Shown here: positions 1-64,000 of the stretch, one piece after another
How positions within the stretch are numbered: the first letter of the stretch is position 1
Layout of the letters: each line of letters starts with the position of its first letter
Assembly (NCBI RefSeq): GCF_963921235.1
Contig: NC_086097.1
Coordinates: 92,134,001 to 92,198,000, forward strand
Reading direction: 5' to 3'
Source of the DNA: Mobula hypostoma
Lineage: Eukaryota
DNA length: 64,000 nucleotides
Position numbers and translations under genes: made by a program
The notes under the pieces: model-generated
Seen by the model: only the letters and a program-made list of their open reading frames with translations
What the model was told of the DNA's origin: nothing
The model's database searches: none

Positions 1-1477
1 TCAATGGAAAAACAGTGATAAGTGTTCAGATAATCTAGTATGACACTTGGAATGTGGCTGGCCTTCCTAAAGACCTGCTGTCTTTCTCCTATTAAATTAC
101 TGAGGTTACATTTGGGAGGTGCAACCAACAATGCCTCAGAGTAGCTATTGGTTGACATAAGCAGCCATGAAGCAGTGGAGGAAGGGGGACATTTAGATTG
201 GTGAACGAGGTAGCAATTAAGTAGATATTGCCCTTGGTGCTGAGCTAAAGTATGGTGGAGCTGCACTCAACCAAGTAAATGGTATTACCAAAATGATAGA
301 GGGAGAGGTAAAAGAGCTTCGCAAACATACAGCCAACTCGAACAATCTTAGGTCAACCCAAATGGTTTATGGCTGATTAGGATGTTAAATATAATTTGGA
401 AGTCTAATATAAGAAATATGTCAGCAAATTTGAACAAAGTAAGATACCATTATTAGCAATGAAATAAGTGCCTGTATATTGCTCGATGCAGTTAAAGAAT
501 AATATCAGGACTGGACAATGAAAGAATTTCTCTACCCTTTAAAAAACATCATGTGATCTATGACGTTCACTAAAAAGGCAGACTTCAAGTTAATAATAAT
601 TTTAAAACCGAGCAGCACTCCCTCATCACAGCACAAAATTGTTAATGTCAGTCGCAGGACTTGAACCCTCAATACCCTAACTGAGGTGGTAAAAATGTTA
701 CCCTCAGAGGTGGCAGTACTGTAATAGAGCAGCATCTGTAGGAGGAGGGAAGAGGGAGGCTGTTACATTTGTATTTTCCTCTGCTCCATAGCTGGCAAAA
801 TCAATTGTTAAATTGACTCTTCAAAGACCAGCAATTCAAACTGGTGTTGGCTTCAAACTTTTCTAACTGATCCAGTGTGGGGAACTCAAATGACGGAAAA
901 CTTATTAGGGTGTTCAGGAAGAGCACTTGTCTCACGTACCCCAAACACTGACAGCCAAGAGGTGCTTGCGTTCGTAAAATATCCAGGAGAGTGAGGTCAG
1001 CCAATACCAATGAAACCAGACAAAAGCAGCAATTGCAATGAGAGAGAAAATTACAATCATTTCTTTGAAATCTTCTTACCTGATCTCCATGGAGACTGTC
1101 TTTCTAGGATGGATCTCCCTACCAGATCTTCATACCAGATCTCCTTAACATGATGTGGGAATAGTTTGTTCTCTTAAAAACAAATCTCAGTGTTGGAGAC
1201 CTACTTCTAACTTCAAAGGGTGTGGAGTTCATTGACTGCTCATTTCACAAACTGCTGAATATATTCTATTTGTTGATATAACAGAATTACAATTCTCAAG
1301 ATCACTTCTCGATTAAAAGTTATAAGTGTTTTTATTTGATTTCTGTTTGATATATGGAAAGTGTTTGCTTCCTAACAGCCTTTCAATCCAGTAATTTTTC
1401 TTGGAGCCATAATCTTTCGTCACGGAATCTTTTAAAGATCAAAACCAAATTAGATAAAATATCAGGAAAAAAAATCT

Positions 1478-1750
1478 AGTGGCACAGTGATATAGCAAGA
1501 ACAGATTCTGCCTCAAAGTTCCAGCAGCCTGGGCTTGATTCCAAACTCTGGTGTTGTCTGTGTGGAGGTGGCACTCTCTTTCTGTGATCTCATGGGTTTC
1601 TCCAAGGACCTCTGGTTTCCTCCCATGTTCCAGATTAATTAGTTACTCTACTTTGCCTGTCGTGTGTGGGTGGAAGAAGAATCAGGGAGGAATTTATGGG
1701 CATATGTGTGTGAAAATACTTTACAAGGAAATTTGTGGGGAAATGGGCAA
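1478..1750 (+). mobile_element. HE1-like tRNA-derived V-SINE, decayed
   Basis: 'gtctgtgtggagg...tgggtttctcc...tctggtttcctcccat' V-domain-like text; relatives at 21052 and 29109. Confidence 0.65.
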
Positions 1751-1855
1751 TACTCATAAAATGCTGGAGTCCTGTTGAAGGGCCTTGGCCCAAAATGTCA
1801 ACTATTTATTCTCCTCCATAGATACTGCCTGATGTACTGAGCTCCTCCAACACTT

Positions 1856-2447
1856 AAACAACAGGAATTCTGCAGATGCTGGAAATTCAAGCAACATACA
1901 TCAAAGTTGCTGGTGAACGCAGCAGGCCAAGCAGCATCTATAGGAAGAGGCGCAGTCGACGTTTCAGGCCGAGACCCTTCGTCAGGACTAACTGAAGGAA
2001 GAGTGAGTAAGGGATTTGAAAGCTGGAGGGGGAGGGGGAGATGCAAAATGATAGGAGAAGACAGGAGGGGGAGGGATGGAGCCGAGAACTGGACAGGTGA
2101 TAGGCAAAAGGGGATACGAGAGGATCATGGGACAGGAGGTCTGGGAAGAAAGACAAGGGGGGGGTGATCCAGAGGATGGGCAGGGGGTATATTCAGAGGG
2201 ACAGAGGGAGAAAAAGGAGAGTGAGAGAAAGAATGTGTGCATAAAAATGAGTAACAGCTGGGGTACGAGGGAGAGGTGGGGCCTAGCGGAAGTTAGAGAA
2301 GTCAATGTTCATGCCATCAGGTTGGAGGCTACCCAGACGGAATATAAGGTGTTGTTCCTCCAACCTGAGTGTGGCTTCATCTTTACAGTAGAGGAGGCCG
2401 TGGATAGACATATCAGAATGGGAATGGGATGTGGAATTAAAATGTGT
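1856..2447 (-). mobile_element. Young Penelope-like element 3' fragment (end of GIY-YIG ORF plus pLTR)
   Basis: Nearly identical to 52229-52820; minus frame encodes ..LEEQHLIFRLGSLQPDGMNIDFSNFR. Confidence 0.9.
1954..1989 (-). ncRNA. Minimal type I hammerhead ribozyme motif in PLE pLTR
   Basis: Minus strand AGUC-CUGACGA-AGGGUCUCGGCCU-GAAAC-GUC-GACU: core, stem I and stem II all present. Confidence 0.8.
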
Positions 2448-2959
2448 GTTGAACAGGATTTACAGCATCTGTAGACTGTCTGTGGGAGATAGGATTGATG
2501 GCAGTGCTTTGTGAGCTGCCAATGACTTGATGGCCTGAATGGCCTCCTAATATGTCATATGCAAGTATGAAACCATACAAGTGAAAATTATCAGTTCTAG
2601 GAAAACTGGGACAAGGGTAGATTAATCTGGCTGGATGGCCCTCAGAGACCACCGCTCTGGGAATACTGGGACGCTTGTAATAAACCAGCTTATCTAACAC
2701 TGCAGCAAACCTGGAAAACAGTCACAATAATCCTCTGAATACAGGGAGGAGCCTATAAGGCATGTCCTCTGGGAATATCATGGTCAACACGAGGATAGCC
2801 GACTGACAATTACACCGGGAATTCTGTGGCCCCACCCCCACCCAACAGAGTTCCCTCATCCTGCGACCAAGTCATAACCACGACATCAGACGTACACTGT
2901 CTGCTAGTCCAGCTTACAGCTTGCCAGAGGAAATAGGAATAGAATGCACATATCTCATT

Positions 2960-3320
2960 CAGGGAGCGGTACCTCAGAGAGCCGGAGCCCATCATTAAGG
3001 AACCCCACCACCCAGGACATGCCCTCTTTTCATTGCTACCATCAGGAAGGAGGTACAGAAGCCTGAAGACACTCACTCAACGATTCAGGAACAGCTTCTT
3101 CTCCTCTGCCAGTTAATTTCTGAATAGATATTGAACCCACGAACACTACCTCACTACGTTTTTATTTTCTATTCTTTTGCACTACTTAATTTAACTACTT
3201 AATACATACTTACTGTAATTCAGTTTTCATTTTTCTCTCTATCATGCATTGCATTGTACCGCTGCTGCAAAGTTAACAAATTTCACGATATATGCCAATG
3301 ATATTAAACACGATTCTAAT
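2960..3320 (+). mobile_element. Rex1/Babar-type LINE 3' end fragment
   Basis: 'atcattaaggaaccccaccacccaggacatgccctc..gctaccatcaggaaggaggtacag' is similar to the 3' ends at 23060 and 56090. Confidence 0.7.
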
Positions 3321-4371
3321 GGACAAAATGAACCTAGCTGACGCTGAGCCCACTTTTAGCAGGTACGTACGTCCAAAGACATTTTCATTATAAACTTCCC
3401 GTGCTACACCAGTTCAAATCCAAAGTGATGTAGTCACCCAAAGCATTCGGACACTGGACTCAAGCTTGAAGTGGAAGTTTGGAGCACAACTTGTGGAGTG
3501 GTATTGTACATCCCAAAGTGATCCTGTAAATTATAGTTCTGTTATATCAATCAGCAAATAGAAGCATTTAATAGATGTAAACTAATTCACCCAGCTTATC
3601 GGGGGGGGGGGGAGCATTGGCATCAAGTTTGAAGTCTAGGCAGGAACTTGTTTATTAGTCAATTTGTCCTTCCTTGAGATATCACTGAGCATCATGACAA
3701 TCCAAAGGAAATTTAGATGGTGGGATACCAGTTTCACTAGTTCCACTGTATTCTATTAAATTTCTGCTTACAGTTCAGATTTGAATTCATGTTTGTCATC
3801 TTCCCCAAAGACTTGTCTTGATTGCACAATGATGCAGTCCTGCAGCACACCCCAGGTAGTCTGAAACCAGCTGACTTTCCAAAGACAAGAACAATCTAAT
3901 GTAAAGCAAGCTGGAGCAATGGTCAGATGTGCAGACTCAGGCCTCGATATCTCATCCACGAAAATTGATCTGTCTTCAAGTGAGGCAGAGGCCAAGTGGC
4001 CCCATTTCATCTCAGACTTTTGGGTTTCAAGAAACACAGGACAGAAGCGTTGAAAGAGAAAGTTGGGGTTGTTAATCCACTGGGACACCATACCAATCAG
4101 TCTTTAGCATCTACGATGGGAATCGCATATGTGTTGACATCTGGATCTGAAGGGGTTGGACTGAACTGCAAGATTTTTCATGGCCAAATGGATCACCAAT
4201 ACTCCAGTGGAGGGCCACCATGGAACTGCAAGTTTATTGAGAGTTAATGCCTTCACAGCAAGTTGGACAGAAAATTGCGGCAAAAGATTACGAAGTCTTT
4301 ATCCAGCCAAGTGCAAAAAGCAGCAACACCATCAACCTTCTCTGACCCCCAAGAAAGCACCTTACTGACTA

Positions 4372-4443
4372 CAGTACTGTGCAAGGGTCTTAGGCACATA
4401 CAGTATACATAGCCAGGATGCCCAAAACCTTTGCATAGTACCG
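4372..4443. mobile_element. Tiny Tc1/mariner-type MITE
   Basis: TA|CAGTACTGTGCAAGG ... CCTTTGCATAGTACCG imperfect terminal inverted repeats. Confidence 0.6.
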
Positions 4444-4552
4444 TGTATTGGTTAAAGTAGGAAGGTGGTTGGGTAGCAGCAATAGGAGTATTTAGCTTTG
4501 TATTACCTCAGTAGTATTAAGTGTTATTTGGTCACTGGAAAGGCATTATATA

Positions 4553-4613
4553 CAGTAATGTGCAAAAGTCTTCAGCGCCCATATATATGCCTAGGATTTT
4601 GAGCACAGTACTG
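4553..4613. mobile_element. Tiny Tc1/mariner-type MITE (same family)
   Basis: TA|CAGTAATGTGC...GCACAGTACTG|TA, with TA on both sides. Confidence 0.7.
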
Positions 4614-5564
4614 TATCTCCCATTAGATCTGATGAGGGTGCTTCTTGAATTAAAATGGCATGACTCAAAGGTGGAACTAAATCCCCAGCATTTCAATTTT
4701 AGCCTCACTTATTAAATTCCTGTTCTTTCCTTGTCTGACTCACTGAAGCTAATAAATCAATCCTTGGCCTTCCAATCAATCCGATAAAAGGTGACCCCTC
4801 AGATCAAAGCTATGCACCTAACATGAAACATCAGAGCCTCTTTCCTGCAGGTCACAAGAAGAAAAAAAAGGAAAGATTGAGCCAATGCCCACATTACTGG
4901 TGCGATATCAAAAAAATCCAGTTCTCACACCAAAAACTGACAGGATAGCTTTTTGGACATCCAAAATGAGGACCTAAAGCCTGTTTAAAGATCTTTAGCA
5001 TTCAGGGAAATGAAGCTATAATGTTGCCCAGTTAGTATGCCTAAAGGAGCAGCTTGAAGCTGCACCATTAAGGTCAAATGTTGACACCATACTTACCCGA
5101 ATATGGGGTTTGAGAGGAGCAGAGATATTCAAGGTGGGTTGCTTTGAACTTGACCCATTCCCTTCTCAAGCTGAAGCCCACAAGCACATTTCCCCACTCA
5201 TTGCAGCTTAGTACTGGTACATTAGCACTTAAATAATTGCACCAGACACAAGGAACATTTTCTAGTGAGCCTTTATTTGCCTCTTCTGATAGACACAGTG
5301 CACACTTGACAACGTATCATAGGCTCTGCAGAATAAAATGTCTAAAGCCAGCTAAATTAAGTTCAGATTTACAAATTGTGGAGCCATAGTTCAAACAGGC
5401 CAAAGAATTGGTATTGATTGCTAAAGATCATTACCTTGGTTAGAAACTTAAGGAATTAATTAGTCAAGATAAAATCAACTGAATCCTTTGTTTTATTGAG
5501 GTGGACAGAAGTTTTAATTGATTGTTAAAGGTTCTGATATCAAAACACCAGTGAGGTTGTTAAA

Positions 5565-5770
5565 GACATAATAGTGATGGAAAAGATAAGAATGGTGATG
5601 GCAGAGTGTCACTGTGGTGATGTCAAAGGCAGTAGTGATGGTGTCAAGGACAATCATGATGATATAAATGGCAATTGTGATGATGTCAAAGACACGGCAA
5701 CAGTATTAACAGTGATATGGTACTGTCACATTATGGCGTGATAACACTCCATAATGGCAGATCACGATAA
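5565..5770. repeat. Degenerate ~24-27 bp tandem repeat (gtgatgatgtcaaagrca..)
   Basis: Recurring 'gtgatg(a/g)tgtcaa' units. Confidence 0.55.
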
Positions 5771-7552
5771 AGCCATCAGCTGAAGCAATTGAGTCTAAAA
5801 TATTTGCTGCTCTGTGCTTAGTCAACTAATACTGAGAGAACGATTGGTTTTTACATTCTCAAATGTTTAAATCTCACCACTGAGGTACAGTATAGCTTAA
5901 ATAGATGATCAGTTAGCATTTAATAAATGGTGAGATGAGAGCAATATGAAGGATTATGAGAGGATTAATGGTTAAATATCATATCACCTTAGTATTTCCC
6001 ATTGTATACAAATGAGGCCATTTGGGCATTTAGACTATCACATCTAGCCTGGATCAATGAATGAGCTTCCCAAATAGCCCCACCTTTGCTTCTTCCCTAG
6101 GATTTATTTTTAATCCTTTACTACATCAATTCCCTTTTGACAGATACCGTGTTAACAAATGCCCAATTAGCTCAGTTGTACAGTAATTTGGAGTCGTTGA
6201 ACTCCAAGACTCAAGCACATGGTCAAAGACAATACTTCAGTGGAGCTCTGAGTTATTAAAGATCCCATCTACCTGTTCCTGTGGTTCAGACTTATCCTCA
6301 AAGCTCTTCCTCGATTACTTGAGGAATATTTTGCACATGGAAAGGACTAGGTTAGTTCATTTCTTTCCTCTTACTATTCAAACATTGATTCTTAACAATA
6401 CTTAATAATACTTGGTACTTAAGCAGGAATAAAGTGCAGCTTCTAACAATATCCATAAAGCTCAGGCAGTCTGGCTACAGCGGGGTACATAGACTAGTTT
6501 CCATTAATACTTGAAATAATATTATAATATATTGAAGATTAGAACAACAACTTGCATTTTAGTGTATTTTGAATATCAAAACTGTTCCTAGGCACTTCAC
6601 AGGAGCATTAATAAGTAAAATTACGCTAAGTCCTCAAAAAAAGAGAGGTGGCCAGATTTTCAAGAGCACATTTAAGAGGGTGGGGAGACATAAAAAGTTT
6701 ATGGAGGAAATTTTGGAGCTTAGGTAGGATCAAGGCAACCATTGGCATGCCTGTCAGTGATGAGATGATTAAACTTGGGAATACCCCAAAAAGGAGCATT
6801 GGGATGAAGGATTGCAGAACTGGAAAAGATGACAGAAAGTAGTAGAGTGAACATGAAGGGAGTTGAAATCCAGATTCTGAAGGGGAAACACAAAGTTCCT
6901 GGGTTAGCTGAACTGTTAGCAGGTACTGGAATTCAATGAGTCTTGTAAAAATTGAGTATAATTTATGTTTTTCTTGTGAATGCTGCTGATATGATACTAT
7001 GCACCTGTTTTTAATGCACTTGTACATACACGTACTTGTGCATATGACAACAAATTTGACTTTGACTCTGAGCTCATGCGGCAAAGAGGATGGGAGGCTG
7101 GACATTGGACCGTTGGAACAGTCTACAGATAACAGAGTTATAAGTTGAGTTGCTGAAGAGGGGTGGAAACAGGCACTGTTCTGGAGGTGAAAAGCATCTT
7201 AATGAAGAAGATAGGGAATTAGAGACTGAACCTGGCACTGCACAGTTGTAAGTGAATGATTATGGAGCCAGTAGTTGGCAAATATGATGTTTAGAACTCT
7301 AGAAATCATACAATCATTGAACATTTATGATACATATGGAGGCTGTTCAGTCCATTTTGTCTGCTCCAAGCAAAAGAGGAATTGTCAATTCCAATCCCAC
7401 CTCCCAATTTTATGGTGTTGGCCCTACAGGTCTTACTCTTCAAGTGCTGGTTAACTAAGCCGAAGATTTCAGCCTCTTATTCCCCCCACTTCCCTCTAAT
7501 CCACTCATTCCTTCAAATTGATGGTCCTTAGTTTGAGTTTCCATCCTATTCA

Positions 7553-7832
7553 AGCAACACACATCAAAGTTGCTGGTGAACGCAGCAGGCCAGGCAGCAT
7601 CTCTAGGAAGAGGTACAGTCGACGTTTCAGGCCGAGACCCTTCGTCAGGACTAACTGAAGGAAGAGTTAGTAAGAGATTTGAAAGTGGGAGGGGGAGGGG
7701 GAGATCCGAAGTGATAAGAGAAGACAGGAGGGGGAGGGATGGAGCCAAGAGCTGGACGGTTGATTGGCAAAAGGGATATGAGAGGATCATGGGACAGGAG
7801 GCCCAGCATCTACAGATTTCCTCGTGTTTGCG
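7553..7832 (-). mobile_element. PLE pLTR insertion with hammerhead motif (7617-7652) and 14-bp TSD
   Basis: ttccatcctattca at 7539-7552 and 7833-7846; body similar to 1890-2140. Confidence 0.88.
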
Positions 7833-8408
7833 TTCCATCCTATTCATTCTATTTTAGATCTCTATGAATTAGAATAGCTCAAATTTAGTGTCCCCTTAGC
7901 CTTCTCTGTGGGAAGTTAAGCCAATGTTAAAAGCTTCAGTTACTCCTAGGATCTGGCTGTAGAGAATTCCAACTCAGCCATTTCTGTGTCTGATGAATCA
8001 AGAGGAGAGGCAGTGGTAGTTCAAGCTGTTAAGAGCAGGCTGACGACAAATGAAGAATAGAAAGAAGGTAACATAGAAGAGCAAAGAATAGCCATAACAC
8101 ATGTTTCTCTGCCTACAAATAGATAACTTGGAATAAAAGAACCAGTCAATCAAGGCTGGTCCCTACAGCTGAGTAATGATATGGTAGAAGAACATAGAAC
8201 AGTCAAGACAAAGTTGCAGATGGCTCTGATAGAATGGGAGAGATGAGCTACTCCAGTCAGTCACATCTGTCAACCATAAACATAGCAAGCCTTCATCTGT
8301 ACTAGAATGCACTTTCCATCTTCAGCTGGCTGAACTCCACCATATCTACGGCACTAGGTTACCAAAGGATCCACTTAAAAACTTGTTGCATTGAGCAACC
8401 TGGATCAA

Positions 8409-8660
8409 GCAACGCGCACAAAATGCTGGGGGAACTCAGCAGGCCAGGCAGCATCTATGGGGGAGAAAAAAGTACAGTCGACATTTCGGGCCAAAACCCT
8501 TCAGCAGGACTGGCCCTTCCTGAGTCCTGCTGAAGGGCCTCGGCCCGAAGCGTTGAGTGTACTTTTTTCTCCCCCATAGATGCTGCCTGGCCTGCTGGGT
8601 TCCTGCAGCATTTTGTGCGTGTTGCTCAGATTTCCAGCATCTGCAGATTTTCTCTTGTCT
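8409..8660. mobile_element. Palindromic PLE pLTR remnant
   Basis: ~100-bp imperfect inverted arms around 8511-8521, each with a decayed CTGxxGAAGGG..CCCGAA motif. Confidence 0.8.
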
Positions 8661-8948
8661 GCATCAAGCGTGCATGATTGCACTTGTCACTCATGTCTTA
8701 CTGAAGTTATTTCATAAGAACATAGAAAATTCAGATAGCTCTCTCAGGTCCAAATTATGCTAGCTATCAGCATCCATATTACCTGCTCAGAATTGCTAGA
8801 AATGAGTTATCTTGGTTCACAGTCCTGTTTCTGATAAGTTTGCAACCTGCTTCTTAAGATGTTATTTTGATATTCATTACAAACTGTATAGCTGATACAA
8901 ACAGCTACTAATGCACACTGACACAAAAGTGTGGAACGCAATGCTATA

Positions 8949-10467
8949 CAGTGCCTATGAAATGTATGCAATCCCCTTGGAAGTTTTCATGTTTTGTTTT
9001 ACAACATCGAATCAGTGGATTTAATCTGGCTTTTTTTGACACAGATCAACACAAAAAGGCTCTTTCATGTCAAAGTGAAAACTTCTCTACAAAGTGATCT
9101 AAATTAATTACAAATATAAAACATAAAATAAGTGATTGCATAAATATTCACATCCCTTTAATATGACATACCAAATCATCACAGGTGCAGCCAATTGGTT
9201 TTAGAAGTCCCATAATTAGTCAAATGGAGATCACCTGCGTGCAGTCAAGGTGATTCAACTGACTGTGGTAAAAATACACCTGATCTGGAAGGTCCAACTG
9301 CTGGTGAGTCAGTATCCTGGCAAAAACTATGCCTTGAAGACAAAAGAACACTTCAAACAACTCCACAAAAAGTTTATTGAAAAACACAAGTCAGGAGATG
9401 GATACAAGAAAATTTCCAAGTCACTGAATATCCCTTTGAGTACAGTCAAGTCAGTCAAAAAGAATTGGAAAGGATATGGCACAGCTTTAAATCTGCCAAG
9501 AGCAGGCCATCCTCAAAAACTGAGTGACCTTGCAAGAAGAGGACTAGTGAGGGAAGCCACTAACAGGCCCATGACAACTCTGGAGCAGTGGCTGAGATGA
9601 GAGAAACTGCACACACAACAACTGTTGCCTGGGTGCTTCACCAGTCACAGCTTTAAGGGAAAGTGGCAAAGAGAAAGACACTGTTGAAAAAAAACACATG
9701 AAATCTTGGCTAGAATTTGTCAGAAGGTATGTGGGAGACCCAAGTCCGCTAGAAGGAGGTTCTGTGGTCCAATGAAACCAAAATTGAGCTTTCTGGCCAT
9801 CAGACTAAACACTATGTTTGGTGTAAGCCAAAAACACCACACATCATCAGAAACACACCATCCCTGCTGTGAAGCATGGTGATGGCTGCATTATGCTGTG
9901 GGGATGCTTCACTGCAGCAGGCCCTAGAAGGCTTGTGAAGGTAGAGAGTAAAATGAATGCAGCAAAATACAGGGAAATCCTGAAGGAAAACCTGATGCAG
10001 TCTGCAAGAGAACTGCGATGTCTGAGAAGATTTGTTTTCTAGCAAGACAATAACCCCAAGCATAAAGCCAAAGTTACACAGGAATGGCTTAAAACCAGAA
10101 TCCAGACCTCAATCCAACAGAGAATTTGTGGCTGGACTTGAAAAGGGCCGTTCACTCATGATTCCCATGCAATCTGACAGCGTTTGAGCAGTTTTGTAAA
10201 TGGGGAAAAATTGCAGTACCAGATGTACAAAGCTGATAGAGACCTATCCACACAGACTCAAGGCTGTAATTGCTGCCAATGGTAAATAGTTAAGCAATCA
10301 ATTATTTTGTGTTTTATATTTGTAATTAATTTAGATCGCTTTGTAGAGATTTGTTCTCATTTTGACACGAAAGTCTTTTTCTATTCATCAGTATCAAAAA
10401 TACCCCTAATTAAATCCACTGTGATTCAATATTGTAAAACAATAAAACATGAAAACTTCCCAGGGAA
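8949..10467 (+). mobile_element. Decayed Tc1-like DNA transposon (long ITRs, disrupted transposase)
   Basis: TA|CAGTGCC start; ~170-200 bp inverted ends, right tip missing; HTH 'HKSGDGYKKISKSLNIPLSTVKS'; catalytic remnants VLWSNETK, QDNNPKH, PDLNPTENLW; stops and frameshifts. Confidence 0.93.
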
Positions 10468-13366
10468 AACAATTTAAGCTATTCTACACCAAAGTATCCA
10501 TTTATGTAGCTATCCAATGTTTAGATCAAAGAATGGGAAGAATTCCAGTCTGACCTCTGTTAAGAAAGTGTGGTGATGTCACAGCTGGGGGATGAGAAAA
10601 GACCTACATATCATCACCACCCACTTTGTGAACAGACACACCCTGTCTACAGAAACAATAGAGAGACACAAGATCAAGTCAGATGGACAAGGACAGTTAG
10701 GTGCTTGTAGAGAGGAGCAGCAGAGACAACACAATAGGAGAATCCAGTCCAAACCTCAGATGGCTAACAGGTGTATCACCAGGGCTTTAATAATTTAGAG
10801 TAATGATACAGGAAAGCAAGAAGAGAGAGACTTGCATTCATCATAGCTATAGGATGCCTCAGGGTATTTTGCACCCTTTGTCACATATTTGAATTATATT
10901 TGTAATACAGGAAGGACTATATTGAACTGTATATTTAGTGCCAAGTAGAGAATACACTGGATTTCCTGGTGTGATAGAGGTGAATTTGCCAGTCTGAGAT
11001 TACAAGAATCTTCATCCTCAAAAACCTAAGAATGAAACCCAAACTAAAAATTATAAGCATGCAGTCTTGAACTCTAATCAATGAGGCTGAATACAAATCC
11101 TTTCAGAATAGAGTCACAACTAAAACTAACGCATTTGGACAGGTGACAGATACAAATAACCCAAAGCTCTGCTTTACAAGAGGTACAAGCTTGTGGCTCT
11201 TTACGTTGTTATAGACATGTGAGTTCAAAGTGATACAAGAACGAATATTCTGCGGCAACTCTGTACTTAACCAATACAAAAATTATATAAATAGCAACAT
11301 GAAGCAAAAAAAAAATGACGAATCAGAATCAAATATCCAAAGAATGGAATGCAAAGTAGAGGGTTAGACCACAAGAACACAGAAGTAGAATTAGGGCCAC
11401 TTCACCCATCAAGTCAGCTTGCTATTCCATCATGGCTGATTTATTATCTCTTTCAACCCCATTCTCCTGTCATTTTTCTAGCTTTTCAGTAATGAAGGGA
11501 AGTCCTGATGCATCTGAATTTAATCAGGAAGTAGGTGAGCTGTGCAGACCAGGCAAGTCTCATCTTCCATTTTGTTCTGTGCCAAACTTATGTGTGTCAT
11601 GCATTGGAGGAGCAATAGTTGAAGCTCATGAAGTTAAGGGGTGGAAAGTGACCATGGTCCATTTTGTATTGGAATGTAAACATTGTAATGGAGAAGGAGA
11701 TTGGACTCAGACCCCGTCTGGTGCCTCACCTTCTCACTTTGGAATAGCTGGCTGCAACTTGCTTTACCATTTTCATGGGCTGTGGGCAGTTGTGGATTGT
11801 TTTTTGGAAACATTCGATGAACACATCAATCACAAGTCAACGTGGGTAGGAGAGGGTGGTGAAAATTACTGGGAAAAGGAAGAAATAAATACCAGCTCTA
11901 GGAACCATATCAGGAAGATTACGCAAGATTTATAACTGAAATGATGTGGTATGAAATTCAGTGGCACCCATTAGATACAGTAGGAATTGGTATGGTAGAA
12001 GAACCACCATTGCTTATGTGTGACTGATAATATACCCAACTGGTAACTGTATTTCCCAACGTCTTGAAAGAATAAAGAGCTTTATCCTAGGTTGCTAATG
12101 ACAGAGATAGTTGACCTAGAGAATTGTGTAGATGGGAGGAAGAGGTTACACAGAAGCCTTGAAAGAACAAGTGAATTGGGGAAGCAGATAGACTTTAATG
12201 TGATGCATTGTAGAATCAGCCACACTGGACCTAATAACATTGGTCAGCAGAGTTTCGAAATAACGAGAACTACGGAAGAGCAGAAACCTGGATGTCTAAT
12301 TCTAAAGTTGATGGCCTTGTGTAAAAAAAACACAATACGTTTATGCCACGAGCACTAGGATATAAGCAAAGGAGGATAATCTTCAAAACATAGCTGGGCT
12401 AGGAAGGATGCTGTCTGACTAGTGAATACGTGGAACTCTCACACCCCCTCCCCACCCAAAGATAAATACATTTTCTTTCAAAATCAAGGATGATATATTT
12501 ATGTTGGGGAAGTATACAGCAATATTGAATAAAGACTGTTGGATGGAATTAAGATACTGATGAGCACGATCTAATTCTACATGGTACAATGTACCTGGGG
12601 CCTTGAACAGCCTTCTCCTATCTCCACACCCTACAGTGAATCAAGTACTCTACAGGTTAATTATAGGACATTTATGATTTTATGGAATAGATATAAAACA
12701 TTTTAAATGGCAAAGTAAGATTATTGCTTTAAAATAATTGAAACAATTATAATCAAAGGCAAAATTTGTGAAAGATAAAATTGAAGTGACAACAACATGT
12801 TGAGATTTACATAAAGAGTGCTGAATGTTTATAACAATCTGCCAGGTAGGGCAAGAATGAGCAAAGAAGTGACGTGTAATCATGCAGGTGGACACAAAGA
12901 GAAATACAGGAGACTGGAGGGACAACTGGAATTGCCCTTTTTCTTGTCATCCTACCGTGGGTCAGCCGCAGAATTCTCAGGCATCGTCATCCCTCTGCTG
13001 ATTGACCTGGTTCGCCAGTGCCAGTACATTATCACACCCAAGTCCCCTCAATGTGTCTACATCTTCCTTAAAATGCTCCAGTGTCTAGGACCTCTGCACT
13101 CCTCCAACTGTGACCTCTTATCCACTGGTAACACTGCCTTAAGTTGTCTAGAGACCTACTTCTGGCATCACTTGATTAAATCTCTGCTGCCCTTGGCCTC
13201 TTTCTTTTGATATTCTCCTTCTATGGCTAAATATTTGGTTAACTCTATCCTGACTGCCTGCTTAGATCTCCCTTCTTTACCACTTCCCTTTTAACTAATT
13301 CATTGACCAAGTGTAACATTCTATCCATGCTGTCCTTTGGCCTTAACAGTCACTTACTTACAGAAA

Positions 13367-13806
13367 CTGATTGCACTGTTTCAACAGGAAACCTTCAGGC
13401 ACAAGTGTCCCCTTAGGGAGCAGGGCATGGGCAGGGTCTGATACTTGATTCTGATTGGCTGGATCTGAATTGCCCATTCCTGATTGGTTAGCTTGAATTG
13501 TTCTGATTGGTTGATTTTTAGGCCAAACCTCATCAGGAATCTTCAAAGCTAGAGTAGAGATAGGTCCAGTCTGGCATCACACATTCCTAAAGAGGGTTTG
13601 GCCTAAAATAAATTGGCCAATCAGAACAAGGCCAATTTAAACTAACCAATCAAGAGTAGGCAATTCAGATCCCCCACTCAGGATTGAATATTAAACCCTG
13701 CCCACTCAAGAAGACATATAAGGAGGTGTCTCTCAGGGGATTTATCATTTGATTAACTTGTGCCTGAGGAAGATAGTTGGGTTTACTGTTGAAATAATGC
13801 AATCAG
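13367..13806. repeat. ~440-bp degenerate inverted repeat with clustered CCAAT boxes, probably an old PLE-type palindrome
   Basis: ctgattgca..tttcaacag..caggcacaag / cttgtgcctg..ctgttgaaa..tgcaatcag; ttttaggccaaacc / ggtttggcctaaaa. Confidence 0.7.
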
Positions 13807-14401
13807 AGTTAAGTATTGCCTATGGATAGATTTGATAACCAGTCACAGGGCTTCTGTAGTCAGTCAAGTGTAATGTTACCTCTCCTAAATCGTCCTCCTT
13901 TGTCCCAGTAATGTTTACCTGACATACTCCTGTAAAGATTCCTGGGATACTTCAGTGTGTTAAAGGTGCTTTATAAAGCAAGTTGTTGTCCTACTTTCTG
14001 CTGTGCTGATATTCTGCAGACCTTGAGAAGAACAGGCCAGGTTTGTCAAAATTAAGTAACCAATCCTGGTGCCAATAAAAATGTTTGCCCAGTCATCCTA
14101 TCTACATAACAAGCACAGAACAGTGCCTTAGGCAAATCTGCACAACACAGATATTTACACTAATACAACTTGCAATATTGACTAAGTTTCTTTCAGGTAT
14201 GAGGGGCATACAGAGGCAGTAAAACTGTGGTTAGATGTTTTCAATGAAGTATTAAGGTTGCACCATGAGGCACGATTGGGAAAAAAAAGCAGTTATGGAC
14301 AGGAATTTAAACAACAACAAAAAAGTCCTCCTGAGCTTATAGCTTGTGAAATGTTGGTTGAGAAGGGAGCTGTGCAGTACAAAGTTTAATGAAATTCTTA
14401 C

Positions 14402-14512
14402 TGAGAGCAAGTCCAGCACAGGTTAGAACTACTCCAGTAACAATGGTGGACGTAACCACGGCAATTATTAGGGAGGAAGGAAGATGGCCTTCTGGAATGA
14501 TGCCTCCAGGAA
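14402..14512 (-). CDS. ltk: LTK/ALK-family exon: transmembrane segment (VPGGIIPEGHLPSSLIIAVVTSTIVTGVVLTCAGLAL)
   Basis: Acceptor tctacag| and donor |gtaag; 111 bp, phase 1-1; hydrophobic helix after 'PEGHLP', like ALK 'PEPHLPLSLILSVVTS'. Confidence 0.9.
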
Positions 14513-15849
14513 CTGTAGACAAAGAAACAAAAAGCAATTAAGACCTTAATTCACTTACGCCCAAAGGTTCATTCTCAATGCTTTCATGCACAACAGCTCC
14601 TGATTATAGTATTAGAGACTGTTGATTGATCAGAGGAACAAAACCAAAAAACACCAGGCCAACAGTTTAACAAATGTATCCCATCCCCAGAGTTGACCTA
14701 CAAAGCATTCTCCTCAAGACACTACCCAAGGTGCCCAGGAGAGAAACGTCTGAGTCAGTGTGCTCCACCGGAGTGCCTGGGGTGGGGTGGTGTGACATCC
14801 AAGCTGGAGTTGGTGCTGCCCCCCAGTGTTTGCTTGGCAGAAGACAAGCTGTGTTGTATTCAACTGCAGACTGCTGCAACATTCCTGGACTCAGGGTCTT
14901 GGACTGCATTCTTTGTGACTGTATTTTACAGATATCTTGTAGGTACTTGCTATCCTATATGTTCTTGCTATCTTGTGTGCTCCATGTGTCTTGTGCAGTG
15001 TATGACTGTTGGTCTTGTGTTTTGCACCACGGTCCCGGAGTTATGGTGTTTCATTTGGCTGTATTCAAGGGCATTCATGTATGGTTGAAAGACAATTAAA
15101 CTTAAACTTTCAGGTGCAACTTCAGGGAGGACAGCAGGTCAATCTACTGCCAAGCCAGAGGCAGGATCAGCTGGTCACAGGGGAAGAGAGGCTATTTGGT
15201 AGAAAGATGAGAGCCTGGGTCATAAAAAGGCAGGAATCTTCTACGAGGGTTTGGGAGTAAACCTTGCTTTAAAAACCTAGTGTAGGGTTTCAGCCTTAAT
15301 GATTAATTCCTTTCCTCTCTCAAATGCTGCTTGATCCACTGAGTCCAGATGACAATATCTGTTGTCTTTTCAGGTCGTCTCAGTAGCCAGCAGTTGGTGG
15401 GGTGGGGGGTGGAATTTAATGGTCAGGAAAGTGAATTTAGTAGTCATGGTGGTAGATTTCGAAGCTGTATGATTGGTAGTTGGAGGTACTATAGGTGCAG
15501 GGTGATCGTCACGTGGTTTGGGAGGCAGACCAATCTGTGGTTGAGCAAGGGTAGGAGGTTGGGTGGTGGGTGCAGATCACTCTGGAGGAGGACATTCTCC
15601 AGGTGGGCAAGGAGATGGTGGAGCTGAGGGCCCAAAAGAGAATTAACCACCTTAAAAATACACCCAAGTCAGATTTCAAGCCAGGCTCCCTTTAAGTCAC
15701 AAGGGCCACCCATGCATCTCCTGCATGAGTGGCCCATGAACAGTACATGGCGCATATGTGTAAATAAAAATTAGGCAAGTAGTTCCGTGAATTGCCTGCC
15801 ATTGGATGTGACTGAGCGTGCATGATACCAGAGAACCACAAACAAAACA

Positions 15850-16066
15850 CATGCACGCCATCCAAAATGCTGATGGAACTCAGCAGATCAGGCACTATCC
15901 CTGGAAAGGAATAAACAGTTGACTTTTTGGGCCAAGACCCAGTTCTAATGGAAGGTCACGGCCTGAAACAGCGACCGTTTATTTCTGTCCTGCCTGACCT
16001 GCTGAACTCCTCCAGCATTTTGTATGCTTCACTCTGGATATCCACCATCTGCAGAATCTCTTGTGT
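15850..16066. mobile_element. Palindromic PLE pLTR remnant (old)
   Basis: aaaatgctg..gaactcagcag arm versus ctgctgaactcctccagcatttt arm; decayed hammerhead text 'gaaggtcacggcctgaaac'. Confidence 0.7.
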
Positions 16067-16435
16067 TAACAACATGTATAGGTTCTGTGCAATTTAAATC
16101 ATCTCCAATATTCATGGTGAACTACATTCCTGTTTCTAGCATGTATTCCTTCTGCAGTTCCAGATATTTATTGCTAGAGGTCACTCATGTCCTATCTAGT
16201 TGCCTATGCAAGCACACGCTCCATTCATTACCCAATTCCTGATATGACTAAGCTATTTATTACAATGATACAGTACAGGAGTTGAGCTGTCCATAATCAG
16301 TCTTAATTACATCTTAAACTATGAACAACATGAACTTAAACTAAGGACCAGAGGAAACACAAGTTCCAATAATAAGTTGGCCTTATCATGTACTCGATAT
16401 GTTAAGGTGAAAATGCAGAGGACATTTCCCATTAC

Positions 16436-16528
16436 CAGACATCCCACCCTGCAAAAACTCATTTCAGGGAGGTAGTACCATCAATTTGTGGGAGACTCCA
16501 GGAACTTCCGGCAGAGGTGGGACGTCTG
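16436..16528. mobile_element. ~93-bp MITE (hAT-like TIR)
   Basis: cagacatcccacc ... ggtgggacgtctg inverted termini; TSD not clear. Confidence 0.55.
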
Positions 16529-17229
16529 CATCACAATGAGGCCAGAGAGCATTAACACTATATCAAGCATCACATTTACCATCCGGAGCATCCCAGTGAT
16601 TCTGTTTACTTCACACAGCCACAGGCCTGTTACCCTTGTCTGTTGGAGGGACAGGTGACATGGGAGCTGTGTAGCCTTGGTTGTAGCGAGAACTTGGGCC
16701 TCAAGCCTCAGGTTTGCCTGCTGCTACAGACCAGGGAAGATGTGGAAGTGTTTACAGCGTGGTGTTCAAGCTTGGCTGAGGCCTGGCCACTCCTATTGAT
16801 GCTGCCCTCCTGTGTTTGAGCGGTGGAATGACAGGCTGGGTTGCGTGTATCTATATACTGCTGGGAGACTACACCATCCATTGCCGGACAGTGAATATTT
16901 TGAGTGAATATGCTTCTTTGCTCACTATTTTGAATTCTGTCTCTTGCTATTTTTGAATGTTTGCTTGATATTTTGAGTATTTTGCACCTCAGCCTTAGAG
17001 GAACACTGTCTTCCTCAGCTGTATTTATGTATGGTTTGAGTGATAATAAAACTTGATTTGATTTGATTCATTTATGACCATCTACATTCACCCATCTGTT
17101 ACATAGGTCAGAGCACTGCAGCCATTTCCCTGATGATACAGATTCCTTTCATTGTGCTAACCACCCTCCATTACAAAAAGTCTCACATAGAGAACATCTT
17201 TTCTAGTACTCTAAGTATACTGAAAAAGA

Positions 17230-17425
17230 ACCTTTCCATTACATAGGCCATACAGAACATGCCATTCATTACAATGACCATATAGAATTTGCTATCCACG
17301 ACAGTGATTATATGGGACATGCATTATTACAATGACCCTGTGGAACACACCGCCCATTATACTAACCATGTCAGACATGCTATCCATAACACTGACCATA
17401 CAAATATCCCATTGTCCATTAAAGG
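17230..17425. repeat. Degenerate ~30-bp tandem repeat (ccattacaatgaccatacagaacat-like)
   Basis: Recurring 'cattac(a)atgacc' units. Confidence 0.5.
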
Positions 17426-18801
17426 GAAGCATTCTGGCTTAGAAAGTTCACTGCCCAACTCCAACAAGCAAACGGTGCTAAGTTATTCCGAACATGCTTA
17501 ACCTATTGCCAGATATTACTGCATCTGGGTCTCTTGGCACCCAGTGCCAAACACAATCCCCATCTTTCAGGCTGGATGTCCATCAGCAATGAGAGCTCAT
17601 TCTCAGGGTAAAATTACCTTAAACCCTGTCAACAGCAGTACAGGAATCATCTCCAGCATGAATTTCAACTGCACTGGTCTTACCCACTCACAGAACATCT
17701 AACTTTTACTAGTCCTGTTTGCTTCCTTTGTCTGAAGTTGCATTATCTAGAGGACTGTCTGCAGTCCTTGTTCTTCATCTATTGGTTATCTCTTGAACAC
17801 AGCTTCACTTGTTTGCCTGCACTGCTTTGTTTGTGGAAGTCAAGGTTACAAGTCTTCAGAATTATCCCAGGTTGCTGCTGGTGACCTCTGCCACACCTCA
17901 GTTTAATGCTCACTGCTGCATTAAGGAGGTAAAGTCCTTAACCCAGAGTCTCTGCTCAAAGAAAGATGATTTCATCTACTATTAATATGGCTCTTGGGAA
18001 TCAATACAGAGTTCCCAAAGCATAGTTGTTCACAGACTAGACTGATGAGGTGTTTGCTTCCTACAGAAAATTACCTGACAAGTTGCTGTAATCTTGGAGA
18101 TTCTTCTGTGGAGCCCTTACCAAAGAACATGCAGGTAAGCCCACCACCAGACTGAACAGGTTTGTCTCAATCTTCCTGGAGCACACCCCTATTTACCAAA
18201 CATCACTACAACATCCATTGTGTAAGCAGCAGCATTCTCCAGTTTCTGGAGCTGTGCTGTTTGTCCTCTTCTGTGCTCTTTTAAAGCTAACAGCTTCACG
18301 GATACGAGGCTAAGCAAGATGTTACAGTAGAGTGAAAGAGTGTGTAAATGGGATTAGTACAGGTTGGCATGGACACAGAGGGCTGAAGAGCCTATTTCTA
18401 TACTGCAAGGCTCTATGCCCTGAAACTGGTATAGCATGGCACGTCACAGAACCACAGGATCATTGTAGTATACAAGGGCAATAAGCTTGTTGAGTCCACG
18501 CCATTTCTAAACAAGAGCAATCCCACTGACTATTGTCCCCACTCCCCCACCTTCATCACGGATCACTGCACACTCCTTCAGAATCGTATCCAGGTCTTTG
18601 AACTACAACTGAATCTGCCTGGCCACTATCCCCAGCAACACGTTCCTAAAAATTTCCTGTTTGGAAACATGTTTCCTCATATCGCTCTTGGTTCTTTTGC
18701 AAATCTCTTTCATTCTGTGTCCATTAGCTTTTGATGCTCTGTCAATGGGAGCAGATTCCCCGTCTCTACAGTGTTGATGGCCTTCCCATTATTCAGATTG
18801 T

Positions 18802-19103
18802 GTTGGCACATGGCCAAGTGGTTAAGGCATTCGTCTAGTGATTTGAAGGTCGCTAGTTCGAACCTTGGCTGAGGCAGTGTGTGTGTCCTTGAGCAAGGCA
18901 CTTAACCACACATTGCTCTGTGATGACATCGGTGCCAAGCTGTATTGGCCCTAATGCCCTTCCCTTGGACAACGTGGTGGCGTGGAGAGGGGAGACTTGC
19001 AGCATTGGCAACTGCCGGTCTTCCATACAGCCTTGCCCAGGCCTGCGCTCTGGAAACCTTCCAAGGTGCAAATCCGTGTTCTCACGAGACTAACGGATGC
19101 CTA
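18802..19103 (+). mobile_element. tRNA-derived SINE with CORE-like domain
   Basis: A box TGGCCAAGTGG, B box GTTCGAACC, then 'gtgtccttgagcaaggcacttaac'. Confidence 0.8.
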
Positions 19104-19139
19104 TTTATTATATATATAATTCAATGCTCTGGCCCCTCA

Positions 19140-19900
19140 AATGGTTTGTTTCAAGGAGAATAATAACATCCTATCCCACCTATCATTCCTGGAATTGTTT
19201 TGGGAAATTTTGCTACATCTTTTCCGGTTCTTTCATGTGGCATCCTGGATTGGACACAATACTGTGGCCAAACTAGTTTTACAAAGATTCACTCTGGCTC
19301 CTTTGCACTTGCATTCTGCCCAAGAACCTATGTGCCTTTTCAACCACTTTGTCCAACTGCCTTGCCACATAAAATAAATAGTACATAAAATGTAACACTT
19401 CACTTTTTGTGGTATTAAATTTCATCTGCCTATCATCTATTTGCCCACCTATTCGACCTTAGTATCTCGTTAAAGTCCATTGTCACGCACTCACAGTTCA
19501 CTACACCTCCAGGTTTTGTGTCATTTACTAAGTTTAGAAGTTGTGCCAAAGCCACTCATTAATACACACTAGGCAAAAAAGTGGTTCTGATACGATATAG
19601 TACCTGGAAAATTCCACGTACACTTCTAGTCCAGGAAAGCAACCTGTAAGTGCAGCTGTTTCCTATTGCACTGTCACTTATCTATCTGCACCACTAAAGC
19701 TCTCTTTAGTCTGTGACCTTCAATTTTATTGACAAGTCTCCAGTGGAGCACGTTATCAGTTACTTTATGGAAATCCAGATATTGCTTATCAACCACACCT
19801 CTCTCAATAATCAGCTGTTACTTCAATAAAAAAAGTTCCATCAATACCTTTAACAAATTGATGCTGGCTTTCCTTATTCAATCCACATATCTGTGATTGC
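19140..19900 (-). mobile_element. Old CR1 LINE fragment
   Basis: Decayed reverse CR1 RT text ('tttgtgtcatttacta', 'ggaaatcca', 'atcaatccacat'). Confidence 0.5.
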
Positions 19901-20758
19901 TAATTACTTTTGGTTAGTGTTTCTAGAATTTTCTCCATCATTGGTTTGTGATTATTAGTTTTAAACCTACACTGCTTTTGGAACAAGTGTATAATATTTT
20001 GCAGTTTTCAGTCCTCAGATGCCACTGGCACTCTCCATTTTCACAAAAACACAGGTAAATAGGAGCAGGAATAAGGCATTTGGCCTCTCAGGCCTGCACC
20101 GTCATTCAGAATGATCATAACTGATCTATATTGGCCTTGATTCTACTCCTGTGCCAGTTCCACATAACCCTCAATTCCTCAATCTTCAAAATATTGATCT
20201 ATCTTCACCTCAAGAATATCAAATGATCTAGTCTCCACCACGCTCAGATGCAGATAATTCCATAGGGTTCACTGCCCCTTGACCAGTCCTTATTTTGTAG
20301 CTATGTCCTCTTTTCTGTGGCTCTCCCACCTCCTTAATCTCCTTAAGATGCACGTATCTGGACAGGCAGTTTAGCCACTTAATAGTGTAGTTAATCTTCC
20401 TAGTGCCTTCCCATTTTGATTCTTATCCCATCTAGGATCTATCTCTCGCTCCATTAACTCTACTCTATGTATGTGGCTGTAACTCTGCCCCGGTTTGCAC
20501 ATGGATATCTAATTTCACAGGGAAACTTGATCAAGGAGTTCGGGAATACTGACATTGGAAGACTGCATTCCTTAAGGAATCTTTAAAAGCAGAGTTAGGG
20601 TTGCACATAATGTTGATTTAGCATGATTAAAATATAATAAAGTAATTTCAAGACCCCAACTTGATGGTGAGTTGAAATAGATAATGATGACTAAGTGTAC
20701 TATTACTAATCATACTGAATAATTCTGCAAGACAGCATGTTCTGTGATCTGTTCCTAC

Positions 20759-20911
20759 CTGTGCAGCTAACGTTATCCTGGGCTAAAATTTTGCCAGCCT
20801 GGCACAGACACAGTATCATCTTTGACTTTCTCTCCCATATGCAGTTGTCCGACTCACAGTGGCTGCAGTTGATATGGATCTGAATTTCAGCTTCTCCATG
20901 GCTTTCCATTG
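20759..20911 (-). CDS. ltk: LTK exon: EGF-like domain (AMESHGEAEIQIHINCSHCESDNCIWERKSKMILCLCQAGKILAQDNVSCT)
   Basis: 153 bp, ttacag|...|gtagg; NCSHC..C..C.C..C cysteine pattern of the ALK/LTK EGF-like exon. Confidence 0.95.
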
Positions 20912-21051
20912 CTGTAAGGACAGAAGGACAACATTACTCACAGGAGGAAGAGACATGAAAGGAAACTACTTTAAACCGCACTGGACATCCAGCTGTGAAA
21001 TGAATCTCAGGTAGAGTGTAGGTTTGGTGAAAACTTCTGCTCCTTGCTTTG

Positions 21052-21360
21052 GGGCAGCTAAGTGGCACAGATGATGGGGCTGATTCTTCGTGGTATCAGC
21101 GATCCAGGTTCACTTTGGCACTGTCTGTGTGGAGTTCTCAAATTCTCTGAGACCACATGGGCTTGCTCTAGATGCTGCAGTTTCCTCCCACGTTCCAATC
21201 ACGTGCAGGTCGATAGGTTAATTGGCTGCTGTAAATGATCCTTTATATAGATGAGTGTGTGGAGAATCAGGGTGGAGTAAAAGAGCATGTGGAAGAGAAT
21301 AAGATACAGGGCAGATAAGTGGGATTGATAGGATTGGCGTAGACATGATGGGCCAAGTGT
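21052..21360 (+). mobile_element. HE1-like V-SINE
   Basis: 'ggggcagc..gtggcacag..ccaggttca..ctgtctgtgtggagtt..tttcctcccac..gtgcagg'. Confidence 0.7.
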
Positions 21361-22004
21361 TCATAAGCCCACGTGAAAATATGAAACAATTTGCTAATCA
21401 CAAGAGGTTCTGCAGGTGCTGGAAATCCAGAGCAACACACAGTGCTGGAGAACCTAGCTGGTCAGACAGCATATCTGGAGGGGAATGAGCAGTCAACAAT
21501 TCAGGCTGAGACTCTTCATCAGGGCACGTGAAAGCTCTCCCCCTGAGAAAGTCAAGAAGGAGATTCTATTTTTAGAATAAGAATCAATCTATTTACATGA
21601 CGTTTGGTTAAGTCTTCATACAAATCAATGGAATTCTCTTCCAAAACTCACTTTAAATCTTTGACGCAATGAAATTGGTGGATCAGGTCAATGAACGGAG
21701 TTATGTTATTGATCAACCTTGAACTCAATGAACAGCAGCTTAGGTTGAAACCATTGGATGGGCCACTCCTATTCCTCTGTTTCAACTGTGGCGCTTGAAC
21801 TCCTCCTTGGCTACTGAAGATAATTCTCATCAGCCTGCAAGCCAAACCCTTTCACACCGACACCGAGCCAAAGTGGAAAGCAAATAAATTATTTTTCAAG
21901 AAGTTACCTTTTCAAGAACTGTTTCAATGATTTATTGAAATAAATGTTCCTTTCAATGTGTAAGCAACATCAAAACCAACTGGCAGCATGTCTATGCACT
22001 TTAC

Positions 22005-22103
22005 CTGCTAATGGGAGGAGGTAAAGCTCTCCAGCTTGATTAACAAATGAAATTCCGTCATGGCCATCAGCGCTAATGTGATCAGTTTTTGATGCATTCC
22101 CAC
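22005..22103 (-). CDS. ltk: LTK exon (GGNASKTDHISADGHDGISFVNQAGELYLLPLA)
   Basis: 99 bp, tttcag|...|gtaaag, phase 1-1; matches the ALK/LTK 'GG.A.....DG.DG.SF' exon; read by hand, not in the ORF track. Confidence 0.93.
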
Positions 22104-22379
22104 CTGAAAGAGGGCACAGAAACTCAGAGCTGCAGGTTTACTCCTTACACAGCTGATAAAGGGGCTCATTTATAAGGCTTCAGACTTCACAGTACAGTTC
22201 ACACTGCTCAGCTAGGATACAATGGACCCTCACTTCCAGAGATTTCAGCTCATAAAGTTGGAGATTCTACTAGTTAAGTGGAATGTTAAATTGAAGCTCC
22301 TGCTGAGTATAGATGATCCCATTTCACTGTTTTGAAGAAATAAAAATCATTCTCTTTGTCCTGGTCAATATTTATCTCA

Positions 22380-23495
22380 CAGTCAACCTTGTGCAATTGG
22401 ACCCTTGATCTCCTCACTTGTAGACCCCAATCAGGTCGGATTGGCAACAACATCTCCACAATCTCCATCAGCTCAGGTGCACCACAAGTCTGTGTGCTTA
22501 GCTCCCTGCACAGCTCCAATACCATATTCAAGTTTGCTGACAACACCACTATCATAGGCTGAATCGAAGGTGGTGAGGAATCTGCATATGGGAGGGAGAT
22601 TGAAAATCTAGCTGAGTGGTGCCATAACTACAGCCTCTTGCCCAATGCCAGCAAGACCATGGAGTTGATTATTGACTTCAAGAGAAGGAAAGCAGGGGTC
22701 CATGAGCCTGTCCTCGTCAGTGGATCAGATGTGGAGAGGTTCAGCAACTCCAAATTCCTCGGTGTTATTATTTTGGAGGTCCTGTTCTGGGCCCCGTATG
22801 CAAGTGCAATTATGAAGAGAGCACTGCAGTGCCTCTACTTCCTTAGATGTCATACTGAATCTCCACAATCTCCTAAGATTTTGACAAACTTCTATATATG
22901 TGGAGTGGAGAGTATATTGACTGGCTGCATGGAAACAGCAATGCCCTTGGTCAGAAAATCCTACAAAAGTAGTGGCGACAGCCCAGGCTGTCATGTGTAA
23001 AGCTCTCCCCACTATTGAGCCCATCTACATGAGATGCCGTCACAGGAAAGCAGCACCCATCCAATATCAGGGACCCCACCCTCCAGGATATGCTCTCTTC
23101 TTGCTGCTGCCTTCAGGAGGGTGGTACAGGAATCTTTGGGCTCACACCACCAGGTTCAAGTACAGTTATTACCCCTCAACCATCAGGCTTTTCAACTAGT
23201 GGGGATAACTTCACTCACCCCATCACTGAACTGTTCTCACAACCTATTGGCTCACTTTCAAGGGCTCTTTTTTCATGTTCTCAATATTTATTGCTTATTT
23301 ATTTATTATTATTATTATTATTTTTTATATTTTCACAATTTGTCTCCTTCTGCTCTCTGGTTGAGTGCCCAAGTTGGGCAGACTTTCACTGATTCTGATT
23401 TGGTTACTATTCTATAGGTCTATTGAGTATGCCCACAAGAAATTGAATCTCAGGGCTGTATATGGTACTTTGATAATAAATTTACTTTGAACCTT
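22380..23495 (+). mobile_element. Rex1/Babar-type LINE, 5'-truncated, decayed
   Basis: ORF fragments '[23 protein letters not shown]', 'KTMELIIDF', 'FLGV', 'LYFLR'; tail 'aataaatttactttgaac'. Confidence 0.85.
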
Positions 23496-24382
23496 AAATC
23501 AAGGGACTGCTAATTATCTCACTGGTGTCTGTGGTAATCTCTTTGGCCCTTTAATCACAGCAACAGCAACTACGTTTCAAGAGTACCTGTACAACACTTA
23601 AAGGATATTTTGTGCCAATGAGCAGGTACCTAACAACTCTGACATTTCAGTTTATGGTTCTACTAAAGGTAGCCGGTTAAGTAAACAACACACAGGAAGA
23701 ATCGGATCTGGCAAAGGAGTTCTCTGTGCAGAATTACAGGCAGAAGATCCTGTGTGTTCCAGCATCAACATAAAGGCAAGGAGCCAGTCATGCAACCTTC
23801 CTCACAGCTGGAGGTTCCATTCATTGCTCCGTATCGGAGCAGCTTTTCAGAAACAGGGACAGGAACCGGCCATAAAAAAGCGCAGCGACCCATCATTTAA
23901 ATACAATAATGAGGGAGAAGGGATTATTTATCTCAGCTGGAAGCAAGGAAGTTGTTTGAATAGAAATATTCTTGAATTTTCTGCATGGCTGTAATATTGT
24001 TTGCTAAACTTGTATAATTGCCTCATCATTTATAATGAACAGACACAGCAACCTGAATCGCAGAGTTTTCTTGGAGGAGTGTCAACTGCATCTTAGCCTA
24101 CGGCATTTTGTGGTTCAGTGATGCGGGCTGCTCTGGGGAAGCAGAGGGCTGTAAAACAAAGGGGCGCTTAACTGAGCTTCGAACTCTGCGTCTGTCATCA
24201 GGATGAAGGAAAATTCTCCCACATGTTAATATCAAAGCAGGCCGCAGCAATTGAACAGGGGCGCTACGAGAGTAAGCCAGGGTGGAGTTAACCGTGGTAA
24301 TTGTAAGACATCTCCGCAGAAAGCGAAAAATGAGCTGAAAGCAAGCAGAGATGAAAGGCAACTACATAATCCTAAACCTTTA

Positions 24383-24667
<285 letters not shown>

Positions 24668-24776
24668 TCACAATAATCCACTGGACAACCACTTGAACAA
24701 TAGCTATGCTGGTGTGACTTGGAAACTAAGTGTTGGAATTGTCACCCGTATACCCAAAGCTGGAGCTCAGACTATG

Positions 24777-24962
24777 CAAACAACAGGAATTCTGCAGATG
24801 CTGGAAATTCAAGCAAGATACATCAAAGTTGCTGGTGAACGCAGCAGGCCAAGCAGCATCTATAGGAAGAGGTGCAGTCGGTCTCGGCCTGAAACGTCGA
24901 CTGCACCTCTTCCTATAGATGCTGCTTGGCCTGCTGCGTTCACCAGCAACTTTGATGTATGT
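24777..24962. mobile_element. Young fold-back PLE pLTR mini-insertion with 13-bp TSD
   Basis: agctcagactatg at 24764-24776 and 24963-24975; perfect ~63-bp inverted arms 24818-24880 / 24898-24960. Confidence 0.92.
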
Positions 24963-25089
24963 AGCTCAGACTATGGCTGACTTAGAGTGGTGCATTTTCC
25001 AGACAGATCCTGCCATGGTAACACTGACTCCAGAATCAAGTGTTGCTCAAACTTTTGACTTGCAGAATTGTAGAAAACCTAAAAGCACA

Positions 25090-25455
25090 CTGACAAATGT
25101 ATCCCCATCAGCTCTCTCCCCCAGTGGGACACTGTGGCAGGCCTGTCCCTCCAGTACCGAACCCCAGTAGTTTACACTGACAGACATGTTCCCACCAGTA
25201 CTGCCCCAGTGTTTTATACTGACAGGCCTGTCCCCACCAGCTTTTTAGCCCAGTGATAGAACTGTTCCCATCAGTACTCTTCCCTCCAGTATTACTCTGA
25301 GATAGACTTGTCCCTACTGGTCTGTTCCCCCAGTGTTTCACACTGACAGACCTGTTCCCACCCCAGTCACTACTGTCTCCAGTGGGTTACACTGAGGGAG
25401 ACCTGTTCCCCACCAGCACAGTCACACAGTCCTCTACATTGTTGGACTTCTCCCC
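25090..25455. repeat. Degenerate ~40-bp minisatellite (ccccagtgttttacactgacagacctgtccccaccagtact)
   Basis: About 8-9 recognisable units. Confidence 0.8.
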
Positions 25456-25783
25456 ACCTTTACCTAAAAAATCTGTGCGCGCAGTTTTTGAAATTTTTAA
25501 GGTCACGAATGGCCAATAAATGTGGCCTTTTCAGTGTTGCTCTCATATCAACATCTTGTTACCAGTTGCTGATCATGAGAACAACAAACAAAAACAAAGT
25601 AAGGCCAACACATTTGTCCCTACAAAATAGGTCCGGCTTTGGCTATAGCGTTATGTTTGAATAGGGTTATGTTTGAAAAGTGTGTGACAAAACCTACAGC
25701 AGAGATTCGAAGAACAAGAGATTACCAAAATTTTCATAACACGCTAATGAGACGTCTCGACCTATTTCTTTCCTCTCACTGAC

Positions 25784-25940
25784 CTGCTGCCCCTACTTGG
25801 CCATTGTATCCAGGCACTGATGTATCATTTTCATATTGTTCCATTCGATGGACATCCATCGAGTAATTTGGGTCTTCCAGGTACGCCTTTCCTCCCCCAC
25901 CTGCCGCAATGAGCAATGGCACTTGGATGCCATTCTCCAT
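25784..25940 (-). CDS. ltk: LTK exon ([52 protein letters not shown])
   Basis: 157 bp, ttattcag|...|gtcagt; '[17 protein letters not shown]...EQYEN' resembles fish LTK more than ALK. Confidence 0.95.
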
Positions 25941-27136
25941 CTGAATAAAGTGACAGAGTTCAATTGTTTCACGTAAATATTTTGTTCTGCAGAAGTGTTC
26001 TAGTACTTGGATGTAGCTTCAAAACATAGTAATTGTGTAATCTTAGAGTCATATAGGGTAATACAGTATAGAAACAGGCCTTCTCCATGCTGACCACAGC
26101 ATCCTTCCTGCTAATTCGAGTTGCCTGTAATCCCTCCAAGCCCCTCCCTTCCATGGATGTACCTATCCAAATGCCTCTAAAATATTTCAGCTGTCCACAC
26201 TTTGATGACTTCTTCTGGAAGCACATTCCAGGTACTCACTATTCTCTGTGTAAAAAGTCTTTCAAAAAATCCCTTTTAAAAAATCTCTTTTCAAAGCCTT
26301 TGATTTGCTGTTAAAGTACAGATGTTGGCTAATAACATATTTCACTATATGATAAGGTTTTTTTTTCCTTTTTTCTTTCTTTACCAAACAGCTTCGATCT
26401 TGGTAGTCGGCTTAGATTCTTTTTTTGTATAATAAATTATCATATTTCAATATTACGATTTAATTTAATTTACATGAATATAGGGTAATGAGATCGCAAG
26501 TGTGATTCAAATATAATGTATTTGGTATTATTTTCTTTTTTTGACTTATATATTCTTGTACTCTGTATTCTTCTATGTAGAAATTAATAAAAATATTGAA
26601 AAAGAGATAAAAAGATAAATCTCTCTCTCCCTCTTACCTTGCATCTGTGCCCTCTAGTTTTGGACTCCACAATCCTAGGGAAAAGATCGTGACCGTCCAT
26701 CTTGTTAGTACATTACTGAATAAGAGCTGTACTGTCAGAGATGCTTCTAAATTTCATGGGTTTGCATACAATGGACTCTGCTTTTTTCACTATAATTGTG
26801 TTCACCCTTGCATAATTTGTGATCAATTAATATTTTTCTTGTGAATACTGTGCCTGTGATGCTACTCCAAGTTTTCCATTACACCTGTGCATACATGTAC
26901 TTGGGCACTTGAAACTGAACTCTAATCTGTCTTTGATTTGTGAAAGAAAATCCCCAATAACATCAGGTACCCGATACCGCAGAGATTTTGATGGAGACGA
27001 GGGACTTCTCTTCAATTTCCCAACTAAAGACTTTTGTGGCAGTTATGAATGCTCATTTAAATACATGTGATGTTCTCATTAACATGTGCATGAGTGTGCA
27101 AACATCTAGTTGTCTATCTCAAAAGAGTTTGTATAC

Positions 27137-27268
27137 CTTAAAAATGTATGTTGCTCCACCACCTCCACCTCCACCTCCTGCCCATTCTAACATGGCTTTA
27201 TTATTGTTGTAGTCATCTTCAATGATGGAAGATTCTCCCAAGCAGATCTTCTGAGTCACTTGGTCTTT
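27137..27268 (-). CDS. ltk: LTK exon ([44 protein letters not shown])
   Basis: 132 bp, phase 0-0, cttcag|...|gtatac; [13 protein letters not shown] motif; 'CLGES' is LTK-type. Confidence 0.96.
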
Positions 27269-27450
27269 CTGAAGAGAGAAGCAGAGATGTTATTAGCTTC
27301 AAGACCTTGCTGGGCACGCTCAGCCATTCTATAGATTGTAGCTTGCTCTTAATATCATCTAATAAGTGGAAACTATGTAAATATGAAGGAACAAATGCAA
27401 AAGGATATGTTGACAGGTTACATAGTCACAGAAGAACAGGAATACTACTA

Positions 27451-28061
27451 CAGGAGGTGCTACTGCAGTTGTACAAGGCCTTGGTGAGACTACACCTGGA
27501 GTATTGTGTGCAGTTTTGGTCTCCTAATCAGAGGAAAGACATCCTTGCCATAGAGGGAGTACAAAGAAGGTTCACCAGATTGATTCCTGGGATGGCAGGA
27601 CTTTCATATGATGAAAGACTGGATCAACTAGGCTTATACTCTCTGGAATTTAGAAGATTGAGGGGGGAATCTGATTGAAACATATAAAATTCTAAAGGGA
27701 TTGGACAGGCTAGATGCAGGAAGATTGTTCCCGATGTTGGGGAAGTCCAGAACGAGGGGTCACAGTTTGAGGATAAAGGGGAAGCCTTTTAGGACCGAGA
27801 TGAGGAAAAACTTCTTCACACAGAGAGTGGTGAATCTGTGGAATTCTCTGCCCCAGGAAACAGTTGAGGCCAGTTCATTGGCTATATTTAAGAGGGAGTT
27901 AGATAAGGCCCTTGTGGCTAAAGGGATCAGGGGGTATGGAGAGAACGCAGATACAGGGTTCTGAGTTGGATGATCAGTCATAATTATACTGAATGGCGGT
28001 ACAGGCTCGAAGGGCCGAATGGCCTACTCCTGCACCTATTTTCTATGTTTCTATGTTTCTA
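27451..28061 (+). mobile_element. CR1 (HER1-like) LINE 3' fragment, well preserved
   Basis: LYKALVRLHLEYCVQFWSP..IEGVQRRFTRLIPGM; FFTQRVVNLWNSLP; (tttctatg)n tail. Confidence 0.93.
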
Positions 28062-28639
28062 ATAGGCCTTTTAGACTATTTCACTCTTCACTGAAATTAG
28101 TGCTGATCTCTGATTCAACTCCTACATTTGCTTTTACCCCCATTTCTCTGATACAACTTTTTATCAAAAATCTACCAACCTCAGGCTTAAAAGTATCTGA
28201 TTGAACATCAATTGCTGATTATTAATTACATACACTTCGTTTATAGAAACATTTTCCTAACTTCACATGGAATAAAGTCACTGAAATATTATCTGACTCA
28301 AATGTTTCTCCAGTAATTCCACTGCAAGCTTACCCATTCTTTGGGGCACTCCTCTGTTTTCGTGGATGTTTGTGAAGAAAAAGAATTTCAGGATGTATAT
28401 TATGTGCATTTCTCTAACATTAAATATACCTATTGTAATGTTGACTCTGTTTTACTCTCTCCACAGACACTACCTGATCTTTTGGGCATTTTCAGCATTT
28501 TCTGTTTGGTTTCAGGAGGAGCTTTGACCTGTATTTCACAGTTTTTAAATGCCTCTTTATCCTCTAACTCCCTTCATGAATTATTCACCATGAGGCTCTG
28601 CAAATATTCTGATTATTTTTTAACAAGATATTGGTGACT

Positions 28640-29590
28640 ACTGTGTTAGTTTTCATCACCCTGCTTTAGGAACAATGCCATTAAGCTGGAAAGGATGCGG
28701 AGGAGATCTACGAGGGGCTGAGTTATGGAGAGGGGTTGAGTGGGTTGGGCGTTTACTCACTGGACTGTAGGAGAATGGAGGGGGATACTATAGAAGTGTA
28801 TAGAATCATAAGGGGCAGAGGTAGGGTGAATGCAACATCTTCCCCCCTCTCTGGCCCCCCAAAGTTGGGGAATTGAGAACTAGGAGACATAGTTTTAGGG
28901 CGAGAAGTGAGAGACAATAGGAACCTGAAGGACAACTATTAGAGGAATGAGAGGCTCATTATAGGATGCACATGGAGGGTTTGCAGAGGGAGCAGAAGAG
29001 ATTTACCAGGATACTGCTTGGGGCATAAGGAAAGGTTGAATAAACTTGGGTTGTTTTCTCTGAAGCAGGAGAGACTGAGGATTGACTTGATAGGAGTTTA
29101 TAAGATAAGGGCGGCGAGCACAACGTGGTTAGCACAACGCTCTACAGTACCAGTGACTCGGGTTCAATTCCCGACGCCATCTGTAAGGAGTTTGTATGTT
29201 CACCCCGTGACCATGTGGATTTCCTCCGGGTGCTCTGGTTTCCTCCCACCATCCAAAACTGTACCAGTTGATAGATTAATTGCTCATTGTAAATTGTCCT
29301 GTGATTGGGCTAGTGTTAAATCGGGGGTGGCTGGGCAGCACCGATTGAGGGGCCGGGAGGGCCTATTTGCCCCGTATCCCAATAAATAAAAAATCTTAAA
29401 TTAAGGGTTATAAGAGGCATAGACAGAGTAGAGACTGATATCTTTTTCCCAGGTCAAAATATCTGATATAAGAGGGCATGCACTTAAGGTGAGAGGGGAT
29501 AAGTTAAAAGAGAGGTGTGGGGCAAATGTTTGTTTACAGGGTGAGTGGTGGTGCCTAGAACTTGCTGCCCAGGGTGGTTGAGGAGCCCCT
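28640..29590 (+). mobile_element. Cluster of CR1 3' fragments interrupted by a SINE
   Basis: 'ERLNKLGLFSLKQERLRIDLIGVYKI' breaks at 29108 and resumes near 29410. Confidence 0.7.
29109..29395 (+). mobile_element. HE1-like V-SINE inserted in CR1
   Basis: gggcggc head, B box GGTTCAATTCC, 'tttcctccgggtgctctggtttcctccca', (aata)n tail. Confidence 0.8.
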
Positions 29591-31489
29591 GTCATCGTGC
29601 AGAGAATTTACAAGCTCCCTACGTACAGTGGTGGGATTGAACCCGGGTATGCTGGCACTTAAATCGTGTTTTACTAACTGTTACGCCAACAGTGGTGCTC
29701 CAAATAAATAAATAACATTTAAAAAGCACAAAGGAGAGGCTGATAAGGAAATTGGTCAAATGCACAACTGGAATTTACTCAGATGGGCAACTTGGTCAGC
29801 GTGGACCAGCTGATCTGAAGGGCTCATCTCTGTATGGCCCTATGACCTGTGTGAACTTGGATTCACCCTGTCAGAGATATTCACTCGGTCCTATCAATAC
29901 CTCAGCTCCCCCTCCACTCCGGCAAAGTGGGTCTCACCCTGACCTCCAATGCTGTTTGTTTGGAGTTTGCATGTTCTCCTGCATGGCTTTTTCTTTTCTG
30001 GGTGCTCTGTTTTATTTTCTGTTTTCTGAAGATCGGAGCGGTTAGCAAAATGCTATTGCAGCATCACTGGCCCAGGTTCAATTCTGCAGCCATCTGAAAA
30101 TTGCTGCAGGTTTCCCCTTGTGTGGGTGAATGGTGGAATCTGGGGAGGTTTAGGAAGAGAATATTGGAAAATAAATGAGGCAATGGGATTGGTGGGTTAC
30201 TTTGAAATCTAGTCTAGATTAGATGGACTGAATGTCCTATCTGTGTTATAGTTTACTTATTTGGAGATACAGCCAGCGTAGAACAGCCCAGCAACTCACC
30301 TATCTAATTATGAGAAACAGAGTTAATGTTTCCAGTCGGAGACCCTTGTCATAACTGTAAAAGTTAAACGAAAACAGGTCTCTGACTGGAAACATAAACT
30401 CTGTTTCTCCCTCCACGGTGCTACTGCCTGACTTTCAGATGTTTCCAACATTTTCTGCTTTTATTTCTTTGCTTCACTCCTGATCTCAATGACCGTGCGC
30501 TTTGTGCACAACATAGGGACTTTGGACGAGTCCAGTCCCATCTGGTGTCTTGTCTGCCCTACTCCACACTGGCTATCTCACACCCAGCCCTGCTGACACA
30601 GTCTCAGGGATTTATCAACAGAGAACCAATTCACAATGTCATCAGGGAAAATGTGTGGAGACTAGGAAGATTGTGAAGTCTGAAGATAAAGTCCAAAGAC
30701 CCCTACACCCCAACACTGTCTATCCATTGAACTTTATAGGATGTATATTCAATACACGTAACTGTGCACCACTTACAGTGGATAGTCTTAGCTCAGCCAT
30801 CAATCCAGAGTGATTAAAATCGTGGATGCACAGGGCAAAAGAAGGCAAGGTAACTTCTCAAAAGGGTAAGTAAACCCATTGAGGGATACAAAATCAAGGA
30901 CAAGAAGTTTAAAACTGTGAACTTCAAGACTTCAGGACCTTGAAGCTCTTCTGTTGAATATTCAAAATGCTCTACTTAGGCTCTCTGGAGAAAACCTTGA
31001 ATCATTTCACAGAAAAAAAAGTGATGCGGTTTGTTTAAAATGACCCAGAGCAGAAACATCAGGCTGTAGATTGTGCTTCAGCTTTAAGTGAGATGAGTTT
31101 GATTGCCATTCATCAGTCAGTAGTACATGAATTCTGAATGAGGAGGCGTTAATGATACAACGATACATCGATCCTGAATGAGGAGAAGTTCTTGATACGA
31201 GGATCCTGAAATCAGGAGGAGGGAAGTGCAATGAATTTGCTACAATAATCCATGGCAATCTCTGACCAAATAGCTAAGGGCACCGAATAACCTGAGTGCT
31301 CCCATCAGCCACACACTACCGACCTCACTGCCGACAAAGCAAGATAGCAAATCACAATTAAGCCTGAGTCCTTTCAGAAATAGAAATATTAGACAAATTA
31401 GCAGAACCTGCTCATGTTTTGGATTAATGACCCTTCCTTCTCAGAGTTGGCTGAGTTCTTTCAGCATTTCAGTTTTAGTTCCAGATTTT

Positions 31490-32035
31490 GAAACTCTAGT
31501 TAGGCTGCATCTGGAGTATTGCATTCAATTCTGGTCACCCTGTTTTAGGAAGGATGTGGAGGTTTTGGAGAAGATGCAGAAGAGGTTTACTAGGATGCCG
31601 CCTCAATTAGAAGGCATGAGCTATTGCGAGAGGCTGGATAATCTTGGGTTGGGAACATTTGTGTCCTTTTCTCTGGAGCAGAGGAGGCTGAGGTTCATAA
31701 GATTATGCAAGGCACAGATAGAGTGGATAAACGGTATTATTTTTCCCAGGGTCAAAGCGTGCAATACCAGAGGGCATGTGTTACAGCTGAGGGGGGAAGT
31801 TCTTTTTTACTTGGCTGGGTGCCGGGAATGTGCTACCAAGACTGGTAGTGGTGGCAGATATGACAGAATCATTTAAGCAGCCCTTAGATAGGCACATGAA
31901 TGTGCAGGGAATGGAGGGATATGGCCCATGCGCAGTCAGAAGGGATTCATGTAATTAGACATAAAGTAATAATTAGTTAAGCACAACATTGTGGGCAGAA
32001 GGGCGTGTTCCTCCGCTGTACTCTTCTATGTTCTA
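31490..32035 (+). mobile_element. CR1 LINE 3' fragment
   Basis: LVRLHLEYCIQFWSPCFRKDVEVLEKMQKRFTRM; ttctatgttcta tail. Confidence 0.88.
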
Positions 32036-32998
32036 CTCCAGCAAGTGCTGAGCTGGCATCTCTGTCGAGATCGTGCTTTAGGCTTAGTGGTTTTCTAAGT
32101 TTGTAGGGATGGTTTTGGAAACAAGGCGAGTTAGGGATCAGGTTAGAATTTAGAGACAGTGATGTGGGGAAGTTAGACTTCAGACTAAGGTTTAGGCACA
32201 GGGATGTGGAGGAGTTAGAGGTCTGACCTCCACTCCAGGTTCAAAGGTCAGAGATGTGGGTAGGTGACAAAGGACATCTGGAGTCAAAGTCTCAGCTCTA
32301 ACCTTGAAGACGAGCAATGTGGACATGGAATGAAGGACATCTGGAGTCTACATCTTCGCTCCGCACTCGAAGGTCAACAGCATGGAATGGTGATGAAAGA
32401 CATCCTTTGATGTCTGTCTGTACCTGAACTGAACGTCCATGAAAGCAGGAGACATGAGGGCCAGTCAGTCTACGCACCTGGAGTTCGAGCCTGAAATTCG
32501 GTGTCCTGTCATTGGCTAGTCCAGGGCTTGATACTGAAGACTGGAGCCCAAAGGTTGATCAGAAGTTTGGAAATCAAAGCCCGATGGCTGAAGCTTGAAG
32601 ACTAGAGGCTGTCCAGGATTTGGAGGACATTCCACGTGTGAGGGTGAGATGGGGGGGTGGAGAGGGAAAGTGGGAGGGAGGGAAGTGGGACTTGTTTTGC
32701 TGTTGTTCCATGTTGTTCTGTCAAGCATTGTGAGCATGCTACGTCAGTTCAAAGTTCAAAGTAAAATTTATTATCAGCATACGTACACGTCACCACATAC
32801 AACCCTGAGATTGTGTTACTGCGGGGAATTTGCACTGGAATTTGTTGCATCCCTAGGTGTGTTGGTTGTAAATGCAAATGACGCTTTCCACGGAATGTTC
32901 TGCTAAACATGTGATAAGTAACCCTGAATCAGCACCCGCAGGTTTTATATATTTTCTCTGGATCCTATTCAGACCTAATGCTTCATCCCAGTGCCTTA

Positions 32999-33322
<324 letters not shown>

Positions 33323-33414
33323 TCAGGCTTGCTGGACTGGGCACTTCCACTACTGGCTTAATCCTGTTAGAACTACACTTGGAAGTAACAGGTATCATTG
33401 GTAAAGCCAGTATT

Positions 33415-34120
33415 CAAATATGTGTTCAATTTTGACCACCCTGTTGTCGGAAAGATGTGGTTAAATTGGAAAGAGTACAAGAAAGATCTACTGGACTGTT
33501 GCCAGGACTTGGACTGAGTCATAAGGAGAGCTTAGACAGACAGGGCCTTTACTCATTGAAGCAGGGGAGACTGAAGAGTGATCTCAGAGACGTATATAAA
33601 ATCGTATGGAGCATAGAGAGGGTGAGTGGTCTCTTTGCAGGGTTGAGGAATCAAAAAGTAGAACATATAGTTTTAGGGTTAGAGGTGAAAGACGTTGAAG
33701 GGCTTATTTTTAAGAGGTCATAGGTTAAATTTTATTTATTTATTGACATACAGAGTGGAGTGGGCTTTTCTGGCCCTTTGAGTCACACCACTCAGCTAAT
33801 ACGCCAATCTAATGCTAACCTAATCACAGGACAACTTACAATGACCAGTTAACCTTAAGGGTAAAAAGTGAAATATTTGAGGGGAACCTGAGGGGGAGTT
33901 TCTTCATTCAGAGGGTGCTGCAAGTGTGGAACTTAGTTGTCAGTGGAAGTGGTGGATGTGGGCTCAATTCAACAGTTATGAGAAGTTTGGATAAGTACAT
34001 GGATGGGAGGGCTATGGTCCAGGTGTGGGTCTATGGGACTAGGCACAATAACTGTACAGCATGGTCCAGATGGGCTGAAAGGCCTGTTTCTATGCTGTAG
34101 CGTTCCATTATGATTCTATG
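33415..34120 (+). mobile_element. CR1 LINE 3' fragment (interrupted at ~33720-33855)
   Basis: 'KLERVQER..GLYSLKQGRLKSDLRDVYKI'. Confidence 0.75.
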
Positions 34121-34283
34121 ACTGGGATGAAAGGATTAAACAGGATCTGCAGGATTCAGAATTCAATAAGACCAGCAGTCTCTGGCTGGGAAGTCCACTC
34201 ACTCCTTGTCCCAGATCACGTTAGCCTGATCCTGCCTCAGTAACCCCACATACCTGTGCCAACATCAGAGATGGTTCTGCTTA

Positions 34284-34517
<234 letters not shown>

Positions 34518-35234
34518 TCACAAAGTTCACAGGAGTACATTTAATATCAAAATACGTATACTATGCACAACCTCAAGATTCCTCTCCTTACGGGCAGCCA
34601 CAAAACAAGGAAACCCAATCCAACTCATTCATAAACAGAAGACCGTCAAACACCCAGTGCACGGGGGGTGGGGAGAGAAAGCTAATTGTGCAAAACAATA
34701 AAAATAAGCAAATGATATTGAGAACTGAATTTCACAAAAGTGAGTCCACAGCCACTGATCCAGGAGGCCGTCAGTTGCAGGGCACAGCCTCAGTTCAGCT
34801 CAGCGACGAGTAACTCGGCTGAACGTCGGCTCGTCCCCCAGCACCCTGACCTTTTCAATCTGCTTAAATCGGCCAAACCGTGGGTCATTCCCCACTCTTG
34901 AATCTGGGCCCTGCCGCTTTGATACGTTCATAGGAAACATAACTCAGATAAGGTAGCGATGTTTAAGAGATTTTTAAGGGAGACAAATGAATATGCTCAC
35001 AGTGAATGTATGGGAAGGAGGAAAGGGGCTTGTTTTGCTGTTGTTGATTGGTGCTTGTTGTGTTCTTTTTACTGTGTCCTATGTTGTTCTGCTGAGTACT
35101 GTAGGCAGGCTATGTTAGTGCCATAACATGTGGCAACACTTGTGGGCTACCTCCAGCACACCCTTGTGTGTGTTAGTTGTTCACACATTTCACTGTTTCA
35201 ATGTACACATGATAAATAAATCTTAATCTGAGTC

Positions 35235-35600
35235 TACTCCAAGTGAGGTCTAACTAACATTTTGTACAATTGTTCCATGGCATCCCAATTCTTGTACTCA
35301 GTTCTATGGCCAGTAAAGGTAATCATGCCATATGTCTTCTTCACTATCATCACTTGCAGCAAACTTAATAACTGTACCCCTAAGTTCCTATGTTCAACAA
35401 CACTCCCCAGGATTCTGTCATTCATTGTGTATGCCCTGCCCTGGTTTCACTTTCCAAAATGTTTCACTTTGCACTTGGCTGAATTAAGTTCCATCCACTA
35501 TTCCTCCGCCCATGCTCAGAGTTGAGTAATAATCCATTGTAATCTTAGAAACCTTCTTCACCATCCACTGTACCACCAACTTTGTTGTCATCTGTAAATA
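35235..35600 (-). mobile_element. CR1 LINE fragment
   Basis: 'RNLGVQ..QLYKMLVRPHLE' on the minus strand. Confidence 0.8.
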
Positions 35601-35829
35601 CTCAAAACAAAAAAGAAGGGGAACAGAATTTTTTGTTGGCAAACAAGGTGAGCAAGGCATATGGAAACACGATATGGAGAAAGTTAGGCAGTTCTGGAAA
35701 ATAAGTGACTGCAAGCTAAGCACCAATCAAAAGGTTAAAAAAACTGCAGACCCTGGAAAACTGAAATAAAAGTAGAAAGACTCAACAGATCCGGAAGCAT
35801 CTCGAGGGAAAGAAACAGAGACAATGAAA

Positions 35830-36003
35830 GAGGATCTAGTGCTTTCCCAGCATATGTGACAAATAAACTCTCCTTGGGCTTCCGGTTGGGTACAGGTATC
35901 GATTTTAACTGATGTAGCAATAACAAACTCTGCATCTTCATCAGGGACGGTGATGGTCATCCAATCGCCACTTTAAATCGATACCTGTAACTGGCTGTAA
36001 ACC
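35830..36003 (-). mobile_element. Probable PLE pLTR remnant of a separate family, with decayed hammerhead and short inverted duplication
   Basis: Minus 'ccCTGATGAagatgcagagtttgttatt-gcta-catc'; tacaggtatcgattt / aaatcgatacctgta 15-bp inverted pair. Confidence 0.55.
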
Positions 36004-36105
36004 GTGTTGTGTTTAAACAAAGACAATATTCCAAGCAATGTTTCTGGTAGGACAGTAACCTTTCATTAGAACAAGTGAGTTGCTTTTAAAAAAGTCAAAC
36101 GTAGA

Positions 36106-36107
<2 letters not shown>

Positions 36108-36146
<39 letters not shown>
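36108..36146. repeat. (GT)n microsatellite
   Basis: About 19 perfect GT units. Confidence 0.98.
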
Positions 36147-36152
<6 letters not shown>

Positions 36153-36996
36153 TTATATATCAGGAAATTGCAAAGCTTGGCTTGAACAACTGAATACAAG
36201 AGCATTGTGTTCATTATGACAGTACAGTGGATGATGATGGGAGAAGTGATCTCACCACAACCTGTTCAGAAAAATGTTGGAGGACTGCAGAGCGGGAGGA
36301 TGATCAGAGTTTCAGAGTGATAAAGAATTTGAAGACACAAGGGTAAGAATAATAAACACTAAACAGAGGCCGCTGTTGCTCATTGAACACGGCAAATTTG
36401 GGAACAGGACATGATCTCAGTTCGTATATACTGTACAGTATATAGCAGTGTACGGGGTAAAGTCAAACATTAACTTGATAAACCAGGTAACTATGATAAT
36501 GAAGTTGCAGAGTAATACACACACGGAATAAAGGCCTTTCATCCCAAACTTGTCCCTCTAAACTAGTTCTGTTTGCCTGAGTTTGGCATATATCCCTCAA
36601 AGCCTTGCCTACCCATGTACCTGTCCAAATATCATTATCATACCTGCCTCAACTATTTACCCTGGCAGCTCATTCCGTATAACTCAATTAAATGTGGACC
36701 CAGTACATTCTGTACACAACACAGATTATTGATCTGTGTATATTAAACAGATAATGAGAGGATTACAGACATGCAGCACCACATAATGGAACAGAACGTG
36801 CATAATAACTAATGGTGTCCAAATAGTATCTGTGATCACTGGTCAGCAACTCCTGCTGAGAAAAGCCAGTCTCTGCAAAACTCCACAGCACCTCTGATAT
36901 TCACAGAATTGCATATTAACCTTTGGTTAAATTAACCACTGGTGGTTGCTGCAATTAGTACAAACTCATTTTGTATACATTTCTCAGTATTATTAC

Positions 36997-37080
36997 CTGA
37001 TGGAGTGATGTCTGACATTGGAAATGGAAGATGTTCATGGTGGTGCATGGAGTCACTCTCCAATGTCACTGATTCCGTCT
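36997..37080 (-). CDS. ltk: Candidate LTK linker exon (ETESVTLESDSMHHHEHLPFPMSDITPS)
   Basis: Pyrimidine-rich acceptor ttgttgtcttcacag|, donor cag|gtaata, 84 bp, phase 1-1, open frame; no recognised motif. Confidence 0.6.
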
Positions 37081-38582
37081 CTGTGAAGACAACAAAGGCA
37101 GTCTTATACAGAATAATAGAGCACTTTAAGGAACTGACCTGTAGCTGATATACAATGGTGATGCATGAAGCTGATAACTACAGCCAAATATCTTGACCTT
37201 AGTTCACACACAGGCCATTCAGCCCATCAAGCATGTTCTATTTTCACCTTCAATTATATCACTGCTGTTCTAATCTAAACTCCAAATTATTAAACTCATC
37301 CTACTGATGTGGCTTCACAAATGAGTGTAGTTAATGTCAGTTTCTTCAATATCACAAGCAATGAGTGCAGTACAAATGGGTTTGCGGTGACACTGTAAAG
37401 GGAAAAATTTAAGAGAAAGTCAAGGTGCAAGTTTTCTTTTACACAAACAGTGGCATTAATGTGGAATGAGCTGCAGAGGAAGTGTTTGAGGGAAGTAGAA
37501 TGGACTGGATGAAATTCTTTCTGTTTGGGATTAAAGACGATAACTTTGGACTTTCCAGAGCTGGATGCTAGGCAAGGAAACAGGTAAGTTCCGTTAGTTG
37601 AGGGTGCAGGGGATGGCAAGAGATAGTGGGGAGATAACCTCATTATGGCCTTGCACCTTATTGTCTGCCTGCACTGCACTCTCTCTTTAACTGCGACACT
37701 TCATTCAATGTTCAGTTATAATGTGTGGATATGAGGTAATGTTGAAAGTTTTCCATTGTATTTCAATACAAGCAACAATAGTAAGTCCATTTACCAAATT
37801 TACCAATAAAGAGAGCAGTGATTTGTTTACTTCTATAATCTAATATTGTGGCTTCAAATGTTATTGTTGATGGGCTATTAATGCTGATGAAAAAAAGAGC
37901 CAAAATACATCTACTCAAAAAAGATTTTGCCATATAAGCAGAGGGATGAGTTAGCAATATTATTAATAATGATTTAGTAGATGACTTTCCTGTCAGTAAT
38001 GAAATCTATTTAATAATAGTTTATAGGGATTATTATTGATATGGAATCATCTTATTGATATTGATTGTGTGGATAGACAACATGACATGGGGTGTGGAGG
38101 GGGTTCTTGTTATTAACACTGGAATTAATTCACCAACAAATACTGCATGGATGGTTTCCCTGCAATTAATAAAATCTGTTTATTAGTGTAGGTTGTGTTC
38201 CACGTGATCAGTAATGTGAGTTAGCTATTAATAAAGAGCATGGGGACAGGTCTCACTGTTGCTAATTGAACATAAATAAATACTGTCTGCATTGGTCACA
38301 CTCCTGTAATGGAGCCTATTTATTGTTAGATGGTTTACAAATGACTGGAATGTTATTAGAGGTAGCTGTTAATTAATTTAAAATAGAGGTTCGCTGGTAA
38401 TACTGTCAATTTTAATGTTGACATCATTACCCTCATCTCAATTGTAATAGAGGCTTCTTATTACAGTGATGCACACAATGGCTTGAGGCCCATGCTGTGC
38501 AGTGCCACCTTACGGTGCTATTTTACTGATCCATTTATTGTTACCTATCTATTGTTTCAAGGAAGTGTGTGGGAGCATCACT

Positions 38583-38985
38583 AAGTTCAAAGTACATATA
38601 TGTCACCATGCATAACCCTTTTTTCTTGCAGGCATACCCAATAAACCCAAAAACCATAATCAAATCAATGAAGGACCATCCCCAACAAGGCGGTCAACCA
38701 GTGTGCAATAGACAATAAACTGTGAAAACTCAAAAAGAAAGAAAAAAAGATATAATAATTATAAAAAAATACATCATCAATAAATACCAAGCACATGAGA
38801 TGAAGAGTCCTTGAAAGTGAATCCATAGGCTATGGGAACAGTTCAGAGATGGAGCGTGAAGTTGAGTGAAGTTATCCCCTCTGGTTCAAGAGCTTGATGG
38901 TTGAGAGGTAATAACTGTTCCTGAATCTGGTGGTATGAGTCCTGAGGCTCCTGGACCTTCTTCCTGATGGCAGCATCAAGAAGAA
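38583..38985 (-). mobile_element. Rex1/Babar-type LINE 3' end
   Basis: Reverse complement resembles 23080-23490 ('cttgatggttgagaggtaataactgttcctgaatctggtgg'). Confidence 0.75.
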
Positions 38986-39527
38986 TGTTGCGATGGTACT
39001 CATTGGATCAATAACTGGTGGTACCATGTCATGTTGAAGAACTTTTCCAGGGAAAGATTCTTTTATGGGGCTTTAAGAATCTTAGGTCTTGTGCAAAGTT
39101 GTTTCGGGTTGCGGCCAATTCGGTTACCACTGTGATCACCGGAATTTACAAAGATGAGAAATGGAGAAAGAAATCAATGCAGATGCATTCCCATTGTCCA
39201 GTTGTATAATTTTCCAGCAATGTGCTTTCCAACCATTAGACAGAACTTTGTCCATTAAAAGTATAACACTCTTCCACAGATAATGAGTGCTGCCTCTGAA
39301 GAGGTATTGCAAACAGGGCTGGAACATCCTCTGTCCCATAAGAAAATTGCCACTCAAAGTCAAAGTTAATTTTACCATCACGTGCACAAGTACAGATATG
39401 CAAAGGTACAGAGAAAAACTAACTTGCAGCAGCGTCACAGGTACACAGCATCATACGGACAACATTTAAAAGAATAGCATCAATTACACACAAATTATAC
39501 ACTTTTACGGTGTATACTGTGCTCAAA

Positions 39528-40050
39528 TACACTGTGCTCAATTCTGGTCGCCTCACTACAGGAAGGTCGTGGAAACCATAGAAAGGGTGCAGAGGAGACC
39601 TTTGCAGAGGATGTTGCCTGGATTGGGGAGCATGCCTTATGAGAATAGGTTGAGTGAACCCGGCCTTTTCTGCTTGGAGCAACAGAGGATGAAAGGTGAC
39701 CTGATAGAGGTGTACAAGATAACGAGAGGCATTGATCGTGTGGATAGTCAGAGGCTTTTTCCCAGGGCTGAAAAAGAGAGCATATTTTTAAGGTGCTTGG
39801 AAGTAGGTACAGAGGAGATGTCAGGGGTAAGTTTTTACCCAGAGAGTGGTGAGTGTGTGGAATGGGCTGCCGGTGGTGGTGGTGGAGGCGGAAGTGATAG
39901 GGTAAGAGACTCCTGGATGGATACATGGAGCTTAGAAGAATAGAGGGCTATGGGTAAGCCTAGGTAGTTCTAAGATAAGGACATGTTCGGCACAGCTTTG
40001 TTGGCCGAAGGGCCTGTATTGTGCTGTAGGTTTTCTATGTTCTATGTTCT
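39528..40050 (+). mobile_element. CR1 LINE 3' fragment
   Basis: 'ETIERVQRR..MLPGL..MKGDLIEVYKI'; ttctatgttctatgttct tail. Confidence 0.88.
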
Positions 40051-40524
40051 TTTTTTTTACAAGAAAGAACATGATTAGAGCAACAAAAAAAATGTACTAC
40101 AATATTCAGAAGTTGTACTGTGATTGGTAGTGGTAGTGGGACAGTCAGAGAGAGAGTGATGGAGTGAGGCAGAAAGAAAGCAATGTAGGGCTGGAGAAAA
40201 TCAACCGTAAAGTCAGACCTAGGCAAAGAGAGAAATGTAAGCGTGGAGAGAGGAGACATATTCAGTCCCAAACCTGAAATGTGCCGCATTCAATAACCTT
40301 GCTGTCCACTTCCATGGAAAGTTATTAGCAAGCTGAAAGAGACTTTCATCTTTTTACCTTTGACAGTGCATTGAATGTATTTATGCTTCGCTGCTTTGTG
40401 AAATAAAATGATTCTCTGGTTGATCTCCCAATGACATTTCAGCAAGCATTGCTTTGTGGTCAAATCTTGTCCGTCAACTCCTGCCACCTCGTGTAACAGT
40501 CGCTCTGATCCTGCTGTCACTTAC

Positions 40525-40635
40525 CATCAACAGCAATCTCTTCTGGTAGGTGAGCTTCCAACTGGCTTGGTGCATGAAGGTCAGTCTGCCCCGTTGCTGC
40601 AGATCCCTCAGTGGGATGACTTCCAAAGCCTGCCG
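40525..40635 (-). CDS. ltk: Candidate LTK linker exon (AAGFGSHPTEGSAATGQTDLHAPSQLEAHLPEEIAVD)
   Basis: Acceptor ctttctttcag|, consensus donor g|gtaagt, 111 bp, phase 1-1, open frame. Confidence 0.62.
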
Positions 40636-40909
40636 CTGAAAGAAAGTTTGCACAACCGCGTGAGACTTTGGGGCAGTGCCAAATCCTTTCACCCACAGGG
40701 CTTTGGCAGTACTTAGTGCAGTGCACGGAAGACTGAGATGGTTTATGCAATTTGGCCAACAGACACTCAGTGCACTGTCAGACAGAAGACTGGCAGTGAC
40801 GTCACAGGTTGGTGCAACGTTCGTTCCGTTCCAGAAGTAGGGCTCATGTCCAAGTCTAGCAGAAAGGGGTCTGGGAACCGAATGATGGATTTTATCACCT
40901 CTGTACAAA

Positions 40910-41345
40910 ATCAAAGTCAAAGTCAAGTTTATTGTCAGACGTGCAGGTGCAAAGGAAAAGCTGAGTTGCAGCAGCATCACAGTCAGGGAGCATCAGATAC
41001 ACAACATTCTCAGGGGAAAACATATTATATGCAATTTTTACAAGAAAGAACACAAGTTGTCAGAGTGTTGCTATACTGGTGTAGTGATTAGGATTGTGCA
41101 GGTTAGTTCAAGCAGCGAATGATTTAAGGGCAACAGCTGTTCTTGAACTTGGTGGTAGGAACTTCAGGCTTTTGTACCCCCCCCCCCCGCCCAATGGCAA
41201 TGGCAGAAGATGGCACAGTCAGGATGGAGGGGATCTTTGATGATAAATTCTGGCTTCTTGAAGCAGCTCCTCATGTAGATACTACTGATGGTAGGGAAGT
41301 AGGGAAGGCTGTGTCCGTATTGGGTTGAGTCCATTACTCCCTGCA
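40910..41345 (-). mobile_element. Rex1/Babar-type LINE 3' end
   Basis: (caaagt)n tail on +; 'ctgttcttgaacttggtggt' and 'gggatctttgatgat' match the reversed 3' ORF. Confidence 0.65.
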
Positions 41346-41501
41346 GTTGAGTTTAACTGTCCCTTGGATAAAAGCTCGAGCAGAAGAACTTAAGATGTAA
41401 TGTACATTCCTCTCCCTTCCTTTCTGCAGAATCCTTTGATATTCCTCACGATATTCCAAAGTTTACCTAATTCCAAGTGCCTTACTGCCCTCTCAAGCTA
41501 G

Positions 41502-41700
41502 CCGGTTGTGTAGTGGCACCAGCACTGGACTTCCAAGGCAAGTGGTCCTGGGTTGAAATCCAGCCAGCTCCTTGTAGGCTTGCCATCTGTGCTGGGTTGA
41601 GCATCAAGCTAGCAACTCAGCCTCGTTAAAAAAAAAAGACGAAATGCTAAAGAAATGGCAATGTTGCCACCCAATGCACCATAAGTCACCGAGAGGAGTA
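41502..41700 (+). mobile_element. tRNA-derived SINE
   Basis: A-box-like 'tgtgtagtgg', B-box-like 'ggttgaaatcc', then 'gctagcaactcagcctcgttaaaa'. Confidence 0.6.
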
Positions 41701-42406
41701 GCATAACTGCCCTCTGTTGCTAAATTATCAAATGATTGTGGGTTCAAGTACAAAATACAGTGAAAATTCTATTCTGCATACTGGTTGGTGCAGTCTTTCA
41801 TTGATCCTACTTTGGATTTATTGAGTATGCCCGCAAGAAAATTAATCTAAGGTTTGTATAAGGTGACATACATGTACTTTGCTAATAAATTTACTTTGAA
41901 CTTACACGTTATTACACAGAATGAGCCATTCAGACCACTGGGAGAATGAAGAGCTTTCCCAACAATCACATTCCCCCTTCCCTCTATGAGTGAAAAGCAC
42001 AAAATCGAAAGAATCCGAGCATATTCAGCTCAGCTCGGTGTTCATTAGCTGCAGGCCACCCTGATCAGAATGGGGGTGGGGGTAGGGAAGGGGGAGAGGG
42101 AGAGGGAGACACCAACACCTGCAGACACCTCCCTCTGTCAGCAGTGAGCAAGAAGCTGGCACACAGCGCTGAACACTTGCTCTCCTCCAGCACTCACCTC
42201 GATGATTTCAATCATCCTTGGTGCTTTAATTGGTGAGATCAGTGAGAAATGAGGTCGATCAAGGGCTCACACCCCATCTCCAGATTTCTTGGCCTTGAGG
42301 CCACACACTTGGCTTGGAGACGCCCCCGTAGACAGCAAAGAGACCAGATCATTCAACAGACCACCACCAAGATGTAGATCACGGGCCCCAACAATAGCAG
42401 AGCCAA

Positions 42407-42596
42407 AGCAGCCCACACAAAATGCTGGAGGAACTCAGCAGGCCAGTAGACGTTTCGGGCCGAGACTGAAAGGTCTCGGCCCAAAATATCGACTATTCAC
42501 TCCTTTCCACAGATGCCGCCTGGCCTGCTGAGTTCCTTCAGCATTTTGTGTGTGTTGCTTTGGATTTCCAGCATCCGCAGATTTTCTCGTGTTTGA
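42407..42596. mobile_element. Palindromic PLE pLTR remnant
   Basis: cacacaaaatgctggaggaactcagcaggcca / tggcctgctgagttccttcagcattttgtgtg; centre 'tttcgggccgagac..gtctcggcccaaaa'. Confidence 0.8.
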
Positions 42597-44232
42597 GTAG
42601 CAGGACCACATTTGAAAGAAAAAGACATAAAAGAAGTGAAAGAAGTAGTTTCTAGAGCCATCCAGAGGTTGTTGCCCTTGGTCGCGTTGTGTGCTGGTGT
42701 CACCTTCTCCGCTTCAGCCAGTGTGCTTTCTCCCTCGCATGTCCATTGGCTCCTCATAACCATTGACCTCAGCTGAAAGGTGATGAGCGTGGAAACCAGT
42801 GCGGTCACAAGGAGAACGTATAAACTTTACGCAAAGTGCACCTGAGGTCAGGATTGAACTTAGATCAGTTGAGAGTGAGGTGGAAGCTCTAACCACTGTG
42901 AAAACAAATCCATCCTCTACTTCACCGTTTGGCTGTGAGGCAAAGGTTTCATTTGCCTTTGTGACTGGAAGTGCACAATGAGAAAACGAGTATTCTGAAT
43001 GTAACGGACAGCCTGCTGGAGGAACTCAGTAGTGGAGCACCATATGTGGGGGGAAAGGAATTGTAAACGCTGCAGGTCGAAACTTTACATAGCCCTGATG
43101 CCAACATTACGGCTGTGTAGAGCTTTCAGCTGAAATGTTGACAATTCCTTTCCTCCCACGGGTGCTGCTCGACCCACTGCATTCCTTCAGCGGGTTGTCT
43201 GTTACTCCTGATTTCAGCATTTACGCCTCATTTCCCTGAAATATCCTCAATGCTCGTAGTTTCTCCGCCAGTCAATAAAACAGATTATTTATCAAAAGCA
43301 CTCTGCAGTCTGTGGTATCTTGCTATAAACAATTTTGCTACAGTAGTCTGTACTGGAAACATAAAATAATACAAATGGCTATAAAGAGTTTCTTGAGAAA
43401 TCAGAGCCGTACTGACGTCCATGCTTCTGCGATTATTCTTTCATGCGGACGAGAAAACTAGTCACACTTTCTTTCCCATATGCAGCAGGCAACACTCCAT
43501 CTATAAATGGGCCATTTTAAAAACTGTCTGAGAAAAGTTTCAGAGCTCAGCTTGGGACCTCACCTTTATGTCTTCAGCTTCCCTTATTCAAAGAGGGTCA
43601 CGACTTGTCCTCTTCATCAAACATCCTCATTATATTGGTAAGATGCCTGAGTGAATGCCACTTCAACATATATTGGCTCAATGTCATCTCTCCAAGGGGT
43701 CTCTCGCCAGTTTTCCCATGGAATAGTTTCTTACTCATCACCCCACGTGACCAAGACAGAAACCTGGCCTGAATAACACTATTCAAAGTGCTGGAGGATT
43801 TTTACAACTCACTACATAGGCCTTTAATTAACAACGCAAAGTAGAATGCACTGCCAGAGATTTGCTCTACAACCTTCACAAACCTTCCCAAATCACCAAC
43901 ACCCATTGAGATTCCTGAAAGCCTTCTTCAGCGTGCCAACATGGCATAGTGCCAGGGCCATTTTCTTATCACACTGCCACTGCCTCTTAGAGACTCAAAG
44001 AACAACACCTCACATTTTACTCAGCCCGGCTGCCAAGATCGGGTGGGCGAGTTGGTGCTGGTGAGATGGGGAGGGGAGGGCGGGTTGAATTTCTCAGTCA
44101 ACTGTTTGTGGTACCACCACTGGGCTCTATCCCTCACCCAGAATTCAGTCAAGGTGATGGATTTTCTTTTATCGGACGCACAAATTCCTCTTCTCAACCG
44201 CATGTTCCTTTCCTGCTGAGGCTACACTTTAC

Positions 44233-44332
44233 CAGTGCTTTCAAGGATGATTAATGCAGACCCCGGTAATAATGCAATCAGTGCTTGTAATAATGGAATG
44301 TTTTGTGGTTGCCTATTGCGCACTCTCTGCAT
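44233..44332 (-). CDS. ltk: Candidate first coding exon of LTK with signal-peptide-like sequence (MQRVRNRQPQNIPLLQALIALLPGSALIILEST)
   Basis: ATG at 44332 (gacATGc); basic N-region then hydrophobic core; phase-1 donor g|gtaaag fits downstream exons; possible acceptor at 44363-44365. Confidence 0.45.
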
Positions 44333-45017
44333 GTCTACACATAAATCCTTGACACAGAGAGACTGAGAGGGGAAGCGGGGCAGTGGTGGGGGGTGGGGGG
44401 TGGGGGAGGTGGAATTGGGGTGAGAGAAAGAGTCTTTTGTTGAGGCTCCTTCTGAATAATTGACAGCATGATGAATTAACCTCACAAAGGACCAACACTA
44501 AACTGCTCGCGTTTGTCCATTTCCCAGTACATTACAGATCTATTAATCCGGATCCTTCTTCCTTCTTGGAATAAAGGTTCAAATTCTGCAAAAGGCAGAG
44601 AGTGGGAGTCTCAGGCATGTTCCAAGTGTGCAAGCGTGGAAGGTGTAATGCAAGCAAATCTGTCACAAACTCTAAGAATTACTAAGCGGATCAACTATAA
44701 ATTAAATTTGGCTGAATCAAGTCAGGTTTTTTTTTTGCACCATTTGTAGGTTGATTCTCACTTCCCAAGTGGCAAAGTAACCACGATGGAGCAAGTGCTC
44801 AACAAATTATGTCGACAGGAATCTTCACTACTTCTGCAAGTGATTGAAGAAACAAGAATGTTTTTTTAATTCACTCATCTTGGCAGTTGAAGACCCTGTT
44901 GTGTTCAGATAAAAAGGCACCACTTTCATTTGCCTTCCTCCATTGTTCTCCTGTTTCCTTTCGAGAAGCCATTCAAACTCAAGCACAGGGGTAAAACCCT
45001 GAAATAGTAGCGAGAAA

Positions 45018-45975
45018 AACAACTGCTGGAGGAATTCAGTAGGCCAGAGAGTGAGTGTGTGTGTGTGTGGCGCGCGGGTGGGGGGAACAAACAGTTGATG
45101 TTTCAGGTCCAAGCCACTTCATCTGCATTGAAAGATAGAGGGGAGGTAGTCAATATAAAGAGGTGAGGTAGATGGGCAAGAGGTGGCACGTGATGTAGCC
45201 GAGATAGGCAGATGGATTCAAGTGAAGGAGGTGGGGTGGAGATAGTGATAGGTGATAGGTGGAAGCAATAAAGGCTTGCAGATTATGGAATCTGATAGGA
45301 ATGGAGGGTGGAACATGGAAACAAATAAGGGAGATGGGGAGGGCAGGTGGGAAAAATGGGGGGGGAGGGGACCAGTGTGTGGGTGATGGGCACATGGAAT
45401 GGAGATTTAGGTGGAGGAGGAAGAGAGAAAGGCGGGAAAGAAACTGGGTGTTTGGAGGAAGTGGAGGGGTTATTGGAAAGAAGGTTTTTTGGAAGGTAAC
45501 CTGGATGGATAAGGAAGAGAAAGAAATGGACAGAAGGGGGAGCAGGTTATCTTAAAATAGAGAATTCAGTGTTCAAGCAGTCATGTTGTAGACTACCCAG
45601 GCAGAATATGAGATGCTGTTGCTCTAATGTGCAATTTGTCTCATTCTTGCAGTAGAGGAGGTCAAAGATAGACAGATTGGAATGGGGATGGGGAGGGGAA
45701 TTAAAATGTCTAGCAACCGGATTGTGCAAATGAAAGTTTGGCTATAAAACAGCTTTCAGTAGATTCTTTCTTCCCCGCTCTTGATCTTTCCCACCCACCT
45801 AGCTTCACCTTTTAAGTCAGACATCTCCCTTCCTTCCCTCTCAGTCCTAAAGAAGTGTCTTGGCCCATAATGTCGACAACTTACTCTTTTCCGTAGATGC
45901 TGACTGACCTGCTGAGTTCCTCCAGCATTTTGTGCCTGTTGCTTTGGATTTCCAGCTTCTACAGATTTTCTTTTG
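45018..45975. mobile_element. Old PLE: minus-strand GIY-YIG tail plus pLTR, followed by an inverted pLTR
   Basis: ORF 45547-45729 'PVARHFNSPPHPHSNLSIFDLLYC..LEQQHLIFCLGSLQ' is homologous to 52656-53399; + strand pLTR at 45840-45975. Confidence 0.8.
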
Positions 45976-48900
45976 TTCAGTAAGTAGAGGATGGACTTCC
46001 TTTTCTCCATTCAGTCATAAAATCAGTACAGTACGTATTGCACTCCTCCGGGGCAAAGATTGTGTTATCCTGCACACAGTCACACCCCTCAGACCACTAC
46101 TGTTGTCCTGTACACAATCACATACCCCCAGATCACTATAGTCACTGTACACAACCACACATCCCAAATCACTACTGTTATCTTGTACACAGGCACACAC
46201 CCCCTAAATCATTAGTAATCTTGTACACAGTCACATTTCCCAAATCACAAGTAATCCTGTACACGGTCACATTCCCGAAAATCAGGAGTAACCCTGTACA
46301 CAGTCACTCTCCCCTAAATCACTAGTAATCCTGTACAGAGTCAGTCCCCCCAAATCACTAGTAATCCTGGACACAGACACACAGAACCCTCCCCCCCAGT
46401 CACTAGTAATCCTGCACACAGTCACATTCCCCAAATCACTAGTAATTCTGTACACAGACACACACACCCAAATCACGAGTAATCCTGTAGACAGTCACAT
46501 CCTTCCAAATTACATGTTAACCTGTACACAGTCACATCCCCCAAGTCACTAGTAATCCTGTACACAGTCACATCCCCCAAATCATTAGTAATCCTGTAGT
46601 CACACTCACAAATCACTAGTAAACCTGTACACAGTGACATTTCCCCCAAATCACTAGTAATCCTGTATGTCATATCTCCCCAAATCACTAGATATCCTGT
46701 ACACAGTCACACTCCCCCCAAATCACTACTAATCCTACACACAGTCACATTCACCCAAATCACTAGTAATGCTGTACAGAGTCACACTCACCCAGATCAC
46801 TAGTAATCCTGTATACAGTCACACACACATATATCACAAGTACTGCCGTACACAGTCACATCACCCGAAATAATAAATAATTCTGTACATAGTCACATCC
46901 CCCCAAATCACTAGTAATCCTATACAAAGTCACACTTTCCCAAATCATTAGAAATCCTATAAAAAGTCACATTCCCCCAAATCAGCAGTAATCCTCCACA
47001 TAGATACAGCCCCCCAAATCACTAGTAATCCTGTACACCATCACATCTCGCCAAATCAGTACTAATCCTATACACAGTCACGTTCCCCAAATCACAAGTA
47101 ATTATGTACACAGTCAAACCCTCCTAAATCACTAGTGATCCTGTACACAGTCACACCCCATCGAATCACTAGCATTCCTGTACACAGTCACATTCCCCCA
47201 AATCACTAGTAACCCTGTGCACAGTCACACTCCCCCCAAATCACCAGTAATCCTGCACACAGTCACATTCCCCCAAATCACTAGAAATCCTGTACAGTCA
47301 CACTCCCACAAATCACTAGTAAACCTGTACACAGTGACATTCCCCCCAAATTACTACCAATCCTGTAGACAGTCATACTCCTCCCAAATTACTAGTATTC
47401 CTGTACACAGTCACATCTCACCAAATCACTAGTAATCTTGTACACTGGCACATCTCCCCATATCACTAGTAATCCTGTACACAGTCACACTCCTCCAATC
47501 ACTAGTAATCCTTTACACAGTCACAACCCTGAAATCACTAGTAATACTGTACACCCTCACACACCAAAATTACTAGTATGCCTGTAAACAGTCACATTCC
47601 CCCAAATCACTAGTAATCCTGTGCTCAATCACACCCCCCTAAATCGCTATTCATCATGTACACAGTCACATTCTGCCCAAATCACTACTAATCAGGTACA
47701 CAGTCACACTCCCCCCAAATCACTAGTAATCCTGTACAGTCACATTCCCAGCAAATCACTACTAATCCTGTACACAGCCACATTCCCCCCAAATCACCAG
47801 TAATCCTGTATACAGTTAAACTCCCCCAAATCACTAGTAATCTTGAACACAGTATCACTCTCCCAAATCTCTATTAATCATGCACACAGTCACATTCCCC
47901 CAAATCACTAGTAATCCAGTGCACAGTCACACTCCCCCAATTCACAAGTAATCCTGTACACAGTCACAACCACCCAATTCACAAGTAATACTGTACAGTC
48001 ACACACCCACAAATCTCAATTAATACTATACAGAGTCACACTCCCCAAATCACTAGTAATCCTATACACAGTCACACTTCTTCCCCAAATCACTAGTAAG
48101 CATGTACACAGTCACATTCCCCTGAAATCACTAGTAATCCTGTGCAGTCACATCCCGCAAATCATGAGTAATCCTGTACACAGTCACGTCCCCCCAAAAT
48201 CACCAGTTATCCTGTACATGGTCACATCCCACCAATTCACTCATATTCCTTTCCAAAGTCACACACCCTCAAATCACTAGTAATCCTGTACACAATCACA
48301 CTCACTCCAAATCACTAGGAATCCTTTACACAATAACACCACTTCAAATTAAAAGTAATCCTGTACACAGTCACACACCCTCAAATCACAAGTAAGCCTA
48401 TAAACTGTCACAATCTACCCAAATCACTAGTAATTCTGTGCACAGTCACACCCCCTAAATCACTATTAATCATACACACTGTCACATTCCACCCAAATCA
48501 CTGCAAATCCAGTAGACAGTCACACTCTCACCAAATCACAAATAATCCTGCACACAGCCACATCCCACCAAATTACTAGTACTCCTGTACACTGTCACAC
48601 TCCCCCAAAATCACAAGTCATCTTGTACACAGTCACATTCCCTACAAATCACCAGTAATCCTGTATACAGTCATATCACCCAAAATCATGAGTAATCCTG
48701 TACACAGTCACATCATCCAAAATCATGAGTAATCCTGCATACAGTCACACCCCCTCCAAATCACTAATAATCCTGACAACTGTCACACTCTGCTAAATCA
48801 TGAGTAACCCTATACACAGTCACATCCCTCCAAATCACAAGTAATCCTTTACAGTCACCCACCACCGAATCACTAGTATTCCTGTACGTAGTCACATCCC

Positions 48901-51900
48901 CCCAAATCACTAGTATCCTGCAGTCACATTCCTACAAATCACTAGTAATCCTCTACACAGTCACATTCCACCAAATCACTCATAATCCTGTCCCCAAATC
49001 ACTAGTAATCCTGTACAAAGTCACATACCCCCCAAATCATGAGTAATCCTGTACACAGTCACATCCCCCAAAATCACAAGTAATCCTGTACACAGCCACA
49101 TCCCACCAAATCATTAGTACTCCTGTACACTATCACACTCCCCCAAATCACTGGTAATCATGTACAGAGTCACATCCCCCCAAATCACAAGTAATCCTTT
49201 ACACAGTCACATACACCTCCAAATCACTAGTAATCCTGTACACAATTGCATTCCCCAAATCACAAGTAATTATGTACACAGTCACACTCCCCCAAATCAC
49301 TAGTAATTCTGTACGCAGTCACATTACCACAAATCACTAGTAATCCTGTACACAGTCACATTCCCCCAAATCACTAGTGATCATGTACACAGACATACTG
49401 ACCCAAATCACTAGCAATCCTGTACAAATTCATATCCCCAAAAATCACTAGCAATCCTGTAGACAGTCAAATCCCCCCAAGTCACTCATAACCCTGTCCA
49501 CAGTCACACACCTCCAAATCACTAGTAATACTGCACACCATCACACTTTGTTCAAATCACTAGGAATCCTTTACACAGTCACTTTCCCCCCAAATCACTG
49601 GTAATCCTGTACAGAGTCACACTCCCCGAAATCACTGGAAATCCTGTACACAATCACACTCCCTCCAAATCACTAGGAATCCTTTACACAATGACACCAC
49701 TTCAAATCACTAGTAATCCTGTACACAGTCACACACCCCCAAATCACAAGTAAGCCTATAAACCATCACAATCTACACAAAATCACTAGTAATTCTGTGC
49801 ACAGTCACACCAACCAAATCACTGCAAATCCAGTAGACAGTCACACTCTCACCAAATCACGAGTAATCTTGTACACAGCCACATCCCACCACATTACTAG
49901 TACTCCTGTACACTGTCACACTCCCCAAATCATTAGTAATCCTATACAGTCACATCCCCCCCAAATCGCTAGTAATCCTTTACACAGTCACAAACCCCCA
50001 AAATCACAAGTCATCATGTACACAGTCACACACCACCGAATCACTAGTATTCATGTACGTAGTTAAATCCCCCCAAATCACTAGTATCCTGCAGTCACAT
50101 TCCCACAAATCACTAGTAATCCTGTAAACAGTCACACTCTCTCCAAATCACTAGTAATCCTGTACAAGGTCACATACCCCCCAAATTACTAGTGAACCTG
50201 CACACAGTCACATCACCTCAAATCACTGGTAGTTCTGTACACAGTCACACTACACTAAATCACTATTAATCATGTACACAGTCAGGTTCCACCCAAATCA
50301 CTACTAATGCAGTAGACAGTCACACTCCCCGCAAATCACGAGTAATCCTGTACAGAGCCACATCCCACCAAAACACTAATAATACTCTTCACAGTCACAA
50401 ATCCCCCAAATCACTAGTAATTCTGTACACAGTCACATTCTCCAAATCATTAGTAATCCTGACAACATTCACACTCCTGCAAATCACTAGTAATCCTACA
50501 CACAATCACATCCCCAAAAATCACGAGTAATCCTGTACAGTCACACACCTCCGAATCACTACTATTCCTGTACGTAGTCACATCCCCCTAAATCACTAGT
50601 ATCCTGCAGTCACATTCCTACAAATCACTAGTAATCCTCTACACAGTCACACTCCCCCAAAGTGACTGGTAATCCTGCATGCTGTCACATCCACCAAATC
50701 TCTAGTAATCCTGTACACAGTCATATCCCCTCAAACTACTAGTAATCCTTTACACACTCACATCCCTCTAAATCACTTATAATCCTGTCCACAGTCATAC
50801 ACACTAAAATCACCAGTCATACTGTAGACAGTCACAATTGCCCAAATCACAAATAATCCAGTACACAGTCACACTCACACAAAATTAGTAGTACTCCTGT
50901 ACAAAATTACACCCCCCCAAATCACTCGTAATCCTGTATGCAGTCAGAACCACCAAATCACTAGTAACCCTGTACACAGTCACATTCCCCCCAATCACTA
51001 GTAATCCTCTACACAGTCACACTCCCCCAAAGTGACTGGTAATCCTGCACACTGTCACATTCACCAAATCTCTAGCAATCCTGTAAACAGTCAAATCCCC
51101 CCAAATCACAAGTAATCCTGTACACAGTCGTATCCCCCCAAACCACTAGTAATCCTTTACACAATGACATTGCTCCAAATCACTCATAATCCTGTCCACA
51201 GTCATACAAACTAAAATCACCGGTCATATTGTAGACAGTCTCGATCACCCAAATCACAACTAATCCAGTACACAGTCACACTTCCACAAAATTAGTAGTA
51301 CTCCTGTACAAAATCACCCCCCAAATCACTTGTAATCCTGTATGCAGTCACAACCACCAAATCACTAGTAATCCTATACACAGTCACAACTCATAAATCA
51401 CTAGTAATCCTGTACACAGTCATATCTACCCAAATCACGAGTACTCCTGTACGCAGTCACATCCACCAAATCACTAATAATCATGTACACAGTCACGTTC
51501 ACCCAACTCACTAGTAATCCTGTACACAGTCACGTTCCCCCAACTCACTAGTAATCCTGTACAGTCACAATCCCCCAAATCACTAGTAATCCAGTACGCA
51601 GTCACATTTCCCCAAATCACTAGTAATCCTGTACAGAGTCACATCCCCCCAAATCACAAGCAATCCTTTACACAGTCACAAACCCCCCAATCACAGTAAT
51701 GCTGTACAGTCACATTCCCCCAAATCACTAGTAATCCTGACATCAGTCACACTCCTTCAAATCAATAGTAATCCTGTATACAGTCACACTCCTCCAAAAT
51801 CACTAGTAATCCTGTACACAGTCACATTCCCCCAAATCACTAGTAATCCTGACATCAGTCACACTCCTTCAAATCAATAGTAATCCTGTATACAGTCACA

Positions 51901-52326
51901 CTCCTCCAAAATCACTAGTAATCCTGTACACAGTCACACTCCCCCAAATCAATAGTAATCCTGAACACAGTCATATCCCCCGAAATCACGAGTACTCCTG
52001 TACACAGTCACATTCCTCCAAATCACTAGTAATCTTGTATACAGTCACATTCCCACAAATCACTAGTAATACCATACAGAGTCACATTCCCCAAAATCAC
52101 CAGTAACCCTATACACAGTCACATCCCCCAAAATCACTAGTAAGCCTGTAAACAGTCACACTCTCCCCAAATCACTAGTAATTTTGTGCACAGTCACACC
52201 TCCCTAAATCAGTATTAATCATGTACACAAACAACAGGAATTCTGCAGATGCTGGAAATTCAAGCAACATACATCAAAGTTGCTGGTGAACGCAGCAGGC
52301 CAAGCAGCATCTATAGGAAGAGGCGC

Positions 52327-52362
52327 AGTCAACGTTTCAGGCCGAGACCCTTCGTCAGGACT
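52327..52362 (-). ncRNA. Minimal hammerhead ribozyme motif (GUU cleavage triplet)
   Basis: Minus AGUC-CUGACGA-AGGGUCUCGGCCU-GAAAC-GUU-GACU. Confidence 0.75.
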
Positions 52363-52655
52363 AACTGAAGGAAGAGTGAGTAAGGGATTTGAAAGCTGGA
52401 GGGGGAGGGGGAGATGCAAAATGATAGGAGAAGACAGGAGGGGGAGGGATAGAGCCGAGAGCTGGACAGGTGATAGGCAAAAGGGGATACGAGAGGATCA
52501 TGGGACAGGAGGCCTAGGGAGAAAGACCGGGGGGGGGTGACCCAGAGGATGGGCAAGAGGTATATTCAGAGGGACAGAGGGAGAAAAAGGAGAGTGAGAG
52601 AAAGAATGTGTGCATAAAAATGAGTAACAGCTGGGGTACGAGGGGGAGGTGGGGC

Positions 52656-53399
52656 CTAGCGGAAGTTAGAGAAGTCAATGTTCATGCCATCAGGTTGGAG
52701 GCTACCCAGACGGAATATAAGGTGTTGTTCCTCCAACCTGAGTGTGGCTTCATCTTTACAGTAGAGGAGGCCGTGGATAGACATGTCAGAATGGGAATGG
52801 GATGTGGAATTAAAATGTGTGGCCACTGGGAGATCCTGCTTTCTCTGGCGGACAGAGCGTAGATGTTCAGCAAAGCGGTCTCCCAGTCTGCGTCGGGTCT
52901 CACCAATATATAAAAGGCCACATCGGGAACACCGGACGCAGTATATCACCCCAGTCGACTCACAGGTGAAGTGATGCCTCACCTGGAAGGACTGTTTGGG
53001 GCCCTGAATGGTGGTAAGGGAGGAAGTGTAAGGGCATGTGTAGCACTTGTTCCGCTTACACGGATAAGTGCCAGGAGGGAGATCAGTGGGGAGGGATGGG
53101 GGGGACGAATGGACAAGGGAGTTGTGTAGGGAGCGATCCCTGCGGAATGCAGAGAGAGGGGGGGAGGGAAAGATGTGCTTAGTGGTGGGATCCCGTAGGA
53201 GGTGGCGGAAGTTACGGAGAATAATATGTTGGACCCGGAGGCTGGTGGGGTGGTAGGTGAGGACCAGGGGAACCCTATTCCTAGTGGGGTGGTGGGAGGA
53301 TGGAGTGAGAGCAGATGTACGTGAAATGGAGGAGATGCGTTTAAGAGCAGAGTCGATAGTGGAGGAAGGGAAGCCCCTTTCTTTAAAAAATGGAGACAT
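52656..53399 (-). pseudogene. PLE ORF C-terminal part: linker plus GIY-YIG endonuclease (5'-truncated, no RT core)
   Basis: 'PLVLTYHP', C-x4-C-x2-C, 'VIYCVRCSRCGLLYIGETRRRLGDRFAEH', 'PVATHF', 'GMN'. Confidence 0.92.
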
Positions 53400-54016
53400 C
53401 TCTCTCGTCCTAGAATGAAAAGCCTCATCCTGAGAGCAGATGCGGCAGAGATGGTCCTAGAATGAAAAGCCTCATCCTGAGAGCAGATGCGGCGGAGACG
53501 GTCCTTTGCTGAACATCTACGCTCTGTCCGCCAGAGAAAGCAGGATCTCCCAGTGGCCACACATTTTAATTCCACATCCCATTCCCATTCTGACATGTCT
53601 ATCCACGGCCTCCTCTACTGTAAAGATGAAGCCACACTCAGGTTGGAGGAACAACACCTTATATTCCGTCTGGGTAGCCTCCAACCTGATGGCATGAACA
53701 TTGACTTCTCTAACTTCCGCTAGGCCCCACCTCCCCCTCGTACCCCAGCTGTTACTCATTTTTATGCACACATTCTTTCTCTCACTCTCCTTTTTCTCCC
53801 TCTGTCCCTCTGAATATACCTCTTGCCCATCCTCTGGGTCACCCCCCCCCGGTCTTTCTCCCTAGGCCTCCTGTCCCATGATCCTCTCGTATCCCCTTTT
53901 GCCTATCACCTGTCCAGCTCTCGGCTCTATCCCTCCCCCTCCTGTCTTCTCCTATCATTTTGCATCTCCCCCTCCCCCTCCAGCTTTCAAATCCCTTACT
54001 CACTCTTCCTTCAGTT

Positions 54017-54052
54017 AGTCCTGACGAAGGGTCTCGGCCTGAAACGTCGACT
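54017..54052 (+). ncRNA. Minimal hammerhead ribozyme motif (GUC cleavage triplet)
   Basis: agtc CTGACGA agggtctcggcct GAAA cGTC gact. Confidence 0.8.
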
Positions 54053-54246
54053 GCGCCTCTTCCTATAGATGCTGCTTGGCCTGCTGCGTTCACCAGCAAC
54101 TTTGATGTGTGTTGCTTAATCATGTACACAATCACATTCCACCCAAATACTACTAATCCAGTAGACAGTCACACTACCCCCAAATCACGCTTAATCCTGT
54201 ACACAGCCACATTCCCCCAAATCATAAGTAATCGTGTACACAGTCA

Positions 54247-56454
54247 AATCGGACCATCAGGCCATATTCCTCCTCCCGGCTTACAAACAGAAACTGAAGC
54301 GGAAGGTCACGGTGTCAAAAGTGGTGTCACGTTGGACGGAGGAAACGGATGAGGTCCTCCATGACTGCTTTGAATCGATAGACTGGTTAGTATTCAAGGA
54401 CTCAGCAGCTAATCTTGATGACTATGCCTCAGCTGTCACAGACTTTATCTGGAAATGCACAAAGGACTCTGTGTCTTGCATGATGATCAGGGTATTCCCT
54501 AACCGGAAACCTTGGATAAATTATGAGGTCAACTCCCTTTTGAAGACTACAGCTGCAGCTTTTAGGTCCAGGGATACCAGTCGCTACACGGAATCCAGGC
54601 GTGAACTCCGGAAAGCCATTAAGGGCGCCAAGAGGGAATATTGAGCCAAGTTGGAAGCCCAGGCTAACCAGAGGGATGCTGGTAGACTATCACAGGGTCT
54701 CAGTGAGATCACTGGGTGCAAAGAAAAGGCTGGGAATATCAATAACTGTGGCGCTTCTCTTCCTGATGAACTTAATGTATTCTACGCAATATTCGAACAG
54801 AAGAGGAGCGTCCCGCTCCCTCCGGATGAACCGGACCTGGTAGCATTGAGATTCATCGTCACCGAGGAGGATGTTAGAAGGGCCTTCCTGAAGATAAATC
54901 CAAGGAAGGCGACAGGCCCAGATGGCGTCTCGGGACGGGTTCCCTGGGCCTGTGCAAGCGAGCTAGCTGGTGTGTTTGCTGACATCTTCAACTGCTCCTT
55001 GCTTCAGTCTAAGATCCCCTCGTGATTTAAGAATGCAATGATAATCCCGGTGCTGAAGAAGAGCAAGATGGCATACCTGAATGACTATCGACCTGTGGCT
55101 CTGACATCAATTGCTATGAAGTGCTTCGAGAGATTGGTTATGGCACACATCAACCACAGTCTACCAGTCAATCTTGACGCTTTGTAATTTGCATACCGGA
55201 GCAACAGGTCAACAGCAGAAGCTATCTCTCTGGCCCTACATTCCTCCTTAGAACACCTGGAGAATAAAGACGCATATGTAAGGCTCCTTTTCATTGACTA
55301 CAGCTCTGCCTTTAATACAATCATTCCAAATAAACCGATTCCTAAGCTCCGGAACCTGGGCCTTAGCACTCAGATCTGCAGCTGGATCTTCAACTTCCAC
55401 ACAGACAGGACTCAGGCTGTAAAAATAGGGGACAAGCTCTCCTCTACAATCACTCTGAGCACCCGTGCCCCACAAGGCTGTGTACTCAGCCCCCTGCTGT
55501 ACTCACTGTACACCCATGATTGTGTAGTCAAGTTTCCATCGAACTCAATATATAAGTTTGCTGATGATACCACAATTGTAGGCCGTATCTCGAGTAATGA
55601 TGAGTTTGAGTACAGAGAGGAAATTAAGAACCTGATGGGATGGTGCAAAGACAATAACTGATCCCTCAACATCAGGAAGACTAAGGATTTGGTTTTTGAC
55701 TTCAGAAGGAGTAGCGGACCGCACGACCCAATTTATATCGGTGGTGCACAAGTGGAACAGGTCAAAAGCTTTAAGTTCCTCGGGGTCAATATCACAAATG
55801 ACCTGACTTGGTCCAACCAAGCAGAGTTCACTGCCAAGAAGGCCCACCAGCGCCTTTACTTCCTGAGAAAACTAAAGAAATTTGGCCTGTCCCCTAAAAC
55901 CCTCACTAATTTTTATAGATGCACCGTAGAAAGCATTCTTCTAGGGTGCATCACAACCTGGTACGGAAGTTGTCCTGTCCAAGACCGGAAAGCTGCAGAA
56001 GATCATGAACGCAGCCCAGCACATCACACGAACCAATCTTCCATCCATGGACTCACTTTACACTGCACGCTGACGGAGCAGTGCTGCCAGGATAATCAAG
56101 GACACGACCCACCCAGCCAACACTTTTTGTCCCTCTTCCCTCCAGGAGAAGGTTCAGGAGCTTGAAGACTCATACAGCCAGATTTGGGAACAGCTTCTTT
56201 CCAACTGTGATAAGACTGCTGAATGGATCCTGACCCGGATCTGGGCCGTACCCTCCAAATATCCAGACCTGCCTCTCGGTTTTTTTGCACTACCTTACTT
56301 TCGATTTTCTATTTTCTATTTATGATTTATAATTTAAATTTTTAATATTTACTATCGATTTGTACTCCAGGGAGTGGGAAGTGCAGAATCAGATATCGCT
56401 GTGATGATTGTACGTTCTAGTATCAATTGTTTGCCGACAATAAAGTATAAAGTA
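54247..56454 (+). mobile_element. Rex1/Babar-type LINE, 5'-truncated, RT region with stops
   Basis: 'NPRKATGPDGV', '[19 protein letters not shown]', '[17 protein letters not shown]', '[19 protein letters not shown]', '[10 protein letters not shown]', 'AHQRLYFLRKL'; (taaagta)n tail. Confidence 0.95.
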
Positions 56455-58443
56455 CAAATTATCCCAAGAAATCACCAGTAATCCTATACTCAGTCACATC
56501 TCCCCAATTCACTAGTAATCCAGTACATAATCACATCCCCCCAAATCACCAGTAATCTTGTACACAGTAACACTCCACCCAAATCAGCAGTAATCCTGTA
56601 CACAGTCACACACCCCCTAATCACTAGTAATTCTGTACACAGTCACACTCCCCCCAAATCAGGAGTAATACTCAACACAGTGACACTCCCCCAAATAACT
56701 AGTAATCCTGTACACAGTCACATCCCCCCAAATCACTAGAATCCCAGTACACAGTCACATCCCCCCAATTCTCTTGTAATCCTGTCCACAATCACACAAC
56801 CCCAAATCACTACTAATCCAGTACAGAGTCACACTCCCCCCAAATCAGCAGTAATCCTGTACACAGTCACACACCCCCTAATCACTAGCAATCCTGTACA
56901 CAGTCACACTCCCCGAAATCACGACTAATCCTTTACACTATGACATTCTCCCCAAATCACCAGTAATCCTGTACACAGTTACACTGCCTGCAAATCACAA
57001 GTAATCCTGTACACAGTCACATCATCCAAATCACCAGTAATCCTTTACATAGTCACATTCCCCCTAATCACTAGTAATCCTGTACACAGTCACATCCCCA
57101 CAATTCACTTGTAATCCTGTCCACAATCACTCACCCCCAAATCACTACTAATCCAGAACAGAGTCACACTCCCCCCAAATAGGCAGTAATCCTGTACACA
57201 GTCACACACACCCTAATCACAAGTACTCCTGTGCAGTCACATCACCCCAAATCACTAGTAATTTTGTACACAGTCACAGTCCCCTAAATCACTACTCATC
57301 CTGTATACAGTCACACCCCCTCAAATCATTAGTAATCCTGTACACAGCCAAACTCCCTCGAAATCATGAGTAATCCTTTACACAATGACATTCCCCCCAA
57401 ATCCCTAGTAATCCTGTACACAGTTACACTGCCCGCAAATCACTAGTAATCCTGTACACAGTCACATCGTCCAAATCACCAGTTATCCTGTACACAGTCA
57501 AATTCCCCCAAATCAACAGTAATTCTGTAAACAGTCACATTCCCCAAATCACTGGTGATCTTGTACACAAGCACATCACCCCAAATCACTAGTCATCCTG
57601 TGCACAGTCCCCCAATCACTAGTAATCCTGTACACAGTCACATTCCTCCAAATCACTTGTTATCCTGTCCACATCACACACCCCCAAATCACTAGTAAGT
57701 CAGTAAACAGTCACACTCCCCCAAATCACTAGTAATCCTGTGCACAGACCCACAACCCTAAATCACTATTAATTGTGCACAGTCACAAACACCCCAAATC
57801 ACAAGTAATCCTGTACACAGTCACACACCACCAAATCACAAGCAGTACTGTATACAGTCACACACCCTCAAATCACAAATAATACTGTACACAGTCACCC
57901 TCCCTCTAAGTCAGTAGGAATCCTTTATACAGTCACACTCCCCAAATCACTAGTAATCCTGCACACAGTCACACTCCCCCAAAGTGACCAGTAATCCTGT
58001 ATGCTGTCACATCCACCAAATCTCTAGTAATCCTGTACACAGTCACATCCCCCCAAATGACTAGTACTCTTGTATGCAGTAACACCCCGCAAATCAGTAG
58101 TAATCCTGTACAGTCACATTCCCCCCAAACCACTAGTAATCCTTTACACACTCACATCCCTCCAAATCACTGATAATCCTGTCCACAGTCACACACACTA
58201 AAATCACCAGTCATCCTGTAGACAGTCACATCCGTCCAAATCACAAATAATCCAGTACAGTCACACTTCCACAAAATTAGTAGTAATCCTGTACAAAATC
58301 AACCCCCCCAAATCACTCATAATCCTGTACACAGTCACATCACTCCAAATCATTAGGCATCCTGTGCACAGTCACAGTCCCCTTAATCACTAGTAATCCT
58401 CTACACAGTCACATCCCCCCAGATCACTAGTAATCCTTTACAC

Positions 58444-59856
58444 CAGCAGTCCCCAACCACTGGGCCGCAAAGCATGTGCTACCGGGCTGTAAGGAAACGA
58501 TATCAGTCAGCTGCACCTTTCCTCATTCCCTGTCATGCACTGTTGACCTTGAACACAGGGTTGCCAACTGTCCCGTATATTGGGCTAAATTGGTTTGTCC
58601 CATACGGGACAGCCCTTGTCTCGTATTTCCCCCACTAACGTAGAGCGTTCCTATGAAACCTTTCATGCCGAAATGGTGTGAAGCGAAGAAGCAATTACCT
58701 TTAATTTATAAGGGAAAAATTTTTGAGTTTTCCCAGACCCCAAAAATACCTTCCAAATCATACCAAATAACACATAAAACCAAAAATAACACTAACCTAT
58801 CAATGGAGGGGAGGAGAAGATGGCGTGATGCAACGCGCACAGCCTCTCCAGTGAATGATATCTGTATTTGTCAAGTAGGATACCGTGCATAATCCTGATT
58901 TGATGAAGACAGACGTGAGAAGCACGGAGGAACATCTGGAGAAACTTCTGAAATGCCCGCTTCACTGCCGCTGCTACTGTGCAATCGAGAATCTCCGGAG
59001 GAGAAGGCCCCGAATCCTTGGCTTTGCCTATTGCCTGTTGCCAGGGCTGGGGTCGAAGCACTTGGCAGAGATGGTGCTCGGTGTCAGAGGGCTGGTCAGA
59101 GGCTCGAATTTATCGAGTGGAATCAAGAGTCGGCTCTGGTCGGGTGCTTCTAGGGTGCTGCATGGGCAAGTTTGCGGTGCTGGAGGTTCATGGTAGGGTG
59201 TGTTTCTCCCTTCTACCATATGTGTGAGATGATGGGACTTTGAAGACTTCGAGATTTTTTTTTACCGTGTCCATGGTCTGTTCTTTATCAAATTACGGTA
59301 TTGCTTTGCACTGTTGTAACTATATGTTATAATTATGTGGTTTTCGTCAGTTCTTTTCGTCTTGGTCTGTCTTGTGTTTCTGTGATATCATACTGGAGGA
59401 ACATTTTTTTCATTTCTTACTGCATGCATTACTAAATGACAATAAACGAGGACTGCGTGTCCTCATAATATAATCTAATCTAAAAACAGGAATGATGTTA
59501 TAAATACACAGCCTATATATAAAGTAGAAATAATGTATGTACAGTATAGCTGGGAAAATGAAGGCAAAACCGATGTGAGGGGGGGAAATTCGGCACAAAC
59601 GCGCATGCGCACTCATGTGCCCGCGCAAAGCTTCATGGTCATGGTAGTCTTTCCTGGGGTAAAGTGTCCTGGGATTTGACTGCTACTTTTGTCCCTTATT
59701 TGGAAGTGAGAAAGTTGACAACCCTAACTGTAAAAGACATGTTGAGGTGAGTTTAACCGAACTTGAACACCCCCCACCTCCCCCCGGTCGGCCGGTCCGC
59801 AAGAATATTGTCAATATTAAACAGGTCCGCAGTGCAAAAAAGGTTGGGGACCCCTG
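58444..59856. mobile_element. Non-autonomous hAT (Charlie-like) composite with 8-bp TSD
   Basis: TSD ctttacac at 58436-58443 and 59857-59864; TIRs cagcagtccccaacc / ggttggggacccctg. Confidence 0.9.
58803..59482 (+). mobile_element. Non-coding retroposon (SINE or non-autonomous LINE-like) nested in the hAT element
   Basis: GC-rich head 'gaagatggcg', T-rich body, aataaa then (taatc)n tail. Confidence 0.6.
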
Positions 59857-60811
59857 CTTTACACAGACAAGTTTCCCACAAACCACTAGTAATTCTGTAC
59901 ACAGTCTCATCCCACCAAATCACTAGCAATCCAGTATACAGTCACCCCCCCCCACAAATCACGAGTAATACTGCACACAGTTACACACCCCCCAAGTCAC
60001 TAGTAATTCTGTACACAGTCACACTCCCCGAAATCTCTAGTAATCCTGTACACAACACCCTCCCCTAAATCACTGGTGATCCTGTATACAGTCACATTCC
60101 TCCCAAACCACTAGTAATCCTCTACATTGTCACATCTCCCAAAATCACCAGTAATCCTGTACACAATAAGACTCCCGCAAATCACTAGTAATTCTGTACA
60201 CAGTCACGTTCTCCCAAAATCACTCGTAATCCTGTCCACAGTCACACAGTCACATCCCCCCAAAATCACTGGTAGTCCTGTCCACAGTCACCCCCCCCCC
60301 CAAATCACTGGAAAAACTGTAAACAGTCACACCCCTCTGAATCACTAGTAATACTGTACACAGTCACACACCCCAAAATCTCTAGTAAGCCTGTATACAT
60401 GCACACTGACCCCAAATTACTAATAATCCTGTACACAGTCACACTCCCCCCAAATCACTAGTAATCCTGTACACAGTCACGGTCCCCTAAATCACTACTA
60501 ATCCTGTATACAGTCACAGCCCCCCAAATCATTAGAAATCCTGTGCACAGTCACACTTCCTCGAAATCATCAGTAATCCTTTACACAATGACATTCCCCC
60601 CAAATTCCTAGTAATCCTGTACACAGTTACAATGCCTGCAAATCACTAATAATCCCGTACACAGTCACATCGTCCAAATCACCACTTATCCTGTACACAG
60701 TCAAATTCCCCCAAATCACCAGTAATTCTGTAAACAGTCATACTCCCCAAATCACTGGTAATCTTGTACACAGTCACATGACCCCCAAATCACTAGGAAT
60801 CCTGTATACAG

Positions 60812-61248
60812 TGTGACGAGAATACACATAAAATTAAGATGTTTGCTGGCCTAGGTTAGCATCAGTGACATCAGCAAGTGGTCTGCCACCTGCCCTCAGG
60901 GGAAGGAGAGATAAGGAACAATGGAGCAGCGTCTGGAGATGTGTAATGAAGGGACGTGGGAGAGAGAGCTGTCTGGAGCGGCTCCCCCTTTTGAACCCTG
61001 AACTGTTTGAAGTGATGGACAGGTGATACCCCAGCAGGGGGATAAAAAGGGACCGGTTTGCTAAGGCAGGACACACACACGCCACCCGAGGTAACGAGAC
61101 CCTGGAAGTGGTACGCTTCTCACGAGTCGGTGGGAAGTACCAGACAATGGCCAGGGTGGAAAGGTTCTTTCTTAGTTCTAGTACTCCAGACTCCAACTGA
61201 GTGATCCATTTCTGCTGGTTTGGCAACCCAGTTACGGGGTACGTAACA
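60812..61248 (+). mobile_element. Solo LTR (internally deleted), same family as 62860-63759
   Basis: TGTGACG...CGTAACA termini, 4-bp TSD acag on both sides, high similarity to both ends of the full LTR. Confidence 0.93.
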
Positions 61249-62859
61249 ACAGTCACATCCCCCCAAATCACTAGTAATCCTGTACACAGTCACACCCCCC
61301 CCAAATCACTAGTAATCCTGTACACATTCACACCCCCCCAAATCACTACTAATCCATCACACAGTCACACTCCCCCCAAATCATTAGTAATCATGTACAC
61401 AGTCACACACACCCAAATCACTAGCAATCCTGTACACAGTCACATGACCCCCAAATCACTAGGAATCCTGTACACAGTCACATTCCTCCAAATCACTTGT
61501 TATCCTGTCCACATCACACACACTCAAATCACTAGTAAGTCAGTAAATAGTCACACTCCCCCCAAATCACTAGTAATCCTGTGCACAGACCAACACCCCT
61601 AAATCACGAGTAATCATGTACACAATCACAAACGCCCCAAATCACAAGTAATCCTGTACACAGTCACACACCCTCAAATCACAAATAATACTGTACCCAG
61701 TCACACACCCTCCAAGTCAGTAGAAATTCTTTATACAGTCACATTCCCCCCAACCACTAGTAATCCTGCACACAGTCACATACACCCAAATCACTAGCAA
61801 TCCTGTACACAGTCACGGTCCCCTAAATCACTACTAATCCTGTATACAGTCACAGCCCCCCAAATCATTAGTAATCCTGTGCAGAGTCACACTTCCTCAA
61901 AATCATGAGTAATCCTTTACACAATGACATTCCCCCCAAATTCCAAGTAATCCTGTACACAGTTACACTGCCTGCAAATCACTAATAATCCCGTATACAG
62001 TCACATCGTCCAAATCACCAGTTATCCTGTACACAGTCAAATTCCCCCAAATCACCAGTAATTCTGTAAACAGTCATACTCCCCAAATCACTGGTAATCT
62101 TGTACACAGTCACATGACCCCCAAATCACTAGGAATCCTGTACACAGTCACATTCCTCCAAATCACTTGTTATCCTGTCCACATCACACACACTCAAATC
62201 ACTAGTAAGTCAGTAAATAGTCACACTCCCCCCAAATCACTAGTAATCCTGTGCACAGACCAACACCCCTAAATCACGAGTAATCATGTACACAATCACA
62301 AACGCCCCAAATCACAAGTAATCCTGTACACAGTCACACACCCTCAAATCACAAATAATACTGTACCCAGTCACACACCCTCCAAGTCAGTAGAAATTCT
62401 TTATACAGTCACATTCCCCCCAACCACTAGTAATCCTGCACACAGTCACATACACCCAAATCACTAGCAATCCTGTACACAGTCACGGTGCCCTAAATCA
62501 CTACTAATCCTGTATACAGTCACAGCCCCCCAAATCATTAGTAATCCTGTGCACAGTCACACTTCCTCGAAATCATCAGTAATCCTTTACACAATGACAT
62601 TCCCCCCAAATTCCAAGTAATCCTGTACACAGTTACACTGCCTGCAAATCACTAATAATCCCGTACACAGTCACATCGTCTAAATCACCACTTATCCTGT
62701 ACACAGTCAAATTCCCCCAAATCACCAGTAATTCTGTAAACAGTCATACTCCCCAAATCACTGGTAATCTTGTACACAGTCACATGACCCCCAAATCACT
62801 AGTAATCCTGTACACAGTCACATTCCCCAAATCACGAGTAAATCTGTACACCTGCACAC

Positions 62860-63759
62860 TGTGACGAGAATACACATAGATTAAGATGTTAGCTGTCCTG
62901 TGCTGGCACCAGTGGGATCAGCAGTTTGTCTGCCACCTGTCTTCAGGAGAAAGAGAGATAAGGAAAACAATGGAGGAGCATTTGGAGATGTTAATGAAGG
63001 GATGGGAGAGTTTAACGGAAGGAGAGCTGTCAAGATGGCTCCCCCTTTGAACCCTGAACTGTTTGAAGTGATGGACAGGCGATACCCCAGCAGGGGGATA
63101 AAAAGGGTCAGGTTTGCTAAGGCAAGACACACACGACACCCCGAGGTAACGAGACCCTGGAAGCGGTGCGTCTCCCACAAACCAGTGGGAAGTTTTGGAA
63201 GGCTGGTCGTGGGACCAAGCCATAGACGCATAGGGTGGAAAGGCATGATCAGCGGGAACCTGGTGTGTGTCCGCTCTTGCCTGGGTGCCAGGTTCACCGC
63301 AGAGAAACGATCGTATCTGGAAACGGAGGGGTCACGGTCAGTGACCTCAGAAGACATCACAAAGGGCTCGCCCGAAAGCTGACTGCGAAGAATATCGAAG
63401 GTCTGTGTGGAAGCCGTTTGAATATTCATTCGTTTTGCTCTCTCTCTCCCTCCTCCCACTGTCCATCTCCCACGGCAGTGATTACAGTGAACTGAATTGA
63501 ACTAAATTGAACTGAACTTTGTGTCACTTTGAAACTGGTCATTTACCCCTAGACGACAATAGAGCTTGATTGATCCTGTTATCCTAATTCTGAGTACATG
63601 TGTGTTTATCATTGCTGAACTGTTGCATTTATTATCCTTTTGATTAGAGTACTGTGTTGCTTGTTTCTTTAATAAAACTTTCTTAGTTCTAGTAATCCAG
63701 ACTCCAACTGAGTGATCCATTTCTGCTGGTTTGGCAACCCAGTTACGGGGTACGTAACA
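62860..63759 (+). mobile_element. 5' LTR of a Gypsy (Gmr1-like) LTR retrotransposon
   Basis: TG...CA ends with short inverted termini, gataaaa TATA-like and aataaa signals, followed by a PBS. Confidence 0.93.
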
Positions 63760-63763
63760 TAAG

Positions 63764-63781
63764 TGGGGGCTCGTCCAGGAT
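63764..63781 (+). promoter_or_regulatory. Primer binding site, tRNA-Pro
   Basis: TGGGGGCTCGTCCAGGAT, one mismatch to TGGGGGCTCGTCCGGGAT, 4 nt after the LTR. Confidence 0.92.
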
Positions 63782-63857
63782 TTTGAATGCTAAATTTGGG
63801 ACGGAGTAAATTGATTGGGTTAAAATTCCCAAAAGAAAGAAAAGACAAACAGCAGAA

Positions 63858-64000
63858 ATGGAGGTTAGGAATTTATAAAGGCGCCGACCTTGGAGGCATT
63901 AGAGGATGCCAGGAAAGCGGAATTGGCAGCTGTGGCCAAACGGTTGAATCTTGCTAAGGGGAAGTCAACAATGAGGAGAGAGGAGATACACAGAGCTATC
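63858..64000 (+). pseudogene. gag N-terminus (MEV/EFIKAPTLEALEDARKAELAAVAKRLNL..), frameshifted near the start; runs off the window
   Basis: ATG at 63858 is out of frame by one base with the downstream open frame, which resembles Gmr1-like gag N-termini. Confidence 0.65.

Follow-up and report, generated by a model that had tools for sequence, protein, structure and literature searches.

How does a retroelement come to lie in a genome as a terminal repeat joined to its own inverted copy? The question is raised by a 64-kb stretch of DNA (the window) from a cartilaginous fish, Mobula hypostoma, in which a preliminary description had listed nine insertions made of a Penelope-like pLTR and its inverted copy. 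Terminal sequence of Penelope-like retroelements is present at all nine sites (9/9), and the window holds further pieces that the description lacked (Table 1). As set out below, these copies are probably 5′-truncated, dead-on-arrival insertions of Neptune-type Penelope-like retroelements.

The coding remnant lies in the youngest copy, 52231. Its ORF fragment has a GIY/YIG core with CxxC, two downstream histidines (CCHH motif) and the ORF stop 3′ of the core; the GIY-YIG match in Pfam (E=1.5e-4) scores 22.5 bits, 0.1 bit under the cut-off of 22.6. The fragment is 75% identical to a ray protein and 40% identical to a 906-aa protein with a reverse transcriptase (RT), and PF00078 is listed for 4 of its 16 matches, which are homologues with RT domains. 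Several features of EN+ Penelope-like elements are found in the window: a C-terminal GIY-YIG with CCHH, two cysteines between GIY and YIG, a pLTR with a hammerhead motif, a tail at one end, an inverted 5′-truncated copy and a TSD of variable length. Neither an RT core nor a full-length master element was found in the 64-kb window. Pattern scans for further copies gave none in metagenome contigs (0 and 0) or viral contigs (0), and a single locus in prokaryote genomes which, matching over the 23-nt pattern alone, was taken as chance. A linker finger, CX4CxxC, lies at residue 119 of the fragment and has the same pattern in 15 of 16 homologues. According to the available parts of Craig (2021; PMC8557442), a CX2-5CxxC linker finger before the endonuclease marks Neptune and Nematis and is absent in Penelope and Poseidon. 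An assignment to the Poseidon clade was dropped on finding this finger. Of these two we prefer Neptune, in view of its vertebrate distribution.

Table 1. Positions of the Penelope-like copies and their parts in the window
Feature	Position	Strand	Remarks
52231, left TSD copy	52215..52230	.	16 bp; last 2 bases match the element tail end too
52231, long arm	52229..53505	-	tail, pLTR with hammerhead, ORF 3′ end; hammerhead-reading strand
52231, tail	52229..52261	-	~31-33 nt; on the long arm only
52231, minimal hammerhead motif, left arm	52327..52362	-	position 17 C to U, a CpG-type change at 52331
52231, open ORF 3′ end	52656..53456	-	CX4CxxC finger, GIY-YIG core with CxxC, two His of CCHH
52231, tandem duplication at junction	53407..53505	.	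47 bp; 2.1 copies, 96%
52231, tail-less inverted arm	53506..54117	+	99.5% complementary to left arm
52231, intact minimal hammerhead motif, right arm	54017..54052	+	predicted cut between 54048/54049
52231, right TSD copy	54116..54131	.	16 bp; first 2 bases match the element end too
24777, young mini fold-back	24764..24975	.	13-bp TSD, 24764-24776/24963-24975
24777, tail arm	24774-24879		inner end at predicted cut (-1/+1)
24777, tail-less arm	24880-24962		starts at -19/-18
7553, young two-armed copy, not a hairpin	7539..7846	.	14-bp TSD, 7539-7552/7833-7846
7553, tail-less arm	7548-7806		~255 nt
7553, tail-only inverted arm	7803-7833		~30 nt
8409, older fold-back	8404..8669	.	arms 89% alike; tail right; inner ends -32, about -41; possible 7-bp TSD
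15850, old fold-back	15849..16068	.	tail right; inner ends -20, -32/-33; no detectable TSD
30315, old fold-back, another subfamily	30312..30467	.	left arm lacks outer part
42407, older fold-back	42403..42596	.	tail right; ~27-nt deletion in left arm; inner ends -18, -24
43010, old fold-back, third subfamily	43001..43226	.	arms 75-78% alike; right-hand tail decayed; inner ends of both arms about -32 to -36
45018, two opposed arms	45010..45979	.	53% alike; no TSD
1760, old fold-back	1744..2487	.	absent from preliminary description; split by young single arm 1857-2448
1760, first arm	1744-1770
1760, second arm	1768-1856 plus 2443-2487
1857, young single-armed copy with tail	1857..2448	-	absent from preliminary description; 97.7% identity to 52231; truncated end with short homology; no TSD
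21394, old single arm with tail	21394..21526	-	absent from preliminary description; ends at -30 to -32; 9-bp repeat, 21370-21378 and 21525-21533, left copy 15 nt from apparent start
Three old fragments	15276, 28435, 35738		absent from preliminary description

Seven of the nine listed sites proved to be true fold-backs. When each arm was aligned against its mate, the score exceeded those of 30 shuffles at 8/9 sites, with matches of 622/625 at 52231, 67/69 at 24777, 93/104 at 8409, 41/44 at 42407, 31/33 at 30315, 58/72 at 15850 and 77/99 at 43010, but only 23/27 at 45018. The exception was 7553, whose score of 14 lay below the null maximum of 19; its arms do not overlap, and it is no fold-back. 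At 45018 the similarity of the arms was measured over 96 columns, and the mates rank only 17th and 15th among each other's neighbours, so this site does not consist of a pLTR and its own inverted copy; its arms are apparently of different subfamilies and it is probably not one insertion from one source. For the seven true fold-backs, the mate is the nearest or second-nearest neighbour of 11 of the 14 arms, which argues that both arms come from one source, and the outward end is the same for both arms in every two-armed copy. An assembly fold-back artefact is ruled out by differing flanks, by the TSDs and by at least 2 differences between arms. Altogether 9 or 10 of the 15 pieces in the window are two-armed and five are single-armed or fragmentary. 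Two-armed copies are thus the majority in this window, but true hairpins account for only two of the four young copies (52231 and 24777), so that the earlier suggestion of inversion as the usual outcome of integration was too strong.

The TSDs of 14, 13 and 16 bp reported for the young two-armed copies are exact, although these lengths include 1-5 bases that also match element ends; none of 2973 random block pairs reached 13 shared bp. The 16-bp TSD of 52231 lies inside a 37-bp satellite, and 9/152 neighbouring blocks share 16 bases or more. A satellite artefact was nevertheless judged unlikely, since the exact 16-mer occurs at these two places only and, in terms of satellite phase, it is unit positions 1-14 that are repeated. 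Among the older two-armed copies, no significant TSD was detected in 15850, 30315, 42407, 43010, 45018 and 1760 (4-6 bp), and the candidate in 8409 is borderline (p=0.055). These older copies, six plus one borderline, we count against the explanation favoured below.

Two features that the preliminary description lacked are the most informative. The first is a tail of ~31-35 nt, read by eye, which is carried by exactly one arm in 8/8 two-armed copies with both outer ends readable; had the ends chosen independently, such an outcome would have a probability of 0.5^8 = 0.004. In contigs from two sequencing runs of two organisms (X1 and X5), depth declines with distance from the terminal end; relative to the next bin, the tail bin stands at 0.60 and 0.65, where 0.63 is expected if half of the arms are tail-less, a weak comparison given edge effects.

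The second feature is where the arms end. Junctions differ base by base in all copies, as had been claimed, but their spread is uneven: in a sample of 22 arms from this one window, of which the majority are old and were read by eye, 14/22 ends fall within a 43-nt zone that covers the hammerhead (with a log-normal length null, P is about 1e-4). A mapping of the turns to the predicted ribozyme cut was ruled out, with 1/22 arm ends located there (24777L). Between four and seven arms end near -32, the 5′ end of helix I; inside the zone, a 4-nt peak at this point is not significant (P 0.10, or 0.21 without five uncertain arms), and 0/7 young arms end at -32. This position is the first base of hammerhead helix I and carries an initiator-like word that also resembles a splice acceptor.

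A minimal-hammerhead descriptor finds four young motifs (54017, 52362, 7652 and 1989) and one further match without helix II; at gathering score, Rfam gives no match. The predicted fold of the region contains helices I and II, and its folding z-scores are not significant (-1.09 to 0.72), as expected of a motif without helix III. In common with the minimal hammerheads of Penelope-like elements, as far as covered in Cervera and De la Pena (2014; PMC4209133), the motif has the core boxes, an extra base before helix II, a helix I of 4-5 bp, no helix III loop and the 15.2-16.2 self-pairing. In contrast to them, the predicted ribozyme of the young Mobula family has a helix II of 4 bp, with G-U for the G10.1-C11.1 pair.

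Two-ended priming fits these observations best and, taken as a whole, we regard it as the likely explanation. The GIY-YIG endonuclease would make staggered cuts, roughly 8-16 nt apart, in the two target strands, and each freed 3′ end would prime reverse transcription at an internal point of the element RNA, a short way downstream of the hammerhead. At one end synthesis would start from a short site, +63 to +73 from the predicted cut, and at the other from a long site, at about +96 to +108, so that exactly one arm would carry the tail. Both cDNAs would run toward the 5′ side of the RNA, and stop at variable points; repair would then link them head to head, through 0-4 shared bases or with small insertions, and filling of the stagger would yield the TSD. 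A hairpin would result if both cDNAs passed the short site; a tail-primed cDNA that stopped early would give non-overlapping arms (7553), and use of only one target end a single arm (1857). The anatomy, TSDs, one-tail rule, copy-specific junctions and protein motifs are observed in this window; that both priming steps belong to a single event, and the way in which the cDNAs become joined, we infer.

A related process is L1 twin priming, in which each end of the target serves as a primer and the two cDNAs, lying within one TSD, meet head to head through short homology. There the second primer anneals far inside the RNA and the arms do not overlap; in Mobula, by contrast, the putative starts are about 30 nt apart at the same end, which would give overlapping arms and a hairpin.

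The alternative that survives best, though we consider it unlikely, is snap-back self-priming, whereby a cDNA or antisense RNA folds back at a hairpin and is copied to give the second arm, and the endonuclease trims the second end and so removes the tail. Self-priming was put forward by Arkhipova (2013; PMC3846280) and EN-mediated resolution suggested by Craig (2021; PMC8557442), as given in the accessible parts of both. The -41 to -19 region does fold into a hairpin, and the tail arm reaches further inward in 5/8 two-armed copies (52231, 8409, 15850, 42407 and 1760). However, snap-back cannot give 7553 or 24777, two of the three young two-armed copies: the arms of 7553 do not overlap, so neither was copied from the other, and the tail-less arm of 24777 reaches further inward than the tail arm and hence was not copied from it. 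In addition, no closing stem is left at the junctions, where only 0-4 bases are shared. The earlier proposals of a retrotransposition origin and of priming by both staggered target ends are supported.

It is very improbable that the fold-backs arose after insertion, by independent adjacent or nested insertions or by central deletion of long palindromes. Such events would suit 45018, which joins two unlike arms without a TSD, the position of 1857 inside an older pLTR, and the fact that old copies are mostly short while young ones reach 1.9 kb. Yet each of the three young two-armed copies has both arms inside one TSD, and where their arms overlap they are 97-99.5% alike; independent events would not be expected to produce the one-tail rule; and 24777 is short despite being young.

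The family is very abundant, with about 260,000 contig pieces in each of X1 and X5. Joints were taken from the 15 of 1288 listed for these runs and from the 12 listed of 400 between-letter rows, the joint-table rows being without strand; X5 carries insertions of GATC at GATC sites, which suggests a proximity-ligation library, and its skips were left out. A fold-back joint at -31/+58 has a depth of 73 in X1 (about 210 more in a probable variant) and 317 in X5, where depth is no copy number. A joint at high depth in two organisms indicates that some junctions are common to many sequences, and counts against two-ended priming. Least probable of all, nonetheless, is that amplification of one or a few non-autonomous families, MITE-like or SINE-like and with fixed junctions, produced the short hairpins; this joint and the arms ending near -32 speak for it. 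Against it, every junction in the window is private to its copy (a single fixed one having been named in advance as the refuting result), TSD length varies, the copies fall into at least four sequence groups with arms mostly grouping with their own mate, and the high-depth joint of X5 equals a second joint (317.4 and 317.3), suggestive of one multi-copy unit.

The preliminary description had called the mechanism poorly characterised. The structure is not new: the available text of Arkhipova (2013; PMC3846280) and Craig (2021; PMC8557442) already reports an inverted pLTR, a TSD and a one-sided tail. Compared with what is accessible on Pen2a_Av and Pen2_Av of Adineta vaga (PMC3846280), the scheme of Craig (2021) and Penelope form C of Drosophila virilis (Schostak, 2008; PMC2377424), the Mobula units are alike in being 5′-truncated, in having inverted terminal copies that vary in length, in the TSD that surrounds the whole unit and in a 30-40-nt tail confined to one end. 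They differ in being mostly 150-300 bp without an ORF, in junctions without long palindromes, in the great abundance of the family and in TSDs of 13-16 bp at face value, against 8-10 bp in the rotifer examples described there. Opposite-strand hammerhead pairs, 100-700 bp apart, are also recorded for Schistosoma in the portion available of Cervera and De la Pena (2014). A MITE was excluded on differing junctions, lengths and TSD lengths and on asymmetric ends, and a non-LTR retrozyme, with head-to-tail hammerhead repeats, because all adjacent hammerhead arms in the window lie on opposite strands.

The closest biochemical parallel to two-ended priming is PAc, a Poseidon element of Anolis carolinensis: in the accessible text of Frangieh (2024; PMC11167929), both target strands are cut and extended in vitro, with two RNA start sites. 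PAc likewise has a hammerhead in the pLTR, and its two internal RT start sites, downstream of the hammerhead, bound the tail; unlike the Mobula element, with its CX2-5CxxC linker of Neptune/Nematis, it belongs to the Penelope/Poseidon clade. That text records no difference in start site between top and bottom strands, a point against the proposed pairing of one short with one long start. Inverted insertions are not traced there to the two start sites ('inverted' appears once, for a blocking group), and no reads are reported to end at the ribozyme cut.

Within two-ended priming, we tentatively raise the possibility, itself rather doubtful, that the mini-arms are 'strong-stop' cDNAs from the 5′ pLTR that ran off an RNA 5′ end 100-135 nt away, at -32 or +1, made by a dimeric enzyme with one short and one long start per event; most insertions would then be small hammerhead hairpins as a matter of design. 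The concentration of ends in the zone, the arms near -32, the contig joint at -31/-32 in two organisms and the end of 24777L at the cut are in its favour. Against it stand the non-significant 4-nt peak and the young arms, none of which ends at -32; stalling at RNA structure or a repair bias could also give the same zone. If the reading is true, the copies would preserve, in genomic DNA, a trace of RNA 5′ ends and of in vivo cutting by the ribozyme.

The structure is thus already described and mostly ordinary, and its value is that of a test set, not of a new element class. The origin of tandem and inverted insertions of Penelope-like elements is listed as open in the available text of Craig (2021). 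The one-tail rule, together with 7553 and 24777, ties the in vitro result of two strands and two start sites to a genomic structure and allows a cheap genome-wide test, for which this very abundant and recently active vertebrate family would offer thousands of natural integration products.

Searches by inverted-repeat scan, BLAST and an arm-derived profile located Penelope-like terminal sequence at all nine positions named in the preliminary description (7553, 8409, 15850, 24777, 30315, 42407, 43010, 45018 and 52231), each of which does carry Penelope-like ends, and at six further places. The 266-codon frame of the largest and youngest copy (52231) has a weak Pfam match (E=1.5e-4, 22.5 bits vs. 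a cut-off of 22.6). Its closest homologue is a ray-annotated protein (75% identity), followed by those of three sharks, which places the host among the cartilaginous fishes, probably the rays; the top homologue is an RT-EN Penelope fragment that its source lists as a host kinase-domain gene isoform, which is probably an artefact of the gene model. By motif reading, the endonuclease fragment carries the CCHH motif, together with a linker finger of the form CX4CxxC. According to Craig et al. (2021, PMC8557442), this type of finger marks Neptune and Nematis and is missing in Penelope/Poseidon. No RT core was found within the 64-kb window.

Table. Features of the window by position
Feature	Position	Strand	Details
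Old inverted arms	9028-9151 and 10282-10405		124 nt, 78% complementary, 1.1 kb apart
37-bp satellite	46067-62851		Several blocks: 166, 54, 25 and 43 copies, 71-75% matches
Open frame, 266 codons	Within largest copy, 52215-54131	minus	Pfam GIY-YIG match
LINE reverse-transcriptase fragment	55188-56165		Pfam RVT_1 and ALKBH8_N matches
Two related unexplained inserts	60834-61289 and 62881-63501		Between satellite blocks; open frames of 151-206 codons

The satellite shows strong negative GC skew and is interrupted by the youngest Penelope copy and by the LINE fragment. The old inverted arms are unrelated to the Penelope ends and resemble a DNA-transposon remnant. Fragments at 27226, 31274 and 39470, which we take to be CR1-like, had no Pfam match.

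An Rfam search of the window at gathering score returned no hammerhead match, and a minimal-hammerhead descriptor matched four young arms there, plus one site without helix II. The layout agrees with the minimal hammerheads described by Cervera and De la Pena (2014, PMC4209133). Arm positions are numbered relative to the predicted cut, with +1 at 54049. In the predicted fold of the hammerhead region (54007-54031 and equivalents), the bases directly upstream pair with the catalytic core (-41 to -19). The resulting alternative hairpin would block the ribozyme, and the older arm at 8409 shows comparable pairing. A pyrimidine tract precedes the AG at which helix I starts (54010-54018); we take this stretch for an initiator-like word and equally for a splice acceptor. 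The intron end of D. virilis Penelope coincides with helix I's 5′ end (Cervera and De la Pena 2014, PMC4209133).

Seven of the nine copies initially described as fold-backs are truly so, with 78-99.5% complementarity between arms. The exceptions are 7553, in which a tail-less arm reaching to about -185 is joined, with 4 shared bases, to an inverted piece consisting of the tail only (the terminal ~31-35 nt beyond the short outer end), and 45018, whose arms are 53% alike, each being closer to other copies than to its mate, and where no TSD was seen. A tenth, old fold-back (1744-2487), absent from the preliminary description, is interrupted by a young copy with a single arm (1857-2448), which is 97.7% identical to the largest copy and has no TSD. 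This single arm sits within the older pLTR, near that copy's short end, and its truncated end shows about 6-7 bases of homology. The further pieces comprise 21394-21526 and three old fragments, so that 5 of the 15 in the window are not two-armed. The four young copies comprise two hairpins, one copy with non-overlapping arms and one single arm. For 11 of the 14 arms of true fold-backs the mate ranks first or second among the nearest neighbours, and we therefore conclude that both arms of a fold-back come from one source. Both arms have the same element end facing outward, and one TSD encloses the pair. The arms meet with 0-4 shared bases or, in 8409, at a 2-base insertion and, in 52231, at a 47-bp duplication.

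The TSDs of 14, 13 and 16 bp reported for three young copies are exact, and no match as long as 13 bp turned up in 2973 random block pairs. The 16-bp TSD falls in the satellite, and an equally good match is seen in 9 of 152 blocks nearby; the exact 16-mer occurs at the two flanks only. By direct sequence view, 1-5 bases of each TSD match the element end as well, which puts the true stagger at about 8-16 nt; a few paired bases at the target may assist priming. Six of the seven older two-armed copies have no such repeat, and the seventh has a borderline one of 7 bp.

The outer ends are unequal: one arm stops at +63 to +73, and its mate extends 31-35 nt further in young copies. Exactly one arm is tailed in all eight two-armed copies with readable outer ends (those of old copies being judged by eye), a count that leaves out 30315, whose left outer end is missing, and 45018, which fits and is doubtful. 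Half or more of the arm's words were present in 17 runs from four organisms, and about 267,000 and 262,000 pieces matched the arm in two contig sets, X1 and X5, from two organisms. Four pattern scans of metagenome contigs, viral contigs and prokaryote genomes found no copies. Depth in both sets declines from the terminal end inward, as expected from 5′ truncation, and the tail bin reaches 0.60 and 0.65 times the depth of its neighbour; 0.63 would be expected with half of the arms tail-less, a comparison weakened by edge effects.

Among the joints listed (15 of 1288), a strand-changing joint from -31 to +58 (52273/52361) is alike in X1 and X5, and its single shared base fits a fold-back junction. 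The claim that the inversion point is unique to each copy thus fails if strictly read, as some junctions are shared. In X5, this joint has a high depth, equal to that of 52287/52232 (317), which suggests one multi-copy unit rather than many events. Such a unit, tandem or otherwise multi-copy, may be made from a mini fold-back.

The inner ends are clustered, 14 of 22 lying inside 43 nt spanning the hammerhead (P about 1e-4 vs. a log-normal fit), or 11 of 17 when five uncertain arms are dropped (P about 4e-4); the test is post hoc, arms of the same insertion are not independent and the profile is centred on the hammerhead region. Only the left arm of 24777 ends at the predicted cut. Four to seven arms, every one old, stop near -32, where helix I begins, and the shared joint adds one more end at -31/-32; within the 43-nt zone this peak is not significant (P 0.10 and 0.21). 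It is possible that the mini-arms record RNA 5′ ends.

The two-armed structure is already published, and the observation was mostly right. Earlier reports describe an inverted pLTR and a TSD of 9 bp, with one of the inverted pLTRs carrying a 31-bp tail (Arkhipova et al. 2013, PMC3846280), inverted pLTR, TSD and one-sided tail as the typical arrangement, of unresolved formation (Craig et al. 2021, PMC8557442), copy-specific inverted terminal repeat sizes with a start site in the upstream pLTR (Schostak et al. 2008, PMC2377424), and hammerhead pairs on opposite strands, 100-700 bp apart (Cervera and De la Pena 2014, PMC4209133). Neither an explicit two-ended model nor arm-end clustering had a match in a literature search that excluded most subscription papers (among them the 2005-2006 PLE reviews) and supplements.

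The simplest model is two-ended priming, in which each target end would prime one cDNA, one from each of two proposed RT start sites (short and long) on the element RNA, and repair would join the 3′ ends of the two cDNAs. The original interpretation was broadly right. The key biochemical step has been demonstrated in the related anole element PAc, whose protein cleaves both strands of the target, extends them and initiates at two internal sites bounding the tail (Frangieh et al. 2024, PMC11167929). Against the two-ended model, the same study describes no difference in start site between the strands and finds that hammerhead cleavage is not needed in vitro. An alternative already in print, palindrome self-priming (Arkhipova et al. 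2013, PMC3846280), would make the tail-less arm a partial copy of the tail arm, and the arm extents fit this in five copies; however, in 24777 the tail-less arm goes 19 nt deeper than its mate, and the 7553 arms do not overlap. In 7553 the tail arm ends no more than about 10 nt from the short start site, which suggests, for this single copy, that both arms came from one shared RNA. In 24777, likewise a single case, one arm ends at the cut and the other crosses it, suggesting two RNAs, or cleavage after one synthesis and before the other. The proposed rule of a short and a long start in each event is testable and still of interest, as is the possible record of RNA 5′ ends.
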